Shown here: piece by piece, positions 1 to 51,764 of the stretch
Layout of the letters: each line of letters opens with the position of its first letter
Position numbering within the stretch: the stretch's first letter is position 1
Notes under the pieces: generated by a model
What the model saw: the letters and a program-made list of their open reading frames with translations, nothing else
What the model was told of the DNA's origin: nothing
Databases searched by the model: none
Assembly: GCA_014237365.1 (NCBI GenBank)
Contig: JABZFQ010000263.1
Span: 1 to 51,764 of the forward strand
Length of the DNA: 51,764 nt
Direction of reading: 5' to 3'
Source: Desulfobacteraceae bacterium
GTDB taxonomy: Bacteria; Desulfobacterota; Desulfobacteria; Desulfobacterales; ETH-SRB1
Program-made: the position numbers and the translations under genes

Positions 1-787
1 TTGACATTGCACGAAATATTCAAAAATTGCCTTCACCTTTTAGGTGAAGGCCAAAATCGATTATTTCCTATAATTTCAAACCTACTCAAAAACCGTGCCA
101 CAAATTCAGGAAAAATTTACCAATAAAGAAAAAACGTATCCTAAACAAAACTTGAAGGATGTCTGTAGCCATAACCCATTGAATATTGGTATGTTTTTTT
201 TCAATAGCGAAAGTCGGGTTAGTTGGAGCACTGAAATTGCACATCTCTTATTTTCATTCATCAACTCGCCTCCCAAAACAGCAACAAGGCTAATTCTTTG
301 AAATAACAGAATATCTTTGCTATAGACTGCGGTTTTGTTTTTTGATAATATATATTCGAATGCTAACCCATCTTTTCGAATAAAAAAATAAAATCCTACA
401 ATTACAGCATGTTACTTTTTTAAAATCTTCATTATGGCACTACTTTTGTTCATTTTTTAGTTCCTTTAGACTCATTTATCTAATAGCCATAGTATGGTTG
501 TTGCCTTTTCTGCTTTTGTCGTGACCTTTAGAATATCCATGATAATAATCATATGCACAGATCAATAAGAAAAGCAAGACTTTCTTTATTTTATGGCACT
601 ACATTAGAAAAATCAAAACAACCTATTTATAATATATTGTAATCATTGGGTTTAAATTTTTAAAAATTGTAAAACAATGCTCATTATGAGCATTGGCTCA
701 TTAAAATGAAAAAGATGGGCTAATATTTAAGTATATAGGAGAAAAAAATGCGTAAAACCCGAGTCAGGCTCACCATTTTCTCATAAG

Positions 788-1483
788 GTGACAAATGAAA
801 ACCAAATATCAAACATGATGCTTCGTAGCAATAAATTTGTAAGACGCCACGACCTGTCACCTTCAATACGGTTATATATAGCTTTTACAGCGCTTATGGC
901 CAGAACAAGCGCTACATGGGGAAAAATAACCGAACTGTCACGACAGTTTATGATTTCCCGTATGTTCGTTTATATGCTGGCAAATACTTTACACGAAACA
1001 AGTTTGGCTGTTTTCGGGGATAACGTTTCCAAACCTGCCGTCGTTGATGAACTGCCATATCATTACAAATTGTCCCTGAGGTTGGAGGGTAGATGCAGTA
1101 TTGAAGCAATATCCACGATCATGAAACGCTTAGGAATACCTGTCGCCTCCACAGGATCAATTAGTCAATATTTACAGCAGCTTGGTTTCTTATTGCCATG
1201 TACGCTAACAACCAGCAACAATGAAGTCAAACTCGTTGTTTTTTTAAGTGACGAAATTTTTGCAAAGAATATTCCCATCCTGGTGACTGTTGACCCTATT
1301 AGTTCGGTAATCCTGAGAATAGAGCTGACAGATTCGCGAAAAGTTGAGGACTGGAAAAACCATTGGGAATGTTTGGAAAAAAATGGCTACATTGCAACAT
1401 ACCTGGTCACTGATGAAGGTAGGGGTTTGTGTTCAGCCCAAAAAGAGGCTTTGGCCGATATTATCAGACAACCGGATACTTAG
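788..1483 (+). pseudogene. DDE-type transposase, N-terminal ~230 aa only, cut off by a MITE insertion
   Basis: The 231-aa ORF has acidic motifs (FLSDEIF and LVTDEGRGL) that look like the first two DDE residues. The region for the third residue is absent. The stop codon TAG 1481-1483 is built from the TTA target duplication plus the first G of the MITE. Confidence 0.45.
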
Positions 1484-1633
1484 GAACGTGGACGAACTAA
1501 CTTCCCCAAGTAGTCGCATAGATTTGGGTCGAATTTGTTTGATCTCAGATCACAAAAGTTGATGGAATAGCTTACCTATTTCAATATTTTTGGGATTTGA
1601 GATCAAATAAAGGCGGCCTGAAGCTGTGATGCA
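1483..1633 (+). mobile_element. MITE-A copy 1, lacking the right terminal repeat
   Basis: Starts GGAACGTGGACGAACTAACTTCCCCAAGTAG directly after TTA. Collinear with the full copies up to ...GGCCTGAAGCTGTGATGCA, then homology stops. Confidence 0.85.
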
Positions 1634-1920
1634 CTTTAATTGACGCTATAGGTTTGCCCAAAAAACCTTCGTCAAAAAGTGTAAACTACTTTTATGCCTA
1701 TATGAAGGATGCCAAAAAACATAATAGTTTACCACGAATTTTCATAGAATTACACTGAATTGTCAAAATACTCTTCTCAAGATTGCGAACCATTCGATTT
1801 CGGATTGCAAATTGCGGATTTGTTGTATTGCTTCGCTCTACCATTTTACCACCCAAGTAATTTACTTCATTGTTTACAATTTTCAGTGAATCTCCGTGTC
1901 GTTCTGTTGTAAAATTTTAC

Positions 1921-1959
1921 AAAAAAACAGGGCAAACATTATAAATAATGTTTGCCCTG
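1921..1959 (-). terminator. Rho-independent terminator of the cytochrome c3 gene
   Basis: 13-bp perfect hairpin cagggcaaacatt/aatgtttgccctg, 26 nt after the minus-strand stop. On the minus strand it is followed by a T7 run (A7 at 1921-1927 on the plus strand). Confidence 0.75.
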
Positions 1960-1984
1960 AATTTTAAAATCTGCAGATATTAAA

Positions 1985-2458
1985 TTATTTCTTCTTTTTG
2001 GGATGACACTTTGCACAGGATGTAGGTGCTGATTTCGTGCCGCTTTTCTTATTGGCCACCTTATGACAATCTTTGCAGTTTACATGTATGGCATAGGCAT
2101 GATACGCCATCTTTTCCTTCATTGAAAGCTTGGGTTCGCCTTTTTTAGCCCTTGGAGGTCTACCTGCTTTGGTGTGACACTCAATGCAGTTCTGAACCTC
2201 ATCGCCCATTTTCAGATCATTAAGCGGTTTATTGTCAGCATCATGATGACATTCACCACAGCCTGCTTTGTATTCCTCAGCATGCTTCTTGTGTGAAAAC
2301 TGGACCAAACCCTTTTTATGTTTAGCATAAGCCTTGTTTTCCATATTGACAACATCAGCAATGGTGGTCCCAGCATAAATAGAGCTAGCAAAAAACATGG
2401 AAGCAATTCCTACAACAGCTATAATCAACAAAAATCTTTTGCTCATATATTTTTTCAC
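1985..2458 (-). CDS. Periplasmic tetraheme cytochrome c3 (class III cytochrome c)
   Basis: Signal-peptide-like N-terminus and four CxxCH motifs (CGECH, CIECH, CKDCH, CAKCH) in 157 aa. Lys-rich tail. Confidence 0.85.
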   Translation of the reverse strand: MKKYMSKRFLLIIAVVGIASMFFASSIYAGTTIADVVNMENKAYAKHKKGLVQFSHKKHAEEYKAGCGECHHDADNKPLNDLKMGDEVQNCIECHTKAGRPPRAKKGEPKLSMKEKMAYHAYAIHVNCKDCHKVANKKSGTKSAPTSCAKCHPKKKK

Positions 2459-2567
2459 CTCCTTCCATTCTCGAAATTTATCAAAGATCTAATCTTTTTT
2501 ATATAAATTTCTTTATCAAGTAAAAAGTATTATGTCAAGATAAAGAATATCTGTCAAAAACCAATTA

Positions 2568-2889
2568 GGAACGTGGACGAAATAACTTCCTCAAGTAGGC
2601 GCACAGATTTGGGTCGAATTTGTTTGATCTCAGATCACAAAAGTTGATGGAATAGCAGCGATTCCCGATGGCATGATAACATATTGATTTAACGATGTTT
2701 TTGAAACACTCTTTTCGTAAACCTTTTTGCTGTCAATTCAATAGGTTATCTCAAAACAGAGATTATGGCTTCCTTCGGGAATTGCTGATGGAATAGCTTA
2801 CCTATTTCAATATTTTTGGGATTTGAGATCGAACAAAGGCGGCCTGAAGCTGTGATGCATAGTTGGGGAAGTTATTTCCTCCACGTTCC
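2568..2889 (+). mobile_element. MITE-A copy 2, full length, flanked by TTA/TTA, carrying a nested second MITE
   Basis: Left end GGAACGTGGACGAAATAACTTCC. The right end is the reverse complement of GGAACGTGGAGGAAATAACTTCCCCAA. TTA is present at 2565-2567 and 2890-2892. Length minus the nested insert is ~181 bp. Confidence 0.9.
2657..2785. mobile_element. 129-bp nested MITE-B inside MITE-A copy 2
   Basis: Terminal inverted repeats GCGATTCCCGATGG / CCTTCGGGAATTGC. The host sequence TGATGGAATAGC is duplicated at 2645-2656 and 2786-2797. Other MITE-A copies have this sequence uninterrupted. Confidence 0.8.
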
Positions 2890-3636
2890 TTAAACATTAT
2901 TATTGATTTTTTGTGAACTTTTTTTCCCAAAAACCCTGGCACCAAGAATGCTTATTTCATAAAGAATCATCAGAGGGAAAGCCATCATAATCTGGGTTAC
3001 AACATCCGGTGGGGTTAAAATAGCAGCAAAAACAAAAAATAAAAGCAGGGCATATTTTCTGTTTTTCTTTAAAAATTCAACTGTAACTATGCCGAGTCTG
3101 GCAAAAAAAGTAATAACAAGAGGAAGTTCAAAAACCAGCCCAAATGCAAGAAGTAACTTTGAAGAAAAACTTAAATACTCACGCATTGATGGAAGCGGTT
3201 TTATTGTTTCAGTGGCAAATCCTAAAAAAAACTTAAAACCAAACGGAAATACAACAAAATATCCAAATAATGCCCCTCCAAGAAAGAAAAAAGAGGAAAG
3301 CAAAACTATGGGGATGAGAAGTTTTCTTTCCTTGTCATAAAGTCCTGGCGCCACAAACACCCAGAACTGATATAATAATACAGGGGCGGCCAGCATTAAG
3401 CCTGATAGTAATGATACCTTTAGATATGTAAAGAAAGCCTCCGGCAGACCCGTAAAAATAAGTTTATCGTCTGCCTGCATTGCTGAAATTAAAGGTATAG
3501 TCAGGTAATGAAAAATTTTTTCCTTAAATCCATATGAAAGAATAAAGCCTATAGCTATAGCTATAAAACATATAACCAGACGATTCCTTAGCTCCTCAAG
3601 ATGACCTGTAAAAGGCATTTTCTCATCTTCAGACAT
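2890..3636 (-). CDS. tatC: Twin-arginine translocase subunit TatC
   Basis: 248 aa, N-terminus MPFTGHLEELRNRLV, six-TM pattern. Overlaps the upstream tatA/B gene by 8 nt. Its stop codon lies in the MITE target duplication. Confidence 0.9.
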   Translation of the reverse strand: MSEDEKMPFTGHLEELRNRLVICFIAIAIGFILSYGFKEKIFHYLTIPLISAMQADDKLIFTGLPEAFFTYLKVSLLSGLMLAAPVLLYQFWVFVAPGLYDKERKLLIPIVLLSSFFFLGGALFGYFVVFPFGFKFFLGFATETIKPLPSMREYLSFSSKLLLAFGLVFELPLVITFFARLGIVTVEFLKKNRKYALLLFFVFAAILTPPDVVTQIMMAFPLMILYEISILGARVFGKKSSQKINNNV

Positions 3637-3970
3637 TTTTCAAAGATCCTTTTGCTGCTTTATTTTTGACATTTTTACCATCATTAGAAGATCTGAAAAC
3701 GCCTTCGGCCGTATTGCTTTTTTGATTAACCTTTATATCAACGGCCTCCTTTATGTTTTCATTCATATCCTCAAAAGTATCTTTAACATCTTTTAAATCA
3801 CTATTTATATCAATTGACTGTTTAAATTCATGTGTAGCTTTCTTGAATTCACCGATTGCTCGGCCAAGTGATTTTGCGAGATCAGGAAGTTTTTTAGGAC
3901 CAATAACAATAAGAGCTACAGCCAAAATTAATAGAACTTCAGGCATACCTATGCCGAACATATTACTCAC
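3629..3970 (-). CDS. Sec-independent (Tat) translocase subunit, TatA/TatB/TatE family
   Basis: MFGIGMPEVLLILAVALIVIGPKKLPDLAKSLGRAIGEFKKA is the family signature. The 113-aa length is more TatB-like. The true start may be the MFGIG Met at 3961. Confidence 0.85.
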   Translation of the reverse strand: MSNMFGIGMPEVLLILAVALIVIGPKKLPDLAKSLGRAIGEFKKATHEFKQSIDINSDLKDVKDTFEDMNENIKEAVDIKVNQKSNTAEGVFRSSNDGKNVKNKAAKGSLKNV

Positions 3971-4047
3971 CTATAACATTTTTTAAATTTGAATTTAGAG
4001 CTGGATCAAAAATAACATCTCATCTTTTCTTACCAAAATCAAGCTAA

Positions 4048-4071
4048 GGAATGGGGACGAAATAACTTTCC
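4048..4071. mobile_element. MITE-A solo terminal-repeat remnant (24 bp) flanked by TAA/TAA
   Basis: GGAATGGGGACGAAATAACTTTCC between TAA 4045-4047 and TAA 4072-4074. The mltA stop codon (complement of 4071-4073) spans the remnant edge. Confidence 0.6.
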
Positions 4072-5264
4072 TAAGGTTTCAGAACAAGAAAGTACAGCTT
4101 TCCCTTATGCTGCATGTGACCTGCCGCTATCTCAGAGTATGTACCGTTTCCCCAGAACAGATCCGCACGGCCAGGCCCGCGTATCGCTCCTCCTGTATCA
4201 TGATTCAGAACAAATCTGCTGAAATTTATCCAATTATGAATTTTTCCATCGTCATTTATTAAAGGTTTTTCTGCTTCTATAAAAGCAAGGGCTGACAAAG
4301 GGAATATTCTTCTGTCCAATGCTATCGACCTGCCAGGCGTCAATTTAACTCCGATACAACCCAAAGGGCCATCTTCTTCTATCTTGAAAAAAACATAGCT
4401 GGGGTTAAAGTTTAAAATAGTTTTGATCTCTTCCGGATGTTCTTTTAAATATGCACGAATTTTTTGCATAGACATTTCTGATCTTTCTATTACCCCTTCT
4501 TCAATAAGCAATTTGCCTATGCTCCGGTATGGACGTCCGTTTGTTATATCATAATGGACATTAATTGTTTTTCCGTTATCAAAATAAATTTTTCCGGAAC
4601 CCTGAATTTGAAGAAAAAAAAGATCAACCTGGTCTTTAATCCAGGCAATTTTTTCTGCATTACCTTTTAGAGCGCCTTTGCATTCTATTTCATCGCGTTC
4701 AAAGTAGGGAACAACTGTCCGGCCGGTATATCTCCCAATTATTCTTTTATTGTTTAAGCGCGGAATAAATAATGAAAGATCAATTGTAGTTAAATCGCAA
4801 GGACGTGCATAAATCGGGAATCTATATTCAGTGCTTTGCTTAAGGCTGCCTTGCAGAACAGGCTCATAATAACCTGTAAAAAGGACATGACCATTCGTGC
4901 CGCCGATCGATTTATAAACAAGATAATTTGATTTAATAAACTTATTAAACTCATCTTTTGATGGCCTGGTCTGTATAAAATTTAGAAAATGCTCCATGGA
5001 CTTGATCATATGGGCAGCATTAAAGCTGTCTTTACCGAATCTGAACTGCCTGGAAAAAGGCAACCTTTTTAGATATGAAATACTCTGCAAAATTCCATTT
5101 TCTAAACTATCGCAGACCATATCATCTGAAAATTCAGGATATCTGCAAGAGGGAATTCTTTGCATTGCAAATTCATCTTTTAAAGGCGGATGTATTTTAA
5201 GAACAGAACATCCGGCTAAAAAAAAGAAACAAAACAGGGCAAAAAAGAATAATGAGTGTTTCAT
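4071..5264 (-). CDS. mltA: Membrane-bound lytic murein transglycosylase A (MltA)
   Basis: Lipoprotein-like N-terminus (LAGCS). GYYEP motif and the C-terminal 3D-domain motif HDTGGAIRGPGRADLFWG. Confidence 0.85.
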   Translation of the reverse strand: MKHSLFFFALFCFFFLAGCSVLKIHPPLKDEFAMQRIPSCRYPEFSDDMVCDSLENGILQSISYLKRLPFSRQFRFGKDSFNAAHMIKSMEHFLNFIQTRPSKDEFNKFIKSNYLVYKSIGGTNGHVLFTGYYEPVLQGSLKQSTEYRFPIYARPCDLTTIDLSLFIPRLNNKRIIGRYTGRTVVPYFERDEIECKGALKGNAEKIAWIKDQVDLFFLQIQGSGKIYFDNGKTINVHYDITNGRPYRSIGKLLIEEGVIERSEMSMQKIRAYLKEHPEEIKTILNFNPSYVFFKIEEDGPLGCIGVKLTPGRSIALDRRIFPLSALAFIEAEKPLINDDGKIHNWINFSRFVLNHDTGGAIRGPGRADLFWGNGTYSEIAAGHMQHKGKLYFLVLKP

Positions 5265-6652
5265 TCGTTATTATCGATGACGAGTTTACGTGCTTTTTTT
5301 TCAGCGGGCTCAATACGAACAATATCTTTGTCGCCCGGCAGAGAAATGCCAAGATCCTTGAACCTGCGTGCAGATGTGAGCACTCTGCGCTCAAAAGAAC
5401 CTATAACATCGTTATATGTGCCGGTACATCGTTCAATATCGCGGCCGAGTTTGTCGATATGTTTAGCCATTGAATTGAGTCTGGTATAGAGTTCACGCCC
5501 CAGTTTGCTTATAGCCTTTGCATTTTCAGAAACATTTTCCTGGCGCCATGCAAAGGAAACGGTTTTTAGAAGAGTAATCAAAGTAGTTGGGGTTGCCAGG
5601 ATAACTCCTTTATTTACACCTTCTTCTATGAGCTGAGGGTTTTTAACAAGAGCTGCGCTAAAAAAATTTTCACCTGGAATAAACAATACAACAAATTCAG
5701 GGGTGGGACTAAACTGTTTCCAGTATGCCTTTTGTGCCAGTTTATGCATATGCGATTGAATCTGTTTTGAATGCGTAGCTGTCAATATCTCGCGTTCTTC
5801 TTCCGTCTCTGCTTCCAGCGCTTCAAGATATGCTGAAAGAGGAGCCTTGGCATCTACAACAATCTGACGATTGCCAGGGAGATAAACAACCATATCGGGC
5901 CGCATAATGCCATTTTCATCGTAAGCTGACTGTTGCTCAAAGAAATCGCAGCGGTTTTGCATGCCGGCAAGCTCAGCAACACGTTTAAGGGTAATTTCTC
6001 CCCAACGCCCCCTGACGTGCGGCACACGAAGAGCCTTTACAAGATTGCCTGTTTCTTTTTGAAGGGTCTGCTGGGTTTCCACAAGGGAAAGTACCTGCTG
6101 AGAAAGCCCGCCATATGCCTTTTCCCGTGATCTCTCCATAGCCTGAATATGCTGGTCATATCTATCAAGAGAATCTTTTATGGGCACAACAATATTTTTG
6201 ACTTCCTTGCTACGCACATTAAAGTCACTTTTGGCTGCTTCCATATATTTTGAAAGCGTAGTTTTTGCAAGGTCAAGAAAAGTCTGGTTGTTTTCCCTTA
6301 AAGCACTGGCTGAAATTGCTTTGTAAGCATCTATCATATTATTCCGAATATCCTCGAGCATTTCTATCTTTTCATTCACGGCGAGGCGCTCTTTATCTAT
6401 AATTGTTTCCAGCTTTGCCTGGCGCTCTTTCAGCTCGGTAATTATGGCGTTAAGTGAATCAATCTCCCGGGTGCGCTCTTCAAGTGTTTTTTTAAGATCT
6501 TCCATCTGTTCCAGTCTGCTTAATGCAGAAGAGTGTTCTTTAGAAATCTCCAGGAATTCCTTTGAAAACTTTGACTTTGCAAAAAACCAGGCTATAAAAA
6601 AACCAAGTGCAGCGCCGATAATAAAGAAAACAATATATTCCAATGTATTCAT
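5261..6652 (-). CDS. rmuC: DNA recombination protein RmuC
   Basis: N-terminal TM segment, long coiled coil, then an RmuC nuclease-like core (VVDAKAPLSAY, FIPGE). 4-nt overlap with mltA. Confidence 0.85.
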   Translation of the reverse strand: MNTLEYIVFFIIGAALGFFIAWFFAKSKFSKEFLEISKEHSSALSRLEQMEDLKKTLEERTREIDSLNAIITELKERQAKLETIIDKERLAVNEKIEMLEDIRNNMIDAYKAISASALRENNQTFLDLAKTTLSKYMEAAKSDFNVRSKEVKNIVVPIKDSLDRYDQHIQAMERSREKAYGGLSQQVLSLVETQQTLQKETGNLVKALRVPHVRGRWGEITLKRVAELAGMQNRCDFFEQQSAYDENGIMRPDMVVYLPGNRQIVVDAKAPLSAYLEALEAETEEEREILTATHSKQIQSHMHKLAQKAYWKQFSPTPEFVVLFIPGENFFSAALVKNPQLIEEGVNKGVILATPTTLITLLKTVSFAWRQENVSENAKAISKLGRELYTRLNSMAKHIDKLGRDIERCTGTYNDVIGSFERRVLTSARRFKDLGISLPGDKDIVRIEPAEKKARKLVIDNNE

Positions 6653-6670
6653 TTATACTTCTTTTCTCGT

Positions 6671-6742
6671 AACGGTTCACAGTTCACAGTTCACAGTTTT
6701 TTTTAACAACCGTTAACTGTAAACTGTTAACCGTGAACCGTT
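6671..6742. repeat. Heptamer tandem-repeat hairpin: (GTTCACA)3 arm against an AACCGTT/AACTGTA arm
   Basis: aacggttcacagttcacagttcacagtt ... aaccgttaactgtaaactgttaaccgtgaaccgtt are imperfect reverse complements. The right arm encodes the last residues (TVHG*) of moaC. Confidence 0.8.
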
Positions 6743-7215
6743 TGTCTTACAAATGTTCCGCTTTTTCCCCCTGATTTTTCAAGAAGGCATGTATCTGATA
6801 TAATTATATTTTTATCATGCGACTTGCACATATCATATATTGTAAGGGCTGCAACAGATACTGCTGTAAGGGCCTCCATCTCAACACCTGTCTGACCGAA
6901 AAGCCGCACCAAAGCTTTGACCTTGATTGAACTTTTATCTTTATCCGGTTCAAAATTGATATCAATATGTGAGATATTAATTGGGTGGCACATTGGAATT
7001 AGTTCCGAAGTTTTTTTTGCCGCCATTATTCCCGCAATTCTGGCGGTATCAAGTACATTGCCCTTTTTTATTGTATTATTATAGATCATTTCAAATGTTG
7101 AAGTCTCCATTAAAACGACCCCTTGAGCAACCGCTGATCTTAATGTCGGTTCTTTATCCGTTATATCAACCATCCGCGAGCGTCCCTCATTGTCAATATG
7201 AGAAAATGAAGACAT
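6727..7215 (-). CDS. moaC: Cyclic pyranopterin monophosphate synthase MoaC
   Basis: 162 aa. FSHIDNEGRSRMVDITDK...CHPI pattern typical of MoaC. Confidence 0.9.
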   Translation of the reverse strand: MSSFSHIDNEGRSRMVDITDKEPTLRSAVAQGVVLMETSTFEMIYNNTIKKGNVLDTARIAGIMAAKKTSELIPMCHPINISHIDINFEPDKDKSSIKVKALVRLFGQTGVEMEALTAVSVAALTIYDMCKSHDKNIIISDTCLLEKSGGKSGTFVRQTVHG

Positions 7216-7239
7216 AAAAAACTCCTTTAACCTAAATTA

Positions 7240-7380
7240 AGCGATTTTTGGCTTGATCTGCACTGATCTCTTGCGCATCAAGGATTCGCGAAAATCCTCA
7301 ACATATCCACAGGTATGCCTACGGTTTTCGCAAACCCTTATGCATCAAGATCTCAGTACATCTCTTTCCCAAAAATCGCT
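7240..7380. repeat. ~140-bp imperfect palindromic intergenic element
   Basis: AGCGATTTTTGG at 7240 pairs with CCAAAAATCGCT ending at 7380. The arms continue for ~55 nt with scattered mismatches around a ~25-nt loop. It fills the moaE-like/moaC spacer. Confidence 0.7.
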
Positions 7381-7384
7381 CAAC

Positions 7385-7747
7385 TTAGGTTGAAAAATAC
7401 TCTGTTTTTTTCACAACAGTTGATTTAATATCATCAATGGCTTCGCTGAGTACTTTTATAACATTCTCCCGGATGTCACCGGCAACAACAAGAAGCATAA
7501 CATCATCCCCTACTGACAGCTTTTTGTCTTCCGCTATCTTAACCAGTATTTCTATAATGCCCGGCCTTTTTTTATGCTTCTCTATCACCTTGTGCAGTTG
7601 TTCGTAATCCACCGTGATATTCAGCCCTGATACTCTCCTGCCATCTCGTGATGTGCCCCGCACGACTCCATTATGACAAAGAATCATTCCAACTCTGTTA
7701 TAATGCGGATGTCTCTTTATAGTTTCTATAAGGGGAATTAAATTCAT
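7385..7747 (-). CDS. MoaE-like protein (molybdopterin synthase catalytic-subunit family, short form)
   Basis: 120 aa. The GMILCHNGVVRGTSRDGRRVSGL ... LSVGDDVMLLVVAGDIRENV pattern resembles the MoaE fold motifs. Sits between mobA and moaC. Confidence 0.5.
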   Translation of the reverse strand: MNLIPLIETIKRHPHYNRVGMILCHNGVVRGTSRDGRRVSGLNITVDYEQLHKVIEKHKKRPGIIEILVKIAEDKKLSVGDDVMLLVVAGDIRENVIKVLSEAIDDIKSTVVKKTEYFST

Positions 7748-7755
7748 AGTAAATG

Positions 7756-7860
7756 TTCACGGAACATTGAAATTGGAAAATAGAAACTGGAACTTTGGCC
7801 TTCATGCTTTTGTACTGTTCTTCCCAATTTCCAATTTCAAGTTTCAAGCCGTGAACGGTT
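7756..7860. repeat. GAAATTG/GAAACTG-type short-repeat hairpin element
   Basis: gaaattggaaaatagaaactggaac faces gttcttcccaatttccaatttcaagtttc. Bounded by gttcacggaac and ccgtgaacggtt. A related element lies at 17058-17131. Confidence 0.7.
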
Positions 7861-7865
7861 GCAAT

Positions 7866-8462
7866 TCATTTAATAATTTCTTCTGCCCTGGCCAGATCAT
7901 CAGGAGTATTAATATTAAAAAAAGAAATCAGATCAGGATCCTTTTCACGTAAAATATTTTCAGGAAGCTTTTTAACTCTTACCTTTTTAAAGAACTGTTT
8001 AATCTCAAGCTCTTTTTGAATCAGATTATTTTCAATTGGCTTAAGACATCTTTTTGAATATACCGCACAAAGCGGTTCCATCCCATTTAAAGTTTCCGGT
8101 ATAATAACGTCAACTCCCGTTTCTATACTATTAATAACAGTTTCAACCAACTCCTTTTTCAGGAATGGTATATCGCATGCCGTAATAAATGTATAAAAAT
8201 TATTTGAAAAAAAAAGTCCTGCATGTATTCCTGTTAAAGAACTTCTAAACGGGAATATATCAGACACAATATGTAAATCCCATTCAAGATATTTAAGCGG
8301 GTCATTGGCAACCAGGATAATCTCATCAAAAAGGGAATCAAATATTTCATATGTTCTGTCCAGAATACGCTTTCCGCCAACACTTATAAATGCTTTATTC
8401 ATGCCCGAAAAACGCTTATTATGTCCGCCCGCCAATATCACTCCTGTACATGGAAATTTCAT
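7866..8462 (-). CDS. mobA: Molybdenum cofactor guanylyltransferase MobA
   Basis: 198 aa. The GVILAGGHNKRFSG motif indicates an NTP-transferase fold. Confidence 0.85.
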   Translation of the reverse strand: MKFPCTGVILAGGHNKRFSGMNKAFISVGGKRILDRTYEIFDSLFDEIILVANDPLKYLEWDLHIVSDIFPFRSSLTGIHAGLFFSNNFYTFITACDIPFLKKELVETVINSIETGVDVIIPETLNGMEPLCAVYSKRCLKPIENNLIQKELEIKQFFKKVRVKKLPENILREKDPDLISFFNINTPDDLARAEEIIK

Positions 8463-8554
8463 TACATCAAGACCTTTTAGAACGGTTAACGGTTAACGGT
8501 TAATCAAAATAGATAAAATAAAAGCCAAAATCAAGGCAATTTCAGGTTTTTTAA

Positions 8555-8601
8555 TTTTGATAAATTTATAACTCTTGATATTAACCTACTTAATGATATA
8601 A
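8555..8601 (+). repeat. Left copy of a ~47-bp direct repeat bracketing the GC-richer island
   Basis: TTTTGATAAATTTATAACTCTTGATATTAACCTACTTAATGATATAA compared with 16935-16982, TTTTGATAAATTTACAAAATTTTGATATTAACTTATTTAATGATATAA. Confidence 0.8.
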
Positions 8602-8602
8602 T
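8575..8602 (+). promoter_or_regulatory. Sigma70-like promoter inside the left direct repeat
   Basis: TTGATA, 16 nt, TATAAT. Confidence 0.35.
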
Positions 8603-8649
8603 TAATATTTTGACAAAAACTCAAAACACCTGAAATTATAGTCAGTTGG

Positions 8650-8865
8650 ATGCTATTGCTTTCTGACTTTCCAGGATACGGCCTGGTAACACTTTTTGGC
8701 AGCGATGATTATGAGTCGGAAGAACTGCTTGCTTACGAACTAGGGTACCGCCTCCAACCAAATAGCCAATTTTCTCTTGACGTTGCAGCTTTTTTTAATA
8801 ATTATAGCTATCTGCGTACTTTAGAGCAGGACGATTCTAAGTTGGGCAATACACGTGGTTTTTAA
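8650..8865 (+). pseudogene. Fragment of a TonB-dependent receptor paralog
   Basis: GSDDYESEELLAYELGYRLQPNSQFSLDVAAFFNNYSYLR aligns with GDPDYESEELLAYELGYRFVPANALSIDLAIFYNDYDNLR of the full receptor at 9057-11132. Only 71 aa are present. Confidence 0.7.
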
Positions 8866-9056
8866 GAGACACGGCTGGAGGTTGACCCCGATATTATTGC
8901 TTTTGCTTTTCCTCAACGCCGGGCTTAATCCGACTGCGCAGGCCTCTTTGCGCGAATATGCCATCAAGGCTTCTTAAACTAGCCAGAATCGTCAACGTAG
9001 AACCCGAAGGCAGGAAAAAGTGATACAGCAAAAAATCATTAAAAAGAGGTATAAAG

Positions 9057-11132
9057 ATGTATCATGTTAAACATCCAGAGATCCAAAGATTGATTTCATG
9101 CTCCATTTTTCGCATCACTATGAGTACCGTGCTGGTTACAATTATGTTATTGTGCTCCATGGCCGGCAGCGCAAAAGCAGCAGCCATTGCGTCTACGGAT
9201 CTGACCGAGCTCAGTCTTGAGGAGTTGATGAATATCGAAATCACCTCGGTTTCCAAAAAGCCTGAGAGACTCGCTGATGCCGTGGCTGCTATCTTTGTTA
9301 TCAGTCAGGATGATATTCGTCGCTCCGGGGTGACAAGTATTCCGGAAGCGCTCCGCATGGTACCCGGCATTAATGTAGCGCGCATTGATTCAAACAAGTG
9401 GGCGATCACTTCCCGAGGTTTCAACGGCCGCTTTGCCAACAACCTTTTGGTGCTCATTGACGGCCGTATCGTCTACACCCCTTCCTGTTCAGGCGTTTAC
9501 TGGGAGGTGCAGGATACGCTCATGGAAGACGTGGATCGTATTGAGGTCATCCGGGGGCCAGGTGCCACCTTGTGGGGCGCTAACGCGGTCAACGGGGTCA
9601 TCAACATCATCACGAAATCTGTAGCAGACACCCAGGGTGGCCTGGTGGCCATAGGCACAGGCACTGAGGAGCTTGGCTTTGGCGGTGTTCGTTATGGAAC
9701 GGTCATGGGGGAAGCCACCTACGGGCGCTTTTATGCCAAGGGTTTCAAACGGGATGAGTTTGTCCATACCACTGGTGACGATGCAGGCGACGACTGGAAT
9801 ATGCTGCGCGGCGGATTCCGATTGGACTCACTGCTATACGGCCATGCCCCAGTGACCGTGCAGGGAGATATCTACCAGGGCAACATCAACCAGACATTGA
9901 ACCTGGCCACGTTGTCTGTGCCTTTCTCTCAGACATTCGAGGATAAGTCCGAGGTTTCCGGCTGGAACCTGCTGACACACTGGCAGCATACCCTCTCTCC
10001 GACCTCTGATTTTACCTTGCAGATCTACTACGACCGGACCGACCGGGACGATGCTGTCTATGGTGAGATCCGGGATACCTTTGATATTAACTTTCAACAC
10101 CAGTTTGCAGCCGGTGAGCGACACGACGTCATCTGGGGGCTTGGTTATCGCTATACCCATGACGACTTCAGCAATTCAGGCACCTTTAGTTTAGATCCGG
10201 ACAGCCGCAACGACGAGCTTTTCAGCGCCTTTTTGCAGGACAAAATCACGCTTATAAAAAACTGCCTGTGGCTGACCATAGGTTCGAAGTTTGAACACAA
10301 CGACTACACAGGATTCGAGATCCAGCCAAACGGTCGGCTGTTCTGGGCCCCCTATCCGAAGCATAAGCTATGGGCGGCTGTTTCGCGGGCAGTGCGAACA
10401 CCGGCCCGGTTCGAGCACGATGTAAGGGTTCTCAATCTCGTGTTACCACCCTTCAGCCCTAATAACCCCAACTCATTCCCAATAGCGTTGACCGTTATGG
10501 GCGATCCTGATTACGAATCAGAAGAACTGCTGGCCTATGAGCTGGGTTACCGGTTTGTACCGGCCAATGCCTTGTCGATAGACCTGGCTATCTTTTATAA
10601 CGATTATGATAATCTTCGCAGGTCTGAAATGGAAACACGAGTGTTCCAAGACATATACATGGAACAACCGCTACGGTTCGACAACGGGCTAAAGGGCAAG
10701 ACATACGGCCTTGAGCTGGCAGCGGTCTGGCAGGCCGCAGACTGGTGGCGGTGGGACATAGCCTACAGCTACCTCCGGATCGACATCGACACACGCTTTG
10801 AAAAGGACAATATACAAAATAGCGATGGCCCACAACACCAGGCATCCCTCCGTTCTGCCGTAAAACTCAGTAAAGACCTGGACCTTGATTTCTGGCTTCG
10901 TTATGTGGACGATGTCAAGGCGGTTATCGTCAAGTCACAGTCGCGGCTGGAAATTGACAGTTATTTCACGCTTGATATCCGCCTGGCCTGGCAGCTCAAC
11001 GATAATGTGGAGATTGCTCTGGTGGGACAAAACCTGCTGGACGACAAACATCCTGAATACGTGCATGAGAACTTCACTCTGCCCACAGAGGTCGAACGTG
11101 GTATGTATGGAAAGGTAACCTGGCAATTTTAA
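9057..11132 (+). CDS. TonB-dependent outer-membrane receptor
   Basis: Signal peptide. Plug-domain motifs (VISQDDIRRSG, IEVIRGPGATLWGANAVNGVINIITK). Long beta-barrel ending in the terminal aromatic TWQF. GAGG ribosome-binding site 7 nt upstream. Confidence 0.9.
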   Translation: MYHVKHPEIQRLISCSIFRITMSTVLVTIMLLCSMAGSAKAAAIASTDLTELSLEELMNIEITSVSKKPERLADAVAAIFVISQDDIRRSGVTSIPEALRMVPGINVARIDSNKWAITSRGFNGRFANNLLVLIDGRIVYTPSCSGVYWEVQDTLMEDVDRIEVIRGPGATLWGANAVNGVINIITKSVADTQGGLVAIGTGTEELGFGGVRYGTVMGEATYGRFYAKGFKRDEFVHTTGDDAGDDWNMLRGGFRLDSLLYGHAPVTVQGDIYQGNINQTLNLATLSVPFSQTFEDKSEVSGWNLLTHWQHTLSPTSDFTLQIYYDRTDRDDAVYGEIRDTFDINFQHQFAAGERHDVIWGLGYRYTHDDFSNSGTFSLDPDSRNDELFSAFLQDKITLIKNCLWLTIGSKFEHNDYTGFEIQPNGRLFWAPYPKHKLWAAVSRAVRTPARFEHDVRVLNLVLPPFSPNNPNSFPIALTVMGDPDYESEELLAYELGYRFVPANALSIDLAIFYNDYDNLRRSEMETRVFQDIYMEQPLRFDNGLKGKTYGLELAAVWQAADWWRWDIAYSYLRIDIDTRFEKDNIQNSDGPQHQASLRSAVKLSKDLDLDFWLRYVDDVKAVIVKSQSRLEIDSYFTLDIRLAWQLNDNVEIALVGQNLLDDKHPEYVHENFTLPTEVERGMYGKVTWQF

Positions 11133-11165
11133 CTCGTAGATTGCAGCATTGAAACAAAAGATTCT

Positions 11166-11714
11166 ATGACCAACAGATGTTTTGCAGCGCTTATCTTTAT
11201 TGCGATACTCGTCAGTGCGGCTACTCCTTTATCCGCCAGAGCGGAAGAACCGCTTTTGCACGAGTATCGAATCAAGGCGGCCTTTCTGTATAATTTTGCC
11301 AAGTTTATTCAATGGCCGGAATTGGTTTTCATTGATCCTGAACGTACTGTTTTCATTTGCATTCTTGGTAATGACCCGATCATGGGTGCTTTGCAAAGCC
11401 TTAGCGCCAAAACGGTTCAAGGACGGAGGATTGTTATAAGCCACAGCAAGAATCTCAGGTCAGTCAAGGGATGTCACATTCTATTCGTGACAAAATCGGA
11501 AAAAAGCAGGATCAAACATACTATAAGCAAATTCAAAGGCAGCCCTGTTTTAACTGTGAGTGACATGGATGATTTTGTGAAAGCAGGCGGCATGATCGGT
11601 ATGGTTCGAGTAGAAAACAAAATTCGATTTCAAATCAACCTTGTTTCAGCACAGGATTCCGGGCTGAAGATCAGCTCCCAACTTCTCAAATTGGCGCAAG
11701 ATGTGATTAAATAG
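11166..11714 (+). CDS. YfiR-family / DUF4154 periplasmic protein
   Basis: Signal peptide followed by YRIKAAFLYNFAKFIQWP, and a C-terminal RFQINLVSAQDSGLKISSQLLKLA pattern. Confidence 0.75.
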   Translation: MTNRCFAALIFIAILVSAATPLSARAEEPLLHEYRIKAAFLYNFAKFIQWPELVFIDPERTVFICILGNDPIMGALQSLSAKTVQGRRIVISHSKNLRSVKGCHILFVTKSEKSRIKHTISKFKGSPVLTVSDMDDFVKAGGMIGMVRVENKIRFQINLVSAQDSGLKISSQLLKLAQDVIK

Positions 11715-11778
11715 TGCCCGAACGAAAACTAGAAAATTTTTTCAAGTTCAAGGAAGGCACTAAATAGCCGGAGAGACC

Positions 11779-14652
11779 ATGCAACTATTCCAAAAAAGTT
11801 CCATCAAAGACAAGATAACATTGTTGATGGTTTTTACAAGCGTCGTTGTTTTGACGATTGCCACAATGTCTTTTATGCTCTTCCAGGTTGTCAGCATATC
11901 CAGGGCTTCTCTGCAAGAGCTTTCCACTTTGGCAAAAACCATTGGAATTAATAGCAGAGCGCCTCTTACCTTTAATGACCGCACATCGGCAATAGAAACG
12001 CTATCTGCCTTGAGCGCTGTGCCTGACGTAACTACAGCCACTATCTTTACTCCCGATGGAAGTCCGTTTGCCTGTTACAAAAGAGCCGGTAAGCAGGAAA
12101 AGCCTTTGTCTGAAAAGGATAACTCTATTGAAGCAAATTTTTCCAGAGTAAAAATAGAGGCAGATGAAGGTATGTTTGAGGAATTCCCTCTATTTGATAG
12201 CCACTTTGATGTATTTGAAGATATCCATTTGGACGGTGAAATAATTGGGGTGGTGTGGATTGAAAAAGATATGTCGTATATTTATAAGAGCCTTGAAGCT
12301 TATGCGATCATTGCTGTTTCAGCTCTTCTGTTTACGACCTTGATCGCTTCTTTGCTTTCCCTGAAACTTCAGCCGATCATTTCACGGCCCATCATTGGCC
12401 TGGCCAAGACCATGAAAAGTGTCTCCAGCGAAAAGAATTATTCTATCCGGGCGGTCAAGGAGACTGAGGACGAACTTGGCACCCTTATTGACGGATTTAA
12501 TGAAATGCTCAAACAAATTCAGTTTCGGGACAATGAGCTGGAAGAACACCGGGCAAATCTCAAAAATCAGGTAGCTCTTCGGACAAAGGAGCTTTCTATA
12601 GCCAACACCAAACTACAAGATACAGTCAAGGTACTTCAACAGGCCAAAGAAGCCGCAGAAGCGGCCAGCCGGGCCAAAAGCGAGTTTCTGGCCACCATGA
12701 GTCACGAAATACGCACACCCATGAACGGGATGCTGGGCATGACCGAGTTATTGCTCGGCACAAAGCTTTCCGGCAGGCAGCGCGGGTTCGCACAAACCAT
12801 CCAGCGTTCCGGTGACTCCTTGCTGAGGATCATTAATGATATTCTTGACTTTTCCAAGATTGAAGCCGGTAAGCTGATGATTGATACCCATAATTTCAAC
12901 CTGCGGGACATGATAGAGGAAACAGCGGCAATGCTGGCAGAACGGGCGCACATTAAGGGATTGGAACTGGCCACTGTACTGCCTGTTGACCTGCCGGTGG
13001 CGCTATCAGGTGACTCGTCTCGCCTGCGGCAGATACTCGTAAACCTGCTCGGCAATGCAATCAAGTTCACCGACAGAGGCGAGGTTGTGATACGTGTGGA
13101 AATGCTTGATCAGACCAAAGATAAGATTCGCTTGCGTTTCGAGGTTGCAGATACCGGTATTGGCATCACACCGGAGATCCAGGCACGGATTTTTGATGCC
13201 TTTTCCCAGGCAGATGGATCCACTACCCGCGAGTACGGCGGCACTGGCCTGGGTCTAGCCATCTCCCGCAGGCTGGTGAAGCTGATGGGTGGCAAGATGG
13301 GCGTTAAAAGTGAACCAGGCAGGGGTTCTGTCTTCTGGTTCACGATTAGCTTTAAACGCCGGATCGCAAAAAAACATAACGGCCTGCATCCAGTAGAAGA
13401 CCTTCGCGGAATGCGCATTTTGATCGTGGACGACAACGCGACCAACCGAGAGATCCTGAAAAACCAGGTGATTGCCTGGGGAATGCAGCACGGCATCGCT
13501 GAAAATGGCGCTCAGGCCATTGAGATGCTGCGCAATGCTGCTTTAAAGGGCGAGGCATACGATATAGCCCTGCTTGATTGGCACATGCCTGAGATGGGCG
13601 GTATTGAGCTTGCGCACAGGCTGCGTTCAGATTCGCACATTCCTGAAATGCATCTAATAATGCTCAGCTCCGCTGCTTTTGATAATGAAGAAGCAGCAAG
13701 AGCAACTGACGCTGGTGTCCATCGTTACCTGAACAAACCGGTATGTCAGTCCGAGCTCTATGATTGCCTGATAAATACTATGAGCACACCGGGCGCTGGC
13801 AATCTGCAAACAGACGATGCGCAAACAATGGAAGTCGGAGCTGTATTTGACGCACACATCCTGCTTGCCGAAGATAACCTGATGAACCAGGAAGTAGCAC
13901 TGAATATGTTGGAACTGATGGGCTGCCAGGTTAACCTAGTAGAAAACGGGCAGGAGGCAGTAGAGGCAGCCGCAAAAATCGTCTTTGATCTGATCTTGAT
14001 GGACTATCATATGCCGGTGATGAACGGATTGACAGCAACAGATAGAATCCGAAAGCAGGAACAGGCTGGCAGCAATAGCCAACGTGTTCCCATTATTGCG
14101 CTCACAGCAGATGTACAAAAAGGTATGCAGGAGCAGTGTCTGGCTGTGGGCATGGATGACTTTTTGAGCAAGCCTTTTACCCAGGATCAGCTACAGGCAG
14201 TATTATCGCTGTGGCTGGATCAGCATGAGGAATCACCTGATCCAAAGGAAATAGTCAGATCAATTGCACCGGATGAACAAAAAGAAACAGAACCATTGCT
14301 GGAACAGGAAACCCTGAACAGGATCCGTGCACTTCAGCGGCCTGGCAAGCCCAATGTTCTGGGCAAAATCATCAATTTTTACCTGGAAAACTCACCCGGG
14401 TTGATAAAGACCGTGCGCAAGTCTGTGGAACAAGGAGATGGCGCTGCCCTTTGCGAAGCAGCCCACAGCCTGAAGTCAAGCAGTGCCAACTTAGGCGCAG
14501 TCAGCATGGCAGACGTGTGCAAGAAACTGGAAGAAATGGGGCGAGAGGAACGTATAGACGCGGCAAAAGCGCTGATTGGCCGCATTGAATCAGAATATAA
14601 ATTGGCCAGTGCAACGTTGGCTGACGAGTTGGGGAGAATATCTGATGCGTAA
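11779..14652 (+). CDS. Hybrid sensor histidine kinase: N-terminal CHASE8-like sensor, HAMP, HisKA, HATPase, two REC domains, Hpt
   Basis: H-box [12 protein letters not shown] boxes ([22 protein letters not shown]). Two receiver segments (ILIVDDN..., ILLAEDN...DYHMP). C-terminal Hpt motif ([13 protein letters not shown]). Confidence 0.9.
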
Positions 14653-16798
14653 GTCCGATGATCAAAAAAAGCAGCCGGTTGTCCTGGTAGTGGACGATGA
14701 TATTGCCGTGCGCCTGTTGATCTGTGAGTCGCTGGAACAGGCAGGCATGATTGTTAAAGAGGCCGAAAACGGTCTTGAAGCCCTGTCTGTCTTTAAACGG
14801 GTGCGGCCTGACATAGTAATGATGGATGTGAAGATGCCCAAAATGGACGGATTTACTGCCTGCGAAAGATTGCGGCAACTACCTGGAGGAGACGAAGTAT
14901 CCATAGTTATGGTCACAGGCCTCGACGATGTAAAGTCCATCCAGCAAGCTTATGATGCGGGTGCCACGGACTTTATTACCAAGCCTGTCAACTGGTCTAT
15001 CCTGAATCATCGGGTCCGCTATCTGCTGCGAGCCAGAGAAGCCTTTCGGGATTTATGCCGGAGTGAAGATAGGCTGACTCAGGCGCAACGTGTTGCCAAT
15101 CTTGGAAACTGGGAGTGGAACATCGTGGACAACAAACTTGACTGGTCAGGCGAAATCTATAGCATCTTCGGTCTTGAACCACAGGCATTTGGCAGAACCT
15201 ACGAGGCTTTTCTCAGATTGGTGCATCCTGAGGATCGGGGATATATTGAAAATGCCGTTGACAGGGCTTTGCATGAAAACAAGCCATACAGTATCGACCA
15301 CCGAATTATCCTGCCGGATAAAACCGAGCGCACGGTTCATGAGCGGGCCCAGGTAATTTTTGATGAAACCGGCAAACCGGTCAAAATGCATGGTATAGTA
15401 CAGGATATAACTAAACATAAAAAAACCGAGGCAAAGATCCGGTTTCTTGCCTACTACGATGTCCTAACCGGCTTGCCCAACCGCCAGCTTTTTAAAGAAT
15501 ACTCCATTCGGGCGATCCGCATGGCACAACGTGATGGGACAAAGCTAGCTATAATATTCATGGATCTGGATCACTTCAAACGCATTAATGATACACTTGG
15601 ACACAATGCCGGCGATAAACTGTTAGAAAAGATTTCCGAAAATATGATGGTCGTCATTCGCGCCTCAGATATCGTTACCAGGATAGACAACGAAAGCCGG
15701 TCTAAGACATCGCTATCGCGTCTGGGCGGCGATGAATTTACAATCCTGCTCCCTGATTTAACCGAAATACAACAGGCTGCAACAGTAGCAAAGCGCATAA
15801 TAAAATGCTTGAGTCTGCCGGTGAAGGTTGCCGGTCGGGAATTGTATGTTACGGGCAGTATCGGAATTGCCGTCTACCCTGATGACGGCGAGGATATCGA
15901 CACACTCTTAAAAAATGCAGATACTGCTATGTATCATGCAAAGGATGCAGGCAGAAACAATTTTCAATTTTACGCGAAATATATGAACGAACTCACGCTG
16001 TCAAGGCTCAATATGGAGGCCGAGCTGAAGAAAGCGTTGGAGAGGAACGAATTCATACTCTATTATCAGCCGCAGGTGGAAGTCGCAACATCCACGATAG
16101 TTGGTGTGGAAGCGCTGATTCGCTGGGAACACCCTGAGAGTGGGATAGTATCCCCGGCAGAGTTTATTCCCATTGCGGAAGAAACCGGACTGATTATCCC
16201 TATCGGGGAATGGGTGTTGCAAACAGCCTGTCCGCAGATGGCAGTTTGGCATAAGGCTGGTTTCAATTCGCTGCGCATAGGAATCAATCTGTCCAGCAAC
16301 CAGTTCAGACAAGGGGATATTGTCAAGTCCATAAAAAATATTCTTGCTACTACGGGCTTAGATCCTCAGCATCTGGAGCTTGAGATTACAGAGAGTATCA
16401 TTATGCATGACGTGGAGGAAGCTATAGCCACGCTATGGAAACTGAAAGAAATGGGATTAAATCTGTCGATCGATGATTTTGGAACCGGCTATTCCTCAAT
16501 GAACTACTTGAAGCGATTTCCGCTGGATACCTTGAAAATAGATCAAAGTTTTATTAAAGATATCATGATGGATCCTAATGACCAAGCAATTACAAAGGCC
16601 ACCATCGGCCTGGCAAGGGGTCTGGGTCTGACAACGATTGCCGAAGGCGTAGAAACGGAAGAGCAGTTGACATTTCTGCGTAAACAAGGCTGTGACCAAA
16701 TTCAAGGCTATTTCTTTAGTAAACCAGTGCCGACCGAAAAAGTGGAGCAACTTTTTTTGCGTTCTGACATTGTAAAGGCAAAGCCAAAACATAACTAG
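14645..16798 (+). CDS. Response regulator with REC-PAS-GGDEF-EAL architecture (c-di-GMP turnover)
   Basis: Start chosen at ATG 14645 (MRKSDD..., GGGGA ribosome-binding site, 8-nt overlap with the kinase stop). VLVVDDD...DVKMPKMDG receiver, GGDEF ([10 protein letters not shown]), EAL (EALIRWEHP). Confidence 0.9.
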
Positions 16799-16934
16799 CC
16801 GTTATGACATATTTTTCAAGCAGTGCTGAGACTTCCGGATGGGATTTCCTATCAGCTTATCTCCCTCCTTTCTATGCAAGCTTAAATCCCCGCAGACGGA
16901 GCGAATTGCTCACAAAAAGTTAGAAACAAATAAA

Positions 16935-16982
16935 TTTTGATAAATTTACAAAATTTTGATATTAACTTATTTAATGATATAA
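16935..16982 (+). repeat. Right copy of the ~47-bp direct repeat bracketing the GC-richer island
   Basis: See 8555-8601. It lies at the point where base composition returns to AT-rich. Confidence 0.8.
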
Positions 16983-16983
16983 A
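16956..16983 (+). promoter_or_regulatory. Sigma70-like promoter inside the right direct repeat, candidate pyrR promoter
   Basis: TTGATA, 16 nt, TATAAA. About 250 nt upstream of pyrR. Confidence 0.35.
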
Positions 16984-17057
16984 AAGGTATTAATAATTGG
17001 CATCCTTTACGACAAGTCAAAAGTAGTTTACACTTTGTTGATCTTGTATTTTGGCAG

Positions 17058-17131
17058 TGAAATTTGAAACTGGAAATTGGAAAAAATACTAAGATGTAGA
17101 TGCGTTACCTAATTTCAAATTTCCAGTTTCA
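17058..17131. repeat. GAAATTG/GAAACTG-type short-repeat hairpin element (second copy of the family)
   Basis: tgaaatttgaaactggaaattgg ... cctaatttcaaatttccagtttca. 13-bp perfect stem tgaaactggaaat/atttccagtttca. Confidence 0.7.
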
Positions 17132-17231
17132 ACATCGACATTCAATTCGATAATACACGCTTTTTTGAAAAAAGTGTAAACTGGTGAATGAAGAATGCCT
17201 AATAATCTATATGAATATTCTGGAGAGAACA

Positions 17232-17768
17232 ATGAGCGAATACGATACAATTCTGGATGCATCTGATATAGACCGTATACTTTCAAGAATCACTCATAAA
17301 ATTCTTGAAATACACAAGGGCACTGAGAACCTTACACTTATAGGCATTCATACACGGGGAGTTTATATCGCGAAACATATCCAGTCCATGATTAATGAAA
17401 TTGAAGGAATTGAAATACCGACAGGCAATATTGATATAACTTTGTACCGTGATGACTGGACAAGAATCAGCCACCACCCCATCGTCCAGGCAACAGATAT
17501 ATCCTTTCCTATTGATGGGAAACAAATTATTTTAATAGATGATGTTCTTTTTACAGGTCGAACAATAAGAGCTGCCATGGATGCTATTATTGATTTTGGC
17601 AGGCCTGATCGCATTGAACTTGCGGTGCTTGTTGATAGAGGCCACAGAGAACTTCCAATTCAGGCCAACTATGTTGGAAAATTTATTGAAACAAGGCGCT
17701 CAGAAAGTGTAAATGTTTTGCTCACCGAACATGATGGACAAGACAGGGTTGTCATAGAAAAGCATTGA
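17232..17768 (+). CDS. pyrR: Bifunctional pyrimidine regulatory protein / uracil phosphoribosyltransferase PyrR
   Basis: Start at ATG 17232 (MSEYDTILDASDIDRIL) after GGAGAG. PRPP-binding motif ILIDDVLFTGRTIRAA. DRGHRELPIQANYVGK. Confidence 0.9.
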   Translation: MSEYDTILDASDIDRILSRITHKILEIHKGTENLTLIGIHTRGVYIAKHIQSMINEIEGIEIPTGNIDITLYRDDWTRISHHPIVQATDISFPIDGKQIILIDDVLFTGRTIRAAMDAIIDFGRPDRIELAVLVDRGHRELPIQANYVGKFIETRRSESVNVLLTEHDGQDRVVIEKH

Positions 17769-17785
17769 TATAGACTTTCAGATAA

Positions 17786-17969
17786 GGAACGGAGACGAAA
17801 TAACTTCCCCAACTATGCATCATCATAGCTTCAGGCCACTTTTGCCCGATCTCAAATCACAAAAATATCAAAATAGATAGGCTATTCCATCAACTTTTGT
17901 AATTTGAGATCGAACAAATTTGACCCAAATCTATGCGCCTAATTGGGGAAGTTATTTCGTCCCCGTTCC
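17786..17969 (-). mobile_element. MITE-A copy 4, full length (184 bp), flanked by TAA/TAA
   Basis: Both 27-bp terminal repeats are present. TAA at 17783-17785 and 17970-17972. Reverse orientation relative to copy 2. Confidence 0.9.
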
Positions 17970-18042
17970 TAATTCATTTCACTGCGTTATCAGTCAAAAT
18001 CCTTGTAAAATGAATTATCTGAAAATCTACAGGAAGAGAAAC

Positions 18043-18546
18043 ATGAGCATAATAGAACATAAAAAAAACGCTCCCGGGAAAATCAAACTTGGAATTATAT
18101 CTGTTTCAAGCACTAGATCATTAAAAGATGATAAAAGCGGATTATGGATAAACAATAGAGCCTTAAAAGAAGGGCACAAAGTTGTATTTCATCACATTAT
18201 ACAAGATGAAATACAAGCCATAACCGTGATAATACTTGACGTTATATGCAGTCATGAACCTCAGCTTATATTAATGACAGGGGGAACTGGTATAAGCAGC
18301 AAAGATGTAACTATTGAAGCGGTGATTCCATTATTTGAAAAGGAGCTAACAGCATTCGGGCCACTTTTTGCTCAGCTCAGCTTTGAAAAAATTGATTCCG
18401 CTGCTCTTTTATCACGGGCGACTGCAGGCATAATAAACAAAACAATACTATTTTGTCTGCCTGGCAGCCTTAAAGCATGCAAGCTCGCATGCAAGCATCT
18501 TATCTTTCCTGAATTGGGACATCTTGTTAAGCATGTTCAGGAATAA
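18043..18546 (+). CDS. moaB: Molybdenum cofactor biosynthesis protein B (MoaB/MogA family)
   Basis: Start at ATG 18043 (MSIIEHKK) after AGGAAGAGA. MTGGTGIS motif. The longer tracked ORF (17920) begins inside the MITE. Confidence 0.85.
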   Translation: MSIIEHKKNAPGKIKLGIISVSSTRSLKDDKSGLWINNRALKEGHKVVFHHIIQDEIQAITVIILDVICSHEPQLILMTGGTGISSKDVTIEAVIPLFEKELTAFGPLFAQLSFEKIDSAALLSRATAGIINKTILFCLPGSLKACKLACKHLIFPELGHLVKHVQE

Positions 18547-18717
18547 TTCAAGCGTGAACCCCATATTCTGAAGCCAATTCAAACATTGTTTTCTGACCCT
18601 TTATTGCATCAAGGGCAATTCTCGCCTTCAATTACTTGCTATGTTTTTTTCGGCCAATTCTGTTCCTCCTTTTTCTTGAAAACACACCTTAACACACTGT
18701 CTCATTTTTGGGGTCCA
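18547..18717 (-). mobile_element. IS3-family left-end remnant: terminal TGGACCCC... plus a degraded OrfA N-terminus
   Basis: The minus strand reads TGGACCCCAAAAATGAGACAG..., then AAGGAGG, then a broken frame translating KARIALDAIKGQKTMFELASEYGVH. This is a Transposase_8-type HTH. It is truncated against the moaB stop. Confidence 0.5.
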
Positions 18718-18722
18718 CTATA

Positions 18723-18810
18723 CTATTCCATCCACTTTTGTGATCTGAGATCAAATAAATTCGACCCAAATCTGTGCACCTACTTGGGGAAGTTAATTCG
18801 TCCACGTTCC
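18723..18810 (-). mobile_element. MITE-A copy 5, half copy abutting the IS3 remnant
   Basis: ctattccatccacttttgtgatctgagatc...ggggaagttaattcgtccacgttcc followed by TTA. Confidence 0.8.
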
Positions 18811-19118
18811 TTATATTGAAAACTCAACAAAAACCCAGATTAATATTGACTTAATGGAGTACACTAAGATACAAAAATTAAATTAGCGCACCTTTGGGAT
18901 ATAAAAAAGCCTTGTAAAGTTAAGGAATTCTGCCCATTGTATAAGTTCCTTAACTTTAGGCACTTTCAGCCTATCAAGCCGTCTATCCTATGCTACTGAA
19001 TTCCTTAGACATAACATGAAAATTTCTATGCTATAAATTTATATATTATTAAACCATACTTTCCTTTTTTTGATATACAAAAAAATTCTGAAAAGCCGGG
19101 AAGGAAAATTCATAGATA

Positions 19119-20375
19119 ATGATTCAATTAATTAGAGGATTCAAAGATATTCTCCCTGGAGAAGTTGAGATCTGGCAAAATATAGAAAAAACTGCCCGTT
19201 TACTTTTTGAAGATTTTGGATTTAAGGAAATCCGACTGCCGATTCTGGAACGTACTGAACTTTTTGCAAGGAGCATTGGAGAGGACACTGATATTGTAGA
19301 AAAAGAAATGTATACTTTCCCTGACAAAAAGGGAGATCTTATTACACTACGGCCGGAAGCTACAGCATCTGTTGTTCGTTCATATATTCAGCATAAAATG
19401 TATGCAAAGGATCCTGTGCAGAAATTTTATAGCATAGGGCCAATGTTTCGCAGAGAAAGACCACAGAAAGGAAGGTATAGGCAATTTTATCAAATCAATG
19501 CCGAAGTGTTTGGTATAGATTCGCCATTTATGGATGCACAGCTTATTTTTCTGGCTGTGAAACTTTTTTCCATGCTTGAAGTAACGGACGCAAAACTCCA
19601 CATAAATTCATTGGGTTGCCCCAAATGCCGTTTAAATTTCAAGGAATCTCTTTCTGCTTTTCTTTCATCTGCAACAGAAAAATTATGCCAGGATTGCCTT
19701 AGAAGAAGCAAAAAAAATCCTCTAAGGGTGCTTGACTGCAAAAATTCTTCATGCCGCGAGGCTATGGTTGGTGCTCCTGCTATAATAAATTATTTATGTC
19801 CCGAATGCAGCCAACACTTTGAGGCAGTTAAATATGCGCTTGAAAAAGTTGAAATTCCATTTGTGATCGACAAACACCTGGTAAGAGGTCTTGACTATTA
19901 TACCCGCACTACTTTTGAAATCCAGGCAGGTTCATTAGGTGCCCAAAATGCCGTTGCCGGTGGCGGACGTTATGATGCTTTGGTAAAAACTTTAGGAGGG
20001 CCCGACCAGCCCGCAACCGGTTTTGCAATAGGCATTGACAGACTGGCAGAAATAACAGGACTTAGGAATAAAGACTTTACACAAAAGCCTGATATTTATA
20101 TAGTCGCGCTTGGCGAAAAAAGCAGATCTTTAGCTTTTGAATGGAGCTGCAATTTTGGTCTTGAAGGAATTCGGCCAGAAATGGATTTGAGCAATAGAAG
20201 CCTGAAAAGCCAGATGAAACGTGCAAACAGGCTTAAAGCCTCGTATGTGCTTATTGCAGGAGACAATGAACTTGAAGAAGGATCAGTTATTCTCCGGAAC
20301 ATGACAAGTAAAAAACAGATTTCAATTCCTATAGAAAGTTTAGTAGAAAAAATTAAAGCAGAAATTAAATTATAG
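19119..20375 (+). CDS. hisS: Histidine--tRNA ligase
   Basis: MIQLIRGFKDILPGE start, class II motifs (FRRERPQKGRYRQF, GGGRYD), 418 aa. Confidence 0.95.
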   Translation: MIQLIRGFKDILPGEVEIWQNIEKTARLLFEDFGFKEIRLPILERTELFARSIGEDTDIVEKEMYTFPDKKGDLITLRPEATASVVRSYIQHKMYAKDPVQKFYSIGPMFRRERPQKGRYRQFYQINAEVFGIDSPFMDAQLIFLAVKLFSMLEVTDAKLHINSLGCPKCRLNFKESLSAFLSSATEKLCQDCLRRSKKNPLRVLDCKNSSCREAMVGAPAIINYLCPECSQHFEAVKYALEKVEIPFVIDKHLVRGLDYYTRTTFEIQAGSLGAQNAVAGGGRYDALVKTLGGPDQPATGFAIGIDRLAEITGLRNKDFTQKPDIYIVALGEKSRSLAFEWSCNFGLEGIRPEMDLSNRSLKSQMKRANRLKASYVLIAGDNELEEGSVILRNMTSKKQISIPIESLVEKIKAEIKL

Positions 20376-20423
20376 AATATTGGTCGAGTGGGAAAATGGT
20401 TGAATGGTTGACTATTCTACTAA

Positions 20424-20576
20424 GGAACGTGGACGAATTAACTTCCGCAAGTAGGCGCACAGATTTGGGTCGAATTTGTTCGATCTCAGATCACAAAAGT
20501 TGAAGGAATAGCTTACCTATTTCAATATTTTTGTGATTTGAGACCGGACAAAGGCGGCCTGAAGCTGTGATGCATA
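20424..20576 (+). mobile_element. MITE-A copy 6, lacking the right terminal repeat
   Basis: TAA then GGAACGTGGACGAATTAACTTCCGCAAGTAGGCGCAC... through ...CTGAAGCTGTGATGCATA. It ends 12 nt before the aspS start. Confidence 0.85.
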
Positions 20577-20588
20577 GGAGTAAATGCA

Positions 20589-22385
20589 TTGTCAGATGAT
20601 ATACTTGGAGAAATGAGGAGAACACACAATTGCTGTGAGCTTGATGCAGCCTCAGTGGGCAAGGAGGTTGTGCTTATGGGATGGGTTCAGCGCCGAAGGG
20701 ACCACGGAGGGGTTATATTTATTGACTTGCGAGACAGGGAGGGCATAACACAGGTTGTTTTTAATCCCGAAAAAAATAAAAATATTCACGAAAAGGCTCA
20801 TGCAATCAGGAATGAATATGTAATCGGTGTGCGTGGAATTGTTGATCCAAGACCTGAAGGAATGACCAATCCGACCCTGAAAACCGGAGAAATAGAAATT
20901 ACGGTCGTTGAACTTAAAATTTTAAATGCAGCTAAAACACCTGCTTTTTTAATCGAAGATAAAATTGATGTGTCGGAAACAGTACGGCTTAAATATCGCC
21001 ATATTGATCTCAGACGCCCACAAATGCAAAAAAATATAATTATGCGTCACAAGGCTGCCGCATCAGTTAGGAACTATCTTGACAAACTCGGATTTCTTGA
21101 AATTGAAACACCTGTATTAACGCGCAGCACCCCTGAAGGCGCAAGAGACTATCTTGTCCCCAGCAGAGTTAATCCTGGCCAGTTTTATGCTCTGCCTCAA
21201 TCACCCCAGCTTTTTAAACAACTTCTAATGATCTCGGGACTTGACCGCTATTTTCAGATAGTTCGCTGCTTCAGAGACGAAGACCTGAGGGCGGACCGCC
21301 AGCCGGAATTTACACAAATAGATATGGAGATGTCCTTTGTCGGCGAAAACGATATCATGGCTATAACTGAAGGCATGATGAAAAAAATTTTTAATGATGT
21401 TCTTGGGATAGAAATCAACCCACCGTTTTTACGTCTTTTATACAAAGATTCGGTCAGCCGCTTCGGCCTTGACAGACCGGATATGCGCTTTGACCTTGAA
21501 CTTAAAGACATATCGGATATTGTTGAAAAATCAGGGTTCAAGGTTTTCTCCAGCGTTGTTAAAAAAGGTGGAATAGTCAAAGCGCTGAATGCAAAAGGCT
21601 GTTCATATTTTTCACGGAAAGAAATCGATGATCTTGCTGAATTTGTTGCAGTATACAGAGCAAAAGGCCTTGCCTGGATAAAAGTTAAGGAAGATACATG
21701 GCAGTCTCCCATAGCAAAATTTTTTACAGACCAGGAAAAAAAAGCTCTATCCAGGCGCCTAGAAATGGAACCCGGCGACCTTGTTTTTTTTGTTGCTGAT
21801 CAACCAAAGGTTACAAATGAAGCTTTGGGGTATCTTAGAAACCATCTCGGAAAAAAGCTAGGCATGATAGATGAAAATGAATTTAGTTTTGTATGGGTTA
21901 CTGATTTCCCTTTGCTTGAATACGATGAAACAGAAAAAAGGCTTCAGGCATTGCATCATCCTTTTACAGCTCCCCTTGAAGAAGATTTAAAACTTTTGAA
22001 AGACGACCCTCTCTCCGCAAGATCCAGGGCTTATGATCTTGTTTTAAATGGGTCAGAGATTGGTGGCGGAAGCATACGTATCCATAAAAAAGACCAACAG
22101 GAAAAGGTGTTTGAAGCATTGAATATGGATAAAAAAACTTATGAAGAAAAATTCGGATTTCTTCTTTCAGCACTTGATTCAGGAGCTCCCCCCCACGGAG
22201 GCATTGCATTCGGCTTTGATAGGCTGGTTATGATTCTTTGTGGACAGCCTTCTATACGTGATGTTATTGCATTTCCTAAAACCCAGAAGGCCGCATGCCT
22301 TCTCACAAATGCACCTGCAGCAACGAGCAAGGCTCAACTCGACGAGCTTTCGTTAAAATTAAAAGGAGATTTTGCAATTTCCTAA
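20589..22385 (+). CDS. aspS: Aspartate--tRNA ligase
   Basis: 598 aa. RTHNCCEL N-terminus, FRDEDLRADRQPEFTQID, GGGSIRIH, APPHGGIAFGFDR. TTG start with AGGAG 8 nt upstream, partly supplied by the MITE edge. Alternative ATG at 20613. Confidence 0.93.
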   Translation: MSDDILGEMRRTHNCCELDAASVGKEVVLMGWVQRRRDHGGVIFIDLRDREGITQVVFNPEKNKNIHEKAHAIRNEYVIGVRGIVDPRPEGMTNPTLKTGEIEITVVELKILNAAKTPAFLIEDKIDVSETVRLKYRHIDLRRPQMQKNIIMRHKAAASVRNYLDKLGFLEIETPVLTRSTPEGARDYLVPSRVNPGQFYALPQSPQLFKQLLMISGLDRYFQIVRCFRDEDLRADRQPEFTQIDMEMSFVGENDIMAITEGMMKKIFNDVLGIEINPPFLRLLYKDSVSRFGLDRPDMRFDLELKDISDIVEKSGFKVFSSVVKKGGIVKALNAKGCSYFSRKEIDDLAEFVAVYRAKGLAWIKVKEDTWQSPIAKFFTDQEKKALSRRLEMEPGDLVFFVADQPKVTNEALGYLRNHLGKKLGMIDENEFSFVWVTDFPLLEYDETEKRLQALHHPFTAPLEEDLKLLKDDPLSARSRAYDLVLNGSEIGGGSIRIHKKDQQEKVFEALNMDKKTYEEKFGFLLSALDSGAPPHGGIAFGFDRLVMILCGQPSIRDVIAFPKTQKAACLLTNAPAATSKAQLDELSLKLKGDFAIS

Positions 22386-22452
22386 AAAGATAAATATTTT
22401 ACTTGACTTCAACTAAATTTTTAGTAGATTATTAAGTTTTATATATAAATTA

Positions 22453-22528
22453 TCCCCAGTAGCTCAGTTGGCAGAGCGAGTGGCTGTTAACCACTAAGTC
22501 CGCGGTTCGAGTCCGTGCTGGGGAGCCA
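22453..22528 (+). tRNA. tRNA-Asn (anticodon GTT)
   Basis: Acceptor TCCCCAG/CTGGGGA, D-arm AGCTCAGTTGGCAGAGC, anticodon loop CTGTTAA, T-arm GGTTCGAGTCC, encoded CCA. Confidence 0.9.
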
Positions 22529-22537
22529 AACAAATAA

Positions 22538-22571
22538 AGGGGTTAGCCAAATCAGGTTAATTCCTTTTTTA
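22538..22571 (+). terminator. Rho-independent terminator after tRNA-Asn
   Basis: Stem aggggttagcc / ggttaattcct (11 pairs including G-U) followed by a T run. Confidence 0.55.
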
Positions 22572-22794
22572 GTTTGTGTGAAAAATTATGTGAGAAAAAT
22601 TTATTTCGCATGATTTGGTAGTCCCAACAAAACAGTGCAGGTGATTAAAAAGTATCTCTAAAAATATGAATAAAAAAGATTTTTGCTAAAAAATTAAGAT
22701 TGTTATAGACTAAAAGGAATATATTTTGTATGAGCATGGTTAAAACTCTATTCAAAGGAACGCAACCATGCAAAATCCAGCAAATACAGCCTTA

Positions 22795-22910
22795 GGAACG
22801 TGGACGAAATAACTTCCCCAACTATGCATCACAGATTCAGGCCACCTTTGCCCGATCTCAAATCACAAAAATATTGAAATAGCTAACTATTCCATCAACT
22901 TTTGTGATCT
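22795..22910 (-). mobile_element. MITE-A copy 7, truncated
   Basis: TTA then GGAACGTGGACGAAATAACTTCCCCAACTATGCATCA... through ...CAACTTTTGTGATCT. Confidence 0.85.
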
Positions 22911-22944
22911 GCACCCCCCATCACTAATCTCAACTAAAACTCAG

Positions 22945-22986
22945 GGTGGTAAATTTTCGGTTAGCACAGGTGGTAAATTTTCGGTT
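22945..22986 (+). repeat. Two 18-bp direct repeats (GGTGGTAAATTTTCGGTT) with 24-bp period
   Basis: Exact copies at 22945-22962 and 22969-22986, between the MITE fragment and the recD2 stop. Confidence 0.8.
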
Positions 22987-23017
22987 GTCACTTCTAGCAA
23001 ACACCAGGTTCTGCAAT

Positions 23018-25222
23018 TTACAATGTTGACAGTCTGTCTGCAAGCATGGAAAGACGCTGACGGGGTCTATCGTTTTTCAGGGCAATGTCCAGCGCTTTTT
23101 TCATGCCGATCAAGATTACCAGCTTTTCTCCTCTTGTAATAGCAGTATATAAAAGGTTCCTCTGAAGCAGGGCATAATGCTGTGTCATCATGGGTATAAT
23201 TACAGCGGGATATTCCGAACCCTGTGACTTGTGCACCGATATGGCATAGGCAAGAGATAATTCATCCATTTCCGTAAAATCATAACTTACTGCCCTTCCA
23301 TAAAAGCCAACTGAAAGTTCCTCTTTTTTACTGTCAATGGATATTACAGTACCTATATCTCCATTAAAGACTTCTTTCTGATAGTTGTTTTTCAGGTGCA
23401 TTACCTTATCGCCTGGTTTAAAAGAATTATTTATAGCATTAATTGTGACAGAGTTTGAATTTAATACCTTTTGCAGCACCTGATTGAGATTAATTGTGCC
23501 TACCACGCCCTTGTGCATTGGGGTCAAAACCTGAACATCCTTGACCGGATCAAAGCCAAAGCGTTCAGGGATGGCCCTTGTGCACAGTTCAGTAATTGTG
23601 GAGACAACTTTTTCAGGATTGTTCTGTTCTATGAAGTAAAATTCGGAAAGGTCGGCTGGTTCATTTATATGTTTGAGTAAAGGGAATTTACCTTTCAGCA
23701 CCCTGTGGGCATTGAGAACAATAGCGCTTTCCCTGGCCTGTCTGAAGATTTTCTTAAGATAGAAAACCGGTATAATGTCTGATTTGATCATGTCGTCAAG
23801 TACATTGCCCGGGCCGACGGATGGGAGTTGAAAAACATCTCCAACCATTATGAGCATTGAAGTCATGGGAATTGCATTCAGCAGATGAAACATCAAAAAT
23901 GTATCCACCATTGAGGCTTCATCAATAATTACTGCGTCTGCATCAAGGGGATTGTCCCGGTTTTTGTCAAAAAAATTATCTTTAAAATTATATCCCAGCA
24001 GCCTGTGAATGGTCTTTGCATTTCTGTGTGTTAATTCTGCCAGCCGCCTTGCCGCACGTCCTGTAGGGGCAGCCAGGCTGATTTGTTTTCCAAGAGCTTT
24101 AAATACAGCATTAATCGACCTGATCAGGGTTGTTTTTCCGGTTCCAGGGCCTCCTGTAATGATTACCGCCCGATGAGAAAATATTTTTTCAAGAACATTA
24201 AGCTGTTCCTGCGAGAGCTTTATGGCCAGTTTTTTCAGGACTTCATTTGATATTTGTTCCGTGTCTATTGTTTGAGGTACAACAGGAACGGACAAAAGGG
24301 CTTTAAGCCTGTTTGCAAGGCCTGCTTCCGCCTGGTGAAGGGCTTTCAAATAAACGGCTTTTTTATCCCTTTTTTTATCCGGGACTTCTACTTTGTTTTC
24401 AATAATTAGATCGCCGGAAGCTGAAAGATCTTCTATTGCTTGTTCAGTTGCTTCAGATTCTATTTGAAAAAGATTTTTGCAGCGTTCAGTCAGTTGATCC
24501 ATATAAGCGAAAACATGGCCATCATTTGCAAATTGCTGTATAAGATGGATAATACATGCCTTGGCCCTTTCCGGTTTATTTTCTAATTTTCCAAGCTTAA
24601 GCGCTATTGCATCTGCCATATAAAAACCGATACCTGGTATGTCATTTGCCATGCAATAGGGATTGCTTTGTATTATGTTCAGAGCATCCAGGCCGTATTC
24701 TTTTAGCAGTATAGCGGAATATGAGGTTTTTACTCCAGCTTCTTGAAGGAACTGCATTAAACTTCTTATTGCATGGTGATCTTTCCATGCATTGCTGATA
24801 GAGGCTGCTTTTGTTTTTCCTATTCCTTCTACCTCAAGCAGTTTTTCAGGGCAGTTCTCTATTACATTCAGGATGTCGGCTCCGAAGCACTTCACCATTC
24901 TGCCTGCCATCTTTGGGCCTATTCCCTTGATAATACCTGATTTAAGGTAATTTCTTATTCCTTCAACAGATGCCGGCAGAGTTACATTATAGGATTTGAT
25001 TCTGAACTGCTGTCCGTATTTGGGATGGGTTTCCCACGCCCCATTTATTTTCAGCGTTTCGCCAAGACTTACTCCTCCCATAAAACCTACAATTGTAACA
25101 AGATTATCTGTGTTGCCGTGTTTTAATTTTGCAATAATATAAAGGGTTTTTTTGTTAACATATGTAATTTGTTCGAGCTTGCCTTCAAGGACGGTTAAGG
25201 GAAGGGGTGTTTTCATTTTCAT
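23018..25222 (-). CDS. recD2: RecD2-type SF1B ATP-dependent DNA helicase
   Basis: HhH-rich N-terminal half, Walker A GGPGTGKTT, DEASMVD, C-terminal SH3-like segment and VHKSQGSE. The ORF track starts at TTG 25231. First ATG is at 25222. Confidence 0.85.
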   Translation of the reverse strand: MKMKTPLPLTVLEGKLEQITYVNKKTLYIIAKLKHGNTDNLVTIVGFMGGVSLGETLKINGAWETHPKYGQQFRIKSYNVTLPASVEGIRNYLKSGIIKGIGPKMAGRMVKCFGADILNVIENCPEKLLEVEGIGKTKAASISNAWKDHHAIRSLMQFLQEAGVKTSYSAILLKEYGLDALNIIQSNPYCMANDIPGIGFYMADAIALKLGKLENKPERAKACIIHLIQQFANDGHVFAYMDQLTERCKNLFQIESEATEQAIEDLSASGDLIIENKVEVPDKKRDKKAVYLKALHQAEAGLANRLKALLSVPVVPQTIDTEQISNEVLKKLAIKLSQEQLNVLEKIFSHRAVIITGGPGTGKTTLIRSINAVFKALGKQISLAAPTGRAARRLAELTHRNAKTIHRLLGYNFKDNFFDKNRDNPLDADAVIIDEASMVDTFLMFHLLNAIPMTSMLIMVGDVFQLPSVGPGNVLDDMIKSDIIPVFYLKKIFRQARESAIVLNAHRVLKGKFPLLKHINEPADLSEFYFIEQNNPEKVVSTITELCTRAIPERFGFDPVKDVQVLTPMHKGVVGTINLNQVLQKVLNSNSVTINAINNSFKPGDKVMHLKNNYQKEVFNGDIGTVISIDSKKEELSVGFYGRAVSYDFTEMDELSLAYAISVHKSQGSEYPAVIIPMMTQHYALLQRNLLYTAITRGEKLVILIGMKKALDIALKNDRPRQRLSMLADRLSTL

Positions 25223-25257
25223 CAAACCCAAGCCGGGATTAAATTGAAAGGATTCCT

Positions 25258-25821
25258 TTAATTTTCACTATTCACTATCCATTTGGCTGCATCTAAAAGA
25301 TTTGCAGCCACGTAGTCAGGGAAAATCTTTTTTTGTGCAAGGATTTTTTCAGCATCAACTCCGTTTCCTGTTTTTACCAGAATGCTGTGACCACATCCTG
25401 CATTACGGGCGCACATAATATCCTTTACGCTGTCGCCTACCATAACAGAATCTGCAAGATCAATATGATATGTTTTTTGGGCTCTGTGAATCAATCCAGG
25501 CTCTGGTTTGCGGCAGCCGCATGTGTCTTCGGGGATATGAGGGCAGTAAAATATGTCTTTTATCTCTCCTCCTCCTGACTTAAACGCTGACTTCATCATG
25601 GAATGAATATATTCAAGGCCGTCTAATGATACCATGTTTCGGTTTATAACCGACTGGTTTGTAATTATGATAACGACAAAGCCGTTTAAGTTAAAAAGTT
25701 TTATCGCATCAATACTACCGGGGATAAACTTAAATTCCGCCCAGTTCTTTATGTAATCAGGAGAATTCCTGTTTATAACGCCGTCTCTGTCCAGAAAAAT
25801 CACATTTTTCAGCAATTTCAA
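25258..25821 (-). CDS. gmhB: D-glycero-D-manno-heptose 1,7-bisphosphate phosphatase (HAD-IIIA)
   Basis: FLDRDGVIN, zinc motif CPHIPEDTCGCRKPEPG, VGDSVKD. Confidence 0.8.
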   Translation of the reverse strand: MKLLKNVIFLDRDGVINRNSPDYIKNWAEFKFIPGSIDAIKLFNLNGFVVIIITNQSVINRNMVSLDGLEYIHSMMKSAFKSGGGEIKDIFYCPHIPEDTCGCRKPEPGLIHRAQKTYHIDLADSVMVGDSVKDIMCARNAGCGHSILVKTGNGVDAEKILAQKKIFPDYVAANLLDAAKWIVNSEN

Positions 25822-25830
25822 CTCCCCCTA

Positions 25831-25914
25831 TAATCCCTAATCCCTAATCCCTAATCCCCTAAATCCCTAAATCCCTAATCCCTGCCCTTAATCTGCCCTT
25901 AATCTGCCCTTACT
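25831..25914. repeat. Tandem repeat block: (TAATCCC)4, (TAAATCCC)2, TAATCCC, then (CTGCCCTTAAT)3
   Basis: Read directly from the sequence. On the minus (sense) strand it is (GGGATTA)n with at least 8 G3 tracts. The last 11-mer overlaps the rlpA stop. Confidence 0.9.
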
Positions 25915-26665
25915 CTGCAACAATAAATGCATCATTAAATCCGTTGTCATTAAGATATTTTTCATACTCTGCTGCCTGTTCAAGATTTGAGCATTCCCCA
26001 AGCCGTACTCTGTAGTAGATCGCATCACCGCCGTCATAAGTTATTATGTGAGCGTTTCTGTATTGTTGAGCAAGTTTTTCCCTGAACCTTTCAGCATTTT
26101 GCCGATCGCGAAATGCGCCGACCTGAAATGTAAAATTTCCTGCATAATAGTTCACAGGAACATAAGTCCGGCGTTTATCGGTTTTGGGTTCAGATTCTCC
26201 GGCAACACCAAGAGCCACGATTTTGACCTTTGCCGTACCAGTCTCCACTATGCCTATTTTTTTTGCCGCCGCATAGGAAAGATCAATTATTCTGCCGCGG
26301 ACAAAGGGCCCACGGTCATTGATTCTGACCACGATTTTTTTATTGTTATGTAGATTGTGCAGTTTTACATATGTCCCAATCGGCAGAGTTTTATGCGCGG
26401 CAGAAATGGCATACATATCATAAATTTCACCGTTGGCGGTTTTTCTTCCATGAAATTTTTTGCCATACCAGGATGCCTTTCCAACCTGCACGAAATCCTT
26501 TGCGTCATGCAGCGGCTGATACCACTTGCCCATTACATTGTAAGGCCTGAATGTCGGGGAAATTTTTGATTGAACAGGAGGTGATTTTACCGTGGCACAT
26601 CCGTGAAATAAAAAAAGGAGAAGCACGAAAACAGCAAGGAAAGTAACGGAAGCTTTTAAGGCCAT
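25910..26665 (-). CDS. rlpA: Septal ring lytic transglycosylase RlpA family lipoprotein (DPBB + SPOR)
   Basis: Lipobox LFHGC, DPBB motif ASWYGKKFHGRKTANGE...RINDRGPF, C-terminal SPOR (FQVGAFRDRQNAERF). ATG at 26665 preferred over TTG at 26686, which overlaps lon. Confidence 0.85.
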   Translation of the reverse strand: MALKASVTFLAVFVLLLFLFHGCATVKSPPVQSKISPTFRPYNVMGKWYQPLHDAKDFVQVGKASWYGKKFHGRKTANGEIYDMYAISAAHKTLPIGTYVKLHNLHNNKKIVVRINDRGPFVRGRIIDLSYAAAKKIGIVETGTAKVKIVALGVAGESEPKTDKRRTYVPVNYYAGNFTFQVGAFRDRQNAERFREKLAQQYRNAHIITYDGGDAIYYRVRLGECSNLEQAAEYEKYLNDNGFNDAFIVAE

Positions 26666-26675
26666 TTGGCTACTT

Positions 26676-29021
26676 TCATAGAGCAATTTTCAGTACTTCC
26701 ATCATTTCATCAACAAAGTAAAATTGAATTTCTTCTTTTACCTTTTCCGGTATATCTTCTTCTAAATCTTTTTTGTTCCACTTTGGCATGATGATGGTTT
26801 TAATCCCGGCATGGTGGGCAGCAAGAACTTTTTCCTTTACGCCTCCAACCGGCAAAACCCGTCCTCTCAGGGTAATTTCACCGGTCATGGCAAGATCTTT
26901 TTTTATTGTTTTATTGGTCAGAAGAGATACAAGAGCTGTAAGTATGGTAACACCGGCAGAAGGGCCGTCTTTAGGTATGCCTCCTGCCGGTATATGTATA
27001 TGTATATCAACTTTATCAAAAAAATTTTCGGCGATTCCTATTTTAGAAGCATTTGCACGTATAAAACTCAAAGCTGCCGATGCTGATTCTTTCATGATAT
27101 CCCCGAGTTGACCGGTTAAGGCAAGGCCCCTTTTCCCTTTCATGGATGTAGCTTCGATAAAAAGTAATGTGCCGCCATTCATTGTCCATGCAAGTCCCAT
27201 GGCTATACCAGGTTTTGAAGGCCTTGCCCTGGCTTGAGAGGTAAAATGCACAGGGCCGAGAAATTTGTAAATATCTTTTACATTGATTTTTACTGATTTT
27301 GCTTCTCCTGCAACAATTTGAGTTGCTACCCCGCGACAGATGGTTGCAATTTCACGTTCAAGATTTCTTAAACCAGCTTCCCTTGTGTAGCCTGTGATTA
27401 TATTTTTTATTGAAGCATTTGTGAAAGATATTTGAGATGAATTGAGACCATGTGCTTCGCGTTGACGAGGTATGAGAAAGCGGTTTACGATTTTAATTTT
27501 TTCATCCAGGGTGTAGCCCAGCAGATGCAGTACCTCCATTCTGTCTTGAAGAGCTGGAGGTATTGTGTCTAAGATATTTGCAGTAGTTATGAACATAACT
27601 TTTGACAGATCAAATGGAACATCAAGGTAATGATCTGAAAAAGAAAAGTTTTGCTCCGGATCAAGTACCTCCAGCAGTGCCGAAGATGGATCACCGCGAA
27701 AATCACTTCCGACCTTGTCTATTTCGTCCAACATAAAAACAGGATTATTTGACTCAGCGCGTCTGATTCCCTGTATAATACGCCCAGGAAGAGCGCCAAC
27801 ATAGGTTCGCCTGTGTCCTCTGATTTCAGCCTCGTCCCTGACACCTCCAAGTGAAATTTTATGAAATTTGCGGCCTAAAGCCCGTGCTATTGAACGGCCA
27901 AGTGATGTTTTTCCTGTACCCGGAGGACCTGCAAAACAAAGGATCGGTCCCTTTGATTCAGGCTTGAGCTTTCGTACAGCCAAAAACTCTATAATACGTT
28001 TTTTTGGTTTTTTTAGTCCGTAGTGGTCATCATCTAAAACTTTTCTGGCCTTTTTTATATCTAATTTGTCTTTTGTGCTTTTATTCCAGGGCAGTGATGT
28101 CAGCCAGTCAAGGTATGTTGATGCCACAGTATATTCGGAAGAAGAAGGGTGCATTCGTGATAAGCGGCCAATTTCTCGTTCAGCCTCTTTAAGTGCTTCT
28201 TGAGGGAGATTTATTTCTTTAATTTTAGCCTTGTATTCTTCAATTTCAATACTTGTTTCATCTTTTTCGCCGAGTTCTTCCTTGATCGCTTCCATTTGCT
28301 GGCGGAGATAATATTCTCTCTGCTTTTTATTCATATCGCCTTTGACCTGGGACTGTATCTTGTTCCCAAGTTTAAGGATTTCCAACTGATAATTAACAAT
28401 ACGTGTGACTTCTTGCAGTCGTTTTTTTATGTCCAGGGTTTCTAAAACTTTTTGTTTTTCTTCCAATGTTGAATTTATGATCGAAGCAATCATGTCTGCA
28501 AGAATGCCCGGCACCTGTATTGATTTCGCCATAGAAAGAATATCAGGTGATAATCCCGGAGAAAACTCGACAACTTGAGTGAACAGGCCGGTTAGATTGG
28601 CCATAAGAGCATCAATCTCCTTGCTTTTTGTTTCTATATCCTGAAGATTTTCTACCCTGGCCTGCAAGTAAGGCTTTCCTTTTATAAAATCTTTTACTTT
28701 GAATCGGCCCAAACCTTGTACAAGTAATTGTGCCTTATTGTCTTCGATTTTTGCCATTTTAAGGATAAGTGCGGTTGTACCGAATTTATACAAATCATCA
28801 GGAGTATGTTTTGTTTTTACATTTGAATTCTTGGATAGAATGAGTCCGATGGTTCTATCTTTGGACATTGCTTCATCTACCAGTTGAATGGATTCGCGCT
28901 GCATTATAACAAACGGCACAACCATTTTGGGGAATAAAGTAGCATCAAATAAAGGAAGAATTGAAAGTATTTCCGGGAGTTCTCTACTTTCAAAGTCCAA
29001 TGATGGTTGTTTATCTGTCAT
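26676..29021 (-). CDS. lon: ATP-dependent Lon protease (endopeptidase La)
   Basis: 781 aa. LON N-domain, Walker A GPPGTGKTS, catalytic PKDGPSAG. Confidence 0.95.
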   Translation of the reverse strand: MTDKQPSLDFESRELPEILSILPLFDATLFPKMVVPFVIMQRESIQLVDEAMSKDRTIGLILSKNSNVKTKHTPDDLYKFGTTALILKMAKIEDNKAQLLVQGLGRFKVKDFIKGKPYLQARVENLQDIETKSKEIDALMANLTGLFTQVVEFSPGLSPDILSMAKSIQVPGILADMIASIINSTLEEKQKVLETLDIKKRLQEVTRIVNYQLEILKLGNKIQSQVKGDMNKKQREYYLRQQMEAIKEELGEKDETSIEIEEYKAKIKEINLPQEALKEAEREIGRLSRMHPSSSEYTVASTYLDWLTSLPWNKSTKDKLDIKKARKVLDDDHYGLKKPKKRIIEFLAVRKLKPESKGPILCFAGPPGTGKTSLGRSIARALGRKFHKISLGGVRDEAEIRGHRRTYVGALPGRIIQGIRRAESNNPVFMLDEIDKVGSDFRGDPSSALLEVLDPEQNFSFSDHYLDVPFDLSKVMFITTANILDTIPPALQDRMEVLHLLGYTLDEKIKIVNRFLIPRQREAHGLNSSQISFTNASIKNIITGYTREAGLRNLEREIATICRGVATQIVAGEAKSVKINVKDIYKFLGPVHFTSQARARPSKPGIAMGLAWTMNGGTLLFIEATSMKGKRGLALTGQLGDIMKESASAALSFIRANASKIGIAENFFDKVDIHIHIPAGGIPKDGPSAGVTILTALVSLLTNKTIKKDLAMTGEITLRGRVLPVGGVKEKVLAAHHAGIKTIIMPKWNKKDLEEDIPEKVKEEIQFYFVDEMMEVLKIAL

Positions 29022-29066
29022 GGATACCTCCGGAGTCTGTTTCTTAAAACTTTAATTGTAAATCTG

Positions 29067-29483
29067 CTATTCCTTAGGCAGTATGGCGAGCCTGATCTGA
29101 AGAAAGCCGTTTAAATATGATGCCGTTACCTTATCAATATCAATGGATGCGGGAAGAAAAAGAATACGTTCGAATTTACCATACTGAATTTCCGCTAATC
29201 TGTATTTTATGTTTTCTACGCGCGGCAATTCAGTACGATACCCATAAATTTTAACGGCCTTTCTGCTGATTTCTATCTCCAGGTTCTCTTTATTGACTCC
29301 TGCAATTTCAGCTATAATAATTATTTCTCCAGGAATCTCATAAATATCCACTTGAGGCTTCCAGGTACATTCGGAAAGAGAAAAAATAGGATTCATAGAT
29401 CTGAACATGTATTCAATGGTTTTTTCGATTTTGGAACCTAATTCATCAAAATTATCGCTAAATCGTATTTTGATATAATCCAT
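29067..29483 (-). CDS. Hsp20/alpha-crystallin family small heat-shock protein
   Basis: Alpha-crystallin core (WKPQVDIYE...NGFLQIRL). Start set at MDYIKIRF (ATG 29483) preceded by AGGAG. Confidence 0.8.
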   Translation of the reverse strand: MDYIKIRFSDNFDELGSKIEKTIEYMFRSMNPIFSLSECTWKPQVDIYEIPGEIIIIAEIAGVNKENLEIEISRKAVKIYGYRTELPRVENIKYRLAEIQYGKFERILFLPASIDIDKVTASYLNGFLQIRLAILPKE

Positions 29484-29532
29484 TTTTGGCTCCTGTTTGT
29501 TACGGCTTATTAGATGTTTATCCATCAACTTA

Positions 29533-29600
29533 GGAACGTGGACGAATTAACTTCCCCAAATCTGTGCGCCTACTTGGGGAAGTTAATTCGTCCACGTTCC
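29533..29600. mobile_element. MITE-A copy 8: 68-bp internally deleted derivative forming a perfect 26-bp-stem hairpin
   Basis: GGAACGTGGACGAATTAACTTCCCCA, 16 nt, TGGGGAAGTTAATTCGTCCACGTTCC. TTA on the left and TTT on the right. Confidence 0.85.
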
Positions 29601-29697
29601 TTTAGGTATGAAGAAAACTATAACAATAAAGTTAATTTGTAAAGAAAATATCTCGGACGACCTCCTATAGGCAGAATGGATTGCGTTTGATTTAGAA

Positions 29698-30861
29698 ATG
29701 CCGTATTGCACAAATATGATTAAAGGCCCCAAGGATTCATTCAAATTCATAATCGGTTCTCAGTATTTTTTATATTTTGGCATTATGGGCATTTCTTTGC
29801 CCTATTTTAATTTATACTGTTATCATCTTGATTTTACCGGTTTTCAAATAGGACTCCTGTCTGCATTTAGAACGGTGATGATAGTTTTGTTCCCTTTATT
29901 TTGGGGGGCCCTGGCAGACCACTTTCAGATCAGGAGACCGATATATATTTTATGCAATTTTGTGAGCACCGGGATATGGGCATTTTATTTATATTTCACT
30001 GATTTCTGGTTAATGCTGGTTATTACCGTGTTGTACGGAATTTTTTACGCTCCCATTATATCTTTTCTTGAAGCCTTTACTATGGATGTACTGGGCAAAG
30101 AGAAAAAAAGTTATGGGAAGATTAGAGCATGGGGATCAATTTCCTTTATCGTTATTGTAATAGTCATCGGCAGTATAATTGATATTTTTTCAATTGAGAT
30201 TATTATTGCTGTAATTCTTGCCGGCTCCCTGCTTCAGGCATTTATTTCTTTTAGAATCCCCGATGTTGTCATTTCAAAGAAGGAGTCTTTTACTCCTAAG
30301 ACAAAAGTTCTATTAAAAAGGCGTGTAGCCGTCTTCCTGTTTTGCGCTTTTTTAATGCTTGTAAGCCATGGAACCTACTATGCTTTTTTTTCCATCCATT
30401 TAGACAGCCTTGGCTATGGTAAAACATTTATCGGATTTGCCTGGGCTATGGCGTCGATTGCAGAAATACTTGTAATGATAAACTCAGACAAAATATTCAA
30501 GCGTTTTTCCCTAGAAAATGTTCTGGTATTTTCATTTATGATAGCAACATTAAGATGGTTAATACTTTTCTTTGTAAAATCTCCGGTTTTAATCCTGATA
30601 TCACAGATTTTTCATGCCATCACATATGGTGCATTTCATATAGCAAGTATATTGTATATTGATTTGCTAACTCCTGATGAAGCCAAAACTCTGGGACAGG
30701 CAGCAAATAATGCTGTAACTTACGGCCTGGGGATGACGGTTGGATTTCTCTTTAACGGCTATTTATATGAAAGTGTGGGCTTGTTTAATTTGTTTATAAT
30801 AAGCAGTCTTATTGCACTGTCTGGAGGTGTGATTTTTAAATTAGGAACACGGACGAAATAA
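29698..30861 (+). CDS. MFS transporter (12-TM, MFS_1_like type)
   Basis: 387 aa, hydrophobic throughout. The last 5 codons and the stop (GTRTK*) lie inside MITE-A copy 9. Confidence 0.75.
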   Translation: MPYCTNMIKGPKDSFKFIIGSQYFLYFGIMGISLPYFNLYCYHLDFTGFQIGLLSAFRTVMIVLFPLFWGALADHFQIRRPIYILCNFVSTGIWAFYLYFTDFWLMLVITVLYGIFYAPIISFLEAFTMDVLGKEKKSYGKIRAWGSISFIVIVIVIGSIIDIFSIEIIIAVILAGSLLQAFISFRIPDVVISKKESFTPKTKVLLKRRVAVFLFCAFLMLVSHGTYYAFFSIHLDSLGYGKTFIGFAWAMASIAEILVMINSDKIFKRFSLENVLVFSFMIATLRWLILFFVKSPVLILISQIFHAITYGAFHIASILYIDLLTPDEAKTLGQAANNAVTYGLGMTVGFLFNGYLYESVGLFNLFIISSLIALSGGVIFKLGTRTK

Positions 30862-30987
30862 CTTCCCCAAGCAGGCGCATAGATTTGGGTCAGATTTGTT
30901 TTATCTTAAATCACAAAAGTTGATAGAATAGCAAGCTATTTTGATATTTTTGGGATTTAAAATCGGGCAAAGATGGCCTGAAGTTGT
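30844..30987 (+). mobile_element. MITE-A copy 9, diverged, lacking the right terminal repeat
   Basis: TTA then GGAACACGGACGAAATAACTTCCCCAAGCAGGCGCATAGATTTGGGTCAG... through ...GGCCTGAAGTTGT. Confidence 0.8.
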
Positions 30988-31065
30988 TCCGGTCGATTAT
31001 GACAGGCTGCTGACGGCGCTTTATTGTCTCAATATTGAGTTGAAAAAAAATAGAGGAGTATAAGA

Positions 31066-32691
31066 ATGCACAAGAAATTTCCACATCTTTTTGAGCCATT
31101 TAAGCTTGGTTCTGTTCGTTTAAAAAACAGAATTACCATGTCACCTCTTTTTACTGCTTCTGCCCACAAAAACGGAACTGTCAGCTCGTTGACACTGGAG
31201 CATTACAAAGAAATAGCAGAGGGCGGGGCGGGCATGATTGTAGTTGCAAATGCCATTGTTGATAAAAGCGGATCTGTATCAAAATATTCTATCAGGGTTG
31301 ATGATAACAGATTCCTGCAGGGTCTTTCCAGGCTTGCTGATACTATAAAAAAAGAGGATGCAGCGGCAGTGCTCCAGATTAATCATGGAGGATATTTTGC
31401 ACAGGGGAAAAAGACATTTTCTCCATCCTCTGTTTCCTTGAGCGATTTAAATTTAGGAGGACTGTATAAAACAGCTCTTAAATCACTTGATTTTCAGCAG
31501 CAGATAGCTGTGTTGTCAGAAGCTATACAACAACACCCTAAAAGACCAAAGAAAATGACTGAAGATGATATTAAGTACATAGTCTCAGCCTATGCTCAGG
31601 CGGCTGCACGTGCAAAAAAAGCAGGTTTTGATATGGTGGAAATTCATGGCGCAACCGGATATCTGCCTGTTCAGTTTTTATCGCCCAGAATAAACAACCG
31701 AAAAGATCAATACGGCGGTAATCTGGAGAACCGTATGCGTTTTCCTCTTGAACTTACACAAGCCGTAATGGATGCTGTTGGTTCTGATTTTCCTGTTGGA
31801 TACAGGTTTCTTGCTGAGGAATGGATAGAAGAAGGATTTTTATTGAATGAAGCAAAAATTTTTGCCCAAAGACTTTCCGCACTTAATATTGCTTATCTTT
31901 CTGTAACAGGCGGAACCTATGAATCCTTTTCCCTACCTGAAGTCAAAGAGAAATCACACGGACCAGGTTATATGGTTTATCTTGCCGGAAATATAAAAGA
32001 GGTGGTTGATGTGCCTGTAATTACTACCGGTCGTATTACTGCTCCACAGTTAGCCGAAGAGATTCTTAGTGAAAAAAAAGCGGATATTATCGGTCTTGCC
32101 CGCCCTTTGTTTGTAGATCCTAAGTGGCCAAAGAAGGCATATGAAGGTAAAGATGAAGACATAGTTCCATGTAAAAACTGCGGGGCTTGTTTCCAGCTTG
32201 TGGTATCGGATCGGCCTGCTCTCTGTACTCAGTGGGGCAAGTCAAAATTAATAAACAGAAAAAATATGATAAAAGAAATACATAATCCCCGCAAGAAAAT
32301 TTTGATTGCAATGGATGGATCGGAAAATGCCACCATGGCGGCTGCTTATACAGCAGACATGTTGGCGAACCGCACTGATGTTAGCATTACCCTTTTTCAT
32401 ATTAAAACCAATGAATCAATCAAAGACGAAAGTGGAATAAAGGAGATGATGGATATTGCGCGATCAATTTTGATAAAGGCAGGTATCCCTGAAAAGTCGA
32501 TCAATATTCAGATTCGACAAAAAAAGGCCGGTATGGGTAACGACATATTGAATGAAATAGTAGAGGCCGGCTATGGTACTGTTGTAGTAGGGCGACGAGG
32601 TGTTTCGATAGCAAATCAGCTTTTGTTTGGAAGCGTGTCAAACAAAATTGTTCAAAATACGAAAGATTGCACTGTGTGGGTAGTTGAATGA
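31066..32691 (+). CDS. Old-Yellow-Enzyme-type FMN oxidoreductase (2,4-dienoyl-CoA-reductase-like N-domain with Cys cluster) fused to a C-terminal universal stress protein domain
   Basis: LFEPFKLGSVRLKNRITMSP, INHGG, VEIHGATGYL, Cys motif CKNCGACF...C, then USP (ILIAMDGSE...VVVGRRGVS...LLFGSVSNKIVQ). Confidence 0.8.
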   Translation: MHKKFPHLFEPFKLGSVRLKNRITMSPLFTASAHKNGTVSSLTLEHYKEIAEGGAGMIVVANAIVDKSGSVSKYSIRVDDNRFLQGLSRLADTIKKEDAAAVLQINHGGYFAQGKKTFSPSSVSLSDLNLGGLYKTALKSLDFQQQIAVLSEAIQQHPKRPKKMTEDDIKYIVSAYAQAAARAKKAGFDMVEIHGATGYLPVQFLSPRINNRKDQYGGNLENRMRFPLELTQAVMDAVGSDFPVGYRFLAEEWIEEGFLLNEAKIFAQRLSALNIAYLSVTGGTYESFSLPEVKEKSHGPGYMVYLAGNIKEVVDVPVITTGRITAPQLAEEILSEKKADIIGLARPLFVDPKWPKKAYEGKDEDIVPCKNCGACFQLVVSDRPALCTQWGKSKLINRKNMIKEIHNPRKKILIAMDGSENATMAAAYTADMLANRTDVSITLFHIKTNESIKDESGIKEMMDIARSILIKAGIPEKSINIQIRQKKAGMGNDILNEIVEAGYGTVVVGRRGVSIANQLLFGSVSNKIVQNTKDCTVWVVE

Positions 32692-32714
32692 GTTCATCAG
32701 TTGCCCATAGAAAA
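32614..32714 (+). repeat. Left copy of the ~100-bp direct repeat bracketing the CRISPR-Cas island
   Basis: Aligns with 46685-46784 with 7 substitutions and 1 indel (counted by eye). Covers the last 24 codons and stop of the OYE-USP gene plus the first 6 codons of the FAD-oxidoreductase frame. Confidence 0.9.
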
Positions 32715-32778
32715 GGGCGCATAATGCCGGCAAGATATAAGATCTCACCCCACCGATACGATGGTAGAAGGAGATATT

Positions 32779-33024
32779 TTGAGAGTTAAAATTACAGCCT
32801 TAACCGAATCACCTGCTCCTATCCCGTTTAATTACAATTATGCCCTTCACTCCGCCATCTATGGTCTCATAGAAAAATCATCAGGCGAGTATTCCAGATA
32901 CCTTCATGATAAAGGCTTTATTAATGAAACAGTAAAAAGGCGATTCAAATTATTTACCTTTTCAAAGCTCTTTTTTACTATTTGGATAATGCCTGTCTTT
33001 TGGGTTAAAGTAATCCAAGGCTAA
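32779..33024 (+). pseudogene. cas6: Truncated cas6 paralog (N-terminal ~65 aa)
   Basis: LRVKITALTESPAPIPFNYNYALHSAIYGLIEKSSGEYSRYLHDKGFINETVKRRFKLFTFSKL aligns with the N-terminus of the intact Cas6 at 38379. It has the same AGGAG-5nt-TTG start context. Homology is lost after FTFSKL. Confidence 0.75.
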
Positions 33025-33100
33025 TAGCACTGGTGGAATAATGGGAAGTCATATATATAAAAACTATTATGGATAAAATTTGAAAGGATTTTGTATTATT

Positions 33101-33679
33101 ATGTATTTTGTTAATTATCGAGGGCCGTTTGGATTTATTAAACCTTGGACCGCAGTGAGAGATAGTGAAACTTTTAGCCAACAGTTTTTAACACCTTCGA
33201 TAGTGGCAGGTATTGAAAGGAAACTGTTTCCCGATCTTTTATCTGAGCCATATGACTTGTATATAATTAAAAGGCACAGGTTGTCTTACAAACAAATTTC
33301 TCATCAGCAAGAACAAATCCAGCCCAGGGGATGGAATAAAAAAAACAACTGCTTTTACAGGCCATATTCGATAATAGTTAGGGGTGTTCTTATAGAGCCT
33401 GATTTGTATCTTGGATTTGACAATGAAAAAGATGCTATACATGCTGCAAAGCAACATATATGCGTTTGCAGGAATGAAGATATTTTATTTCCCAATGAAT
33501 CAATAATTAAAATTTCTGAGGAAGACTTTGATACTCAGGAGGATATTTTTAATGGTTTTGAATTAATATTTGAACAAAACGAACAGGCCTTTTTATTAGG
33601 ATATAACCGTTTTGATGATAATAAACCTATGTATGGATGGCTTAAAATCATCGGCAACCCCGTAAAATATATATGTTGA
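33101..33679 (+). CDS. cas5: Cas5 family protein
   Basis: The N-terminus YRGPFGFIKPWTAVRDSETFSQQFLTPSIVAGIERKLF resembles the Cas5 (I-C-like) glycine/aromatic plus TPSxxxGI motif. 192 aa from ATG 33101. Overlaps the cas3 start. Confidence 0.65.
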   Translation: MYFVNYRGPFGFIKPWTAVRDSETFSQQFLTPSIVAGIERKLFPDLLSEPYDLYIIKRHRLSYKQISHQQEQIQPRGWNKKNNCFYRPYSIIVRGVLIEPDLYLGFDNEKDAIHAAKQHICVCRNEDILFPNESIIKISEEDFDTQEDIFNGFELIFEQNEQAFLLGYNRFDDNKPMYGWLKIIGNPVKYIC

Positions 33680-35841
33680 TTATGGACATTTGTCATCACA
33701 TAAAAGCAAAAGGAGCTCCTGAGTTCACAACCTTATATGATCATCTTTATCATGTTAGATTGGCAATTGAAAAATTTGCTGAATGTTTGGATTTTGATGT
33801 TGAAATTGCAAAAATAGGGGCTGTTCTCCATGATATTGGAAAAGCAAGTCCAATTTTTCAAGAAAGACTTGTATCCAAATATAGGACTGGTCAGTCAACA
33901 TTCCGCCATGAAATTGCTTCATGCTTTTTTATTTCTCTAATCAAAGAGAAACACCAACCTCAGCTAATTGAAATGGTAATTGCTCATCACAAATCAATTG
34001 AAGGGGATAAAAAACTGAAGGGGATACTTGATCTTGAAGAAAATGAAGGTGATATTTTTGAATCCCACATAAAAAACTGGGATATTTGGAAACCGGATGC
34101 CCTGAAAATACTCTCTGCCTTTGGTATTAAAACCAGAGATATTTCTTATGACGAAGCTCATGATAATTATCTTAAAGTGTTAGACTATTGCGAGAAAAGA
34201 GTTGAGGATTATGGTTATTCAAGATGGCGTGGGCTACTTATGTCTGCGGATTATTTTGCTTCTGCCCTGTCTGAATCCACAAAGAAGTATTTGAAAAATA
34301 CATTTAAAAAACCTGTCTTGAATTTTTATAATAGAAAATCAGGATTTTATCCCTTGTCGCTGAAAAAAGCTATATCTGAAAAACCACACACAATTGTTGT
34401 TGCATGTACCGGTGCAGGAAAAACAGACTATCTTTTCAGGAGATGCAAGGGACGAGTATTTTACACACTTCCGTTTCAGGCATCAATTAATGCAATGTAT
34501 CAACGGGTTAAAAATGAGTTATTACCTTCAAATCCAGACCTGGATATTCGATTGCTTCATTCTTCTTCAAAAATAGCAGTTAATGATGAATCACAAGAAG
34601 ACATCGTTTTACAACGGCTCATTGGCTCCAGTGTCAAAATTCTAACTCCCTATCAATTAGCTTCTATCATATTCGGCACAAGGGGCTTTGAATTTCAAAT
34701 TGAAGATATCAAAGGTTGTGATGTCATTCTTGATGAAATTCATACTTATACAGGTGTTTCAAAGGCAATAGCTCTGAAAATTGTGGAAGCGCTGAATTAT
34801 TTTGGCTGTCGTATCCATATTGGCACAGCTACCATGCCTTCTTCATTATATGAAAAAATTATAACATTGCTGGGGAAAAATTCTATTGAGCAGGTTTTTT
34901 TGGATAAAACAGAGCTTGAAAAATTTGATCGTCATAAACTTTTTAAGATCAATTCATGGGAGGATTCAGACCAAATAATTGCTGATGCTGTCAAAAAAAA
35001 ACAAAAAGTATTGCTTATTTGTAACCGTGTAAAATCAGCTCAAAATGTTTTAATTAGAGCAAAGAACCTATTTCCTGATATTCCATCCCTTCTTATTCAC
35101 AGCAGATTTAAACGCGGAGACAGGTATGAAAAAGAAAAGAAACTTTTAGGCGTTGATAAAAATGGACACCCAACAGGTGAATTTAACACTTCATTGGATG
35201 CTTGTATCGTGGTCTCCACACAGGTTGTTGAAGTCAGCCTGGATATCAGTTTCGATCTTATGATTACGGAAACAGCCCCTATTGATTCCTTAATTCAACG
35301 TTTTGGAAGGGTGAACAGAAAAAGATCATCATCTACTATTGGCGTTTATAAGCCAATATATTTAATCGCGCCTCCAGAAGATAAAAAAAAAGCCGCTCCT
35401 TATGATTTGGAAATATTGAAAAATAGTTTTGAAGTCCTGGAACATAATAGCATTCTCCACGAATCTGATTATCAAAAAAAGATCGATCATGTTTTTCCTG
35501 CAATATCCAGTTTAGACATAGAAACTCATACAGCATTTAAAGGAGATGGCAAATGGAATATTGAAGCGCTCACTCACAGGGACAACTCTATATTGCTCAA
35601 TCTGCTTGAAATTGACAGCGTAAACTGCATTATTGAATCTGACTGTGAAAAGTACAAAGATGCAAACTATAAGGAACAAACCCTGATAGAAATACCAGTA
35701 AGATATTATTCTATTAAAGACTTCTCCCAGTTGAATTGTGGCAGTGACCCATTTGTTATACCAGATCAAGGATACTCTGATGAAATGGGGTTGGAAATCG
35801 ACAAGGCTAAATTACATCAAACAGACTTAAATTTTATTTGA
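33673..35841 (+). CDS. cas3: Cas3 HD nuclease-helicase fusion
   Basis: HD motifs (HLYHV, LHDIGK, FRHE, AHHKS). Helicase motifs ACTGAGKTD, VILDEIH, QRFGRVNRK. Confidence 0.9.
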   Translation: MLIMDICHHIKAKGAPEFTTLYDHLYHVRLAIEKFAECLDFDVEIAKIGAVLHDIGKASPIFQERLVSKYRTGQSTFRHEIASCFFISLIKEKHQPQLIEMVIAHHKSIEGDKKLKGILDLEENEGDIFESHIKNWDIWKPDALKILSAFGIKTRDISYDEAHDNYLKVLDYCEKRVEDYGYSRWRGLLMSADYFASALSESTKKYLKNTFKKPVLNFYNRKSGFYPLSLKKAISEKPHTIVVACTGAGKTDYLFRRCKGRVFYTLPFQASINAMYQRVKNELLPSNPDLDIRLLHSSSKIAVNDESQEDIVLQRLIGSSVKILTPYQLASIIFGTRGFEFQIEDIKGCDVILDEIHTYTGVSKAIALKIVEALNYFGCRIHIGTATMPSSLYEKIITLLGKNSIEQVFLDKTELEKFDRHKLFKINSWEDSDQIIADAVKKKQKVLLICNRVKSAQNVLIRAKNLFPDIPSLLIHSRFKRGDRYEKEKKLLGVDKNGHPTGEFNTSLDACIVVSTQVVEVSLDISFDLMITETAPIDSLIQRFGRVNRKRSSSTIGVYKPIYLIAPPEDKKKAAPYDLEILKNSFEVLEHNSILHESDYQKKIDHVFPAISSLDIETHTAFKGDGKWNIEALTHRDNSILLNLLEIDSVNCIIESDCEKYKDANYKEQTLIEIPVRYYSIKDFSQLNCGSDPFVIPDQGYSDEMGLEIDKAKLHQTDLNFI

Positions 35842-35853
35842 AAAGATATTATT

Positions 35854-37251
35854 ATGATCTCAATAAATGTTGGACGCATATTTTTAAAAGCTTTTAATGA
35901 AAAGAATAATAAATCATATTCCTCCAAGGAATTTTTTGAAAAAATCTTTTTTGACCTTTTTTTTAATCATTCCAAATATATGATCTGGCCCACAAACTCG
36001 CCTTTTGTACAGATGAAAAAAGGCCAAAAAATACATCTTTTAAGCGAAGAAGAAAGACATGATAAGCTGAATGAATTTTTCGTAAAGGCAAAAACAGAAA
36101 CACCTGATTCTAGTTTTGCTATTGGATTTCCTGCTTCAGAATTAAAAGAGTTTGCAACAACATCAGGGCTTGTAAGCGACCTGGAAATTCCTGCTGATGA
36201 ATCTGATATCTATTACTCATGGATCGGATCTGGTTTAGGGCTTGGAGTCTCAGGCGGGGTGTGTATTTTCTTTACTGACCCTGAAATTTTGCTAAAAATT
36301 TTTGAAGGTTGGTATGTTTATCGACATTTCTTGAATGACGAGAGTTTAGATAAACTTGCCCCCAATAAAATAAACAGTTGGAATGGACAATGGTTAAATT
36401 ATGCTTACAGCAAAAAATATAGAGAAAATTTTGATTTTGCAAGTTTGACCAATCAACAAGTCTTTATGCAGGAAAAAAGCGGGAGTGTTATAATTGAAAC
36501 GATTAAATGGAGTAAATTATTTTTCAATATTTCTAGACAATTTTCTGATCAAACATTAATGGGGTATGTTTACAGCTTAGGACAGACAAATAAAACACTG
36601 GGTTTCTTACCATTCCATTTTAAGCAGGCACAAAAGATTAAACATTTTTACAAACTTCTTTTTGGAGAAAACAACGTAATTAAGGATAGCGCTGCATATG
36701 AGGATATATATGGTGCTCATATAAAAAGGGCTTGTGAATTAGGAGTAATAGGACTCCATGCATTACAGCCGGAAGGCTTAAAACAATATTTTGCAGAAGG
36801 GAAAAAACCTGACTTCAAAAAACCAAACATTACGCCAAAAAAGGGGGAAGATGAAAATACATATAAGGTCAGGGAAGAAAAGGCATCTTTAAAGGATAAG
36901 GAGAAAGTTATTTTATTTAGAACCTATAAAACATGGTTGGTTGCTATGATTACAAAAAACAAAGAAGAAATGATTGATTATACAAAAGACGTTGCAATCG
37001 CTCTACATTCATATAGGGCAAAAGCTACAAAGACTGTCGCAAAAAATCTTATTGAAAAGGAACTGCTTGTTGCAAAATCCAAAAAGAAATTTATAGATGC
37101 CCTGGTGGAAATCGTGAAAGATACCCCAACAGAGTATCTGGAGACCTTTAAAGAACTGAAAAATCGAGTTCACCTTATGACATCGGAGGACTTCGGATAT
37201 TTTGTTGTTCTTCTCAGATTTGATTATGCTTATGAAGAAAGAAATATTTAA
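35854..37251 (+). CDS. Candidate Cascade large subunit (Cas8-like), family not recognised
   Basis: Assigned by position between cas3 and cas7, by size (465 aa), and by a Lys-rich helical C-terminal ~100 aa. I cannot match any motif to a named Cas8 family. Confidence 0.45.
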   Translation: MISINVGRIFLKAFNEKNNKSYSSKEFFEKIFFDLFFNHSKYMIWPTNSPFVQMKKGQKIHLLSEEERHDKLNEFFVKAKTETPDSSFAIGFPASELKEFATTSGLVSDLEIPADESDIYYSWIGSGLGLGVSGGVCIFFTDPEILLKIFEGWYVYRHFLNDESLDKLAPNKINSWNGQWLNYAYSKKYRENFDFASLTNQQVFMQEKSGSVIIETIKWSKLFFNISRQFSDQTLMGYVYSLGQTNKTLGFLPFHFKQAQKIKHFYKLLFGENNVIKDSAAYEDIYGAHIKRACELGVIGLHALQPEGLKQYFAEGKKPDFKKPNITPKKGEDENTYKVREEKASLKDKEKVILFRTYKTWLVAMITKNKEEMIDYTKDVAIALHSYRAKATKTVAKNLIEKELLVAKSKKKFIDALVEIVKDTPTEYLETFKELKNRVHLMTSEDFGYFVVLLRFDYAYEERNI

Positions 37252-37272
37252 CCAATGCGTTCAGGAGAGACT

Positions 37273-38331
37273 ATGCATACTATTTATATTAGAACTTTAA
37301 AAAAAGCAGAACACACTGTTTTTTGTGTTGCAAATGGACAGAAAACCTATTTTGATCCTCAATTTAACAGATTAGTACCATACTCCAGCGGGCAACAAAT
37401 AAAACGCTCAATTATTGACAGACTATCAACAGAATTAAATGAGATTCCAGCCCCTGTAACATTTCTGTTTGATGTGACTAAAAAAAAGGAAATTACAGAA
37501 GGTGAAGTTTTCGGCACATGTGACCCTTCTAATTTTGACCAGTTGCTTGGTGGCTGGATGAAAGCCATAAAAGGCGGAAAAGAAAAAACTATAAAACGAA
37601 GAAGTCCTTTTTCCATATCTGCAATGAGAGCGCTGCATCCATTACTTGCAGGTATCAATAAAGAGGACATTACTTTTGATAGAAGTGGGCGATCAAATAA
37701 TAAAGTTATCGTAAGAGATCCTGAAGGAAATTACCTTTCTGAAGATGATATCAGAAGTCTGCTTGAGGATAAGGATAGAAGTCTGGTTCGTAAATGGATA
37801 CCAGACCACAGGACAGTTACTGGTTTATTCGTTCAGGATATTGCAATTGATTTAAGACGTTTGTTTTGTATCAGTTTAAATATTTATGAGCCGGAAATAA
37901 ACCAGCCTACTGAAAAAAAATTAAGAGAAAATGGTTGGATTGAAGCAAAAAATATTTTCGGAGATTGCCTGGTGGCACCTCCAAAAACAAGAGAAAAGCT
38001 TATTCCTGCAATTTCCAAAGCAATTATTAACTGGCAGATAACCTCAAATCAATCCAGAACATTCAGTCTCATGGAAACTCTTGCAGTTGCAGTAAGTGAT
38101 AATGCTAATAAAATTGCAAGCAGTATCCGGGGAAAATTAAGTGAAGAAAATGAAAATAGAGCTGTCCCTGTAATAGAAGAAAATTTTGACGGGGTTGATA
38201 TCTTTATCACTCTTACTGCAGGAGGCTATGTCCTCACAAAGTCAGAAAAAGCTGACGCTTTAGAATTAGCAGAACAAAATATTATAAACAAAATAAATGC
38301 CTTTGATTATGAAAACCAATTGAATGGTTAG
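37273..38331 (+). CDS. cas7: Cas7 family (Cascade backbone) protein
   Basis: PYSSGQQIKRSIIDRL and RRSPFSISAMRALHP resemble Cas7 RRM-core motifs. Start at ATG 37273 with AGGAG 5 nt upstream. Confidence 0.65.
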   Translation: MHTIYIRTLKKAEHTVFCVANGQKTYFDPQFNRLVPYSSGQQIKRSIIDRLSTELNEIPAPVTFLFDVTKKKEITEGEVFGTCDPSNFDQLLGGWMKAIKGGKEKTIKRRSPFSISAMRALHPLLAGINKEDITFDRSGRSNNKVIVRDPEGNYLSEDDIRSLLEDKDRSLVRKWIPDHRTVTGLFVQDIAIDLRRLFCISLNIYEPEINQPTEKKLRENGWIEAKNIFGDCLVAPPKTREKLIPAISKAIINWQITSNQSRTFSLMETLAVAVSDNANKIASSIRGKLSEENENRAVPVIEENFDGVDIFITLTAGGYVLTKSEKADALELAEQNIINKINAFDYENQLNG

Positions 38332-38378
38332 TTTTAAATTTAAAATATTAAATACATGATTTATTATGAGGACATATT

Positions 38379-39176
38379 TTGCGTATTATAATAACTGCTA
38401 CAAGTGAACAGCCATCTTTTTTCCCATACAATTATCAGTACGCGGTACATTCAGCTATATACTCTCTAATGAATGAGTCTTCGGCTGAATATTCAGAATT
38501 TTTACATGATAATGGTTATATAAAAGATGGAATTAATAAAAAATTCAAATTTTTCACCTTCTCGAAACTTAAATTTTTTCCAAAAAAAAGAGATAGAAAA
38601 GGTTTTTATAATGTGAAAAAGATTCAGTTTGTATTTACTTCTTCTATGGATGAAAGCCTCAAACATTTAATATTAGGCATTTTTTCCAATCAAAAAATTA
38701 AATTAATATTAAATGGGCAAAAATGTGTTTTTACTATAGTTAATGTAGATATACAACCGGAACCAATCTTTAGCAATCGTGAAAAATTTATTTGTCTCTC
38801 ACCAATAGCTGTTACAACAATAAAGATCGACGAAAATGGGAAACGGAAGCAGCATTTCCTGAATTATATGATCCCAGAAGAAAGAGATCGTTTTGTTGAT
38901 AATCTTAAAAAAAATCTGATCAGGAAGTATGAAACGATTAATAATATTAAATATCAAAATTTAAACGATCACTTTAACTTTAATTTCGATATTTATTACA
39001 TAACAAAACGAAAAGGTAATATTTCAAAGTTAATGGAGTTTAAAAATAGAATTAAAATAAAAGCTATGGAGGCTCCTTTCAGCATTGAAGCTGATTCGGA
39101 ATTAATAAAGCTCGGTTACGAATGTGGCTGGGGTGAAAAAAATAGCGCTGGTTTTGGTTGTGTTGAACAAATTTAA
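38379..39176 (+). CDS. cas6: Cas6 crRNA endoribonuclease
   Basis: TTG start after GAGGA. The N-terminal PYNYQYAVHSAIY motif and the C-terminal Gly-rich loop GWGEKNSAGFGCV are typical of Cas6. Confidence 0.8.
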   Translation: MRIIITATSEQPSFFPYNYQYAVHSAIYSLMNESSAEYSEFLHDNGYIKDGINKKFKFFTFSKLKFFPKKRDRKGFYNVKKIQFVFTSSMDESLKHLILGIFSNQKIKLILNGQKCVFTIVNVDIQPEPIFSNREKFICLSPIAVTTIKIDENGKRKQHFLNYMIPEERDRFVDNLKKNLIRKYETINNIKYQNLNDHFNFNFDIYYITKRKGNISKLMEFKNRIKIKAMEAPFSIEADSELIKLGYECGWGEKNSAGFGCVEQI

Positions 39177-39730
39177 ATATCTTGGCCTGAATATAAAAAT
39201 TTGTTTTTTGATCAACAATAAATATTTTTTTGATCAATCAATATCAATTTAATTATATGATTGCAAAAAACAAATACGTATTCAATTCCCTTTCGACAAA
39301 ACAAAGCCACCCTTTTTGTTAAAGGTAAAATATAACAAAAGGTAACAATTATTATGGAAAGAATTATTAAAAAAATATAAATCAAGAGCAAAGAGATTTT
39401 TTAAAGGCTCTTGCTGATAAAGAAATTGAAATATTTACATTTTCAGACACAGAACGAAAAACAGGGGAATTATCCATCCTTATTCTGATATTTTATATAT
39501 TTTATCAAGCCATTTTGTTTTATTAGCAATTGTTAAATTTGGCAGCCAGAGCCTGTAAGCTCTGTTCTATTGGCGGGATGAGATAATTCCGTATTCTTGT
39601 TTGGAGACAAGTTTTGTTCGTTGATTTTAAGGAAGCATTTGACAACACTATCAGCAATTTTGAGGGTTAATTGTCCGATATGTTTTAGTTTTGTCTTAAC
39701 GTGTGATTGGCCGGAGGGAGAGAATTAATT

Positions 39731-40279
39731 ATGGAAAATGAAGTAAAACAACAAGAGCAGATAAAACTGCCACAGGAGTTTCAGTCTCTTATCGCCGGTT
39801 TTTTTCCTAACACAAAATATTTTGACAGCCGGTTTGATCTTTTACAGGTTCAAATTGATGAATCAAGAAGAAACCAGGAACAGATCAAGGATCAGCTTAG
39901 GGATTTTAAGGGCGATACTGATAAGCGCTTTGAGCAGGCCAAAGATCAGCTTAAGGATTTTAAGGGCGATGCTGATAAGCGCTTTGAGCAGGTGGATAAG
40001 CATTTTGAGCAGGTGGATAAGCGTTTTGAGCAGGTGGATAAGCGTTTTGAGCAGATGGATAAGCGTTTTGAGCAGGTGGATAAGCGTTTTGAGCAGGTGG
40101 ATCACAGGTTTCAGCGGCTTGAAGACAAAATAGACAATCTCATTGAACGTATTGATGTTAAGGTTGATAGCGGCTTAAAAGAAAACCGGAATCTGACTGT
40201 AAGACTTTTTACCTTTGCCCTCTCTTTTTCTCTTGTTGCTGTAGTTGGGATGTTTGGAAAACTTTTTGGGTTGTTTTAG
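39731..40279 (+). CDS. Tail-anchored coiled-coil protein with DKRFEQV heptad tandem repeats
   Basis: Two 18-aa repeats (KDQL[RK]DFKGD[TA]DKRFEQ[AV]). Six to seven DKRFEQV heptads. C-terminal hydrophobic helix LFTFALSFSLVAVVGMFGKLFGLF. Confidence 0.7.
   Translation: MENEVKQQEQIKLPQEFQSLIAGFFPNTKYFDSRFDLLQVQIDESRRNQEQIKDQLRDFKGDTDKRFEQAKDQLKDFKGDADKRFEQVDKHFEQVDKRFEQVDKRFEQMDKRFEQVDKRFEQVDHRFQRLEDKIDNLIERIDVKVDSGLKENRNLTVRLFTFALSFSLVAVVGMFGKLFGLF
39887..40120 (+). repeat. In-frame tandem repeats: 2 x 54 bp then 6-7 x 21 bp
   Basis: 21-bp units GATAAGCGTTTTGAGCAGGTG start at 39974, 39995, 40016, 40037, 40058 and 40079, with a degenerate unit at 40100. Confidence 0.9.
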
Positions 40280-40306
40280 GCGCTGGTAGGAAAAAATTAT
40301 TAGTTA

Positions 40307-40419
40307 GGAACGTGGACGAAATAACTTCCCCAAGTAGGCGCACAGATTTGGGTCGAATTTGTTTGATCTCAGATCACAAAAGTTGATGGAATAGCTTACC
40401 TATTTCAATATTTTTGGGA
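40307..40419 (+). mobile_element. MITE-A copy 10, truncated after ~113 bp
   Basis: TTA then GGAACGTGGACGAAATAACTTCCCCAAGTAGGCGCACAG... through ...CAATATTTTTGGGA. Confidence 0.85.
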
Positions 40420-40486
40420 GTCTTGTTCATTGATTTTAAGGAAGCATTTGACAACACTACCCGTATTTTTGAAGGAAATAGCTGAT

Positions 40487-41710
40487 ATGGACAAAATAGA
40501 ACTTTTAAAACTTATTAACAAAGGCGAATCCAGCTTTGTGGAATTCAAAGCAGATACACCGGATATTAAAGCGGAAACAATTGGGGAGTATGTTGTCTGT
40601 TTTGCAAATTCAAAGGGCGGAAAAATTCTGCTCGGCGTCGAAGATGACGGAACAATAACAGGACTGAAAGGCAGGTTTTCCGAATACGGTAAATGGATAT
40701 CAGACGCTGTTCAGGGCTGGGCACATCCAAATATTATTGTTGATTATGAGGAGGTGCCTGTAGAAGAAGATTTGCGGGTTGCCGTGATTACTGTGCCGAT
40801 GAGTGTCGCCAAGCCGTATTCCAAACGCAAGGGGAAGGATGCAAAGGAGCGTTACTATATTCGCGATGTCACCAGTTGTCGGGAAACAGATAGAGAAGAA
40901 CTAAGGCGTTTATTTCAAAGCTCAGGGATGATTCATTTTGAGGTGACGCCTGTGCCAAGGTCAAAACCGGAAGATTTGAATGAAACGCTGCTTGTGGAGT
41001 ATTTCAGGCGGGTCAGAGATATCGGTTATGACGATAAGCCAAAATGGCTTCGGCTTTTAATTGACAATCAGATACTTTCTGAAGAACTTGGTGCTGTTAA
41101 TTGTACTCTGGCAGGGCTTATTTTATTCGGCAAAAAGGATAGAGTTAAAAAATTAATTCCTCAAAGCGGTATTAGTGCTGTAGAATATGACTCTCCTGAT
41201 GCGGATGTGGCGGGTCGTTTTCGCAAAGAAATCAATGGACCCCTGATTTCGTTGCGTGAAAACTCGGGAGTTATTGCTGAAGAAGGCATAATTGACCAGG
41301 CTGTAAATTTCGTTTTAAGGGTACGGTCAAAAGAAAAAATTGAAGGTACAAGACGCGTGACTGAATATGCTTATCCCCCTGAGGTTCTGCGTGAAGCCAT
41401 TGTTAATGCCGTTGCCCACAGAGATTATACCATCGGTGGAACAAATATCGGCCTTTGGCTCTATCCTGACCGGTTTGAAATCGATAGTCCGGGCAATCTT
41501 CCAAACACTATCACAATAGAACGGATGAAAAGCGGCGCCCGCTATCACCGCAATCAAACGATTGTTGATTACCTGCGCGACATGAATTTTATCGAAGGCA
41601 GTGGCAGGGGTGTATCACGCAAAATCATCCGCGGTATGATTGAGCATAATGGCAAAGAGCCGGACTTTGAGCTAAGGGGCGAAGCATTAAGAGTTACTTT
41701 ATATGCTTAA
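40487..41710 (+). CDS. AlbA_2 (Schlafen-type) plus HATPase_c_4 domain protein (RecG-like putative DNA-binding regulator)
   Basis: Start MDKIELLKLINKGESSFVEFK, ...CFANSKGGKILLGVEDDGTITG (AlbA_2 signature). C-terminal EAIVNAVAHRDY...EIDSPGNLP...RNQTIVDYL (HATPase_c_4-like). Confidence 0.7.
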   Translation: MDKIELLKLINKGESSFVEFKADTPDIKAETIGEYVVCFANSKGGKILLGVEDDGTITGLKGRFSEYGKWISDAVQGWAHPNIIVDYEEVPVEEDLRVAVITVPMSVAKPYSKRKGKDAKERYYIRDVTSCRETDREELRRLFQSSGMIHFEVTPVPRSKPEDLNETLLVEYFRRVRDIGYDDKPKWLRLLIDNQILSEELGAVNCTLAGLILFGKKDRVKKLIPQSGISAVEYDSPDADVAGRFRKEINGPLISLRENSGVIAEEGIIDQAVNFVLRVRSKEKIEGTRRVTEYAYPPEVLREAIVNAVAHRDYTIGGTNIGLWLYPDRFEIDSPGNLPNTITIERMKSGARYHRNQTIVDYLRDMNFIEGSGRGVSRKIIRGMIEHNGKEPDFELRGEALRVTLYA

Positions 41711-41717
41711 AAATATT

Positions 41718-41950
41718 GTAACCGTTCACGGTTGTTGGTTCACAGTTCACAGTTTTTTCAATGAACTATGCAATGATTGAAGCATTTGCCTGGTTCCCAT
41801 GCTCCTGCGTGGGAACCCTCGCAGTATGCATTCCCACGCAGGAGCTATGGGAACGAAAAAGAAGATTCCCTGCACAGCACAGGCTACGGGCAATGCGCTC
41901 GCTATTGCGGTTCAACCGTGAACCGATAACTGTAAACCGTGAACGGTTAC
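41718..41950. repeat. Composite palindromic element: heptamer-repeat outer arms plus an inner 22-bp inverted repeat
   Basis: Outer arms gtaaccgttcacggttgttggttcacagttcacagtt / ggttcaaccgtgaaccgataactgtaaaccgtgaacggttac. Inner TTCCCATGCTCCTGCGTGGGAA (41794-41815) faces TTCCCACGCAGGAGCTATGGGAA (41831-41853). Confidence 0.8.
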
Positions 41951-41973
41951 AAAATATTTATGGACATTAGGTT

Positions 41974-42468
41974 ATGCAAAACCTGAATTTTACCGGCACC
42001 CAGATAAACTACTATTTTGTATGTCATCGCAAACTCTGGCTGTTTACAAAAGATATAAGATTTGAGGACGAAAACGAATATGTGCAATTGGGGCGGCTCA
42101 TTGATGAAAATACCTATAAGCGGAATAAAAAGCAGATTGAGATCGGCAAAATTAAAATTGATTTCATTGATAACAATGGCGTGATCCATGAAATTAAAAA
42201 ATCGAATAAAATTGAAAAGGCCCATATTCACCAGGTGAAATATTACATCCTTACATTAAAGAGAATGGGAGTTGAAAATATCACAGGTGAAATTGATTAT
42301 CCAAAACTGAAGAAAAGGGAAACGGTATTGCTGACGCCTGAGGATGAAAAGGAATTCGAAAAGATTTTTTCAGATATTCGGGAAATTCTGGATAAACCAA
42401 AACCGCCTGCTATAATTAAAAAAACTATATGCAAGAAATGTGCTTACTTTGAATTCTGCTTTGCATAA
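41974..42468 (+). CDS. cas4: Cas4 (RecB-like exonuclease with Fe-S Cys cluster)
   Basis: 164 aa. N-terminal YYFVCHRKLW and C-terminal CKKCAYFEFC cysteines. DxK-type core (IDF...HEIKKS). Confidence 0.85.
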   Translation: MQNLNFTGTQINYYFVCHRKLWLFTKDIRFEDENEYVQLGRLIDENTYKRNKKQIEIGKIKIDFIDNNGVIHEIKKSNKIEKAHIHQVKYYILTLKRMGVENITGEIDYPKLKKRETVLLTPEDEKEFEKIFSDIREILDKPKPPAIIKKTICKKCAYFEFCFA

Positions 42469-42485
42469 CCTGTATAAGGAATAAC

Positions 42486-43475
42486 ATGAAACAATCTTTA
42501 TATCTTTTTTCAAATTGTACGATTAAAAGGAAAGACAACACCCTGATGTTTGATATCGACGGAACAAAAAAATTCCGTCCTGTTGAAGCGGTTTCTGATA
42601 TTTTTCTTTTTGGTGAACATACCCTTAATACAAAGTTGCTGAATTTTTTGGGACAGCAGAAAATTCCTGTTCACATATTTAATTATTACGGATTTTACTC
42701 TGGTTCTTTTTTCCCAAGAGAACAATATCTTTCGGGACATGTCACAATCAGCCAGGCAAAGCATTATCTTGATAAGAAAAAAAGAATGCTTTTAGCCTAT
42801 GAATTTTTGAATGCAGCAGCTTCAAACATTCTTACAAACCTGACATATTACAATAACAGAGGAAGGAATGTCGGTGAAAAGATTCTGCAGGTAAAAGAAT
42901 TGAAAAAATCATTAAAAGCAGCAGATTCAATCTCATATTTAATGGGCATCGAAGGAAATATCAGGGAGTTGTATTATTCTGCTTTTAACGAAATTGTTCA
43001 AAATAAAATCGAATTTGAAAAACGTGTTAAAAGACCTCCTGACAATTTTATCAATTCACTGATTTCCTTTGGTAATTCCCTTATTTACACATCAATTCTG
43101 TCTGAAATTTACAGAACCCAGCTTAATCCTACTGTCAGTTTTCTCCATGAACCAGGATACAGGCGTTATTCCCTCGCGCTTGATATATCGGAAATTTTCA
43201 AACCTATCATCCTTGACAGAATGATCTTCACCATGATCAATAAAAATGAGTTGACTGAAAAAGATACGGAAAAAGACCTTAACTACTGCTATTTGAAAGA
43301 TAAAGGCAGGAAGAACTTTTTAAGAAAATATGATGAAAGGCTGAAAACAACTGTTAAACATAAAAATCTTAATCGGCATGTTTCTTACAAAAGACTTATC
43401 CGGCTTGAGTGTTATAAAATCGTTAAACATATTATTGGTGAAGAAAAATACACAGGGTTTAAGATGTGGTGGTAA
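42486..43475 (+). CDS. cas1: Cas1 integrase
   Basis: 329 aa with a typical I-B-like Cas1 layout (two-domain, ...GIEGN...LNPTVSFLHEPG...SLALDISEIFKP). Confidence 0.9.
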   Translation: MKQSLYLFSNCTIKRKDNTLMFDIDGTKKFRPVEAVSDIFLFGEHTLNTKLLNFLGQQKIPVHIFNYYGFYSGSFFPREQYLSGHVTISQAKHYLDKKKRMLLAYEFLNAAASNILTNLTYYNNRGRNVGEKILQVKELKKSLKAADSISYLMGIEGNIRELYYSAFNEIVQNKIEFEKRVKRPPDNFINSLISFGNSLIYTSILSEIYRTQLNPTVSFLHEPGYRRYSLALDISEIFKPIILDRMIFTMINKNELTEKDTEKDLNYCYLKDKGRKNFLRKYDERLKTTVKHKNLNRHVSYKRLIRLECYKIVKHIIGEEKYTGFKMWW

Positions 43476-43477
43476 TC

Positions 43478-43759
43478 ATGTATGTGATCGCAATGTACGA
43501 CATAAATACGGAAACAAAGGCTGGCAGGAGGAGGTTAAGGCAAATTTTTAAATTAATGAAAAAATATCTTATCCGAATTCAGAATTCTGTCTTTGAAGGA
43601 GAAATTACCAAAGCCAAATTTGAAGAAATGAAGTTAAAAGTTAACGATCTTATTGATAATACTATTGATTCAGTTATATTTTTCAAAAGTCGTGACATTA
43701 AATGGATGGATAAAGACATATGCGGCTTTGAAAAAGATGATACTGATAACTTTTTATGA
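43478..43759 (+). CDS. cas2: Cas2
   Basis: MYVIAMYDI...RIQNSVFEGEIT ferredoxin-like Cas2 pattern. The tracked ORF begins at GTG 43466, overlapping the cas1 stop. Confidence 0.88.
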   Translation: MYVIAMYDINTETKAGRRRLRQIFKLMKKYLIRIQNSVFEGEITKAKFEEMKLKVNDLIDNTIDSVIFFKSRDIKWMDKDICGFEKDDTDNFL

Positions 43760-43889
43760 AATATCTGCTCTTTGACAATTTGTAAAAAAACCGTCAATCT
43801 CCCTATGATTTTACATCATTGCAGGTTGACGGAAAAAACAGTTTGATTTATTAATGTAACTTATTATTTTTATATTATTTATTGGATGG
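43760..43889 (+). promoter_or_regulatory. CRISPR leader (AT-rich)
   Basis: 130 bp between the cas2 stop and the first repeat. Contains the inverted repeat ccgtcaa...ttgacgg and an A/T-rich repeat-proximal stretch. The degenerate repeat is at the opposite end of the array. Confidence 0.65.
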
Positions 43890-46685
43890 CTTTTAATCAG
43901 ACCAGAATGGAATTGAAACGAAAATTAATTTCAAGACTAAGTTCATTTGGCATCCGCTTTTAATCAGACCAGAATGGAATTGAAACTATAGTTTGTGCGA
44001 GCTGGATGAGAAATCAAAAGTCTTTTAATCAGACCAGAATGGAATTGAAACAATTTTATTTTGTATTGTTTTTTTTGTACGGTTAACTTTTAATCAGACC
44101 AGAATGGAATTGAAACATAATCAAGTCGATGTTCAGGAAGGTCATGTTGCCCCTTTTAATCAGACCAGAATGGAATTGAAACCCGATATGACGAGAACAA
44201 AGAAGCATTACATAGCGACTTTTAATCAGACCAGAATGGAATTGAAACATCACACAAAAATACCAGCCTGCAATTCGATCCAGCTTTTAATCAGACCAGA
44301 ATGGAATTGAAACGGCGGAGAATCCTTCCGATCAAACTGGGGCGGGGATCTTTTAATCAGACCAGAATGGAATTGAAACAAAATATAGAGCCAGATATCT
44401 GTCTGAATTTAAACTCTTTTAATCAGACCAGAATGGAATTGAAACTGATTTATTGCCGGCCTCCATTTCTGCATTAAGCTCCTTTTAATCAGACCAGAAT
44501 GGAATTGAAACCTGGGAACGGCAAATAAGAACGCCGTACACAGAGCTCTTTTAATCAGACCAGAATGGAATTGAAACTTATCTGCATCATCTCGAATCCT
44601 ATTATGCTTTATGCTTTTAATCAGACCAGAATGGAATTGAAACTCTTGTGTCCCAGTGGAAAACTGCTGCTTCGCCTGTCTTTTAATCAGACCAGAATGG
44701 AATTGAAACGATGAATTTTTTTATATCCTGCTTTTCTTCTTCATCCTTTTAATCAGACCAGAATGGAATTGAAACCACGTTTAGCGGGGTATACAGGTAC
44801 AGACAGAACGTCTTTTAATCAGACCAGAATGGAATTGAAACGTGTTCGACTTCCCAGACTTGTTTCAGTTCAGTGTGCTTTTAATCAGACCAGAATGGAA
44901 TTGAAACTCGAGCTCCCTTTGTCCTCACGATTGGCGCTCCCACTTTTAATCAGACCAGAATGGAATTGAAACGCTGGCACTCCTTGCAGTCGCTCTCGAA
45001 GAGCGTGCCTTTTAATCAGACCAGAATGGAATTGAAACCGCTCACTGTAAAGATTTCCGACACTGTCAGCGTTGCTTTTAATCAGACCAGAATGGAATTG
45101 AAACTCGAGCTCAAAAATGGTAAAGGTGCCTGGACTCTGACTTTTAATCAGACCAGAATGGAATTGAAACTTGGTCCATTAATAATAGGCGTAGCTTTTT
45201 TAGCATCTTTTAATCAGACCAGAATGGAATTGAAACTCGAAAGCACCCCCTGACACAATCATTTCGCTAATTCTTTTAATCAGACCAGAATGGAATTGAA
45301 ACAAATGGTGCTCCCGTTCGAGCTTGATATCCCTGCCCCTTTTAATCAGACCAGAATGGAATTGAAACACCCATTTATTCTTTTCAGAAGATTCAGAAGA
45401 TAACTTTTAATCAGACCAGAATGGAATTGAAACAAACCCGCCAGCGCCGGCAAGGGAAAACAACAAACACTTTTAATCAGACCAGAATGGAATTGAAACA
45501 GAGATCGCTTCTGAGGGCTTTTCTTTCTTTTCGACTTTTAATCAGACCAGAATGGAATTGAAACTATCCCATGGCTTTTTCACTAACGACAAAGCCTGAC
45601 TTTTAATCAGACCAGAATGGAATTGAAACATCGCAAATGACGCAGCTATGATTATTTGCGCTCTCCTTTTAATCAGACCAGAATGGAATTGAAACAGGCT
45701 AAACGAAACACGGATCCAGTTTGGTTACGGCTTTTAATCAGACCAGAATGGAATTGAAACGCATTTCGACACCCCATGTCGGTTTTCTTTACACCTCCTT
45801 TTAATCAGACCAGAATGGAATTGAAACCGGCCTTGTTTTACGCAGGCTCTCGTTAGGAGCTCGCTTTTAATCAGACCAGAATGGAATTGAAACCCGTGAA
45901 AATGACGCTTTCCCCCTCCTCTGAGTACTCTTTTAATCAGACCAGAATGGAATTGAAACGTCGCTCGTAATAAGCCCGCTCGTCTGCACACCATTCTTTT
46001 AATCAGACCAGAATGGAATTGAAACTTTTTTGTCTCCTTTTTTAGGTTGTTTTTTATCTGCTTTTAATCAGACCAGAATGGAATTGAAACTAGCTGTGAG
46101 TTTATTGTAGCTGTTTTATTGAGCGCCTTTTAATCAGACCAGAATGGAATTGAAACCGACGACTCTATGAGCGACTAACAGATCGCAAATTACTTTTAAT
46201 CAGACCAGAATGGAATTGAAACCAAATTGTCAGCGAATTGTGGCTGATAATCATTAAACTTTTAATCAGACCAGAATGGAATTGAAACCGTTAAACCTAA
46301 CTGCCTGGTTTTAATGATGATCAGCTTTTAATCAGACCAGAATGGAATTGAAACAGCTCGGTCGCCTTGGATAGATCAAGTTGTGCCTGACTTTTAATCA
46401 GACCAGAATGGAATTGAAACAGGAACGCAAATAGTATAAAATCGAGGTATTTACCTTCTTTTAATCAGACCAGAATGGAATTGAAACTTAGCCCAAAGCT
46501 GAAAGTGGCTACAAGTGGAGGAGCTTTTAATCAGACCAGAATGGAATTGAAACAACCTTCTTCTGTGATCCTGAGATACCCTCGAACATCTTTTAATCAG
46601 ACCAGAATGGAATTGAAACCGGGGAACGACCTCGGCAGGTATTGGCGTTTGGACGCTTTTAATCAGGCCAGAATGGAAGAGCATA
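43890..46685 (+). CRISPR. CRISPR array: 43 repeats of 30 bp (CTTTTAATCAGACCAGAATGGAATTGAAAC), 42 spacers of 35-37 bp
   Basis: Each repeat start was located by hand (43890, 43957, 44022 ... 46590). The terminal repeat at 46656 is degenerate (CTTTTAATCAGGCCAGAATGGAAGAGCATA). The repeat ends in ATTGAAAC, the classical Cas6-generated 8-nt handle. Confidence 0.97.
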
Positions 46686-46784
46686 TCAGGTTTTGTTTGG
46701 AAGTGTATCAAACAAAATCGTTCAAAATACGAAAGATTGCACTGTGTGGGTGGTTGAATGAGCTCATCTGTTGCCATAGAAAAG
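46685..46784 (+). repeat. Right copy of the ~100-bp direct repeat bracketing the CRISPR-Cas island
   Basis: See 32614-32714. Contains an orphan copy of the USP C-terminal coding sequence (QVLFGSVSNKIVQNTKDCTVWVVE*) and the genuine start of the FAD-oxidoreductase gene. Confidence 0.9.
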
Positions 46785-48041
46785 ATAGGAATAATAGGTG
46801 GGGGGATAGGTGGTCTGTTTTTAACCTCATATATTGTCCAAAACTGGCCTGACTATCCGGATATATACCTGTTTGACCCAAGATTTGATGAAAGGGGAGA
46901 AGCACGCACCAGCCGTACGTCAGGGTTTGTTTATCAAGGCTGGGCCGGTTCATACGGTATCCCGCACGTTGATCCTTCAATCGTTGTGCATAAAATTTAT
47001 ACAATAACATTTCATAAAGGTTCTAAAAGTGTCGAGATTTCTGACCCGCTTGGACGAAAGATTTGTATAATAAACCGCAATCCTGTCTGGATGAATGGAA
47101 GGTTAATTCCAAGCATATATCAGCATATACGGACATATATCTCCAAGTATGAAAGAATACATTTTCTTCCTTTCAGAGTGAATGATATTTATTTCCCTCA
47201 TGGCCAGGGTTCGAACGGAAATTTTAAAATCCTGTGTAATGATTATGACGGAAAAAAGCATCAGATAGACGTGAACGGAGTTGTTTTTACTACACTGCCA
47301 TCTAAAATAAAGGAAATACTATCGAAAAAAATTGGATACAGGCCTCCAAAAACATGGCCTGGAGCTGTTTTTGATGTTTATCTTAAAAAAGAGGAATGGC
47401 TCCCAAAGTACCAGACACTCCATAAATTTTTTGTTGGTGGCGGGAAAATTCATACAATAGATTTGATACCAAAACGTGATACGCTTACGATCATGGCTTT
47501 AGGAAAAGGCGCTACAATGCCGGTTTTATACGAGCATATTGATAAGAATCCTGATATACAAAGATGCTTGCCTGAGCATTGGAGAACCCGCATAGTTGAA
47601 GGCAGTGCAGGCACCCTTAATATACCTGTCACTTCAGCAAAAAATGCCGTATCAGATGGTATAGCATGTCTTGGAGGGCATGTATTTGGAGCGCTGTTAA
47701 TTAACGGCGGACTTTATACCAATTTATGGGCAGCAGAATTTCTGGCTAAAGCAATTAAAAAAAGGGGTTTTCATAAAAAGGGTCTTGAAAGGCTTTATTT
47801 TGCAAAATTGAAAAAGATTCTCTGTTTTCAGAACTTAATCGGAAAGACAATTTATATGCTGACAGACAGTTTTCTTCTTCCTTCTACTATCATATCTTAC
47901 TTTCTTTTTCGTAAATTTGTAAAAGAAAAAGAACTTGCTCCTGAAAAAAGGATATTGACGAGGTTTGCATGGGATCTCTTGATTGGAGAGGAGTCTTTTT
48001 CGCAGGTATTGATTAGGTTTTTAAGGGGATTATCAATATAA
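46758..48041 (+). CDS. FAD/NAD(P)-binding oxidoreductase
   Basis: N-terminal dinucleotide fold KIGIIGGGIGGLF. 427 aa. The ATG overlaps the orphan USP stop (ATGA). Confidence 0.65.
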   Translation: MSSSVAIEKIGIIGGGIGGLFLTSYIVQNWPDYPDIYLFDPRFDERGEARTSRTSGFVYQGWAGSYGIPHVDPSIVVHKIYTITFHKGSKSVEISDPLGRKICIINRNPVWMNGRLIPSIYQHIRTYISKYERIHFLPFRVNDIYFPHGQGSNGNFKILCNDYDGKKHQIDVNGVVFTTLPSKIKEILSKKIGYRPPKTWPGAVFDVYLKKEEWLPKYQTLHKFFVGGGKIHTIDLIPKRDTLTIMALGKGATMPVLYEHIDKNPDIQRCLPEHWRTRIVEGSAGTLNIPVTSAKNAVSDGIACLGGHVFGALLINGGLYTNLWAAEFLAKAIKKRGFHKKGLERLYFAKLKKILCFQNLIGKTIYMLTDSFLLPSTIISYFLFRKFVKEKELAPEKRILTRFAWDLLIGEESFSQVLIRFLRGLSI

Positions 48042-48104
48042 AACTGAAAAGTGGTCAAACATTTTTTTTGACCGGATATACGGGATGATGAGTAAGGATT
48101 ATTT

Positions 48105-49349
48105 ATGAACTTTATAGCTGTAATTATTCTGATAACTATTATTGTTGACTTTGTATTGAATGGACTGGCTGATATACTGAATCTAAAGGGTTTAAAAACC
48201 GATCTCCCGGAATCGTTCAAGGGTTATTATGACGCAGACAGTTACCGCAAGTCTCAGGAATATCTGCATGTTAATACAAAATTCGGATGGATTACATCCT
48301 CCTTTAATATGTTATTAATCCTGGTATTCTGGTTCGGGAAAGGCTTTCCAATATTAGATCAATGGGTACGATCCTGGAATTTTGGATATATCATGACAGG
48401 CCTGTTATACACAGGCTTATTACTTTTATTTAAAGCAATCTTATCATTGCCTTTCAGCATTTATTCTACATTTGTTATTGAAGAGCGTTTTGGGTTTAAT
48501 AAGACTAAATGGTCCACATTTATAATGGACATAGTAAAAGGATTTTTGTTATCAGTCCTGCTTGGCGCACCTCTTCTGGCAGGCATACTTGCTTTTTTTG
48601 AATATGCCGGGGCAAATGCCTGGCTGTATTGCTGGATAGCAGTAACAATATTTATGCTTATTATTCAATTTATTGCACCAACATGGATTATGCCTCTTTT
48701 TAACAAATTTAATCCTCTTGAAGATGGAGACCTGAAAAATGCTATCATGTCATATGCGCGTTCTATAAAATTCTCCCTTGAAAATGTTTTTGTAATGGAT
48801 GGCTCTAAACGTTCTGCCAAGTCTAATGCTTTTTTCACAGGTTTTGGCAAGCACAAGCGGATTGTTTTGTTTGATACATTAATTAAACAGCACACTGTGA
48901 ATGAGCTGGTGGCAGTGCTTGCACATGAAATGGGCCATTTTAAGAAAAAGCATATATTGCAGACAATGATTATCGGCATTGTTCAACTGGGAATAATGTT
49001 TTTTTTGTTGTCTGTTTTTGTTTCCTATCAGGGACTTTTTGATGCATTTTACATGGAACAAAAATCTGTTTATGCAGGACTTATTTTTTTTAGCATGTTT
49101 TACTCACCCATTGAATTTTTTGCAGGAATTTTAATGCAAATGCTTTCCCGTAAAAATGAATATGAGGCAGATAGATTTGCTGTAGAAACCACTCAAGATC
49201 CCCAATCCATGGCTGATGCATTAAAAAAACTTTCGGTTAACAATCTTTCTAATCTTCTACCGCATCCGTTTTATGTTTTTTTAAACTATTCTCATCCACC
49301 GGTTTTGGAAAGAATTGAAGAAATTATGACAGCAGGGATTAGGGATTAG
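48105..49349 (+). CDS. M48 family zinc metalloprotease (Ste24/HtpX-like, with N-terminal M48_N membrane domain)
   Basis: Multiple TM segments, HEMGH zinc motif, 414 aa. The last codons GIRD* are encoded by GGGATTAGGGATTAG heptamer repeats. Confidence 0.85.
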   Translation: MNFIAVIILITIIVDFVLNGLADILNLKGLKTDLPESFKGYYDADSYRKSQEYLHVNTKFGWITSSFNMLLILVFWFGKGFPILDQWVRSWNFGYIMTGLLYTGLLLLFKAILSLPFSIYSTFVIEERFGFNKTKWSTFIMDIVKGFLLSVLLGAPLLAGILAFFEYAGANAWLYCWIAVTIFMLIIQFIAPTWIMPLFNKFNPLEDGDLKNAIMSYARSIKFSLENVFVMDGSKRSAKSNAFFTGFGKHKRIVLFDTLIKQHTVNELVAVLAHEMGHFKKKHILQTMIIGIVQLGIMFFLLSVFVSYQGLFDAFYMEQKSVYAGLIFFSMFYSPIEFFAGILMQMLSRKNEYEADRFAVETTQDPQSMADALKKLSVNNLSNLLPHPFYVFLNYSHPPVLERIEEIMTAGIRD

Positions 49350-49408
49350 AGAGCCATTGCAGGCAAACCAAATGATATTTTTGAATGGATAGATCATAGG
49401 AGTTACTG

Positions 49409-50206
49409 ATGGGCCAAAAAAATATTAAAATGATTTCATGGAATGTTAATGGCCTTAGAGCTGTGATAAAGAAGGATTTTCATAAATCTTTAAAGAATAT
49501 GGATGCAGACATTGTTGCTTTACAGGAAACAAAGCTTCAGGAACCTCAGCTTACTGAAAAAATGAAGAATATTGATGACTATGAATCATACTGGTCTTTT
49601 TCCACTGTCAAGAAAGGATACAGCGGTGTTGGTGTTTATACAAGGATAAAACCCAGGAATATTAAATATGGTATCGGTGTATCAAAATATGATGATGAGG
49701 GGCGTATTATTGAACTGGATTTTAAAAACTTCATTTTTTTTAATATATATTTCCCAAACGGACAAATGAGCGAGGAAAGACTTCAGTACAAACTTTATTT
49801 TTACAGAAATTTTTTTGAATATATTGATGCTTATAAGGATAAAGGGAAATGCTTGATAATCACCGGAGATTACAATACCGCTCATAATGAGATTGATTTG
49901 AAACACCCGAAGGCAAATGAAAAAAGATCCGGCTTTCTGAGGATTGAACGTGACTGGATGGATAGAATAATTAATAACGGCTATATTGATACGTTCAGAT
50001 ATTTATATCCGGATAGAGTAAAATATTCATGGTGGACATACAGGTTCAATGCCAGAGCTAACAATGCAGGTTGGCGTATTGATTACTTCTTTGTAACGCA
50101 AAATATTATTGATAAAGGATGGCTCAGGCAAGCATTTATTGATAACGATGTCTATGGATCTGATCACTGCCCTGTCGGCATTGATTTGAAGATTGATTCG
50201 CTATAG
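49409..50206 (+). CDS. xth: Exodeoxyribonuclease III
   Basis: MISWNVNGLRA, LQETK, GDYNTAHNEIDL, SDHCPV motifs of the EEP (endonuclease/exonuclease/phosphatase) family. Confidence 0.9.
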   Translation: MGQKNIKMISWNVNGLRAVIKKDFHKSLKNMDADIVALQETKLQEPQLTEKMKNIDDYESYWSFSTVKKGYSGVGVYTRIKPRNIKYGIGVSKYDDEGRIIELDFKNFIFFNIYFPNGQMSEERLQYKLYFYRNFFEYIDAYKDKGKCLIITGDYNTAHNEIDLKHPKANEKRSGFLRIERDWMDRIINNGYIDTFRYLYPDRVKYSWWTYRFNARANNAGWRIDYFFVTQNIIDKGWLRQAFIDNDVYGSDHCPVGIDLKIDSL

Positions 50207-50343
50207 ACTTTCAGATAAATAATGTAAATATTCGGTTAACCCTTTATGCTTTAATTTCAATATGTTAAAAAAGGAAAAATCCGAGTAAAAAATATAACCC
50301 ACCTGATTATCTGTATAAGAATTATGGTGTGGAGGGGCAAACA

Positions 50344-51764
50344 ATGAAATTCCCGTACGGTATATCTGACTTTAGAAAGGTTAATACGCAGGGCTATTTT
50401 TATTGTGACAGGACAGATAAGATCCCTTTGCTTGAAAAATCGGATTTTCAACTGTTCATCCGTCCCAGACGTTTTGGCAAGAGCCTTGTTCTTTCCATGC
50501 TGGAGAATTACTATGATGTGGCAAAAAAGGATGAATTTGAAAAGATTTTTGGAGATTTAAAAATCGGGAAGAATCCTACTGATCTGCGTAATTCATATTT
50601 TATTCTGAAATTCGATTTTTCATGTGTTGATCCCACCGGCAGCGCTGAAGATGTGAAAAAGGCTCTGTTCAATCATATTAATGCATGTATTGAAGAGTTT
50701 TATGATTTTTATAATTATAAAGGCTATGAATTGCCTCAAATAAAGATTAATTTTGATGATGCCCTGTATTCATTGAAATCACTTATTAGTTCGGTCCGCA
50801 GAACTCCATACCCTGTTTATCTTCTGATAGATGAATATGATAATTTTGCCAATACAATGATGATGGGCGTGCAGCGCTCTGAAGGCAGATATGAGGCTCT
50901 TGTGCATGAAGAAGGACCATTGAGAACTTTTTTCAAGGCAATAAAAGCCTCCACTTCAGGCTCCATGTTAGATCGTGTGTTTATTACAGGAGTTTCACCT
51001 GTGGTGATGAGCGATATCACAAGCGGTTATAATATTGCAAAAAACATATATTTTGAACCTGAGTTTAATGACCTGTGCGGGTTCAGACATACTGAACTTG
51101 AAGATGTGATTACAAGGATTGTTGATGAATGCGGTTTTGAAAAGAAAAAAATTCAAGAGGCTCTTGATTTAATGCAGACTTATTACAATGGGTATAGTTT
51201 CTCCCATACAGCAGATGAGTCTGTTTATAACCCGACTTTGGCAATATATTTTCTGGAACAGTTTGAAAAATCGTGCTCCTACCCCAGAGAGATGCTGGAT
51301 ACCAACCTTGCCGTGGATGATGCAAAGCTTGAGTATATTGCCCAGGTACCCAGAGGAAGAGATCTTCTTATGAATTTGATGGAAAAGGATCAGCGAGTTG
51401 TTGCATCAAGAATCAGCAAACGTTTCGGCATTAAGGATATGCTCACAGACAAATCTCGCGACAATACATTCCTGGTATCTTTTCTCTATTATTTTGGGGT
51501 ACTGACCATTGTCGGTGACACCGAAAATCTGAAGGTTATTTTAAAAGTTCCCAATTTAGTTATGCTGGGTCTTTATGTGGAACGGATTCAGAAGATGCTT
51601 CTGCCTGAACCTGAGGACAGGGATGATGGCAGGGATGTTGCGGAACTGGTCTATCAAAAAGGGGATATGGCTCCTTTGTGCAGATTCATGGAGGATAGAT
51701 ATTTCAAGGTTTTTCATAACAGGGATTACAGATGGGCCAATGAATTAACTGTAAAGACTGCTTT
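50344..51764 (+). CDS. AAA-ATPase-like (PF09820-type) plus PD-(D/E)XK (PDDEXK_9-type) protein, 3'-partial (runs off the window)
   Basis: Not in the ORF track because it has no stop in the window. Frame translated by hand: MKFPYGISDFRKVNTQGYFYCDRTDKIPLLEK...FIRPRRFGKSLVLSMLENYY...LLIDEYDNF. GGAGGGG ribosome-binding site upstream. Confidence 0.75.
   Translation, partial: MKFPYGISDFRKVNTQGYFYCDRTDKIPLLEKSDFQLFIRPRRFGKSLVLSMLENYYDVAKKDEFEKIFGDLKIGKNPTDLRNSYFILKFDFSCVDPTGSAEDVKKALFNHINACIEEFYDFYNYKGYELPQIKINFDDALYSLKSLISSVRRTPYPVYLLIDEYDNFANTMMMGVQRSEGRYEALVHEEGPLRTFFKAIKASTSGSMLDRVFITGVSPVVMSDITSGYNIAKNIYFEPEFNDLCGFRHTELEDVITRIVDECGFEKKKIQEALDLMQTYYNGYSFSHTADESVYNPTLAIYFLEQFEKSCSYPREMLDTNLAVDDAKLEYIAQVPRGRDLLMNLMEKDQRVVASRISKRFGIKDMLTDKSRDNTFLVSFLYYFGVLTIVGDTENLKVILKVPNLVMLGLYVERIQKMLLPEPEDRDDGRDVAELVYQKGDMAPLCRFMEDRYFKVFHNRDYRWANELTVKTA

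Follow-up and report, generated by a model that had tools for sequence, protein, structure and literature searches.

A palindromic MITE family from Eth-SRB1 and related Desulfobacterales shares its ends with ISAzo13-family insertion sequences

Introduction

A stretch of 51,764 nucleotides from a Desulfobacteraceae bacterium (hereafter the window, meaning that whole stretch) carries many short, similar repeats next to T(T/A)A trinucleotides. This raises the question as to what these repeats are, which transposase moved them, and whether they have become anything more than selfish DNA. The initial annotation regarded them as non-autonomous relatives of an IS5-family element. As set out below, we consider it likely (probability roughly 0.88) that they are ~180-bp palindromic MITE copies and remnants mobilised in trans by an ISAzo13-family DDE transposase.

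Results and discussion

Copy number and form of the MITE family

With up to three mismatches allowed, the 27-nt terminal repeat GGAACGTGGACGAAATAACTTCCCCAA has 12 matches at 10 sites in the window, where shuffled sequences lead one to expect 0.00, in agreement with the 27-bp terminal inverted repeats (TIRs) described initially. The ten sites of this GGAAC-type family were placed by BLASTN and by a profile search, the profile being built from 30 full-length relatives; with nhmmer at E ≤ 10, no 11th site was found in the window. Each location given in the initial annotation was thus recovered by repeat scan, BLASTN and nhmmer, and its count of at least 11 sites becomes 10. The copies, and one insert nested within a copy, are as follows.

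1483..1633, + strand: one-ended copy with the left TIR (1483-1509) and body to consensus position ~150, without the right TIR; the TTA at its intact end supplies the stop codon of ORF 788-1483
2568..2889, + strand: two-ended copy, TIRs 2568-2594 and 2863-2889, target-site duplication (TSD) TTA/TTA; the right TTA (2890-2892), read on the minus strand, serves as the TAA stop of tatC; a foreign insert splits the hairpin centre
2657..2786, no strand assigned: the nested insert, 130 bp, of a different MITE family and not of the GGAAC family; ends AGCGATTCCCGATGG and AGCAATTCCCGAAGG, flanking direct repeat GATGGAATAGC
4048..4074, + strand: degenerate solo TIR GGAATGGGGACGAAATAACTTTCCTAA, flank TAA, nhmmer E 0.0045; the mltA stop codon falls within it
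17786..17969, - strand: intact 184-bp copy, TSD TAA/TAA, its target being the TAA of another small palindromic element (~17771-18029); its TIR at 17943-17969 matches that of an autonomous element in metagenome locus L111 at 27 of 27 positions
18723..18810, - strand: consensus 1-88, just the left half, with the break at the hairpin centre; intact end toward hisS, flank TTA on the + strand
20424..20577, + strand: one-ended copy between hisS and aspS, flank TAA, without the right TIR
22795..22911, - strand: right part only (consensus ~64-180), flank TTA, intact end toward tRNA-Asn and aspS
29533..29600, - strand: 68-bp internally deleted copy with both TIRs, upstream of hsp20; flanks TTA/TTT, junction at the short repeat TTGGG
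30844..30987, + strand: one-ended copy, flank TTA; its TIR forms the final five codons and stop of an MFS transporter gene (GTRTK and stop), and synteny with locus L059 stops at its left boundary
40307..40419, + strand: one-ended copy in the cas operon (consensus 1-113), flank TTA; the truncation point adjoins a 57-nt repeat that recurs at 39610-39666

Both ends are kept in three of the ten copies (17786-17969, 2568-2889 and 29533-29600), the other seven being one-ended remnants. The consensus is 180 nt, short and without coding capacity, and the copies span 27 to 192 bp if the nested insert is left out. Two copies had been called full: that at 17786-17969 is indeed intact, and that at 2568-2889 turns out to be a 192-bp member enlarged by the 130-bp foreign insert. 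The end type of this insert is present in one locus (L104) and absent from a near-identical one (L108), with a TSD of ~10 bp. Across the window and the fetched loci we count 61 two-ended elements with 27-bp TIRs, 7 of them in Planctomycetota loci. The family is therefore what one would generally call a MITE, being short and non-coding, with TIRs, a target duplication, dispersed and variable copies, and an autonomous element that shares its ends. Its description as non-autonomous also holds, as these are TIR-bounded, multi-copy elements and tblastn detected no ISAzo13 homologue in the window.

Target-site duplication

Trinucleotides at the ends of a palindromic element could be a target duplication or simply an extension of the inverted repeat. 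We therefore tabulated the flanks of 54 two-ended copies from the window and related Desulfobacterales MAGs. These comprise 23 TTA/TTA, 19 TAA/TAA, 1 ATA/ATA and 1 TAT/TAT, so that 44 of the 54 have identical 3-bp flanks; three are discordant TTA/TAA pairs, and the remaining seven have otherwise mismatched, cut or degenerate flanks. The concordance of TTA and TAA flanks (42 of 45) departs strongly from an even expectation (binomial p ~4e-10). Since concordant pairs dominate, with only three discordant, the MITE makes a real 3-bp TWA target duplication and the flanks are not an inverted-repeat extension. This bears out the T(T/A)A duplication proposed initially. The accompanying statement that every left end is preceded by TTA or TAA can be extended to the intact ends in general, with the exception of the copy at 29533-29600, which reads TTA/TTT.

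Coding elements with the same ends

The partner transposase was sought in a filtered metagenome scan for coding elements with the 27-bp ends. An identical 1620-bp element occurs in two loci (L111, 2273-3892, and L122), with GGAACGGGGACGAAATAACTTCCCCAA at both ends and TTA/TTA flanks. Its 418-aa ORF matches the NCBIfam model NF033519 'ISAzo13 family transposase' (E 1.5e-143, 478.5 bits, cutoff 200) and Pfam PF07592 (E 1.1e-107, 360 bits, cutoff 26.9). Two further loci (L112 and L124) hold a 1623-bp frameshifted copy that is 91% identical to the L111-type element, again flanked by TTA/TTA, and one end of which is identical to the window consensus at 27 of 27 positions. Elements that share this end type and have TWA flanks (TTA/TTA or TAA/TAA) also contain transposase homologues of 70-91% identity (L149-L151), one of them in a Desulfobacteraceae MAG. 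The IS and the MITE co-occur in the same metagenomes, a co-occurrence at the level of the metagenome and not of a single genome. An autonomous element with the same ends, of the kind that the initial annotation proposed to look for, is found in these four metagenome loci. Only the 27-29 terminal bases are common to IS and MITE, so that simple deletion within the IS copies found would not have produced the MITE.

Several other searches gave candidates that we rejected. A plain TIR scan of GTDB genomes returned only MITEs and their remnants, and the 'large' TIR pairs that might have been autonomous elements proved to be ordinary genes next to MITE remnants: the pair in L053 flanks a C-N hydrolase and that in L082 a PlsB-like acyltransferase. 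BLASTN against plasmids yielded a single match, on the Desulfosarcina sp. BuS5 plasmid NZ_CP087953, where the TIR pair flanks a DUF1638 gene and the annotation of the ~106 kb inspected lists neither an IS5 nor an ISAzo13 gene. Among viral contigs, two stretches matched the TIR; L091, the one inspected, seems to match by chance.

Under the IS5 assignment made initially, the MITE would derive from an IS5-family element with a 3-bp TNA duplication, which among known subgroups would be of IS1031/IS427 type. Some IS5 subgroups could indeed account for a 3-bp TWA duplication, and the first 18 bases of the MITE resemble the ends of E. coli IS5: of 15 aligned IS5 positions 14 match, with two gaps. However, the local alignment score of 19 was reached by 80 of 2000 shuffles (p ~0.04), a tblastn search of the window and all fetched loci gave no match to the IS5 transposase InsH, and the sole coding elements found between these ends are of the ISAzo13 family. 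The duplication is equally typical of ISAzo13 and its eukaryotic relative Zator, for which 3-bp TSDs are reported (PMC10045372), those of Zator-1 being TAA or TTA; it is therefore non-discriminating. Taken together, an IS5 origin appears very improbable. Nor does the ORF at 788-1483, suggested initially as a truncated transposase and possible partner, fill that role, as it lies outside the MITE copy that adjoins it. It has no significant transposase-family match (sub-threshold matches only, IS481 at E 0.016 and rve at E 0.089) and does not share the ends, with no GGAAC-type repeat upstream.

Judging from the sequence comparisons, an ISAzo13-type transposase probably mobilises the MITE. It would recognise the 27-bp TIRs, excise the element and insert it at T(T/A)A, and the insertion would duplicate those 3 bp. 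The source genome presumably holds, or recently held, a copy of the partner IS.

Truncations, gene ends and age of the copies

How did so many copies lose an end? At the 20424 copy, the missing right TIR coincides exactly with the loss from the window of a 39-bp host spacer (TTACAGAGCTG...TTTTGAAAG) that relatives keep. One-ended copies probably arose by deletions with a starting point inside the element, either at the hairpin centre or close to it or slightly inward of one TIR, and an endpoint in the flanking DNA, which would leave the copies immobile. The suggestion of recombination or deletion at one-sided truncations is in line with the seven one-ended sites and with this spacer loss. Copies lie repeatedly at gene 3' ends or replace them, because the target TAA can be a stop codon and the TIR has an in-frame TAA; affected here are the tatC stop, the MFS transporter C-terminus and the mltA stop.

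The loss of an end at seven of ten sites could also mean that the copies are fossils, none of them mobile any more, in a lineage that has lost the partner IS. A tblastn search with ISAzo13 finds no transposase gene in the 51.8 kb, no intact ISAzo13-type IS was found among 89 genome stretches carrying the family or on any contig demonstrably from the source organism, and all that survives in one Eth-SRB1 MAG (L015) is 66 bp of IS-specific right-end sequence. On the other hand, the left arms of the copies at 2568, 40307, 1483 and 20424 are 95-99% identical, which suggests recent spread, and short-read MAGs break at repeats, making a missing IS weak evidence. We therefore regard loss of the partner, with all copies now immobile, as possible but less likely than not.

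Distribution among genomes

The family is far from confined to the window: it is carried by at least 89 stretches of GTDB genomes, mostly SEEP-SRB1, Eth-SRB1 and other Desulfobacterales MAGs. Only two of the ten sites in the window could be compared with relatives, which at these sites show 87-90% nucleotide identity (10-13% divergence). The copy between hisS and aspS (20424) is absent from relatives L152-L157, the closest HisS being 93% identical, and the copy upstream of hsp20 (29533) is absent from the orthologous spacer of an Eth-SRB1 MAG (L041). A filled/empty pair at >98% identity was not found for the GGAAC family, the polymorphisms seen belonging to other MITE families. Many short-read contigs end within a MITE copy.

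Arm covariation and maintenance of the hairpin

As the initial annotation recognised, the body is largely self-complementary. It forms a long imperfect palindrome, and the 180-nt consensus folds as a single hairpin (-63.2 kcal/mol with DNA parameters, z = -16 versus shuffles). Changes on both sides affect 16 of 65 pairs, against 4.9 in shuffles; none of 500 shuffles reaches 16, and slid controls give at most 5 pairs. Since the two arms covary, the hairpin is maintained. In the consensus, all nine transition differences between the arms (9 of 9) are G:T wobbles on one strand and none is A:C, and the arm differences in 30 copies comprise 253 of G:T type versus 33 of A:C type.

These data could suggest that the hairpin is, besides being selfish DNA, selected as one single-stranded form, either a DNA hairpin or an RNA stem-loop in transcripts that would influence how mRNA is processed or how stable it is, in the manner of Correia or ERIC elements. 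Covariation well above the controls and the G:T bias would fit, as would the location of copies inside operons (e.g. hisS-aspS and the cas operon) and the finding that, of 19 copies between co-directional ORFs, 14 have the G:T strand as the sense strand. However, the first 27 pairs are expected to covary anyway, as both ends must fit one transposase, and the 9:0 asymmetry, a legacy of a single founder that might stem from strand-biased C-to-T mutation in it, is not seen in other subfamilies. The orientation bias is not significant (p ~0.06, from crude ORF calls and loci that may be non-independent), and among the window copies no preferred orientation with respect to adjacent genes is evident. 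No Rfam family matches the MITE (tRNA-Asn is the sole Rfam match), and the single stretch scanned for promoter- and terminator-like sites, 17600-23000 with four copies, has no excess of them. Selection for a single-stranded form thus seems unlikely. Its consequence, that hairpins kept on one strand as RNA or ssDNA gave the syntrophic sulfate reducers, with their hundreds of copies, dispersed, transcript-embedded stem-loops that shape operon expression, is doubtful as well.

A still bolder variant would have the MITE exchanged between consortium partners. Near-identical copies do occur on contigs binned as Methanosarcinaceae, Methanococcoides and Promethearchaeota, and these might reflect such exchange and not binning errors. 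The 'Methanosarcinaceae' contig (L026) encodes a glycosyltransferase whose sole named close homologue is from an Anaerolineae bacterium.

Significance and comparison with known systems

Among the papers that could be searched, none describes a MITE family tied to ISAzo13, and a literal text search found no match to the TIR sequence. The family appears to be an undescribed one for the little-studied ISAzo13 group; the MITE itself is selfish DNA of an ordinary kind, if abundant, and its family assignment is corrected here. One practical message is that TWA duplications in bacteria should not be assigned to IS5 by default, as ISAzo13 and Zator leave the same signature. The MITE is abundant in SEEP-SRB1, Eth-SRB1 and other Desulfobacterales that are partners in anaerobic alkane oxidation, where it fragments short-read assemblies of the carrier genomes, rewrites gene 3' ends and marks deletion and rearrangement junctions. 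With 27-bp ends and a TWA target, it also offers a compact substrate for experimental work on the ISAzo13 transposase.

Among known systems, ISAzo13-family IS (PF07592 'Rhodopirellula transposase DDE domain'; NF033519) come closest: they have 27-bp TIRs identical to those of the window MITE, a 3-bp duplication and ends that begin with GG. The full-length relatives are family members by curated thresholds and measure 1.6-1.8 kb with one ORF, whereas the MITE is ~180 bp, non-coding and palindromic throughout, with only the terminal 27-29 bp in common. ISAzo13 is the prokaryotic counterpart of eukaryotic Zator, in the IS630/Tc1-mariner-related group, a link that we take from the literature only. 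This related transposase superfamily is reported to have 3-bp TAA or TTA TSDs as in the window, and the non-autonomous copies of Zator-1 are palindromic with long TIRs like our MITE, although the latter is bacterial.

In general form, the MITE resembles Correia (Neisseria), Nezha (Anabaena/Nostoc) and Chunjie (Geobacter), which are likewise small and non-coding, with TIRs and a TSD, a stable predicted hairpin and an intergenic or gene-end location. They differ from it in transposase partner and target, Correia elements duplicating TA. Bacterial MITEs are known to fuse with host ORF ends (PMC3184786), as the window MITE does. Finally, some subgroups of the IS5 family and PIF-Harbinger also duplicate 3 bp of TWA type, and the first 18 bases of the MITE loosely recall IS5 ends, but the partner transposase of the window MITE is not of that family.

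Copies of the family in the window

The family is a ~180-bp hairpin MITE with 27-bp terminal inverted repeats. BLASTN with the two copies originally described as full, combined with inspection of each site and its flanks, defined ten sites, which are listed below.

Copies of the MITE family in the window
1483-1633, 151 bp, without the right end
2568-2889, 322 bp, both ends present, with a 130-bp foreign insert
4048-4074, 27 bp, degenerate solo end
17786-17969, 184 bp, intact
18723-18810, 88 bp, left half only
20424-20577, 154 bp, without the right end
22795-22911, 117 bp, right part only
29533-29600, 68 bp, internal deletion, both ends present
30844-30987, 144 bp, without the right end
40307-40419, 113 bp, without the right part

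A profile HMM built on 30 full-length relatives recovers the same ten sites and no others at E≤10, so that the "at least 11 sites" of the initial annotation is a slight overcount; the 27-nt repeat on its own does match 12 times at ≤3 mismatches, as opposed to 0 in dinucleotide-preserving shuffles. The ten sites add up to 1368 bp and occupy 2.6% of the window, with one site every 5.2 kb. Copies are densely spaced, and it is notable that 7 of the 10 are one-ended remnants. As for the two copies described as full, 17786-17969 is indeed intact, but 2568-2889 qualifies only in having both ends: it is a normal family member split centrally by the insert at 2657-2786, which is bounded by inverted ends of its own and flanked by an 11-bp direct repeat.

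Target duplication

Because TTA and TAA are reverse complements, the concordance of left and right flanks is informative. If the flank were part of the inverted repeat, a left TTA would be paired with a right TAA, whereas a duplication puts identical words at the two ends. In 54 two-ended copies, taken from the window and Desulfobacterales loci, the flanks are TTA/TTA in 23, TAA/TAA in 19, ATA/ATA in one and TAT/TAT in one; three are discordant TTA/TAA pairs, and seven are otherwise mismatched, cut or degenerate. Thus 42 of 45 TTA or TAA pairs are concordant (binomial p ~4e-10 vs. an even expectation), confirming the proposed T(T/A)A duplication. At one orthologous site, locus L081 reads TAA-[MITE]-TAA and locus L089 reads TAA-[different MITE]-TAA-[30-bp remnant]-TAA, as would result if elements had inserted one after another at a duplicated TAA.

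A probable coding partner of the ISAzo13 family

No transposase gene adjoins any of the ~160 ends in the genome stretches. We therefore scanned metagenomes with a pattern in which the terminal repeat is extended by IUPAC "not" codes barring the bases that come next in the MITE arms, a filter validated on loci already fetched. Four of the 52 stretches returned contain full-length elements. Metagenome contigs L111 (2273-3892) and L122 carry an identical 1620-bp element with GGAACGGGGACGAAATAACTTCCCCAA at each end, TTA/TTA flanks and one intact ORF, and L112 and L124 carry a 1623-bp frameshifted copy, 91% identical to the L111 element and also flanked by TTA/TTA. One end of the frameshifted copy matches the originally derived consensus, which is the terminal repeat at 22795 and 40307, at 27/27 positions; the other IS end type is 27/27 identical to 17943-17969. 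An intact coding element with the same ends, for which the initial annotation proposed a search, is thus present in metagenomes.

The 418-aa product of the IS belongs to NCBIfam NF033519, "ISAzo13 family transposase", with E 1.5e-143 and 478 bits against a cutoff of 200, and covers the whole of Pfam PF07592, DDE_Tnp_ISAZ013 (E 1.1e-107). It has at least 7798 homologues at E≤1e-50. Three homologues with DNA (91%, 70% and 70% identity) each lie in a 1.65-1.78-kb element with the same end type, flanked by TAA/TTA (91%), TAA/TAA (70%) and, for the 70% homologue labelled Desulfobacteraceae, TTA/TTA. Published work treats ISAzo13 as what corresponds in prokaryotes to eukaryotic Zator (PMC5718144); both are reported to make 3-bp duplications (PMC10045372), and Zator-1 insertions are flanked by TAA or TTA (PMC12905397). 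IS and MITE have only the terminal 27-29 bases in common and differ in their subterminal sequences. The Eth-SRB1 MAG locus L015 retains 66 bp that are specific to the right end of the IS. The window itself encodes no ISAzo13 homologue.

These data overturn the IS5-family origin put forward initially. The resemblance of the ends to those of E. coli IS5 is matched by 4% of shuffles, and tblastn with IS5 InsH gave no match in the window or the fetched loci. The ORF at 788-1483, initially taken for a truncated transposase, matches no family significantly and is not preceded by such a repeat. It encodes 231 aa, lies outside copy 1483 and is truncated by it, ending exactly at the TTA|G junction. Its similarity to HTH and rve/IS481-type domains stays below threshold; the ORF may be a remnant of an unclassified transposase, or another gene.

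Distribution in other genomes

The element is not confined to the window: an exact-pattern scan of GTDB, with one genome per species, returned at least 89 stretches, nearly all, among the matches listed, from SEEP-SRB1, Eth-SRB1, Desulfobacterales, Desulfocapsa or Thermodesulfobacteriota MAGs. Many contigs stop within a copy, as expected of a repeat that breaks short-read assemblies. A separate Planctomycetota group (Isosphaeraceae, Planctomycetaceae; L006, L032, L037, L042, L049, L051 and L056) has almost the same terminal sequence, GGAACGCTGACGAAATAACTTCCC, around unrelated 98-380-bp bodies. Such ends are strongly conserved between phyla, and their occurrence in Planctomycetota is in line with the Pfam family having its origin in a "Rhodopirellula transposase".

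The 61 two-ended elements extracted have a modal length of 180 bp (21 copies), with shorter classes of 66-68, 101-108 and 120 bp. Judged by eye, the junctions in the 66-68 and 101-108 bp classes fall at short direct repeats common to both arms, e.g. TTGGG and GATTTG. A recurrent ~30-bp remnant (GGAACGTGGACGAAATAACTTCCACGTTCC and variants) fuses ~23-25 nt from one of the terminal repeats with the final 5-7 nt of its counterpart, with matching TTA or TAA still on both sides in most copies (L038, L071, L077, L089, L103, L109, L115, L133 and L141; e.g. L089:7170-7199). It could be either a slippage deletion of the palindrome or a specific excision product.

Near-consensus copies also occur on contigs binned as archaea (L026:322-501, Methanosarcinaceae; L034:107-286, Methanococcoides; L046:2994-, Promethearchaeota), for which mis-binning from SRB-archaea consortia is the simplest reading. 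In a homology search with a glycosyltransferase encoded on L026, the only named relative was from an Anaerolineae bacterium. On a Desulfosarcina sp. BuS5 plasmid (NZ_CP087953, 101276-102178; L090:5001-5903), a terminal repeat and a diverged opposite end surround a single DUF1638 gene, and in locus L053 a C-N hydrolase gene has a solo end upstream of it and, where the gene ends at 3', a degenerate copy of 154 bp. Such bracketing is probably due to chance in a MITE-dense genome, but could be passenger-gene capture.

Signs of mobility and deletion at the copies

In relatives, the hisS-aspS-tRNA-Asn blocks (89-90% identical) have no family member between hisS and aspS; the spacer is 29 bp in L157 and contains a different small palindromic element in L152-L156. 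Aligned with L152, the window spacer is conserved as far as the TAA where copy 20424 starts, and beyond this truncated copy it picks up 39 bp further along, so loss of the right repeat also took host DNA. The 68-bp copy upstream of hsp20 is absent from the Eth-SRB1 locus L041. The MFS protein ends in ...YFSNE* in the CSMAG_533 MAG locus L059 and in ...KLGTRTK* in the window, where the final residues and stop come from the terminal repeat of copy 30844 and synteny with L059 ends. In the cas operon, copy 40307 stops where a 57-nt repeat starts, a second copy of which lies at 39610. The intact ends of half copies 18723-18810 and 22795-22911 both face the hisS-aspS-tRNA block, which in relatives has a different upstream neighbour, panB; since synteny is lost at 19101 and 22530, ~270-290 bp inward of the half copies, we claim no causal link.

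Breakpoints form two clusters, one at or near the hairpin centre (consensus ~64, 88 and 113, with the nested insertion at 89) and one just inside the right repeat (144, 151 and 154). Truncation may have proceeded through instability of the long palindrome, and through abortive one-ended cleavage followed by resection. The initial suggestion of recombination or deletion is supported for many of the one-sided copies.

The hairpin

In keeping with the self-complementarity first noted, the consensus folds as a single stem of ~85 pairs, and 97.6% of cells pair in a set of 30 full-length copies drawn from many genomes. Pairs changed on both sides number 16/65, compared with 4.9 ± 1.4 in shuffles (0/500 reach 16) and ≤5 for slid partners. 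Covariation in the first 27 pairs, e.g. GTG/CAC vs. GGG/CCC variants, would arise in any case, since a single transposase has to recognise both ends, but the body covaries too (7/19 pairs of helix 2). Moreover, the consensus arm transitions are all G:T on one strand (9/9, with 0 A:C; 253 vs. 33 over the 30 copies), and this is the sense strand in 14 of 19 cases between co-directional ORFs (p ~0.06). Constraint at the RNA or ssDNA level is a lead suggested by these features, although other subfamilies are without the G:T asymmetry, and Rfam and a simple promoter/terminator scan of 17600-23000 contribute nothing towards an RNA-level role. The asymmetry could equally well stem from a strand-biased mutation history of the founder copy.

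Genomic setting and neighbouring elements

The window, with 39% G+C, represents ordinary chromosomal DNA of a Desulfobacterales-type organism. Among the genes on it are class III cytochrome c, tatA, tatC, mltA, rmuC, moaC/moaE-type genes, a TonB-dependent receptor, two-component and c-di-GMP signalling proteins, a phosphoribosyltransferase-domain gene, hisS, aspS, tRNA-Asn, recD2, lon, hsp20, an MFS transporter, an OYE-Usp fusion and a type I CRISPR-Cas locus that includes a long array. Of the sequences fetched, those nearest to the window are L041 (87-89% nucleotide identity) and other Desulfobacterales MAGs; exact look-ups of window proteins gave no hit, and the best HisS relative among 5.8 billion proteins is 93% identical. 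A non-coding stretch of ~250 nt (364-610), with no Rfam match, is 78% conserved with L059:6513-6763, 1.2 kb downstream of the MFS orthologue there; in the window the MFS gene is 29 kb away. Two neighbouring runs of CCCTAAT/CCCTAAA-type heptamers (25825-25883) separate a HAD hydrolase gene from a DPBB_1-SPOR (lytic transglycosylase-like) gene.

Several MITE families occur in these genomes, inserting beside or inside each other. The insert in copy 2568 belongs to a second family (ends AGCRATTCCCG..., target duplication ~10-11 bp), present at L104:3933-4149 and absent at L108:~4039 in metagenome contigs >98% identical. A ~160-bp element with ends ACCTAARTTGAGCG and a TAG duplication is present in L101 (516-676) and L104 and absent from L099 and L108. 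A palindromic element with ends CAGACTTTCAGATAATTCATTTCAC (~17771-18029) hosts copy 17786, and fills the hisS-aspS spacer in relatives (L152:3425-3545).

The 14-kb CRISPR-Cas locus and array are bounded by a ~100-nt direct repeat (32610-32715 and 46680-46785; 92% identical), comprising the final ~80 nt of the OYE-Usp gene and ~25 nt downstream. This resembles an att-like duplication that an island insertion might leave; the ORFs ≥80 aa scanned between the repeats include no integrase. The array (43890-46690) has >40 units with a 30-nt repeat, CTTTTAATCAGACCAGAATGGAATTGAAAC, spacers of 35-37 nt and a degenerate final repeat. In the region 39177-41950, two extra genes interrupt the cas operon between cas6 and cas4. 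One, with seven 21-nt tandem repeats (39953-40141), encodes a coiled-coil protein and the other a Schlafen AlbA_2 + HATPase_c_4 protein; a copy of the 57-nt repeat (39610-39666, 40419-40475) stands before each gene, and MITE copy 40307 lies between them.

Comparison with known elements

By every criterion testable in sequence, the window element is a MITE of the ISAzo13 family, because it combines shared ends, a 3-bp TWA duplication and no coding capacity; mobilisation by an ISAzo13 transposase is predicted. It is not an IS5 derivative. Our literature search found no paper linking ISAzo13 to a MITE family, and ISAzo13 itself was rarely mentioned there, the one paper that names both treating MITEs only in general terms. 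In its behaviour the family is like other bacterial MITEs, which are known for stop-codon insertion, ORF-end fusions, nested insertions and deletion derivatives (PMC3184786).

Follow-up and report, generated by a model that had tools for sequence, protein, structure and literature searches.

How an 8.3-kb GC-rich block of signalling genes came to lie between mobA and pyrR, bracketed by two promoter-like repeats, and from where it is transcribed, is the question raised by the window analysed here (contig JABZFQ010000263.1, the whole stretch of 51,764 nt). The host is Seep-SRB1a ('Ca. Syntrophophila', family ETH-SRB1), a sulfate reducer of methane seeps and the partner bacterium of methane-oxidising archaea. 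The block is a real yet fairly ordinary strain-specific gene island, and the operon inside it is an uncharacterised one for envelope-to-c-di-GMP signalling.

Foreign DNA at a site empty in relatives

The DNA of the block (8602-16932) was acquired horizontally and lies within the divergent mobA-pyrR intergenic region, and the flank genes were confirmed as mobA on the left and pyrR with moaB on the right (Table 1). In 1-kb windows GC rises from 0.36-0.38 to 0.43-0.54 over ~8.6-16.9 kb and then falls back to 0.37. The four island genes have GC3 values of 0.61, 0.46, 0.52 and 0.50, in order; for the 30 other ORFs of the window that reach 150 aa, the host mean is 0.334 (sd 0.048, maximum 0.424; Mann-Whitney p = 2e-5). 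Codon usage is shifted throughout as well. Both measures, which the original prediction of a GC-rich, horizontally acquired block in AT-rich surroundings had put forward as checks, thus deviate, and the composition of the block is foreign.

Table 1. Features between mobA and moaB, in window coordinates
Feature	Position	Strand	Remarks
mobA, left flank gene	7866-8462	-	Pfam NTP_transf_3; transcription away from island
Left repeat copy, pyrR promoter segment, 49 nt	8553-8601	+	-35 TTGATA 8575-8580; -10 TATAAT 8597-8602, TG before -10
End fragment (~50 nt) of a dispersed MITE-like element, TTTTGACAAAAACTCAAAACACCTGAAATTATAGTCAGTTGGATGCTATT	8607-8657	+	Similar sequences in L003, L006
Decayed TonB-receptor'/DUF4154' gene-pair relic	8672-9056	+	Three collinear BLAST blocks to L161
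Relic: receptor C-terminal fragment	8679-8838	+	L161 252-411, 90%
Relic: DUF4154' start	8832-8971	+	L161 898-1040, 87%
Relic: DUF4154' end and intergenic spacer	8964-9056	+	L161 1437-1532, 83%
TonB-dependent outer-membrane receptor, TOL_0244 family	9057-11132	+	Pfam Plug, TonB_dep_Rec; signal peptide, plug, barrel
YfiR-like periplasmic protein (DUF4154), TOL_0243 family	11166-11714	+	Pfam PF13689; signal peptide
Hybrid sensor kinase, CHASE8-HAMP-HisKA-HATPase-REC-REC-Hpt	11779-14652	+	Pfam
Response regulator, REC-PAS-GGDEF-EAL	14645-16798	+	Start overlaps kinase stop by 8 nt
Island tail, 134 nt	16799-16932	+	0 matches in fetched loci
Right repeat copy, 50 nt, promoter now serving pyrR-moaB	16933-16982	+	-35 TTGATA 16956-16961; -10 TATAAA 16978-16983
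MITE-like insertion, 201 nt, between right promoter copy and pyrR	16999-17199	.	Ends GGCATCC...GAATGCC; TAATAAT on either side
pyrR	17211-17768	+	Native gene 3' of promoter; true ATG ~17211; dS of pyrR and moaB to nearest relatives 0.25-0.36
MITE between pyrR and moaB	17782-17973		37-nt inverted ends
moaB	~18040-18546	+	Native gene 3' of pyrR

The empty-site arrangement proposed beforehand as a synteny test was found. Eight species-representative genomes (L001-L005, L187, L192 and L217) and 14 of 14 metagenome contigs carry mobA, one repeat copy and pyrR, and all close relatives sampled except one have the site empty with a single 49-nt copy, which places the insertion, as had been supposed, within the pyrR promoter region. 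L192 matches the structure of the window exactly, down to the MITE before pyrR, and lacks only the island. The MobA of the window shares 93-96% amino-acid identity with L001-L003, and the window is nested among empty-site genomes in the tree. Since relatives are empty and the mobA-pyrR adjacency is kept in more distant outgroups (55-71% MobA identity), the adjacency is, on this distribution, ancestral and the insertion derived.

Relatives carrying the same block without flanking repeats, which the original prediction regarded as evidence against it, were found in part. In the Eth-SRB1 strain BFWG172 the operon lies beside mobA, with a junction different from that of the window and the left repeat missing, and three further contexts have it at other loci, in none of them with flanking repeats around the module. 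Because relatives have this operon without the repeats, these are, as far as the comparisons reach, a property of the mobA-pyrR locus and not of any mobile element.

The repeats and the ends of the block

The direct repeats of ~47 bp noticed at 8555-8601 and 16935-16982 proved real and slightly longer on alignment: 8553-8601 and 16933-16982 are identical in 44 of 50 columns, with five differing positions and one 1-nt indel (score 68, compared with 21.1+-2.9 and a maximum of 34 for 2000 shuffles), and the window has exactly two copies of a 27-nt core (chance expectation 0.00). Each copy contains the promoter-like element that had been described. The left copy, TTGATA-16 nt-TATAAT, matches 11 of 12 promoter positions, its last T being supplied by the island side of the junction; TTGATA-16 nt-TATAAA in the right copy is the ancestral form, and is not listed by the promoter scan, which demands T at position 6. 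Shuffled sequence yields as many promoter-like sites in the consensus scan as the real sequence. The promoter core is conserved in L190, L198 and L206, lineages found via PyrR and not via the motif.

The left copy differs from the single copy of L001, L002 and L192 at 1 of 49 positions, and the right copy has variants matching alleles found in other lineages, so that the two look like different alleles of one promoter. The proposal that insertion duplicated the promoter is therefore not supported in the sense of a simple target-site duplication.

To the right of the left copy lies the fragment of a MITE-like element, with 91.5-98% identity over 59 and 46 nt to another locus in L003 and 86-95% over 59 and 42 nt in L006; it contains a second promoter-like match, TTGACA-18-AATTAT (8610-8639). 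MITEs are abundant in these genomes. The 201-nt MITE-like insertion before pyrR is missing from L001 and L003, has the same position in the empty-site genome L192, and is found inverted, 5' of the promoter, in L174, L176, L179, L186, L187 and L217. The relic that follows the fragment is matched in L160 as well as L161, has two internal deletions (~486 and ~396 bp) and retains just one 71-aa ORF. In relatives, modules of TOL_0244 TonB receptor, TOL_0243 YfiR-like protein and CHASE8 hybrid kinase form tandem arrays. As the left 450 bp consist of the MITE fragment and a decayed preceding module, the block is, judged from these homologies, the promoter-less 3' part of a longer tandem array ending in the REC-PAS-GGDEF-EAL regulator. 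Homology to other island copies begins 11 nt 5' of the receptor ATG, and their comparison revealed no conserved promoter of the island's own. The island is thus probably dependent on the left promoter copy, and the earlier idea that this copy drives it gains support from the 5'-truncated state of the operon.

Origin of the present arrangement

Synonymous divergence from the nearest relatives (SM7059A, HYP3_UM_29 and L178) is about three times higher in the right flank than in the left: dS is 0.04-0.12 from rmuC through mobA and 0.26-0.36 for pyrR and moaB, both short genes with noisy values, compared with 0.07-0.14 on both sides among these relatives themselves. This jump across the island identifies the present arrangement as a recombination mosaic and points to recombinational exchange among related lineages rather than to a newly made target-site duplication. 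Since dS is also raised for hisS and aspS (0.17-0.23) and tatC (0.29-0.30), the window backbone itself may be divergent and the rmuC-mobA tract the imported piece; the direction of recombination is ambiguous. Mosaicism is widespread in these genomes, which makes the breakpoint at the island less remarkable than it seems.

The reading that best explains these observations, to which we would give a probability of roughly two in three, combines a foreign operon tail, non-mobile capture, a recombination mosaic, wiring to the left promoter and a YfiBNR-like role in c-di-GMP signalling. The island would have been captured by recombinase-independent or repeat-assisted joining and later spread by homologous recombination among related Seep-SRB1a and Eth-SRB1 lineages. 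The left copy would be the local allele, as far as homology with empty-site genomes extends, and the right copy would have come with pyrR-moaB from a more divergent lineage. Having arrived without its own promoter in the same orientation as pyrR, the operon would be transcribed from the left copy, with the perfect TATAAT made at the junction, or from the MITE-borne TTGACA-18-AATTAT just 3' of it, while the right copy would maintain pyrR-moaB expression. A terminator scan of the 134-nt tail gave no terminator-like site, and read-through from the island into pyrR-moaB is possible since no terminator was found between them.

An unlikely alternative is that the left junction is an assembly chimera, passing from an empty-site strain (mobA, promoter and MITE) to an island-bearing strain at a 46-nt dispersed repeat. 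The direct repeat and the divergence jump would then be artefacts, and in the second strain the island would still lie directly 5' of the pyrR promoter. Only the window itself carries the left junction (8602 to ~8628), independent Logan contigs of three runs ending within the repeat element at 8623 and 8628; the two flanks group with different strains, and the closest relatives of the left flank hold a different element at exactly the same point, after GATATAA. However, the common repeat of at most ~46 nt is below the final k-mers of common metagenome assemblers, and tatC, left of the close tract, is divergent again, which indicates a patch and not a single switch. The right junction and the entire island are moreover reproduced exactly, with 100% identity in Logan assemblies from four sequencing runs and no mismatch in contig L270 (window 12056-17030).

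It is somewhat less likely again that a staggered break or template switching inserted the island in situ in this lineage, newly duplicating 49 bp of the target, and that the copies diverged later. This is the most economical reading from anatomy alone, the structure being exactly an insert plus a 49-bp duplication when set against L192, but five substitutions and one indel in 49 nt compare with only 3-4% difference between the left flank and empty-site relatives, and both the right-copy changes, which are alleles of other lineages, and the dS jump speak against it.

A self-mobile element (an integrative island or transposon) whose 49-nt repeats are att sites or a target-site duplication, with the recombinase lost or acting in trans, is rather improbable. 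Direct repeats around the block, the existence of empty sites, IS transposase relics beside the island or pyrR in two other genomes (L190, L163, L006) and the abundance of MITEs would fit such an element. A search through the window ORFs of 150 aa or more turned up neither an integrase nor a transposase, in agreement with the original prediction, the nearest tRNA is at least 22.4 kb away and the block has no terminal inverted repeats; the island ends differ in every genome compared, the coding block alone being common to them. The block therefore does not appear to be self-mobile. In addition, at 49 bp the repeat is far longer than the duplications that transposases make, it consists of host promoter sequence in two unlike copies, and the other three contexts are without flanking repeats.

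The reverse history, an island already present in the ancestor of the clade and lost from the empty sites by precise deletion, is scarcely credible: recombination between the 49-nt repeats would indeed leave exactly one copy, and BFWG172 also has the operon beside mobA, but mobA and pyrR are adjacent in outgroups down to 55% MobA identity, the GC3 is still far from that of the host, the Eth-SRB1 junction is different and without the left repeat, and the window and Eth-SRB1 are not sisters but each have closer empty-site relatives, so that many independent precise losses would be needed.

The operon and its counterparts

Three adjacent genes of the island correspond in kind and order to the NCBIfam cassette NF053590/NF053591/NF053592, the last named 'sensor histidine kinase, YfiR-like protein-associated'. 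The receptor (685 bits, cutoff 645) and the YfiR-like protein (154, cutoff 125) score above the curated cutoffs, and the kinase N-terminal domain falls just under its own (184.8, cutoff 194; 'HK near YfiR-like'). All homologous contexts examined showed this neighbourhood, and so did a Cycloclasticus genome, at 31-43% identity. The family was defined bioinformatically, and no experimental work on the TOL_0243/TOL_0244 cassette was found in the literature. The island differs in that a REC-PAS-GGDEF-EAL regulator, translationally coupled, comes after the cassette, the 8-nt overlap recurring in L161, L163, L166 and L168, and in the tandem reiteration of the cassette in its relatives. The regulator has intact GGDEF, EAL, DDFGTG, EGVE and QGYFF motifs, with no RxxD I-site at the canonical position right before GGDEF.

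CHASE8 is the sensor domain of YfiN (PMC8085984). In the YfiBNR (TpbB) system of P. aeruginosa and E. coli (PMC2837407, PMC4655355, PMC4887326), the gene for a YfiR-fold periplasmic protein likewise adjoins that for a CHASE8-HAMP inner-membrane sensor. The two systems also share a c-di-GMP output and an outer-membrane partner in the same operon. Two cysteines of the island's YfiR-like protein align with Cys71 and Cys110 of YfiR and its sole PDB relatives are YfiR structures (E = 4e-4), with a score of 52 for the YfiR equivalog model, under the cutoff of 85. The outer-membrane partner is a TonB-dependent receptor in the island and the OmpA/Pal-like lipoprotein YfiB in YfiBNR, and the sensor is a hybrid histidine kinase instead of a diguanylate cyclase. 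By analogy, the YfiR-like protein may keep the CHASE8 sensor inactive, and this inhibition would end with sequestration or release of the YfiR-like protein at the outer membrane, where the receptor would be its putative partner in place of YfiB. Unlike in YfiBNR, control of c-di-GMP is predicted to come one step later, through a phosphorelay in which phosphate would pass via the REC and Hpt domains of the kinase to the REC domain of the GGDEF-EAL protein and so alter its balance of c-di-GMP synthesis and breakdown.

In PdeK/PdeR and RavS/RavR (Xanthomonas) and Lpl0330/Lpl0329 (Legionella), the regulator that the sensor kinase phosphorylates has c-di-GMP synthesis or hydrolysis as its output. 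The island resembles these pairs in the two-component control of a REC-(PAS)-GGDEF-EAL regulator, a likeness of shared domains; their kinases have other sensor domains and are not known to have YfiR-like or TonB-receptor partners. As for its location, comparable cases are strain-specific genomic islets, which spread when conserved flanks recombine homologously, and homology-facilitated illegitimate recombination. Like such islets, the island is a foreign block without mobility genes, with conserved flanks, empty relatives and discordant flank genealogies, whereas being bracketed by a duplicated host promoter segment of 49 nt is not their usual outcome.

Composition, flanking repeat and empty sites

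The block between mobA and pyrR (8602-16932) differs in composition from its surroundings. GC content in 1-kb windows is 0.36-0.38 on both flanks and 0.43-0.54 across about 8.6-16.9 kb, and the GC3 values of the four long island genes (0.61, 0.46, 0.52 and 0.50) compare with a mean of 0.334 (sd 0.048, maximum 0.424) for the other 30 ORFs of the window (Mann-Whitney p 2e-5). Codon preference is altered throughout the island relative to the other ORFs (CTG 0.37 vs 0.19; AGA 0.12 vs 0.33). The GC-richer block of the original prediction is thus borne out by sliding GC, GC3 and codon usage alike.

The direct repeats said to bound the block are real and slightly longer than first described, with 44 of 50 alignment columns identical and one 1-nt indel. 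A chance origin is ruled out by shuffling (local score 68 vs 21.1 +/- 2.9, maximum 34 in 2000 shuffles), and the 27-nt repeat core occurs exactly twice in the window, where none would be expected by chance. The promoter-like element predicted for each copy was also seen: TTGATA, a 16-nt spacer and TATAAT (left) or TATAAA (right), with TG ahead and a hexamer spacing that fits a sigma-70-type promoter. The left copy, with TTAATATTTTGAC in the junction string, ends in TATAAT because its final T is supplied by the inserted DNA. The arrangement CTTGAT, about 17 nt and TGATATAAA is retained in two loci that were found via PyrR and not via the motif (L198 and L206); the putative promoter core is conserved well beyond close relatives.

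Features of the window around the island and elsewhere
Feature	Position	Strand	Basis or remark
mobA	7866-8462	-	Pfam, NCBIfam
Left repeat copy	8553-8601		
MITE fragment	8607-8657		
Receptor'/DUF4154' relic	8672-9056		
TonB-dependent receptor, TOL_0244 family	9057-11132	+	NF053590: 685.1 bits, cutoff 645
YfiR-like DUF4154 protein, TOL_0243 family	11166-11714	+	NF053591: 154.1 bits, cutoff 125
Hybrid kinase CHASE8-HAMP-HisKA-HATPase-REC-REC-Hpt	11779-14652	+	Pfam, NCBIfam
REC-PAS-GGDEF-EAL regulator	start ATG 14645	+	Pfam, NCBIfam
Right repeat copy	16933-16982		
201-nt MITE-like element	16999-17199		
pyrR	ATG 17211		Pfam, NCBIfam; then moaB
Second MITE family	1482-1534, 2564-2619, 17782-17973, 18759-18817, 20421-20475, 22791-22911, 29555-29602, 30840-30895, 40306-40358		
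Heptanucleotide arrays (AACGGTT, GTTCACA, TAATCCC)	8481-8503, 6675-6742, 25831-25883		intergenic
Type I CRISPR-Cas locus	33080-45100		
Cas3	33673-35841		
Cas6	38379-39176		
ORF with tandem repeats	39707-40279		beside cas genes
Schlafen/AlbA_2 protein gene	40430-41710		within CRISPR-Cas region
Cas4	41974-42468		
Cas1	42486-43475		
CRISPR repeats	around 44.3-45.1 kb		about 30 nt

The MobA relatives are 'Deltaproteobacteria' MAGs of methane seeps, and two of the genomes belong to Seep-SRB1a 'Syntrophophila' (GTDB family ETH-SRB1, genus B13-G4), namely sp. 5 SM7059A and sp. 2 CR9063A (PMC10553843). These MobA relatives place the host in Seep-SRB1a/ETH-SRB1, against a cyanobacterial reading of the heptamer repeats and low GC. 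As predicted, relatives were found in which mobA adjoins pyrR and the repeat occurs once between them (L001-L005); on its left this single copy has the surroundings of the window's left copy, and on its right those of the right copy. The same arrangement was present in all 14 contigs recovered by a core-motif scan of JGI metagenomes and in three more species found via PyrR (L187, L192 and L217). L192 also shares the 201-nt MITE between promoter and pyrR, so that the window equals L192 plus the block and a second promoter copy. Since mobA-pyrR adjacency is kept in outgroups (MobA identity 55-71%) and gene trees nest the window among the empty-site genomes, the insertion is derived, and repeated precise loss of an ancestral island is not credible.

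Other small elements occupy the same intergenic region. The 201-nt element (ends GGCATCC...GAATGCC, TAATAAT on either side) lies upstream of the promoter and in opposite orientation in L174, L176, L179, L186, L187 and L217. The nearest left-flank relatives (L002, L178, L180 and L184) carry a different, heptamer-repeat-rich element of about 165 nt, inserted exactly after GATATAA, which is the breakpoint of the island's left junction. The heptamer array between mobA and the promoter varies among relatives in copy number and sequence (GGTTAAC, GGTTCAC, GGTTCAT). The stretch between mobA and pyrR is a hot spot of small insertions. In MAG262 (L217, 3779-4572), pyrR aligns as two overlapping pieces about 100 nt apart, which suggests an internal duplication or a small insertion.

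The second MITE family (37-nt inverted ends, GGAACG.GGACGAAATAACTTCCCCAA...) has at least 10 copies or ends in the intergenic regions of the window, and in L082/L163 one copy directly adjoins the stop codon of the GGDEF-EAL gene. Elsewhere in the window, the repeat unit of the CRISPR array is CTTTTAATCAGACCAGAATGGAATTGAAAC, and the ORF beside the cas genes contains in-frame 21-nt and 54-nt tandem repeats at 39886-40102 (GATAAGCGTTTTGAGCAGGTG, six copies); its product is predicted to be a coiled-coil-like repetitive protein.

Probable two-allele origin of the repeat and the left junction

Compared with the single copy of the relatives, the left copy has one difference in 49 positions, and the right copy has four plus an inserted C. 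The right-copy variants TTTACAAAA and TTATTT recur in the alleles of L173, L177, L183 and Eth-SRB1 (L190). Synonymous divergence from the nearest relatives (SM7059A, HYP3_UM_29 and L178) is 0.04-0.12 for rmuC, moaC, moaE and mobA and 0.26-0.36 for pyrR and moaB, while these relatives differ among themselves by 0.07-0.14 on both sides. This rise in dS is not attributable to relaxed selection, and a recombination breakpoint therefore coincides with the island. When assignment of the imported flank was attempted, hisS and aspS proved intermediate (dS 0.17-0.23), with tatC at 0.29-0.30, which suggests that the window backbone is itself somewhat divergent. If so, the close tract would form a patch of some 4.5 kb that terminates at the left copy, the point at which homology to an empty-site donor would run out.

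Whichever side was imported, the most plausible interpretation of the two copies is a pair of alleles united by homologous exchange, not a fresh target-site duplication. The predicted insertion with promoter duplication stands as regards the derived insertion and the empty sites; its implied mechanism, simple insertion with target duplication, is only partly borne out, given the different alleles and the dS step. For the first joining behind the 49-bp overlap, recombinase-independent or MITE-assisted joining are candidates.

Logan assemblies from four runs reproduce window positions 8623-11741, 11729-16688 and 12056-17030 with 0 mismatches, so that the island and the right junction with its promoter copy are independently confirmed. 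The Logan contigs break off within the repeated piece of MITE, at 8623 and 8628, and the window is thus the single source for the left junction; exact-protein look-ups of MobA and PyrR toward this junction returned no matches. These contig ends are where a strain chimera, mimicking both the repeat and the divergence step, could have arisen. Such a chimera is improbable, as the repeated MITE stretch is short and the divergence forms a patch, not one switch.

On the other side of the island, window-relative synteny ends exactly after moaB (window 18548) in every relative examined. Downstream of moaB most relatives differ mutually, only L002 and L004 sharing sequence, and hisS-aspS lie on different contigs in the other genomes. 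The moaB end is a hypervariable junction.

Mobility, origin and probable wiring of the block

Direct repeats and a one-copy empty site are features that the block shares with integrase-borne islands. Constant ends are lacking, the sequence upstream and downstream of the module being different in all five contexts. No flanking repeats were found around the module in its other contexts, nor any conserved island ends or terminal inverted repeats; no tRNA or att target lies near the island, the only tRNA of the window being at 22.4 kb. The absence of an integrase or transposase, noted in the original prediction, held for all window ORFs of at least 150 aa, among which there was no recombinase either. 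A transposon or IS-bounded element was rejected, as the window encodes no transposase, the block has no inverted ends and the duplication measures 49 bp vs the usual 2-14 bp; IS relics are confined to other genomes. The module represents a cargo operon rather than a mobile element.

Kinase homologues in the protein database fall into a graded series (88, 86, 82, 76, 62, 58 and about 50% identity), mostly labelled Desulfobacterota and then Gammaproteobacteria, from which no donor is identifiable; a donor search of species-representative genomes with the kinase yielded just two close copies. In these contexts receptor, DUF4154 protein and kinase always occur together. After the last kinase comes the GGDEF-EAL regulator, the two genes again overlapping by 8 nt as in the window. 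One locus carries the trio in three tandem rounds (L160, ENA ERZ26872907) and another a receptor'/DUF4154' pair ahead of the final four genes (L161, ENA ERZ26872897). Such tandem trios, at least three in a row, before a single GGDEF-EAL regulator suggest convergence of several sensors on one output.

The relic matches L161 in three collinear BLAST blocks (252-411, 898-1040 and 1437-1532), on which the comparison rests, global alignment being uninformative; it is the remnant of such an upstream receptor'/DUF4154' pair after two deletions. Homology to other island copies starts only 11 nt upstream of the receptor ATG, which together with the relic indicates that the block is what is left of a longer operon, a tail truncated at its 5' end and without a promoter of its own. 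A piece of about 50 nt from a dispersed MITE-like element, which relatives have at another locus, is situated between the left copy and the relic. The island tail (16799-16932) had no match among the fetched loci.

The module is patchily distributed and GC-richer than its flanks in all genomes examined (0.48 vs 0.41; 0.53 vs 0.44-0.48; 0.52 vs 0.45-0.48). CSMAG_2456 carries it at another locus and has an empty mobA-pyrR site. In Eth-SRB1 strain BFWG172, receptor, YfiR-like and kinase genes adjoin mobA, but the junction differs, the left repeat is missing and a GGDEF-EAL gene was not found; pyrR, preceded by IS relics, is on a separate contig. With pyrR elsewhere and the GGDEF-EAL gene not found, inversion of the insertion seen in the window would be no more than a candidate explanation of this locus. 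It was also observed in this strain that the kinase is directly followed by sequence homologous to window 51764-50333, inverted (L006/L081, JAJSZP010000038), and that the relics before pyrR comprise the end of an IS1595-like transposase and a truncated IS4-like one (L190, JAJSZP010000128). In L163 and L006 the IS-end segment also precedes the island.

The island operon is co-oriented with pyrR. The MITE fragment contains a promoter-like match, TTGACA-18-AATTAT (8610-8639); a terminator scan found no terminator-like site between island and pyrR, and no Rfam element, the PyrR-binding leader included, was found near the island. In the most likely wiring, the island would be transcribed from the left copy or from the match in the MITE fragment, and the right copy would maintain pyrR-moaB expression, possibly with some island transcripts reading through into pyrR.

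As a strain-specific islet that lacks mobility genes, the insertion is typical; it is a well-documented product of ordinary processes and does not overturn current ideas. What sets it apart is the duplication of a 49-nt promoter segment, whose copies apparently stem from two alleles, together with the tandem arrays of sensors seen in relatives. It offers a clean natural case in which a promoter-less piece of an operon has come to lie behind a duplicated promoter of the host, achieved without a mobility gene, with dozens of empty-site genomes for comparison.

The gene set and the YfiBNR system

The receptor, YfiR-like and kinase genes are adjacent and co-directional, as in the TOL_0244/TOL_0243 NCBIfam cassette. 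On NF053592 the kinase sensor domain scores 184.8 bits, just under the cutoff of 194, with E = 1.6e-54 over the full model length. The cyclase and phosphodiesterase motifs of the regulator, which overlaps the kinase stop by 8 nt, are intact. A literature search on DUF4154 with TonB receptors and on TOL_0243/0244 found no relevant work; the gene set belongs to a curated, experimentally untouched NCBIfam cassette.

Seep-SRB1a bacteria form tight consortia with archaea that oxidise methane and are not growable alone. Given this lifestyle, a lineage-specific c-di-GMP module offers a concrete candidate cause of differences in aggregation between strains. A broader and tentative reading, with a probability of roughly 0.3, is that the trio, with tandem paralogous sensors converging on one GGDEF-EAL regulator, may constitute a new outer-membrane-to-c-di-GMP pathway with the TonB receptor in the role of YfiB, acquired patchily, tuning aggregates, and wired here to the promoter of the pyrimidine regulator. 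If true, patchy uptake by the bacterial partners of archaea that oxidise methane and ethane would allow aggregate formation to be tuned lineage by lineage.

The island YfiR-like protein falls below the YfiR equivalog NF053586 (52.2 vs cutoff 85) but is homologous to PDB YfiR (E = 4e-4), its sole solved relative, with both YfiR structural cysteines aligned. CHASE8 is the periplasmic domain of YfiN (PMC8085984). Whereas YfiN is a CHASE8-HAMP-GGDEF cyclase, the island CHASE8-HAMP is fused to HisKA-HATPase-REC-REC-Hpt, and the GGDEF domain is on a separate response regulator. The OmpA/Pal-like lipoprotein YfiB is absent from the block, and its outer-membrane place is filled by the TonB-dependent receptor. 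Because CHASE8 is the YfiN domain and YfiR the only solved relative, its cysteines aligned, a YfiBNR-like relief-of-repression switch may be proposed by analogy. Compared with YfiBNR, it would have a TonB-dependent receptor in YfiB's stead, and a phosphorelay to a possibly bifunctional GGDEF-EAL regulator would replace the direct cyclase output. TOL_0243/0244 is a database-defined cassette that resembles a YfiBNR system reassembled with a TonB-dependent receptor and a phosphorelay at its core.

What the first reader, a model, noticed from the sequence alone, without database searches (positions are those of the whole stretch)
32614..46784. The entire CRISPR-Cas island is bracketed by ~100-bp direct repeats that duplicate a gene-gene junction and differ mainly by synonymous changes
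Seen in the sequence: 32614-32714 and 46685-46784 align over ~100 nt with 7 substitutions and 1 indel. The repeat covers the last 24 codons and stop of the OYE-USP gene plus the ATGA-overlapping first 6 codons of the FAD-oxidoreductase gene. In the USP frame, 4 of 5 substitutions are synonymous (agc/agt, gtg/gta, att/atc, gta/gtg) and one is conservative (L/V). In the FAD-gene frame both substitutions are synonymous (agt/agc, tca/tct). Copy A completes an intact OYE-USP gene, and copy B supplies the real start of the FAD gene. The degenerate terminal CRISPR repeat abuts copy B directly. Inference: the two housekeeping genes were once adjacent and overlapping, and ~14 kb of cas genes plus array arrived between them. 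The second junction copy appears to have evolved as coding sequence elsewhere. That pattern fits an integrative element carrying the 3' end of its target, or homology-facilitated recombination with a diverged allele. No integrase or transposase is visible inside the island.
Basis: seen in the sequence. Interest (0 to 1): 0.82.

Follow-up and report, generated by a model that had tools for sequence, protein, structure and literature searches.

The report
CRISPR-Cas cassette flanked by duplicated gene junction
A 14-kb CRISPR-Cas immune gene cassette with no mobility genes of its own was inserted exactly where two normally overlapping housekeeping genes meet, and a 105-base duplication of that junction keeps both genes whole; one copy comes from a different bacterial lineage, so recombination, not a dedicated integration enzyme, most likely did the work.

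Summary
Copy A (32610-32715) and copy B (46680-46784) are sharply bounded direct repeats with 8 substitutions and 1 indel. They bracket a 13,964-bp type I-B CRISPR-Cas cassette that has no integrase, transposase, terminal inverted repeats or tRNA target.

Sixteen related metagenome-assembled genome (MAG) and metagenome loci have the empty site, with OYE-USP overlapping the FAD gene by ATGA.

I first thought the repeat differences were in-situ decay, but this is refuted. Copy B carries a natural allele found in intact junctions of another lineage. It differs from L030 at 1 site and from L010 at 2 sites per 100 nt, against 5-8 for other relatives.

A second MAG of that lineage (L032) has a remnant of the same CRISPR repeat 23 nt upstream of its FAD start, at a different junction.

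The closest known phenomenon is "insertion with long target duplication", described for restriction-modification systems. The difference here is that the two copies are heteroallelic.

The best reading is integrase-free acquisition: illegitimate joining plus homologous recombination with a diverged allele. An integrase-type element is not supported. Whether copy B arrived with the cassette or was converted later is not resolved.

This is a new member of a known kind, of moderate interest.

The parts
31066..32691 (+). OYE-USP gene (Oxidored_FMN + Usp, 541 aa). It is intact, and its last 26 codons lie in copy A.
   Evidence: Pfam PF00724 + PF00582. Orthologues of 79-94% identity in L001-L016.
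32610..32715 (+). Copy A of the junction repeat (106 nt): USP codons -26 to stop, then a non-functional FAD stub of 9 codons frameshifted by an extra C at 32706. It carries the common (non-L010) allele plus private changes at 32637, 32649 and 32706.
32716..32753 (+). 38-nt filler of unknown origin between copy A and the point where homology with sister cassettes begins.
   Evidence: No match in the window or in any fetched locus. Homology to L018 and L021 starts at about 32754.
32761..33024 (+). cas6 N-terminal pseudogene fragment, probably starting at the TTG at 32779. It is a conserved left-end feature of this cassette family.
   Evidence: PF21350 Cas6_I-A. The same fragment is in L018 and L021/L022 at 89-100% aa identity.
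33080..39176 (+). Type I-B effector genes: cas5b 33080-33679, cas3b 33673-35841, cas8b 35854-37251, cas7b 37255-38331, cas6b 38379-39176.
   Evidence: PADLOC Cas5b/Cas3b/Cas8b/Cas7b/Cas6b with E-values from 1e-56 to 1e-300. Pfam and NCBIfam.
39177..41973 (+). Variable cargo slot: a coiled-coil membrane-anchored protein (39707-40279, with 21-nt tandem repeats), a copy of the interspersed MITE-like repeat (about 40301-40457), and an AlbA_2/HATPase_c_4 (Schlafen-like) gene (40430-41710).
   Evidence: The AlbA gene is 96% identical in L025 and is also present in L033.
41974..43759 (+). Adaptation genes: cas4 41974-42468, cas1b 42486-43475, cas2 43466-43759.
   Evidence: NCBIfam TIGR03641 cas1_HMARI at 4e-136 and TIGR00372 cas4. 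PADLOC Cas4b and Cas2b.
43890..46678 (+). CRISPR array: 42 full 30-nt repeats (CTTTTAATCAGACCAGAATGGAATTGAAAC) and 42 spacers of 35-37 nt. It ends in a 23-nt truncated terminal repeat (46656-46678, A12G). The leader lies on the cas2 side.
   Evidence: No spacer is shared with L018 or L021, and no spacer matches the window itself.
46680..46784 (+). Copy B of the junction repeat (105 nt): a non-functional USP stub of 26 codons plus stop, carrying the L010/L030-type allele, followed by the real start and native upstream region of the FAD gene.
46758..48041 (+). FAD-type (GxGxxG) oxidoreductase-like gene, 427 aa, intact. It has no Pfam or NCBIfam hit. In all relatives its ATG overlaps the USP stop.

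Best explanation
A 13,964-bp type I-B CRISPR-Cas cassette (cas6 fragment, cas5-3-8-7-6, cargo slot, cas4-1-2, 42-spacer array) entered the 4-nt overlap between OYE-USP and a FAD-type gene. It did so by host recombination, not by a dedicated recombinase.

Shown:
- The pre-insertion state was the two genes overlapping.
- The insert is bounded by two illegitimate junctions. One is FAD codon 9 joined to 38 nt of filler. The other is nt 23 of the terminal CRISPR repeat joined to USP codon -26.
- These junctions lie 105 nt apart on the target, so the junction is duplicated and both genes stay intact.
- The array-proximal copy B is an allele of another lineage (L010/L030 type). Copy A and both outer flanks are of the common type.

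Inferred:
- The right junction (array joined to the USP stub) formed in an L010-type chromosome.
- The cassette then entered the present lineage on a DNA fragment that carried this stub and part of the FAD gene.
- The fragment was anchored on the right by homologous recombination in the stub or FAD region.
- It was joined on the left illegitimately at FAD codon 9 of the recipient. This is homology-facilitated illegitimate recombination, equivalent to a Campbell-type crossover at the right edge of the 105-nt homology.
- That leaves the recipient's own junction as copy A and the donor's as copy B.
- Selection keeps the product, because any insertion without a duplication at an overlapping gene pair would destroy one gene. 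Copy B also preserves the native ribosome-binding region of the FAD gene, which is now fed by read-through from the array.
- The 92%-identical repeats (longest exact block 32 nt) would allow rare scarless loss.
For: Empty sites: 16 related loci have the uninterrupted ATGA junction.

Foreign allele in copy B:
- B differs from L030 and L010 at 1-2 sites per 100 nt, against 5-8 for all others. Copy A is 89% identical to L010 over the 150-column alignment block that includes it.
- L010-exclusive sites: 4 in 105 nt in B against 8 in 2,900 nt elsewhere, P = 2e-4.
- These variants sit in intact genes of L010 and L030.

Illegitimate, sharply bounded junctions: there is no decayed extension of homology and there are no terminal inverted repeats. 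The overlap at the right junction is 1 nt.

No mobility genes. No tRNA lies at the site.

The cassette is mobile as a unit. Sister cassettes (cas8 82-92% identical) lie at unrelated loci next to housekeeping genes.

Donor-lineage link:
- MAG GCA_030666665.1 has an L010-type FAD gene (98%).
- In that MAG a remnant of the same CRISPR repeat lies 23 nt upstream of the FAD start (L032).
- The same MAG holds a cassette of the same family on another contig (L025).

Precedent: integrase-free insertions of defence genes with target duplications of more than 30 bp and up to about 400 bp. These duplications often span start or stop codons so that the target genes stay intact (PMC2853133).
Against: - The L010-type signal is clear only inside copy B. 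In the next 300 nt of the FAD gene no allele type is favoured. The homologous anchor predicted by the model is therefore not demonstrated.
- No genome was found with the same right junction. L032 has a different junction: a full repeat, 6 nt, then USP codon -5.
- No donor context for the 38-nt filler was found.
- Microhomology at the left junction cannot be assessed, and at the right junction it is only 1 nt.
- The population is highly mosaic, so later conversion of one flank is a live alternative.
- The window is a single MAG contig and no reads were available.
Confidence: 0.45

Rival explanations
1. In-situ 'insertion with long target duplication', followed by independent allelic replacement. 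The cassette was captured in one step at a staggered break or by replication template switching, which gave two identical 105-nt copies. Later, ordinary homologous recombination with DNA from empty-site strains replaced one flank up to the edge of homology, so the copies now carry different natural alleles.
For: - The flanking genes are strongly mosaic among relatives, showing frequent recombination.
- Long donor fragments would pair up to the heterology border. An allele switch exactly at the cassette border is therefore the expected outcome.
- All differences are natural-allele or synonymous differences.
- Published restriction-modification cases show one-step long target duplications without mobility genes (PMC2853133).
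- The L010-type tract is not detectably longer than copy B.
Against: - L010-type sites reach to 5 nt from the left edge of copy B (46684). If A was the converted copy, non-L010 sites reach to 16 nt from its right edge. Either way a conversion endpoint must lie in the last few paired bases.
- It does not explain why a second L010-type genome (L032) also has this CRISPR family next to its FAD gene.
- In the published cases the two copies resemble each other more than they resemble the empty site. Here it is the reverse.
Confidence: 0.3
2. A site-specific integrative element. The 105-nt repeats are attL and attR of an element that targets the 3' end of OYE-USP and carries a replacement gene end, as e14 and phage 21 do at icd (recalled from my own knowledge). 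Its integrase has since been lost.
For: - Direct repeats made of a gene's 3' end, with mostly synonymous differences, and the target gene kept intact.
- A 32-nt block of perfect identity could serve as a crossover core.
Against: - No integrase, excisionase or transposase anywhere in the 14 kb.
- The right repeat is fused directly to a truncated CRISPR repeat, and the left repeat is 38 nt from conserved cassette sequence. That leaves no room for att arms or an int gene, and makes a deletion ending exactly at both att sites implausible.
- Sister cassettes are at unrelated sites without these repeats.
- Copy B is L010-type on both sides of the putative core. A crossover within the core predicts otherwise.
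- Nothing was found in viral contigs.
Confidence: 0.06
3. An assembly or binning artefact. The contig is a chimera of co-occurring strains, and the duplicated junction does not exist on one molecule.
For: - The window is an entire contig of a metagenome-assembled genome.
- The two copies carry alleles of two lineages.
- Related populations are mosaic.
Against: - Both junctions are novel joins with no shared k-mer that could mislead a de Bruijn assembler. The overlap is 1 nt at the right junction, and the left junction leads into unique filler.
- The longest identical block between the copies is 32 nt, shorter than the final k values of the common metagenome assemblers as I recall them.
- A strain switch inside the cassette would still require both strains to carry the cassette at this site.
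Confidence: 0.05
4. An old in-situ duplication whose copies diverged by mutation. Purifying selection acted on the functional halves and drift on the stubs.
For: With only the first seven relatives as outgroup, the pattern fitted. A-lineage changes were synonymous plus a frameshift in the dead stub. B-lineage changes were 2 nonsynonymous plus 2 synonymous in the dead stub and synonymous in the live FAD start.
Against: Five of copy B's six distinguishing variants occur together in the intact junctions of L010 and L030. Independent mutation cannot produce that (P = 2e-4).
Confidence: 0.02

Closest known systems
Insertion with long target duplication of restriction-modification systems (Nobusato et al. 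2000, Gene 259:99; Furuta, Abe & Kobayashi 2010, NAR, PMC2853133)
   Same: - A defence gene cassette of less than 20 kb.
- No integrase or transposase.
- Flanked by direct repeats longer than 30 bp that occur once at the empty site of related genomes.
- The repeat spans a stop and a start codon, so the target genes stay intact.
- The repeats could support amplification or excision.
   Different: - The cargo is a complete type I-B CRISPR-Cas locus. No such case was found in the paper library.
- The two copies are heteroallelic. Each is closer to some empty-site allele (B to L030: 1 difference) than to the other copy (8 differences plus 1 indel). In the published tables the copies are usually closest to each other.
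- One end of the insert is a truncated CRISPR repeat.
Homology-facilitated illegitimate recombination in natural transformation (de Vries & Wackernagel 2002; recalled from my own knowledge, cited indirectly hits)
   Same: - Foreign DNA is integrated with one homologous anchor and one illegitimate joint close to the anchor.
- No element-encoded enzymes are needed.
- It explains a donor-type allele adjacent to the insert on one side only.
   Different: - The classical products carry 3-10-nt microhomology and usually delete recipient DNA. Here the result is a 105-nt duplication, with 1 nt of microhomology at the one junction that can be read.
- The anchor tract beyond copy B is not demonstrable.
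- Competence of this organism is unknown.
Integrative elements that carry a substitute 3' gene end (e14 and phage 21 at icd; tRNA-targeting islands)
   Same: - Direct repeats consisting of the 3' end of the target gene.
- The differences are mostly synonymous.
- The target gene is reconstituted.
   Different: - No integrase.
- There are no att arms.
- The repeat is fused to a CRISPR repeat.
- Sister cassettes use other sites.
- The allele pattern does not fit a crossover at a core.
Transposon-borne CRISPR-Cas (Tn7-like CASTs) and casposons
   Same: CRISPR-related genes that move between genomic sites and are flanked by target duplications.
   Different: Those elements have short duplications (5 bp or about 14-15 bp), terminal inverted repeats, and Tns or casposase/PolB genes. 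None of these is present here.

Membership tests
Insertion with long target duplication (criteria of Furuta et al. 2010, PMC2853133) | The inserted segment is under 20 kb and consists of defence genes without other mobile-element genes. | tested here: met
   The insert is 13,964 nt. All assigned genes are cas or defence-type cargo. There is no integrase or transposase.
Insertion with long target duplication (criteria of Furuta et al. 2010, PMC2853133) | Flanking direct repeats longer than 30 bp. | tested here: met
   105/106 nt at 92% identity.
Insertion with long target duplication (criteria of Furuta et al. 2010, PMC2853133) | The repeat sequence is present once at an empty site in a related genome, with homology on both sides. 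| tested here: met
   16 empty-site loci.
Insertion with long target duplication (criteria of Furuta et al. 2010, PMC2853133) | The repeat is not a tRNA or att-type site-specific target. | tested here: met
   The only tRNA in the window is at 22453-22528. The repeat is protein-coding junction sequence.
Insertion with long target duplication (criteria of Furuta et al. 2010, PMC2853133) | The two copies derive from one target, so they should be at least as similar to each other as to the empty site. | tested here: not met
   A and B differ by 8 substitutions plus 1 indel. B differs from L030 by 1 and from L010 by 2. A lacks the L010-type sites. A recombination step must therefore be added.
Integrase-mediated integrative element | A tyrosine or serine recombinase gene next to one att site. 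| tested here: not met
   None found by Pfam, NCBIfam, PADLOC or the ORF scan. 38 nt and 0 nt of non-cassette DNA lie between the repeats and the cassette.
Integrase-mediated integrative element | An excised circular form with one hybrid repeat. | not testable with these tools
   No reads were available. The junction pattern is absent from viral contigs.
Homology-facilitated illegitimate recombination | A donor-type allele continuous from the insert into the anchoring flank. | tested here: inconclusive
   Copy B is L010/L030-type. The following 300 nt do not discriminate between allele types.
Homology-facilitated illegitimate recombination | An illegitimate joint at short microhomology near the anchor. 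| tested here: inconclusive
   The left joint is 105 nt from the start of the stub, but the donor sequence is unknown. The right joint has a 1-nt overlap.
Type I-B CRISPR-Cas | cas8b, cas7b, cas5b, cas3, cas6b, cas4, cas1b and cas2, plus an array whose repeat ends in ATTGAAAC. | tested here: met
   PADLOC I-B models with E-values from 1e-30 to 1e-300. cas1_HMARI at 4e-136. Array of 42+1 repeats. The gene order cas5-cas3-cas8-cas7-cas6 is shared by all sister cassettes.
Transposon-borne CRISPR-Cas or casposon | Terminal inverted repeats, a short fixed-length target duplication, and transposase or casposase genes. | tested here: not met
   The TIR alignment scores below the shuffle mean. The duplication is 105 nt. 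No tns or polB genes are present.

The most novel reading that the evidence does not exclude
This I-B cassette family may behave as an integrase-free, homology-hitchhiking mobile unit.
- Once inserted with a long target duplication, it can loop out by recombination between the repeats, taking one copy of the host junction with it.
- It can then re-enter any related genome by Campbell-type or one-ended homologous recombination at that junction.
- This would make the OYE-USP/FAD overlap a recurrent docking site. Two different array-to-FAD junctions are seen in two lineages: the window and L032.
- It would also leave heteroallelic repeats as a footprint of each transfer.
- If so, it would extend Kobayashi's proposed 'life cycle' of restriction-modification cassettes to CRISPR-Cas and give a general route for defence-island spread without mobility genes.
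Probability: 0.2. Interest if true: 0.7.

Novelty: new member of a known kind. Interest (0 to 1): 0.5.

Why it matters
How complete CRISPR-Cas loci move between genomes when they are not on plasmids, phages or transposons is poorly documented. This locus offers an unusually clean case:
- a known pre-insertion state, seen at 16 empty sites;
- both junctions readable to the nucleotide;
- no mobility genes;
- a duplicated target whose two copies can be assigned to different lineages.

It suggests that the integrase-free 'insertion with long target duplication' route, described for restriction-modification systems, also carries CRISPR-Cas. It also suggests that homologous recombination with diverged alleles takes part in the spread of such cassettes or follows it. 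In practice, heteroallelic long repeats that bracket defence genes could serve as a search signature for recombination-driven defence-island transfer in MAG collections.

Tried and rejected
1. In-situ divergence of an old duplication. It fitted the first seven outgroups but was rejected once L010 and L030 showed copy B's variants in intact junctions.
2. Decayed longer duplication. The continuation of copy A against the FAD gene, and the upstream of copy B against USP, align no better than shuffles.
3. Terminal inverted repeats at the cassette ends. None found.
4. Origin of the 38-nt filler. No match in the window or in 37 loci.
5. Self-targeting or shared spacers that might explain the join or date the array. 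None found.
6. The cassette or its right junction on viral contigs. None found.
7. Exact-protein look-ups of the window's OYE-USP and FAD proteins. Not on record. The nearest FAD homologue is 89% identical, so no same-species genome is available.
8. C-terminally truncated OYE-USP proteins, which would indicate a simple disruptive insertion in a donor. All 514-517-aa hits are alternative-start calls with intact C-termini.
9. Flanking repeats around the sister cassette in Ca. Desulfarcum (L033). The array runs off the fetched locus, so this is untestable.
10. Promoter and terminator scans around both junctions. Uninformative.
11. Use of cas-gene identities to pick the donor cassette. They are mosaic, with no clear nearest relative.

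Full report
**What is there**

The window is an entire 51,764-bp contig of an NCBI MAG labelled Desulfobacteraceae bacterium.

The region around the finding contains, in order:
- **31066-32691:** an intact OYE-USP fusion gene (Oxidored_FMN + Usp).
- **46758-48041:** an intact 427-aa gene with a GxGxxG N-terminus and no Pfam or NCBIfam hit.
- **Between them:** a complete type I-B CRISPR-Cas locus.
  - a cas6 N-terminal pseudogene fragment (32761-33024);
  - cas5b, cas3b, cas8b, cas7b, cas6b (33080-39176);
  - a cargo slot with a coiled-coil protein, a MITE-like repeat and an AlbA_2/HATPase_c_4 gene (39177-41973);
  - cas4, cas1b, cas2 (41974-43759);
  - an array of 42 full repeats plus one truncated repeat (43890-46678).

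These assignments rest. No integrase or transposase is present, including among ORFs of at least 30 aa in the unassigned part. The only tRNA in the window is 10 kb away.

**Check of the observation**

The direct repeat is real. Copy A is 32610-32715 and copy B is 46680-46784, at 92% identity over 96 gapless nt. There are 8 substitutions and one extra C in A.

The repeat covers the last 26 codons and stop of OYE-USP and the first 9 codons of the FAD gene.

In the USP frame 4 of 6 substitutions are synonymous, and the others are N/Y and L/V. The probability of that by chance is 0.02. Both substitutions in the FAD frame are synonymous.

Homology stops sharply at both ends. The last CRISPR repeat matches the consensus for only 23 nt and runs into USP-homologous sequence with a 1-nt overlap.

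**Empty sites**

One scan each of genome and metagenome contigs with OYE-USP, plus one context look-up, gave 16 related loci at 79-94% aa identity. In every one OYE-USP overlaps the FAD gene by ATGA with nothing between. None has the cassette. The nearest host relative is only about 94% identical in protein sequence. No same-species genome exists in the collections.

**Origin of the differences between the copies**

With the first seven relatives as outgroup, the pattern looked like in-situ divergence. Changes in the functional halves were synonymous. The dead stubs carried a frameshift and two nonsynonymous changes.

The metagenome loci overturned this. L010 and L030 are intact empty sites of another lineage, and they carry five of copy B's six distinguishing variants together.
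- Copy B differs from L030 at 1 site and from L010 at 2 sites per 100 nt, against 5-8 for all other relatives.
- Copy A is 89% identical to L010 over the alignment block that includes it.
- Sites shared only with L010 number 4 in the 105 nt of copy B against 8 in the other 2,900 nt compared (P = 2e-4).

Copy A is the common allele with three private changes.

Beyond copy B, the next 300 nt of the FAD gene do not favour any allele type.

**The cassette elsewhere**

Cas8b homologues of 82-92% identity mark sister cassettes. They share the same repeat and the same gene order, cas5-cas3-cas8-cas7-cas6-[variable]-cas4-cas1-cas2.
- They sit next to unrelated genes: DUF1016-like, radical SAM, PNPOx.
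- None has mobility genes.
- L018 and L021/L022 share the cas6 fragment. Their homology with the window begins at about 32754.
- That leaves 38 nt (32716-32753) of unknown origin next to copy A.
- No spacers are shared.

**A second genome with this CRISPR family next to the FAD gene**

L032 is contig 136 of MAG GCA_030666665.1. Its FAD protein is in the same 90%-identity cluster as P0126, which is 98% identical to L010's FAD protein.

L032 reads, from its start:
- a MITE end;
- 26 nt of the same CRISPR repeat, with one mismatch and an intact 3' end;
- 6 nt of unassigned sequence;
- about 17 nt of USP 3' end;
- the FAD gene.

The same MAG holds a decayed cassette of the family on contig 23 (L025). 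This junction differs from the window's. It arose either independently or by a later deletion. Either way it links the cassette family, this docking site and the L010-type lineage.

A weaker lead is L031, a 1,435-nt contig from a study that also yielded the sister cassette L018. It begins exactly at the first base of the stub. It carries a mosaic allele: common type on the left and L010 type on the right, as an A-by-B recombinant would. A SNP-induced graph break explains that start equally well.

**Mechanism**

A site-specific integrative element is not supported.
- There is no recombinase.
- There is no room for att arms.
- The right repeat is fused to a truncated CRISPR repeat.
- Sister cassettes use other sites.
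- Copy B is L010-type on both sides of the only long identity block.

A transposon is excluded, because there are no terminal inverted repeats or transposase genes and the duplication is 105 nt.

The structure needs two illegitimate joints 105 nt apart on the target, plus a recombination step that brings in a diverged allele.

I favour co-transfer (0.45). Under this model the array-to-stub joint formed in an L010-type chromosome. The cassette then entered the present lineage anchored by homology in the stub or FAD region. Its left end was joined illegitimately at FAD codon 9.

The main rival (0.30) is a one-step in-situ long target duplication, followed by homologous replacement of one flank up to the border of homology. 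That is plausible in this very mosaic population.

The data do not separate the two models. The anchor tract cannot be seen and the donor junction was not found.

An assembly artefact is unlikely (0.05). Both joins lack shared k-mers, and the copies share at most 32 identical nt.

**Why the duplication persists (inference)**

The two genes overlap, so there is no neutral insertion point. Only an insertion that duplicates the junction keeps both genes intact. Copy B also keeps the native 78 nt upstream of the FAD start. No terminator-like site lies between the array and the FAD gene, so read-through from the array could express it. The repeats would allow rare scarless loss of the cassette.

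**Comparison with what is known**

The pattern matches 'insertion with long target duplication', described for all types of restriction-modification systems.
- Inserts are under 20 kb and have no mobility genes.
- Repeats range from more than 30 bp to about 400 bp and occur once at empty sites.
- The repeats often span start or stop codons so that the targets stay intact (PMC2853133; also PMC3457768).

The 25 best-ranked of the 32 library papers that use the term list no CRISPR-Cas case.

Two things differ here: the cargo is CRISPR-Cas, and the repeat copies are heteroallelic. That second feature fails the expectation of a simple one-target duplication and points to recombination with a diverged allele.

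**Verdict**

The integrase-type mechanism is not supported.

This is a new member of a known kind. Interest is moderate (0.5): it is a clean, nucleotide-resolved example of integrase-free CRISPR-Cas acquisition, and the remaining questions can be answered with reads and a few more genomes.

Noticed in passing
window 1477-1633, 2562-2718, 2703-2859, 17778-17973, 18723-18814, 20418-20574, 22787-22885, 29525-29602, 30838-30994, 40301-40457; also L009, L012, L031, L032: A MITE-like interspersed repeat of about 115-157 nt, with the end motif TTAGGAACGTGGACGAAATAACTTCCCCAA. It occurs at least 10 times in 52 kb, in both orientations. One copy is inside the cassette and one is 70 nt upstream of OYE-USP. 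The family is shared with related lineages (100% over 35 nt in L032), and in L032 it has inserted into a CRISPR repeat.
   Followed up: partly
L032:1-80 (MAG GCA_030666665.1, contig DAOUXI010000136): A remnant of the same CRISPR repeat family lies 23 nt upstream of the FAD start codon in a second genome with an L010-type FAD gene. The junction differs from the window's: a full repeat 3' end, 6 nt, then USP codon -5. The site may be a recurrent docking site, or the junction may derive from a window-like one by deletion.
   Followed up: partly
L031:1-110 (ENA ERZ23498528, ZHAN22-2 study): This 1,435-nt contig starts exactly at the first base of the USP stub (AGCAAATCAG) and ends in a MITE. Its junction allele is mosaic: common type on the left and L010 type on the right, as expected for a recombinant between copies A and B. 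It could mark structural heterogeneity at the stub boundary or just a SNP-induced graph break.
   Followed up: partly
window 32761-33024; L018:538-789; L021:1024-1137 and 1391-1453: A cas6 N-terminal pseudogene fragment, about 55% identical to the functional cas6 in the same operon. It is conserved at the left end of several sister cassettes. In L021/L022 it is itself split by an insertion of about 250 nt. L027 and L028 lack it.
   Followed up: partly
window 39177-41973; L018:7294-8530; L021:8320-10314; L025:7571-8794; L028:6763-7773; L033:13744-14967: The slot between cas6 and cas4 holds different cargo in each sister cassette.
- AlbA_2/HATPase_c_4 (Schlafen-like): the window, L025 and L033.
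- DUF3800: L018.
- AAA_14/DUF4143: L021.
- SocA_Panacea: L028.
This looks like a hot spot for accessory defence genes inside a I-B operon.
   Followed up: no
window 39610-39666 and 40419-40475: A 57-nt direct repeat (88%) brackets the coiled-coil gene (39707-40279, with seven 21-nt tandem units at 39953-40141) plus the MITE copy. The second copy lies just upstream of the probable AlbA start. It may be a smaller insertion with target duplication inside the cassette. L028 has one homologous copy.
   Followed up: partly
window 48041-48105 versus L002:12894-14645, L015:3070-8674, L009:7351-10269, L012:7167-10274: The spacer between the FAD gene and the M48 peptidase gene is 64 nt in the window but 1.7-5.6 kb in relatives. 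In L015 the inserted DNA includes an AlbA_2-like gene on the opposite strand, and L001 and L003 have the same gene just downstream of their FAD genes. This is a second variable spot immediately downstream of the FAD gene.
   Followed up: no
window 23018-31065 versus 5 kb upstream of OYE-USP in L002, L003, L006, L013, L016: Synteny upstream of OYE-USP is not conserved. The window has RecD2-like helicase, Lon and MFS genes there. Several relatives instead share another block that is absent from the window. The OYE-USP/FAD pair therefore sits between variable regions on both sides.
   Followed up: partly
window 9000-16800: An 8-kb segment has about 47-52% G+C against about 37% elsewhere. It encodes a TonB-dependent receptor, a hybrid histidine kinase (CHASE8-HAMP-HisKA-HATPase-REC-REC-Hpt) and a REC-PAS-GGDEF-EAL protein. 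It may have been acquired horizontally.
   Followed up: no
window 32688-32786: The dead FAD start in copy A still overlaps the USP stop (ATGA). After the frameshift it opens a reading frame of about 32 codons that ends inside the cas6 fragment. Translational coupling could produce a short junk peptide (read).
   Followed up: no

Follow-up and report, generated by a model that had tools for sequence, protein, structure and literature searches.

Does an unusual order of effector genes make a type I CRISPR-Cas locus a new kind of system? The question is raised by a locus from a Desulfobacteraceae MAG, lying in the 51,764-nt stretch of DNA that was analysed as a whole and is called the window here. 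The cas genes, all on the plus strand, run cas5-cas3-cas8b-cas7-cas6 and then, after a gap, cas4-cas1-cas2 and the array, with neighbouring genes from cas5 through cas6 overlapping or lying 3-47 nt apart. Canonical I-B loci, e.g. that of Clostridium kluyveri, are arranged cas6-cas8b-cas7-cas5-cas3-cas4-cas1-cas2. An earlier note on this DNA had read the locus as a type I mosaic that fits no canonical subtype, with an I-C-like Cas5, an I-A-like embedding of cas3 and a large subunit that may be a new family. Its genes, their order and the array positions are confirmed here (Table 1), and the profile match to Cas5 begins at the start it had proposed (ATG 33101). The locus is nevertheless an ordinary member of the catalogued Cas8b6-type I-B variant, which occurs in Bacteroides, green sulfur bacteria and sulfate reducers, and not a new kind of system. 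Judged from profiles and synteny, we consider it very probable that the window carries a complete chromosomal subtype I-B system of the Cas8b6 variant catalogued from Bacteroides fragilis.

Table 1. Features of the CRISPR-Cas locus, numbered from the first nucleotide of the window.
Feature	Position	Strand	Remarks
cas6 5' pseudogene fragment	32761-33024	+	just upstream of cas5
cas5	33101-33679	+	192 aa from ATG at 33101; ORF opens at TTG 33080
cas3	33673-35841	+	722 aa, fused HD nuclease and SF2 helicase
cas8b large subunit	35854-37251	+	465 aa, Cas8b6-type family
cas7 (I-B type)	37255-38331	+	358 aa
cas6 endoribonuclease	38379-39176	+	265 aa
coiled-coil gene (inserted, not part of system)	39707-40279	+	190 aa, C-terminal hydrophobic/TM segment
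AlbA_2 (Schlafen-like) and HATPase_c_4 gene, putative DNA-binding	40487-41710	+	407 aa, ATG 40487; ORF opens TTG 40430
cas4	41974-42468	+	Pfam Cas_Cas4 1.2e-58; TIGR00372 6.6e-24
cas1 (I-B type)	42486-43475	+	TIGR03641 Cas1b 4.1e-136
cas2	43466-43759	+	Pfam CRISPR_Cas2 7.8e-22; TIGR01573 3.9e-12
leader, AT-rich	43760-43889	+	between cas2 and first repeat
CRISPR array	43890-46685	+	43 repeats of 30 nt, 42 spacers of 35-37 nt

The effector proteins were typed with PADLOC-DB profiles, which derive from the Makarova cas set. All five match I-B-specific profiles over their full length (E 2e-56 to 1e-300), while no I-A or I-C profile for Cas5, Cas7 or Cas8 is matched at E<=1. Cas5 aligns with PDLC01480 'CAS-I-B effector_G5' (3.3e-85, profile positions 1-177 of 178) and with the full length of the Cas5b profile PDLC02093 (4e-82); at E<=1 it matches I-B Cas5 profiles only, and the motif behind the I-C-like label is not discriminating. 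Cas3 matches the Cas3b profile PDLC02079 (1.1e-300), TIGR01587 cas3_core (1e-58), TIGR01596 cas3_HD (1.5e-18) and the Pfam families HD, DEAD and Cas3-like_C_2, with the HD domain (residues 21-198) and the helicase core (240-590) in one ORF. No profile supports an I-A-like embedding of this gene; the order is that of I-B, except that the pair cas8b-cas7 has changed places with cas5-cas3. Cas7 covers the Cas7b profile PDLC01493 'CAS-I-B effector_G7' completely (5.6e-179, positions 1-347 of 347) and hits no PADLOC profile from another subtype at E<=1, next to a weak sub-threshold NCBIfam match to TIGR02585 Cst2/DevR (2e-6). The stand-alone Cas6, the predicted processing enzyme, scores 105 bits with TIGR01877 (5.5e-30; cutoff 58.65), matches Pfam Cas_Cas6_C and Cas6_I-A, and belongs with the Cas6b profile PDLC01782 (2.1e-56) rather than PDLC02101 (1.6e-13). 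With all five proteins, the large subunit included, assigned to I-B profiles, the locus is borne out as type I but the view that it fits no canonical subtype falls.

The adaptation genes and the repeat agree with this assignment, as had been proposed before for them and for Cas6. Cas1 reaches 453.5 bits with the Cas1b model TIGR03641 (cutoff 304.1) and stays below cutoff with the Cas1 models for I-C, I-D, I-E, I-G and Myxan. The likely start of cas2 is the ATG at 43478, which gives a protein of 93 aa matching the relatives. The repeat has 30 nt and ends in ATTGAAAC, as in I-B. The locus thus shows the Cas8b, the Cas7 and Cas5 type, the fused Cas3, the stand-alone Cas6, the separate cas4, cas1 and cas2 and the repeat that mark I-B, but has cas5-cas3-cas8b-cas7-cas6 in place of the canonical cas6-cas8b-cas7-cas5-cas3. 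Subtype I-B is not defined by gene order.

The 465-aa protein had earlier been said to escape family assignment, which holds for Pfam and NCBIfam (0 matches). Its sole PADLOC match at E<=1 is PDLC01511 'Cas8b; CAS-I-B; effector_LS' (2.6e-162), in two stretches that span the protein. It is also 35% identical over the full length (E 4e-85) to a 437-aa Bacteroides protein encoded at the cas8b6 position, which itself matches PDLC01511 (1e-176), so the idea of a new family has to be given up. As PADLOC-DB names PDLC01511 'Cas8b' only, without the original subfamily number, the label cas8b6 is attached to the window protein through the syntenic Bacteroides locus and the shared profile, not through a numbered Makarova profile, and should be read as putative. 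The family has at least 1669 homologues (349 clusters at 50% identity) in three phyla, Desulfobacterota, Bacteroidota and Chlorobi, with Desulfobacula, Ca. Desulfarcum, Labilibaculum, Marinilabiliaceae, Chloroherpeton, Prosthecochloris and Chlorobium among the named hosts. Public records label these homologues 'hypothetical protein'. Searches of Pfam and NCBIfam with Cas5 likewise gave no match; these blanks on Cas5 and the 465-aa protein are misleading when taken alone and are resolved by PADLOC-DB.

The array consists of 42 perfect copies of CTTTTAATCAGACCAGAATGGAATTGAAAC and a degenerate terminal copy. Since the latter closes the array on the side away from cas2, the AT-rich stretch next to cas2 can be identified as the leader end. 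All 42 spacers are unique; three spacers compared with viral contigs and the whole array compared with phage genomes gave no protospacer match, and none of the spacers was seen to target the window itself. Decay into a non-functional remnant, which the cas6 fragment at the edge of the locus, the 2.8 kb inserted between cas6 and cas4 and the frequent truncation of the Cas8b6-type variant in B. fragilis might suggest, is improbable: each of the eight cas ORFs is intact and aligns with its profile from one end to the other, 42 identical repeats alternate with unique spacers, and two related loci (L002 and L007) have retained the insertion between intact neighbouring genes.

The 2.8-kb gap between cas6 and cas4 holds two unrelated genes, and this insertion might uncouple the expression of the adaptation genes. 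The coiled-coil gene contains in-frame tandem repeats (39886-40102), its protein gives only low-complexity coiled-coil matches, and it is seen in the window alone, being absent from L002 and L007. The protein of the second gene matches Pfam PF04326 (1e-20) and PF13749 (9e-21), and the local GC content is 0.43 compared to 0.31-0.35 in the flanks. This gene occupies the equivalent position in L002 and L007 and is absent from two further relatives, L005 and L021. We rejected it as a general CRISPR accessory, its next-closest homologues being found in unrelated contexts and not beside cas genes.

We then compared the window with related loci. A scan of genome contigs with the single 465-aa protein yielded two close loci, and wider context was obtained from contigs that encode homologues. 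The core cas5-cas3-cas8b-cas7 is present in all eight related loci examined, which fall into two arrangements by the position of cas6. Four (L002, L005, L007, L021) have the window's order cas5-cas3-cas8b-cas7-cas6-cas4-cas1-cas2, the L002 contig stopping within cas1; the other four (L003, L004, L022, L020) are arranged cas6-cas5-cas3-cas8b-cas7(-cas4-cas1-cas2). A repeat family of 29-30 nt, ...GGAATTGAAAC, is common to all loci compared.

For B. fragilis the I-B order has been described as cas6, cas5, cas3, hypothetical, hypothetical, cas4, cas1, cas2 (Tajkarimi & Wexler 2017, PMC5704556). A passage of that paper reports that the hypothetical proteins were classed as cas5, cas7 and cas8b6 by Makarova 2015. 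Loci retrieved with the published B. fragilis leader were truncated variants or cut before cas8b; their Cas7 is 58% and their Cas5, a remnant, 50% identical to the window's. A complete Bacteroides locus, L020, was reached via the Cas7 homologue P0123. Its flanks carry the genes described for B. fragilis (RmuC, Met-aminopeptidase, PseudoU synthase, TrmA, PPDK), and its gene sizes fit the published ones (cas5 188 aa, cas1 338 aa; PMC5704556). The L020 effector proteins match the same profiles as those of the window, with the exception of Cas6, and the identities between the two loci are 54% for Cas5, 49% for Cas3, 39% for Cas8 and 57% for Cas7. The effector order of the window does depart from textbook I-B, as had been noticed, and the authors of the B. 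fragilis study remark likewise on their locus, calling the order 'different' from canonical I-B (PMC5704556). The order was therefore already documented in essence, within one subtype, with cas6 before cas5 in the published variant.

How cas6 came to lie behind cas7 is suggested by the two Cas6 types, which are 24-34% identical to each other. The upstream Cas6 of the cas6-first relatives matches PDLC02101 at about 1e-92 to 1e-100. Cas8 and Cas7 of the locus L022 are closer to the window (60% and 69%) than to L020 (42% and 59%), whereas its Cas1, Cas4 and Cas2 are closer to L020 (69%, 65% and 67%) than to the window (53%, 44% and 45%). These patterns, taken as pairwise identities in seven loci and not as trees, point to an exchange inside I-B in which cas6 and cas4-cas1-cas2 moved together as one block. 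The mosaicism proposed earlier is thus real as an exchange of modules but is confined to I-B.

Just upstream of cas5 the window retains about 66 codons homologous to the Cas6 N-terminus, followed by divergence up to a stop. This fragment matches the Pfam Cas6_I-A N-terminal domain (5.6e-9) and the Cas6b profile PDLC01782 (5e-18) and is 52% identical to the N-terminus of the intact window cas6. L002 keeps it at 90%, the DNA homology between L002 and the window setting in at position 32752, and it is absent from L005, L007 and L021. A second upstream cas locus as its origin was rejected, the genes upstream being housekeeping genes. The remnant sits exactly where the relatives have their cas6, and both arrangements share one repeat family, as would be expected if an ancestral upstream cas6 had simply moved behind cas7 by transposition or inversion within the locus, without module exchange. 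We regard this as very unlikely: remnant and downstream Cas6 are both of the PDLC01782 type and not of the PDLC02101 type of the cas6-first relatives, the identity patterns of Cas4, Cas1 and Cas2 disagree with what the effector genes show, and the remnant is limited to the window and L002.

The swapped order of the cas8b-cas7 and cas5-cas3 pairs is fixed throughout the Cas8b6-type variant. For the Desulfobacterota sub-lineage, block exchange suggests the following course. A block of cas6 (PDLC01782), cas4, cas1 and cas2 that came from a different I-B lineage probably took the place of the adaptation genes and of the upstream cas6 (PDLC02101), so that cas6 came to follow cas7. Later, within this sub-lineage, a truncated cas6 would have been left at the left edge and the AlbA_2/HATPase_c_4 gene inserted between cas6 and cas4, with the coiled-coil gene presumably added in the window genome alone.

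The idea of a separate subtype within type I, either novel or a mosaic, that combines I-A, I-B and I-C features with an unrecognised large-subunit family is scarcely credible, since the database blanks on Cas5 and the 465-aa protein, the sub-threshold Cas7 match, the 'hypothetical protein' records and an N-terminal part of the large subunit unmatched in PDB sequence and fold searches are outweighed by I-B-specific matches for all five proteins, the failure of I-A and I-C profiles, the size and three-phylum range of the 465-aa family and the publication of the variant with its unusual order as I-B with cas8b6 (PMC5704556), and this reading is refuted by the profile matches together with the comparison to L020.

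As an I-B system, the locus would by homology work as follows. The repeat is unstructured (folding z = 0.03), and Cas6 is expected to cleave it so as to leave an 8-nt 5' handle, AUUGAAAC. Cas8b, several copies of Cas7, Cas5 and the crRNA would form Cascade, which would bind PAM-flanked double-stranded DNA and recruit the HD-helicase Cas3 for degradation of the target. Cas1, Cas2 and Cas4 would add new spacers at the leader adjoining cas2.

The small-subunit (Cas11) function may be supplied by Cas8b itself. There is no separate cas11 gene in the window. In the AF2 model of the 465-aa protein (pLDDT 83) the last ~100 aa give a weak Foldseek match to chains D/E of the I-A Cascade 7tr6 (probability 0.6, E about 2-4), and on this weak match the helical C-terminal domain is probably Cas11-like. 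An internal Cas11 start within cas8b is unsupported: Met365 is invariant, but a Shine-Dalgarno sequence is absent in nine of nine loci and the site lies inside a predicted helix. Foldseek comparison of the model with the PDB returned nothing at E<=0.001, and PDB sequence searches with the Cas8b profile, or with the single Cas7 and Cas5 sequences, found nothing. Because no sequence or fold relative of the N-terminal domain was detected among solved Cas8 structures, 'Cas8b' is a positional and profile label and not demonstrated structural homology. As this N-terminus lacks a solved relative and the Cascade of the variant is absent from solved structures, there is a small chance that it provides a structurally new way of recognizing the PAM and recruiting Cas3, and that the AlbA_2/HATPase_c_4 gene of the sub-lineage acts as a lineage-specific regulator or accessory.

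The discovery value of the locus is small, and its main value is practical. It exposes an annotation gap, Cas5 and Cas8b of a widespread variant being missed by Pfam and NCBIfam, with Cas7 giving a sub-threshold NCBIfam match. These misses explain the 'hypothetical proteins' between cas3 and cas4 in genomes, and pipelines or readers may take a Cas8b6-type I-B locus for something new. The locus also exemplifies modular evolution, with cas6 and the adaptation block exchanged within one subtype, and draws attention to a variant that is unexplored, its Cascade being absent among solved structures.

Among known systems, subtype I-C, in which Cas5c/Cas5d processes the crRNA and Cas8c is present without cas6, differs in that the window has an intact cas6 and matches neither Cas5c nor Cas8c profiles at E<=1. 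Subtype I-A is set apart by Cas8a, a separate cas11/csa5 and split cas3'/cas3'' genes; the window has neither a Cas8a match nor csa5, its cas3 is a single fused gene, and the one I-A trace is the weak fold resemblance of the Cas8b C-terminus to the small chains of 7tr6. Canonical I-B shares with the window the gene set, a fused HD-helicase Cas3, separate cas4, cas1 and cas2, the lack of a separate cas11, a Cas1 passing the Cas1b model and a 30-nt repeat ending in ATTGAAAC. The window differs from it in the swapped cas8b-cas7 and cas5-cas3 pairs, the last position of cas6 among the effector genes, a Cas8b whose similarity to Cas8b profile families other than PDLC01511 is not detected at E<=1, and a Cas7 that matches the classical Cst2/DevR models weakly (2e-6).

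The B. fragilis cas8b6 system is much closer. Both have the same Cas5, Cas3b, Cas8b and Cas7b profile families, the cas5-cas3-cas8b-cas7 core followed by cas4-cas1-cas2 and the array, repeats of one family that measure 29-30 nt and end in GGAATTGAAAC/T, spacers of about 36-37 nt, and Cas5, Cas7 and Cas8 annotated as hypothetical. In contrast to the B. fragilis-type locus, where cas6 (TM1814/PDLC02101) is first in the operon, the window has cas6 (PDLC01782) after cas7, the upstream cas6 pseudogene and the two inserted genes; the adaptation proteins are 44-48% and the Cas8b proteins 35-39% identical, the window's Cas8b being 28 aa longer. The window's own arrangement recurs in the Desulfobacterota loci (Desulfobacula phenolica L005, Ca. 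Desulfarcum epimagneticum L007, Thermodesulfobacteriota MAG L002, L021), with 63-97% protein identity and an identical or nearly identical repeat.

ORF and array positions confirm the observation of a type I CRISPR-Cas locus at 33101-46685 made in the earlier note, whose coordinates and gene order were correct: the cas genes form a co-directional operon, entirely on the + strand. Absent from that account were two additional genes that separate cas6 from cas4, and a 5′ fragment of cas6 just upstream of cas5. The array repeats comprise 42 perfect copies of CTTTTAATCAGACCAGAATGGAATTGAAAC and one degenerate terminal copy; the repeat is unstructured (folding z = 0.03) and its 3′ end is ATTGAAAC.

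Features of the locus, with the PADLOC-DB I-B profiles matched by the effector proteins
Feature	Position	Strand	Description	Profile (E-value)
cas6 5′ fragment	32761-33024		87-aa ORF; cas6 homology to ~32976	PDLC01782 type
cas5	33080/33101-33679	+	profile match begins at ATG 33101	PDLC01480 (3.3e-85)
cas3 (Cas3b)	33673-35841	+	722 aa, HD + helicase	PDLC02079 (1.1e-300)
465-aa ORF (Cas8b)	35854-37251	+	large subunit	PDLC01511 (2.6e-162)
cas7-like ORF (Cas7b)	37255-38331	+	358 aa	PDLC01493 (5.6e-179)
cas6 (Cas6b)	38379-39176	+	265 aa	PDLC01782 (2.1e-56)
coiled-coil gene	39707-40279		190 aa, hydrophobic C-terminus
AlbA_2 (Schlafen-like) + HATPase_c_4 gene	40430-41710		likely start 40487
cas4	41974-42468	+
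cas1	42486-43475	+
cas2	43466-43759	+
leader			130 nt, AT-rich, precedes array
CRISPR array	43890-46685		repeats + 42 spacers of 35-37 nt

Cas3, Cas6, Cas4, Cas1 and Cas2 are recognised by Pfam and NCBIfam. Neither library has a match for Cas5 or the 465-aa protein, while Cas7 has no Pfam match and only sub-threshold matches in NCBIfam, which explains why these proteins could not be placed in the earlier note; its description of a non-textbook order and of proteins missed by mainstream libraries holds. Using PADLOC-DB profiles, which carry Makarova-style labels such as 'CAS-I-B; effector_LS', we found that all five effector proteins match I-B families over their full length, and that no I-A, I-C or I-G profile for Cas5, Cas7 or Cas8 matched at E ≤ 1. 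Scored against the curated Cas1b model TIGR03641, Cas1 reaches 453.5 bits (cutoff 304.1), and it falls under the cutoffs of the models of other subtypes. All defining features of subtype I-B are present, the textbook gene order alone excepted.

The window lies on a contig of a Desulfobacteraceae MAG, and its 465-aa protein matches HF982_11135 with 100% identity. At least 1669 members of the protein's family were counted at E ≤ 1e-3 in a 90%-clustered database; the family forms 349 clusters at 50% identity, with named hosts in Desulfobacterota, Bacteroidota and Chlorobi; nearly every member is labelled 'hypothetical protein'. AlphaFold2 yielded a confident model from 54 homologues (pLDDT 83, pTM 0.82), for which Foldseek returned no significant match in the PDB. 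The sole CRISPR-related matches were 7tr6_D and 7tr6_E, ~107-residue small chains of I-A Cascade that we take to be Cas11a; they match the last ~100 residues, a helical C-terminal stretch, with a probability of 0.6 and a target TM-score of 0.5. This weakly suggests that the small-subunit function may reside in the Cas8b C-terminus, the usual I-B case. As for a separate Cas11 made from an internal start in cas8b, Met365 is invariant but lacks an upstream Shine-Dalgarno sequence, and this candidate has no support.

We compared the locus with eight related loci, all of which keep the core order cas5-cas3-cas8b-cas7 and carry repeats of a single family (29-30 nt, 3′ end GGAATTGAAAC). In four of them cas6 follows cas7 as in the window (L002, a Thermodesulfobacteriota MAG; L005, Desulfobacula phenolica; L007, Ca. 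Desulfarcum epimagneticum; L021), and in the other four it precedes cas5 (L003, Chloroherpeton thalassium; L004, Labilibaculum; L020, Bacteroides; L022). In L003 (CP001100.1, 6554-12483) the effector operon cas6-cas5-cas3-cas8b-cas7 is solitary: cas4, cas1, cas2 and an array are all absent within 10 kb, and the operon's immediate neighbours are a WYL-domain gene (upstream) and a tRNA synthetase gene (downstream). L004 carries a 205-aa ORF (12533-13150) between cas7 and cas4, in the slot where the window's lineage has cas6, with no Pfam or PADLOC match.

The two positions of cas6 correspond to different proteins. The downstream Cas6 of the window has a Cas6_I-A-type N-terminal domain and falls, like the upstream fragment, in Cas6b family PDLC01782, whereas the upstream Cas6 of the cas6-first loci belongs to PDLC02101; the two types share only 24-34% identity. 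Pairwise identities also disagree between modules: L022 proteins are closer to the window in Cas8 (60% against 42% to L020) and Cas7 (69% against 59%), and closer to L020 in Cas1 (53% to the window, 69% to L020), Cas4 (44%, 65%) and Cas2 (45%, 67%). The simplest reading of these comparisons is that, in the Desulfobacterota lineage, a cas6-cas4-cas1-cas2 block originating in a different I-B lineage took the place of the upstream cas6 together with the adaptation genes. Such a replacement is ordinary modular shuffling. On this reading the 'mosaic' proposed earlier is partly right, but it lies within I-B.

Identity between the cas6 fragment and the intact downstream gene is only 52%. The fragment is shared with L002 alone (90% identity), being absent in L005, L007 and L021, and since DNA homology between the window and L002 starts at 32752, it forms the left boundary of the cassette common to both. 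The AlbA_2/HATPase_c_4 gene has a GC content of 0.43 (flanks ~0.33) and occupies the same position in L002 (96% nucleotide identity) and L007 (84%); the homologues next in similarity (68-73% identity; loci L023 and L024) lie in unrelated contexts, not beside cas genes. We regard this gene as an insertion rather than a cas gene. In L002, positions 8298-8373 hold a duplicate of part of the cas4 5′ end (88% identity to window 41951-42025) that borders the insertion on its left, which suggests that the insertion involved duplication of the cas4 start. The coiled-coil gene, found only in the window's copy of the locus, contains in-frame tandem repeats at 39886-40102 (21 nt x6 and 54 nt x2, 'DKRFEQV' units). 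Elsewhere in the window, short tandem repeats (TAATCCC x7 and CTGCCCTTAAT x3.4) occupy 25825-25918, in the intergenic region that separates a HAD-hydrolase gene from a lytic transglycosylase/SPOR gene.

By homology, Cas6 would cut the pre-crRNA to leave an 8-nt 5′ handle, a Cascade of Cas8b, Cas7 and Cas5 would bind PAM-flanked DNA, Cas3 would degrade the target through its HD and helicase domains, and Cas1, Cas2 and Cas4 would acquire spacers at the leader. That the ORFs are intact and 42 repeats identical speaks for a probably functional system. No protospacers were found for three spacers in viral contigs or for the whole array in phage genomes.

A close precedent is the B. fragilis type I-B system, published with the order cas6, cas5, cas3, two hypothetical genes, cas4, cas1, cas2 and array (Tajkarimi & Wexler 2017, PMC5704556), whose authors remark that 'the gene order is different' when compared with canonical I-B of C. 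kluyveri. Makarova et al. 2015, as reported in PMC5704556, assign the names cas5, cas7 and cas8b6 to the hypothetical genes. With the leader published there we retrieved B. fragilis loci from gut metagenomes, including the truncated cas5'-'cas1-cas2 form also described. B. fragilis Cas7 is 58% identical to the window Cas7 over its full length, and the truncated Cas5 is 50% identical to its counterpart. The human gut contigs (L009, L011, L013, L015, L018) mostly carry the truncated form, in which the 5′ part of cas5 is fused to the 3′ part of cas1, followed by cas2; L018 instead retains cas7-cas4-cas1-cas2, with unrelated DNA beyond cas7. A full Bacteroides locus, L020, was reached through a Cas7 sharing 82% identity with that of B. 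fragilis. The locus agrees with the published one both in its neighbourhood (RmuC, Met-aminopeptidase, cas genes, pseudouridine synthase, TrmA, PPDK) and in gene sizes (cas5 188 aa, cas1 338 aa). In the cas8b6 slot it encodes a 437-aa protein that matches one profile only, again PDLC01511 (1e-176), and aligns end to end with the 465-aa protein (35% identity, E 4e-85). The large subunit is therefore a member of a Cas8b family that has already been catalogued, and the new family suggested earlier is unsupported. So is a new subtype, because I-B profiles cover all five effector proteins and the order published for B. fragilis already documents the unusual core order as an I-B variant. The window locus is subtype I-B, of the Cas8b6-type variant.

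What the first reader, a model, noticed from the sequence alone, without database searches (positions are those of the whole stretch)
39177..41973. 2.8-kb non-cas insert splits the effector and adaptation modules and carries an AlbA_2/Schlafen-type gene plus a tail-anchored repeat protein
Seen in the sequence: between the cas6 stop and the cas4 start lie 530 bp of AT-rich non-coding DNA, a coiled-coil tail-anchored protein gene, a truncated MITE-A copy, an AlbA_2 + HATPase_c_4 gene and a 230-bp composite palindrome. Both genes run in the same direction as the cas genes. Established knowledge: AlbA_2/Schlafen-like domains recur in prokaryotic defence islands, and CRISPR loci often host accessory or regulatory genes. 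Inference: the pair could be a CRISPR-linked accessory, regulatory or independent defence module, or simply hitch-hiking mobile cargo. The association is worth testing because it sits inside an otherwise compact cas operon.
Basis: partly seen in the sequence, partly recalled or inferred. Interest (0 to 1): 0.66.

Follow-up and report, generated by a model that had tools for sequence, protein, structure and literature searches.

The report
Cargo hot spot inside a cas operon
The 2.8-kb stretch between cas6 and cas4 is real, but it is a patchwork of separately acquired and partly decayed passengers (a toxin-antitoxin relic, a repeat-rich membrane protein gene, a Schlafen-ATPase gene, a MITE and a palindrome), not a CRISPR accessory module.

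Summary

- **It is an insert.** In relatives with 60-80% identical cas genes, cas6 and cas4 lie 15-195 nt apart.
- **It was built stepwise.**
  - Two contigs with 81-90% identical cas6 carry an AbiEi/AbiEii-like pair at this site. The window keeps only a 35-codon AbiEi relic inside the "non-coding" AT-rich DNA.
  - A 90%-identical locus (L013) has the coiled-coil gene, only a 41-nt fragment of the AlbA_2 gene, and no MITE.
  - Two decayed loci keep the coiled-coil gene next to cas6 and cas4 fragments.
- **The AlbA_2 + HATPase_c_4 gene** is an intact stand-alone Schlafen + GHKL ATPase ("Schlatpase"). Ten distinct homologue contexts contain no cas genes and no coiled-coil gene.
- **The coiled-coil gene** belongs to a very conserved, multi-copy Desulfobacterales family with variable repeat number. 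It is scattered through housekeeping and transposon contexts.

The two genes are not a pair and are not CRISPR-linked. The junction is a hot spot for gene turnover. The Schlatpase is probably an autonomous abortive-infection tRNase (inferred). The function of the coiled-coil protein is unknown.

The parts
38379..39176 (+). cas6 (type I-B), left boundary of the insert
   Evidence: Cas6b 2e-56 in PADLOC; Cas_Cas6_C 2e-28 in Pfam
39177..39354 (.). AT-rich intergenic DNA that is ancestral to this clade, with a 22-nt tandem repeat at 39204-39250
   Evidence: Conserved after cas6 in L012 and L013 (89-90%). Part of it (39279-39375) lies in the 195-nt cas6-cas4 gap of L014/L015. TRF result.
39371..39475 (+). 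Relic (35 codons) of an AbiEi-like antitoxin gene
   Evidence: tblastn with the L019 264-aa protein gives 66% identity, E 1e-8. The intact gene, followed by an AbiEii-like ORF, sits directly after cas6 in L019 and L027.
39518..39730 (+). Leader of the coiled-coil gene, including copy 1 of the 57-nt repeat (39610-39666)
   Evidence: 93% identical to L013 2305-2495. It travels with the coiled-coil gene in L008, L013 and L030.
39731..40279 (+). Gene for a tail-anchored coiled-coil protein (182 aa) with variable 7-aa (DKRFEQV) and 18-aa repeats
   Evidence: Tandem repeats. 6091 homologues, whose lengths step by 7 aa. Invariant N- and C-terminal blocks. Helix 28-145 plus hydrophobic helix 151-178. 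pN/pS 0.11-0.25, and 0.49 against the L030 copy.
40304..40421 (+). Truncated MITE-A copy (left terminal inverted repeat only), a recent insertion
   Evidence: Matches the family with copies at 1477, 2562, 17821, 18723, 20418, 22783, 29525, 30838. Absent from the orthologous point in L013, where the coiled-coil gene's stop region abuts the second leader copy.
40419..40480 (+). Copy 2 of the 57-nt leader repeat, now in front of the Schlafen-ATPase gene
   Evidence: 88% identical to 39610-39666; 92% identical to L013 2931-2991
40487..41710 (+). Stand-alone Schlafen (AlbA_2) + GHKL ATPase gene ('Schlatpase'), 407 aa, intact
   Evidence: Pfam PF04326 1.2e-20 and PF13749 8.9e-21. All family-invariant residues present. 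Model pLDDT 86, matching 3LMM (5e-21), Schlafen nuclease domains and histidine-kinase/PDK-type GHKL domains. pN/pS 0.14 against L001.
41711..41973 (.). Nested palindrome: an outer hairpin of a dispersed repeat with a second palindromic repeat in its loop
   Evidence: Inverted repeats I1, I5 and I7. Fold -121 kcal/mol, z -10.4. A simple version of the outer hairpin lies at 6669-6745. Inner repeat copies occur in L010, L011 and L013.
41974..42468 (+). cas4, right boundary of the insert
   Evidence: Cas_Cas4 1e-58. Homology with insert-free relatives resumes at 41948-41953.

Best explanation
The cas6-cas4 junction of this type I-B locus is a hot spot where unrelated genes and small repeats have been inserted, duplicated and deleted. 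What sits there now is a layered deposit, not a functional unit.

**The layers**
1. The ancestral AT-rich spacer.
2. A 35-codon relic of an AbiEi/AbiEii-like toxin-antitoxin module.
3. One copy of a resident, multi-copy gene for a tail-anchored coiled-coil protein, together with its leader.
4. A second copy of part of that leader, followed by a stand-alone Schlafen + GHKL ATPase gene.
5. A recently inserted, truncated MITE.
6. A nested palindromic repeat.

**How the genes probably work (inferred)**
- The Schlafen-ATPase gene is intact and under purifying selection. [quoted passage not shown] This is inferred from the SLFN-pAgo work, not shown here.
- The coiled-coil protein is a conserved membrane-anchored protein of unknown role. 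Its presence here reflects the mobility of its gene family, not a link to CRISPR.
- Neither gene is needed by the cas genes, and neither needs them.
For: **It is an insert.** cas6 and cas4 are 15-50 nt apart in L016-L024 and 195 nt apart in L014/L015, with the same gene order.

**Stepwise history.**
- L019 and L027 (cas6 81-90% identical) have an AbiEi/AbiEii-like pair at this site. The window keeps a 35-aa relic of it.
- L013 (cas6 and cas4 90-91% identical) carries the leader and coiled-coil gene and the second leader copy. It keeps only 41 nt of the Schlafen gene and the right part of the palindrome, and it has no MITE.
- L008 is a decayed locus: cas6 fragment, two coiled-coil genes, cas4 fragments, one CRISPR repeat.
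- L030 has repeated units of a cas4 5' fragment plus a coiled-coil gene outside any cas locus.

**No co-occurrence.**
- Schlafen-ATPase homologues at 89%, 84%, 73%, 67%, 64% and about 40% identity sit in ten different contexts without cas or coiled-coil genes.
- DNA similarity to the closest ones covers only 40467-41713.
- Coiled-coil genes lie beside housekeeping or transposase genes.
- The 79-locus scan gave no cas association.

**The genes are functional.**
- pN/pS is 0.11-0.25 for most comparisons, and 0.49 for the coiled-coil gene against L030.
- All invariant Schlafen and GHKL residues are present.
- The fold matches both domain types.

**Composition.** The inserted genes (GC 0.41-0.44) resemble the host background (0.39-0.41). 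The cas genes (0.33) are the outlier.

**Mechanism lead.** Preprint 10.64898/2026.05.29.728809.
Against: - The coiled-coil gene stays next to cas6 and/or cas4 sequence in four independent samples (window, L013, L008, L030). This could reflect selection rather than inheritance.
- Weickert et al. (PMC13462974) report a cluster of Schlafen-ATPase proteins tightly associated with type I CRISPR. A 2025 preprint (10.1101/2025.09.30.679098) reports AlbA_2-wHTH proteins near type I loci. A functional link therefore exists for some relatives, and I could not place this protein in their tree.
- My neighbourhood sample is small: ten contexts for the Schlafen gene.
- No expression data are available.
- The abortive-infection mechanism is transferred from a fusion protein that has its own sensor. 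No sensor is evident here.
Confidence: 0.75

Rival explanations
1. One or both genes are true accessories of this type I-B system. For example, the Schlafen-ATPase could be a back-up effector or regulator triggered by Cascade/Cas3. The membrane protein could be a CRISPR-linked effector, transcribed with the cas operon.
For: - Same strand as the cas genes, and placed exactly between the effector and adaptation modules.
- Published reports of Schlafen-ATPase and AlbA_2-wHTH proteins associated with type I loci.
- The coiled-coil gene is kept at this junction in four samples.
Against: - Insert-free relatives have the same complete gene set.
- The closest homologues of both genes lie outside cas loci.
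- L013 lost the Schlafen gene but kept intact cas6, cas7 and cas4.
- The coiled-coil gene survives intact in loci whose cas genes have decayed (L008, L030), so it does not depend on them.
- The protein lacks the wHTH or DNA-binding domain described for the type I-associated forms.
Confidence: 0.1
2. The coiled-coil membrane protein and the Schlafen-ATPase form a two-gene defence system of their own (membrane sensor or anchor plus nuclease) that happened to land in the cas operon.
For: - The genes are adjacent and co-oriented.
- Both are preceded by the same 57-nt repeat, which could give common regulation.
- Both are under purifying selection.
Against: - They do not co-occur anywhere else.
  - 0 of 10 Schlafen-ATPase contexts hold a coiled-coil gene.
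  - 1 of 79 coiled-coil-like loci holds a weak (24% identity) AlbA_2-like hit on the opposite strand.
- L008 and L013 keep the coiled-coil gene without the nuclease.
- DNA similarity to the nearest Schlafen loci stops at the CDS.
Confidence: 0.07
3. The AlbA_2 protein is a DNA-binding transcription regulator, as many database names suggest ('putative DNA binding domain-containing protein'), controlling cas4-cas1-cas2 or the array.
For: - Source annotations of homologues.
- Its position immediately upstream of the adaptation genes.
Against: - No HTH domain was detected. The protein ends with the GHKL domain.
- The Schlafen acidic residues and the ATPase motifs are all conserved, which points to an enzyme.
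- Homologues are not found next to cas genes.
Confidence: 0.05

Closest known systems
Stand-alone 'Schlatpase' proteins (SLFN_AlbA_2 + GHKL ATPase PF13749; bioRxiv 10.64898/2026.05.29.728809), with DIP2311 (PDB 3LMM) as the solved relative
   Same: - Same two domains in the same order.
- All family-invariant residues are present.
- The size is typical of the small stand-alone forms.
- The fold matches 3LMM over the whole length.
   Different: - No C-terminal HTH, which the preprint reports for more than 90% of C-terminal tails.
- No fused Argonaute, NACHT or restriction-modification subunit, so the trigger is unknown.
Cash, the CRISPR-associated Schlafen of type III systems (PMC13462974)
   Same: A Schlafen nuclease domain encoded inside a CRISPR-Cas locus.
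   Different: - Cash carries a Csx15 cyclic-oligoadenylate sensor and depends on Cas10.
- This protein has a GHKL ATPase instead, and the locus is type I-B with no cas10.
Schlafen-ATPase 'Cluster 1' associated with type I CRISPR (PMC13462974) and AlbA_2-wHTH proteins near type I loci (bioRxiv 10.1101/2025.09.30.679098)
   Same: Schlafen plus ATPase architecture next to type I cas genes.
   Different: - No DNA-binding domain here.
- The nearest homologues of this protein are not cas-linked.
- Membership in that cluster could not be checked because its sequences are not held.
Defence islands and hot spots of defence-gene turnover
   Same: Different cargo occupies one conserved site in close relatives: an AbiE-like toxin-antitoxin pair, a Schlafen nuclease, MITEs. 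There is rapid gain and loss.
   Different: The hot spot lies inside a cas operon, at the boundary between the effector and adaptation modules. It is not beside a tRNA gene or integrase, and no recombinase gene lies in the insert.
Tail-anchored coiled-coil repeat proteins such as Borrelia Bdr or phage XhlA (analogy recalled from my own knowledge)
   Same: A small protein with a long helical repeat region of variable copy number and a C-terminal membrane anchor, encoded by a multi-copy gene family.
   Different: No sequence relationship was detected. All Pfam, NCBIfam and PHROG hits are sub-threshold coiled-coil noise.

Membership tests
Schlatpase (Schlafen + GHKL ATPase supradomain) | N-terminal SLFN_AlbA_2 domain (PF04326) | tested here: met
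   74.6 bits against a cutoff of 25.3, E 1.2e-20. The model matches SLFN5/11/12/13/14 and SAMD9 nuclease domains.
Schlatpase (Schlafen + GHKL ATPase supradomain) | GHKL-type ATPase domain (PF13749) after the Schlafen domain | tested here: met
   74.1 bits against a cutoff of 26, E 8.9e-21. Invariant E303, N307, A308, H311, R312, D313, S334, G336 and G375 are present. The C-terminal half matches histidine-kinase, BCKDK and PDK catalytic domains.
Schlatpase (Schlafen + GHKL ATPase supradomain) | Conserved acidic Schlafen active-site residues | tested here: met
   E14, E19 and E52-D53-D54 are invariant or nearly invariant across 21 homologues. Equating them with the SLFN11 catalytic triad is my inference.
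Schlatpase (Schlafen + GHKL ATPase supradomain) | ATP-driven oligomerisation and tRNA cleavage | not testable with these tools
   Shown only for the SLFN-pAgo RzAgo in the preprint.
Cash (type III CRISPR-associated Schlafen) | Csx15/CARF-like cyclic-oligoadenylate sensor domain fused to the Schlafen domain | tested here: not met
   Only PF04326 and PF13749 were detected, and the whole length is accounted for.
Cash (type III CRISPR-associated Schlafen) | Type III (cas10) locus | tested here: not met
   The locus is type I-B: cas3, cas8b, cas7b, cas5b.
Type I CRISPR-associated Schlafen-ATPase / AlbA_2-wHTH | C-terminal DNA-binding (wHTH) domain | tested here: not met
   No HTH hit. The protein ends at the end of PF13749.
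Type I CRISPR-associated Schlafen-ATPase / AlbA_2-wHTH | Recurrent linkage of homologues to type I cas genes | tested here: not met
   0 of 10 distinct homologue contexts contain cas genes. The sample is small.
SLFN-pAgo | Argonaute core (PAZ, MID, PIWI) fused to the Schlatpase | tested here: not met
   The protein has 407 aa. It aligns only to positions 54-433 of the 1121-position PADLOC pAgo profile.
CreTA (CRISPR-regulated toxin-antitoxin RNA pair in type I-B operons) | A degenerate CRISPR-repeat-like creA element within the cas operon | tested here: not met
   The best match to the repeat in 32700-43880 is 19 of 30, the same as in shuffled sequence.
AbiE (AbiEi/AbiEii) toxin-antitoxin | Intact AbiEi antitoxin and AbiEii nucleotidyltransferase genes | tested here: not met
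   Only a 35-codon AbiEi-like fragment remains in the window. The intact genes in L019/L027 hit AbiEi_4 and AbiEi_1 just below the Pfam cutoffs. The AbiEii identity of the next ORF rests on its motif, read by eye.
MITE | Both terminal inverted repeats and a target-site duplication | tested here: not met
   The left end and about 120 nt match the family. The right terminal inverted repeat is missing and no duplication is visible. It is a truncated copy.
Named coiled-coil families (DUF1664, XhlA, JetC and others) for the 182-aa protein | Score above the family's curated cutoff | tested here: not met
   The best Pfam hit, DUF1664, scores 28 bits against a cutoff of 34.6. All others are further below.

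The most novel reading that the evidence does not exclude
The boundary between the effector and adaptation modules of this type I-B clade may be a preferred docking site. Defence cargo placed there (an AbiE pair, a Schlafen-ATPase) would be expressed by read-through with the cas genes, giving co-regulated layered immunity. The extremely conserved, repeat-variable, tail-anchored protein would then be a new membrane-associated partner, kept at the junction by selection rather than by descent alone.
Probability: 0.12. Interest if true: 0.6.

Novelty: new member of a known kind. Interest (0 to 1): 0.3.

Why it matters
- It shows that gene adjacency inside a cas operon is not evidence of a CRISPR accessory. 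At this junction, close relatives carry different cargo, decayed cargo or none.
- It gives a dated series of states for one junction: empty, AbiE pair, coiled-coil gene plus Schlafen-ATPase, and decay. This is useful for studying how cas operons gain and lose passengers.
- It provides an intact minimal Schlafen-ATPase without an HTH as a candidate for testing how stand-alone forms are triggered.
- It flags an uncharacterised, highly conserved family of repeat-variable membrane proteins in sulfate-reducing Desulfobacterales.

Tried and rejected
- **CreTA-like RNA module.** No CRISPR-repeat-like sequence in the operon beyond chance.
- **Known RNA families in the non-coding parts.** Only sub-threshold hits.
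- **Promoters.** Fewer sigma-70-like sites than in shuffled sequence, and none in the 57-nt repeat, so no claim is made about separate transcription.
- **Plasmid origin.** Only short matches to the heptad repeat in Vibrio plasmids.
- **Phage origin.** No close relative of either gene in IMG/VR. A PHROG family does match the Schlafen-ATPase.
- **Self-targeting spacers.** None of the 41 spacers matches the window or the fetched loci.
- **Defined transposable unit carrying the genes.** Rejected, because similarity to other loci stops at the CDS ends.
- **57-nt repeat as a reverse-transcriptase fragment.** It reads [VI]DFKEAFDNT in frame, but it is too short to test and is left unresolved.
- **Supplementary data of PMC13462974.** Not held, so the protein could not be placed in the published type I-associated cluster.
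Full report
**Observation**

The window holds a complete type I-B CRISPR-Cas locus.
- The genes are cas5b, cas3b, cas8b, cas7b and cas6b (33080-39176), followed by cas4, cas1 and cas2 (41974-43759).
- An array of 42 identical 30-nt repeats spans 43890-46619.

- **AT-rich stretch without long ORFs.** GC is 0.24 for 39177-39517.
- **Gene for a 182-aa protein.**
  - The real start is the ATG at 39731, behind a GGAGGGAG ribosome-binding site.
  - It contains 21-bp and 54-bp tandem repeats that encode DKRFEQV heptads and an 18-residue unit.
  - The model shows one long helix followed by a hydrophobic C-terminal helix.
- **Truncated MITE copy** at about 40304-40421, from a family with at least ten copies in the window.
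- **Gene for a 407-aa protein.** The real start is the ATG at 40487. Pfam finds SLFN_AlbA_2 and HATPase_c_4 domains, both at about 1e-20.
- **Nested palindrome of 263 bp.** It folds at -121 kcal/mol, z = -10.4.

- A 57-nt direct repeat precedes both genes.
- The AT-rich DNA contains a gene relic (described below).

**It is an insert, and it was built in steps**

A metagenome scan with Cas6 returned 16 related loci.
- **cas genes 60-80% identical (L016-L024).** The gene order is the same, and cas6 and cas4 are 15-50 nt apart.
- **L014 and L015 (79-85% identical).** The gap is 195 nt and contains a homologue of window 39279-39375.
- **L019 and L027 (cas6 81-90% identical).** Directly after cas6 these carry a 264-aa AbiEi-like gene.
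  - It hits AbiEi_4, AbiEi_1 and DUF6088 just below the Pfam cutoffs.
  - It is followed by an ORF with the AbiEii-type motif.
  - Window 39371-39475 is a 35-codon relic of that antitoxin gene (66% identity, E 1e-8).
- **L013 (cas6 90%, cas4 91% identical).** Its order is as follows:
  1. cas6.
  2. The shared AT-rich DNA.
  3. A fragment of the inner palindromic repeat.
  4. The leader and a 129-aa version of the coiled-coil gene.
  5. The second leader copy, directly abutting, with no MITE.
  6. 208 nt of unrelated sequence.
  7. A 41-nt fragment of the AlbA_2 gene (matching window 40721-40761).
  8. The right part of the palindrome.
  9. cas4.

  So the common ancestor of the window and L013 already had the AlbA_2 gene. 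L013 lost it by deletion, and the MITE entered the window lineage later.
- **L008.** This is a decayed version of the same locus in a different genomic place. It consists of the cas6 3' end, two coiled-coil genes separated by another repeat element and a leader copy, cas4 fragments and a single CRISPR repeat.
- **L030.** It has a leader copy and repeated units of a cas4 5' fragment plus a coiled-coil gene, next to a HIRAN-domain gene and outside any cas locus.

**The Schlafen-ATPase gene**

The protein has both Pfam domains and all residues that are invariant in an alignment of 21 homologues.
- The Schlafen domain keeps G13-E14, E19-F20-K21 and G50-V-E52-D53-D54-G55.
- The GHKL ATPase keeps E303, N307, A308, H311-R312-D313, S334-P-G336 and G375.

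An AlphaFold model (pLDDT 86) gave these matches.
- The uncharacterised DIP2311 protein, PDB 3LMM, over its full length (5e-21).
- Mammalian Schlafen and SAMD9 nuclease domains in the N-terminal part.
- Histidine-kinase and PDK-type catalytic domains in the C-terminal part.

This architecture was recently named the 'Schlatpase' supradomain.
- It occurs in about 60,000 prokaryotic proteins, most of them small stand-alone proteins with or without an HTH.
- In a Schlafen-Argonaute fusion, ATP binding drives tetramerisation, and the assembled Schlafen domains cut tRNA to cause abortive infection (bioRxiv 10.64898/2026.05.29.728809).
- The window's protein is under purifying selection (pN/pS 0.14 against its 89%-identical relative).

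Its homologues are not cas-linked.
- **L001, L002, L107 (84-89% identical).** They sit next to TRAP transporter genes, a large unrelated ORF, or transposases and a second Schlatpase. Fragments of restriction-enzyme and zeta-toxin genes (read by eye from the sequence, not tested) and an SbcD-like gene lie nearby.
- **The 64-73% relatives.** They sit between xanthine-dehydrogenase-like and tricorn protease genes, or between a fatty-acid operon and an RND pump.
- **Three relatives at about 40% identity.** One follows an RHH and SMC-like ATPase pair, one follows leuS near a zeta/ParD pair, and one is near an integrase and HipA.
- None of these ten contexts has cas genes or a coiled-coil gene.
- DNA similarity between the window and the nearest loci covers only 40467-41713.

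**The coiled-coil gene**

The protein search returned 6091 hits, mostly from Desulfobacterales and other Thermodesulfobacteriota.
- The N-terminal 60 and C-terminal 60 residues are nearly invariant.
- The middle varies by whole heptads and 18-residue units, so lengths run 129, 136, 143 ... and 147, 154 ... 182.
- The family is multi-copy: two genes in L008, and two loci in one MAG (L029, L030).
- Outside the lineage of this locus it lies beside housekeeping genes (L029: mdh, wecB, a carboxylase subunit; L009: rhodanese, cobalamin genes) or transposases (L010).
- In 79 genome loci (975 kb) with coiled-coil-like genes, Cas proteins matched only L030, a relic of this junction, and one distant Bacillota locus. 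An AlbA_2-like sequence matched once, at 24% identity.
- No named family reaches its cutoff.
- pN/pS is 0.11-0.25 for most pairs and 0.49 against L030.
- Synonymous divergence from L013 is 0.09, lower than for the flanking cas6 (0.23) and cas4 (0.32). This hints at exchange among copies.

**Interpretation**

The two genes are independent passengers.
- The site has held at least three unrelated cargoes in close relatives (AbiE-like pair, coiled-coil gene, Schlatpase), plus MITEs and palindromic repeats. Each has been gained and lost on the time scale of 10-20% cas divergence.
- The inserted genes have host-like GC (0.41-0.44 against 0.39-0.41). The cas genes are the outlier at 0.33.
- About 105 nt of the 3' end of the upstream gene is repeated after the array, so the whole locus looks like an acquired cassette.
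- I infer that the second leader copy marks an earlier tandem duplication of the leader and coiled-coil gene, as seen in L008. In this model the second coding region was replaced by the Schlatpase cassette around a short TTTTGA(A/G)GG similarity. This step is a model, not shown.
- The Schlatpase probably works alone as an abortive-infection nuclease. The trigger is unknown, because no sensor domain or partner is evident.

**Comparison with what is known**

- It is not Cash, the type III CRISPR-associated Schlafen. It has no Csx15 sensor and the locus has no cas10.
- It is not a Schlafen-Argonaute.
- A Schlafen-ATPase cluster tightly associated with type I CRISPR has been reported (PMC13462974), as have AlbA_2-wHTH proteins near type I loci (bioRxiv 10.1101/2025.09.30.679098). 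This protein lacks the DNA-binding domain and its close relatives lack the linkage. I could not check membership in that cluster directly.
- There is no CreTA-like element.

**Verdict**

- The 'CRISPR-linked pair' reading is not supported.
- The 'cargo, possibly independent defence' reading is supported.
- Interest is modest. The value lies in the reconstructed turnover series and in two candidates for experiments: a minimal stand-alone Schlatpase and an uncharacterised conserved membrane protein family.

Noticed in passing
window 32610-32718 and 46680-46790: A direct repeat of about 105 nt (92% identical). The 3' end of the OYE-Usp fusion gene (31066-32691), plus about 25 nt, recurs right after the last CRISPR repeat. 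The whole 14-kb CRISPR-Cas locus is therefore bracketed like an inserted cassette. The cas genes also have lower GC (0.33) than the surroundings (0.39-0.41).
   Followed up: partly
window 32761-33024: An 87-codon N-terminal fragment of a second cas6 (56% identical to the cas6 N-terminus; Cas6_I-A 5.6e-9) lies upstream of cas5. It is absent at that position in the related loci L016-L024.
   Followed up: partly
window 39371-39475; L019 509-1549; L027 325-1121: The AT-rich 'non-coding' DNA after cas6 contains a 35-codon relic of an AbiEi-like antitoxin gene. Two related contigs have the intact gene, followed by an AbiEii-like ORF, at the same site.
   Followed up: yes
window 39610-39666 and 40419-40475; also L013, L008, L030: The 57-nt repeat in front of both genes reads [VI]DFKEAFDNT...FEG-stop in frame in every copy. 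This resembles a reverse-transcriptase motif. It may be a gene fragment or a regulatory leader; the question is unresolved.
   Followed up: partly
window 1477, 2562, 2703, 17821, 18723, 20418, 22783, 29525-29602, 30838, 40301: A MITE family of about 160-170 nt with terminal inverted repeats of about 35 nt (AGGAACGTGGACGAAATAACTTCCCCAA...) is very abundant in the window. One site (29507-29626) shows two ends back to back.
   Followed up: partly
window 25825-25918: Tandem repeats: the heptamer TAATCCC in 7 copies, followed by an 11-mer (CTGCCCTTAAT) in 3.4 copies.
   Followed up: no
window 6669-6745: A simple version of the outer hairpin of the palindrome (CGGTTCACAGTTCACAG arms around a T8 loop) sits at a gene end. 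The 41711-41973 element is therefore this dispersed hairpin with another palindromic repeat inserted in its loop.
   Followed up: partly
window 50343-51764; L009 2167-3654; L010 5397-7178: Genes of the AAA-ATPase_like + PDDEXK_9 type lie within 1-2 kb of coiled-coil genes in L009 and L010/L011. One is also present in the window, about 10 kb downstream. This may only reflect their abundance in these genomes.
   Followed up: no
L113 7067-11227: In one genome a distant Schlatpase homologue directly follows, with a small overlap, an RHH protein and an 898-aa SMC/AAA_23-like ATPase. This looks like a possible three-gene defence operon.
   Followed up: no
L008 2408-4822: A decayed CRISPR-Cas locus lies between phoU and surA in a related metagenome contig. 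It consists of the cas6 3' end, two coiled-coil genes, cas4 fragments and one repeat. The locus is therefore at a different genomic site from the window's.
   Followed up: yes
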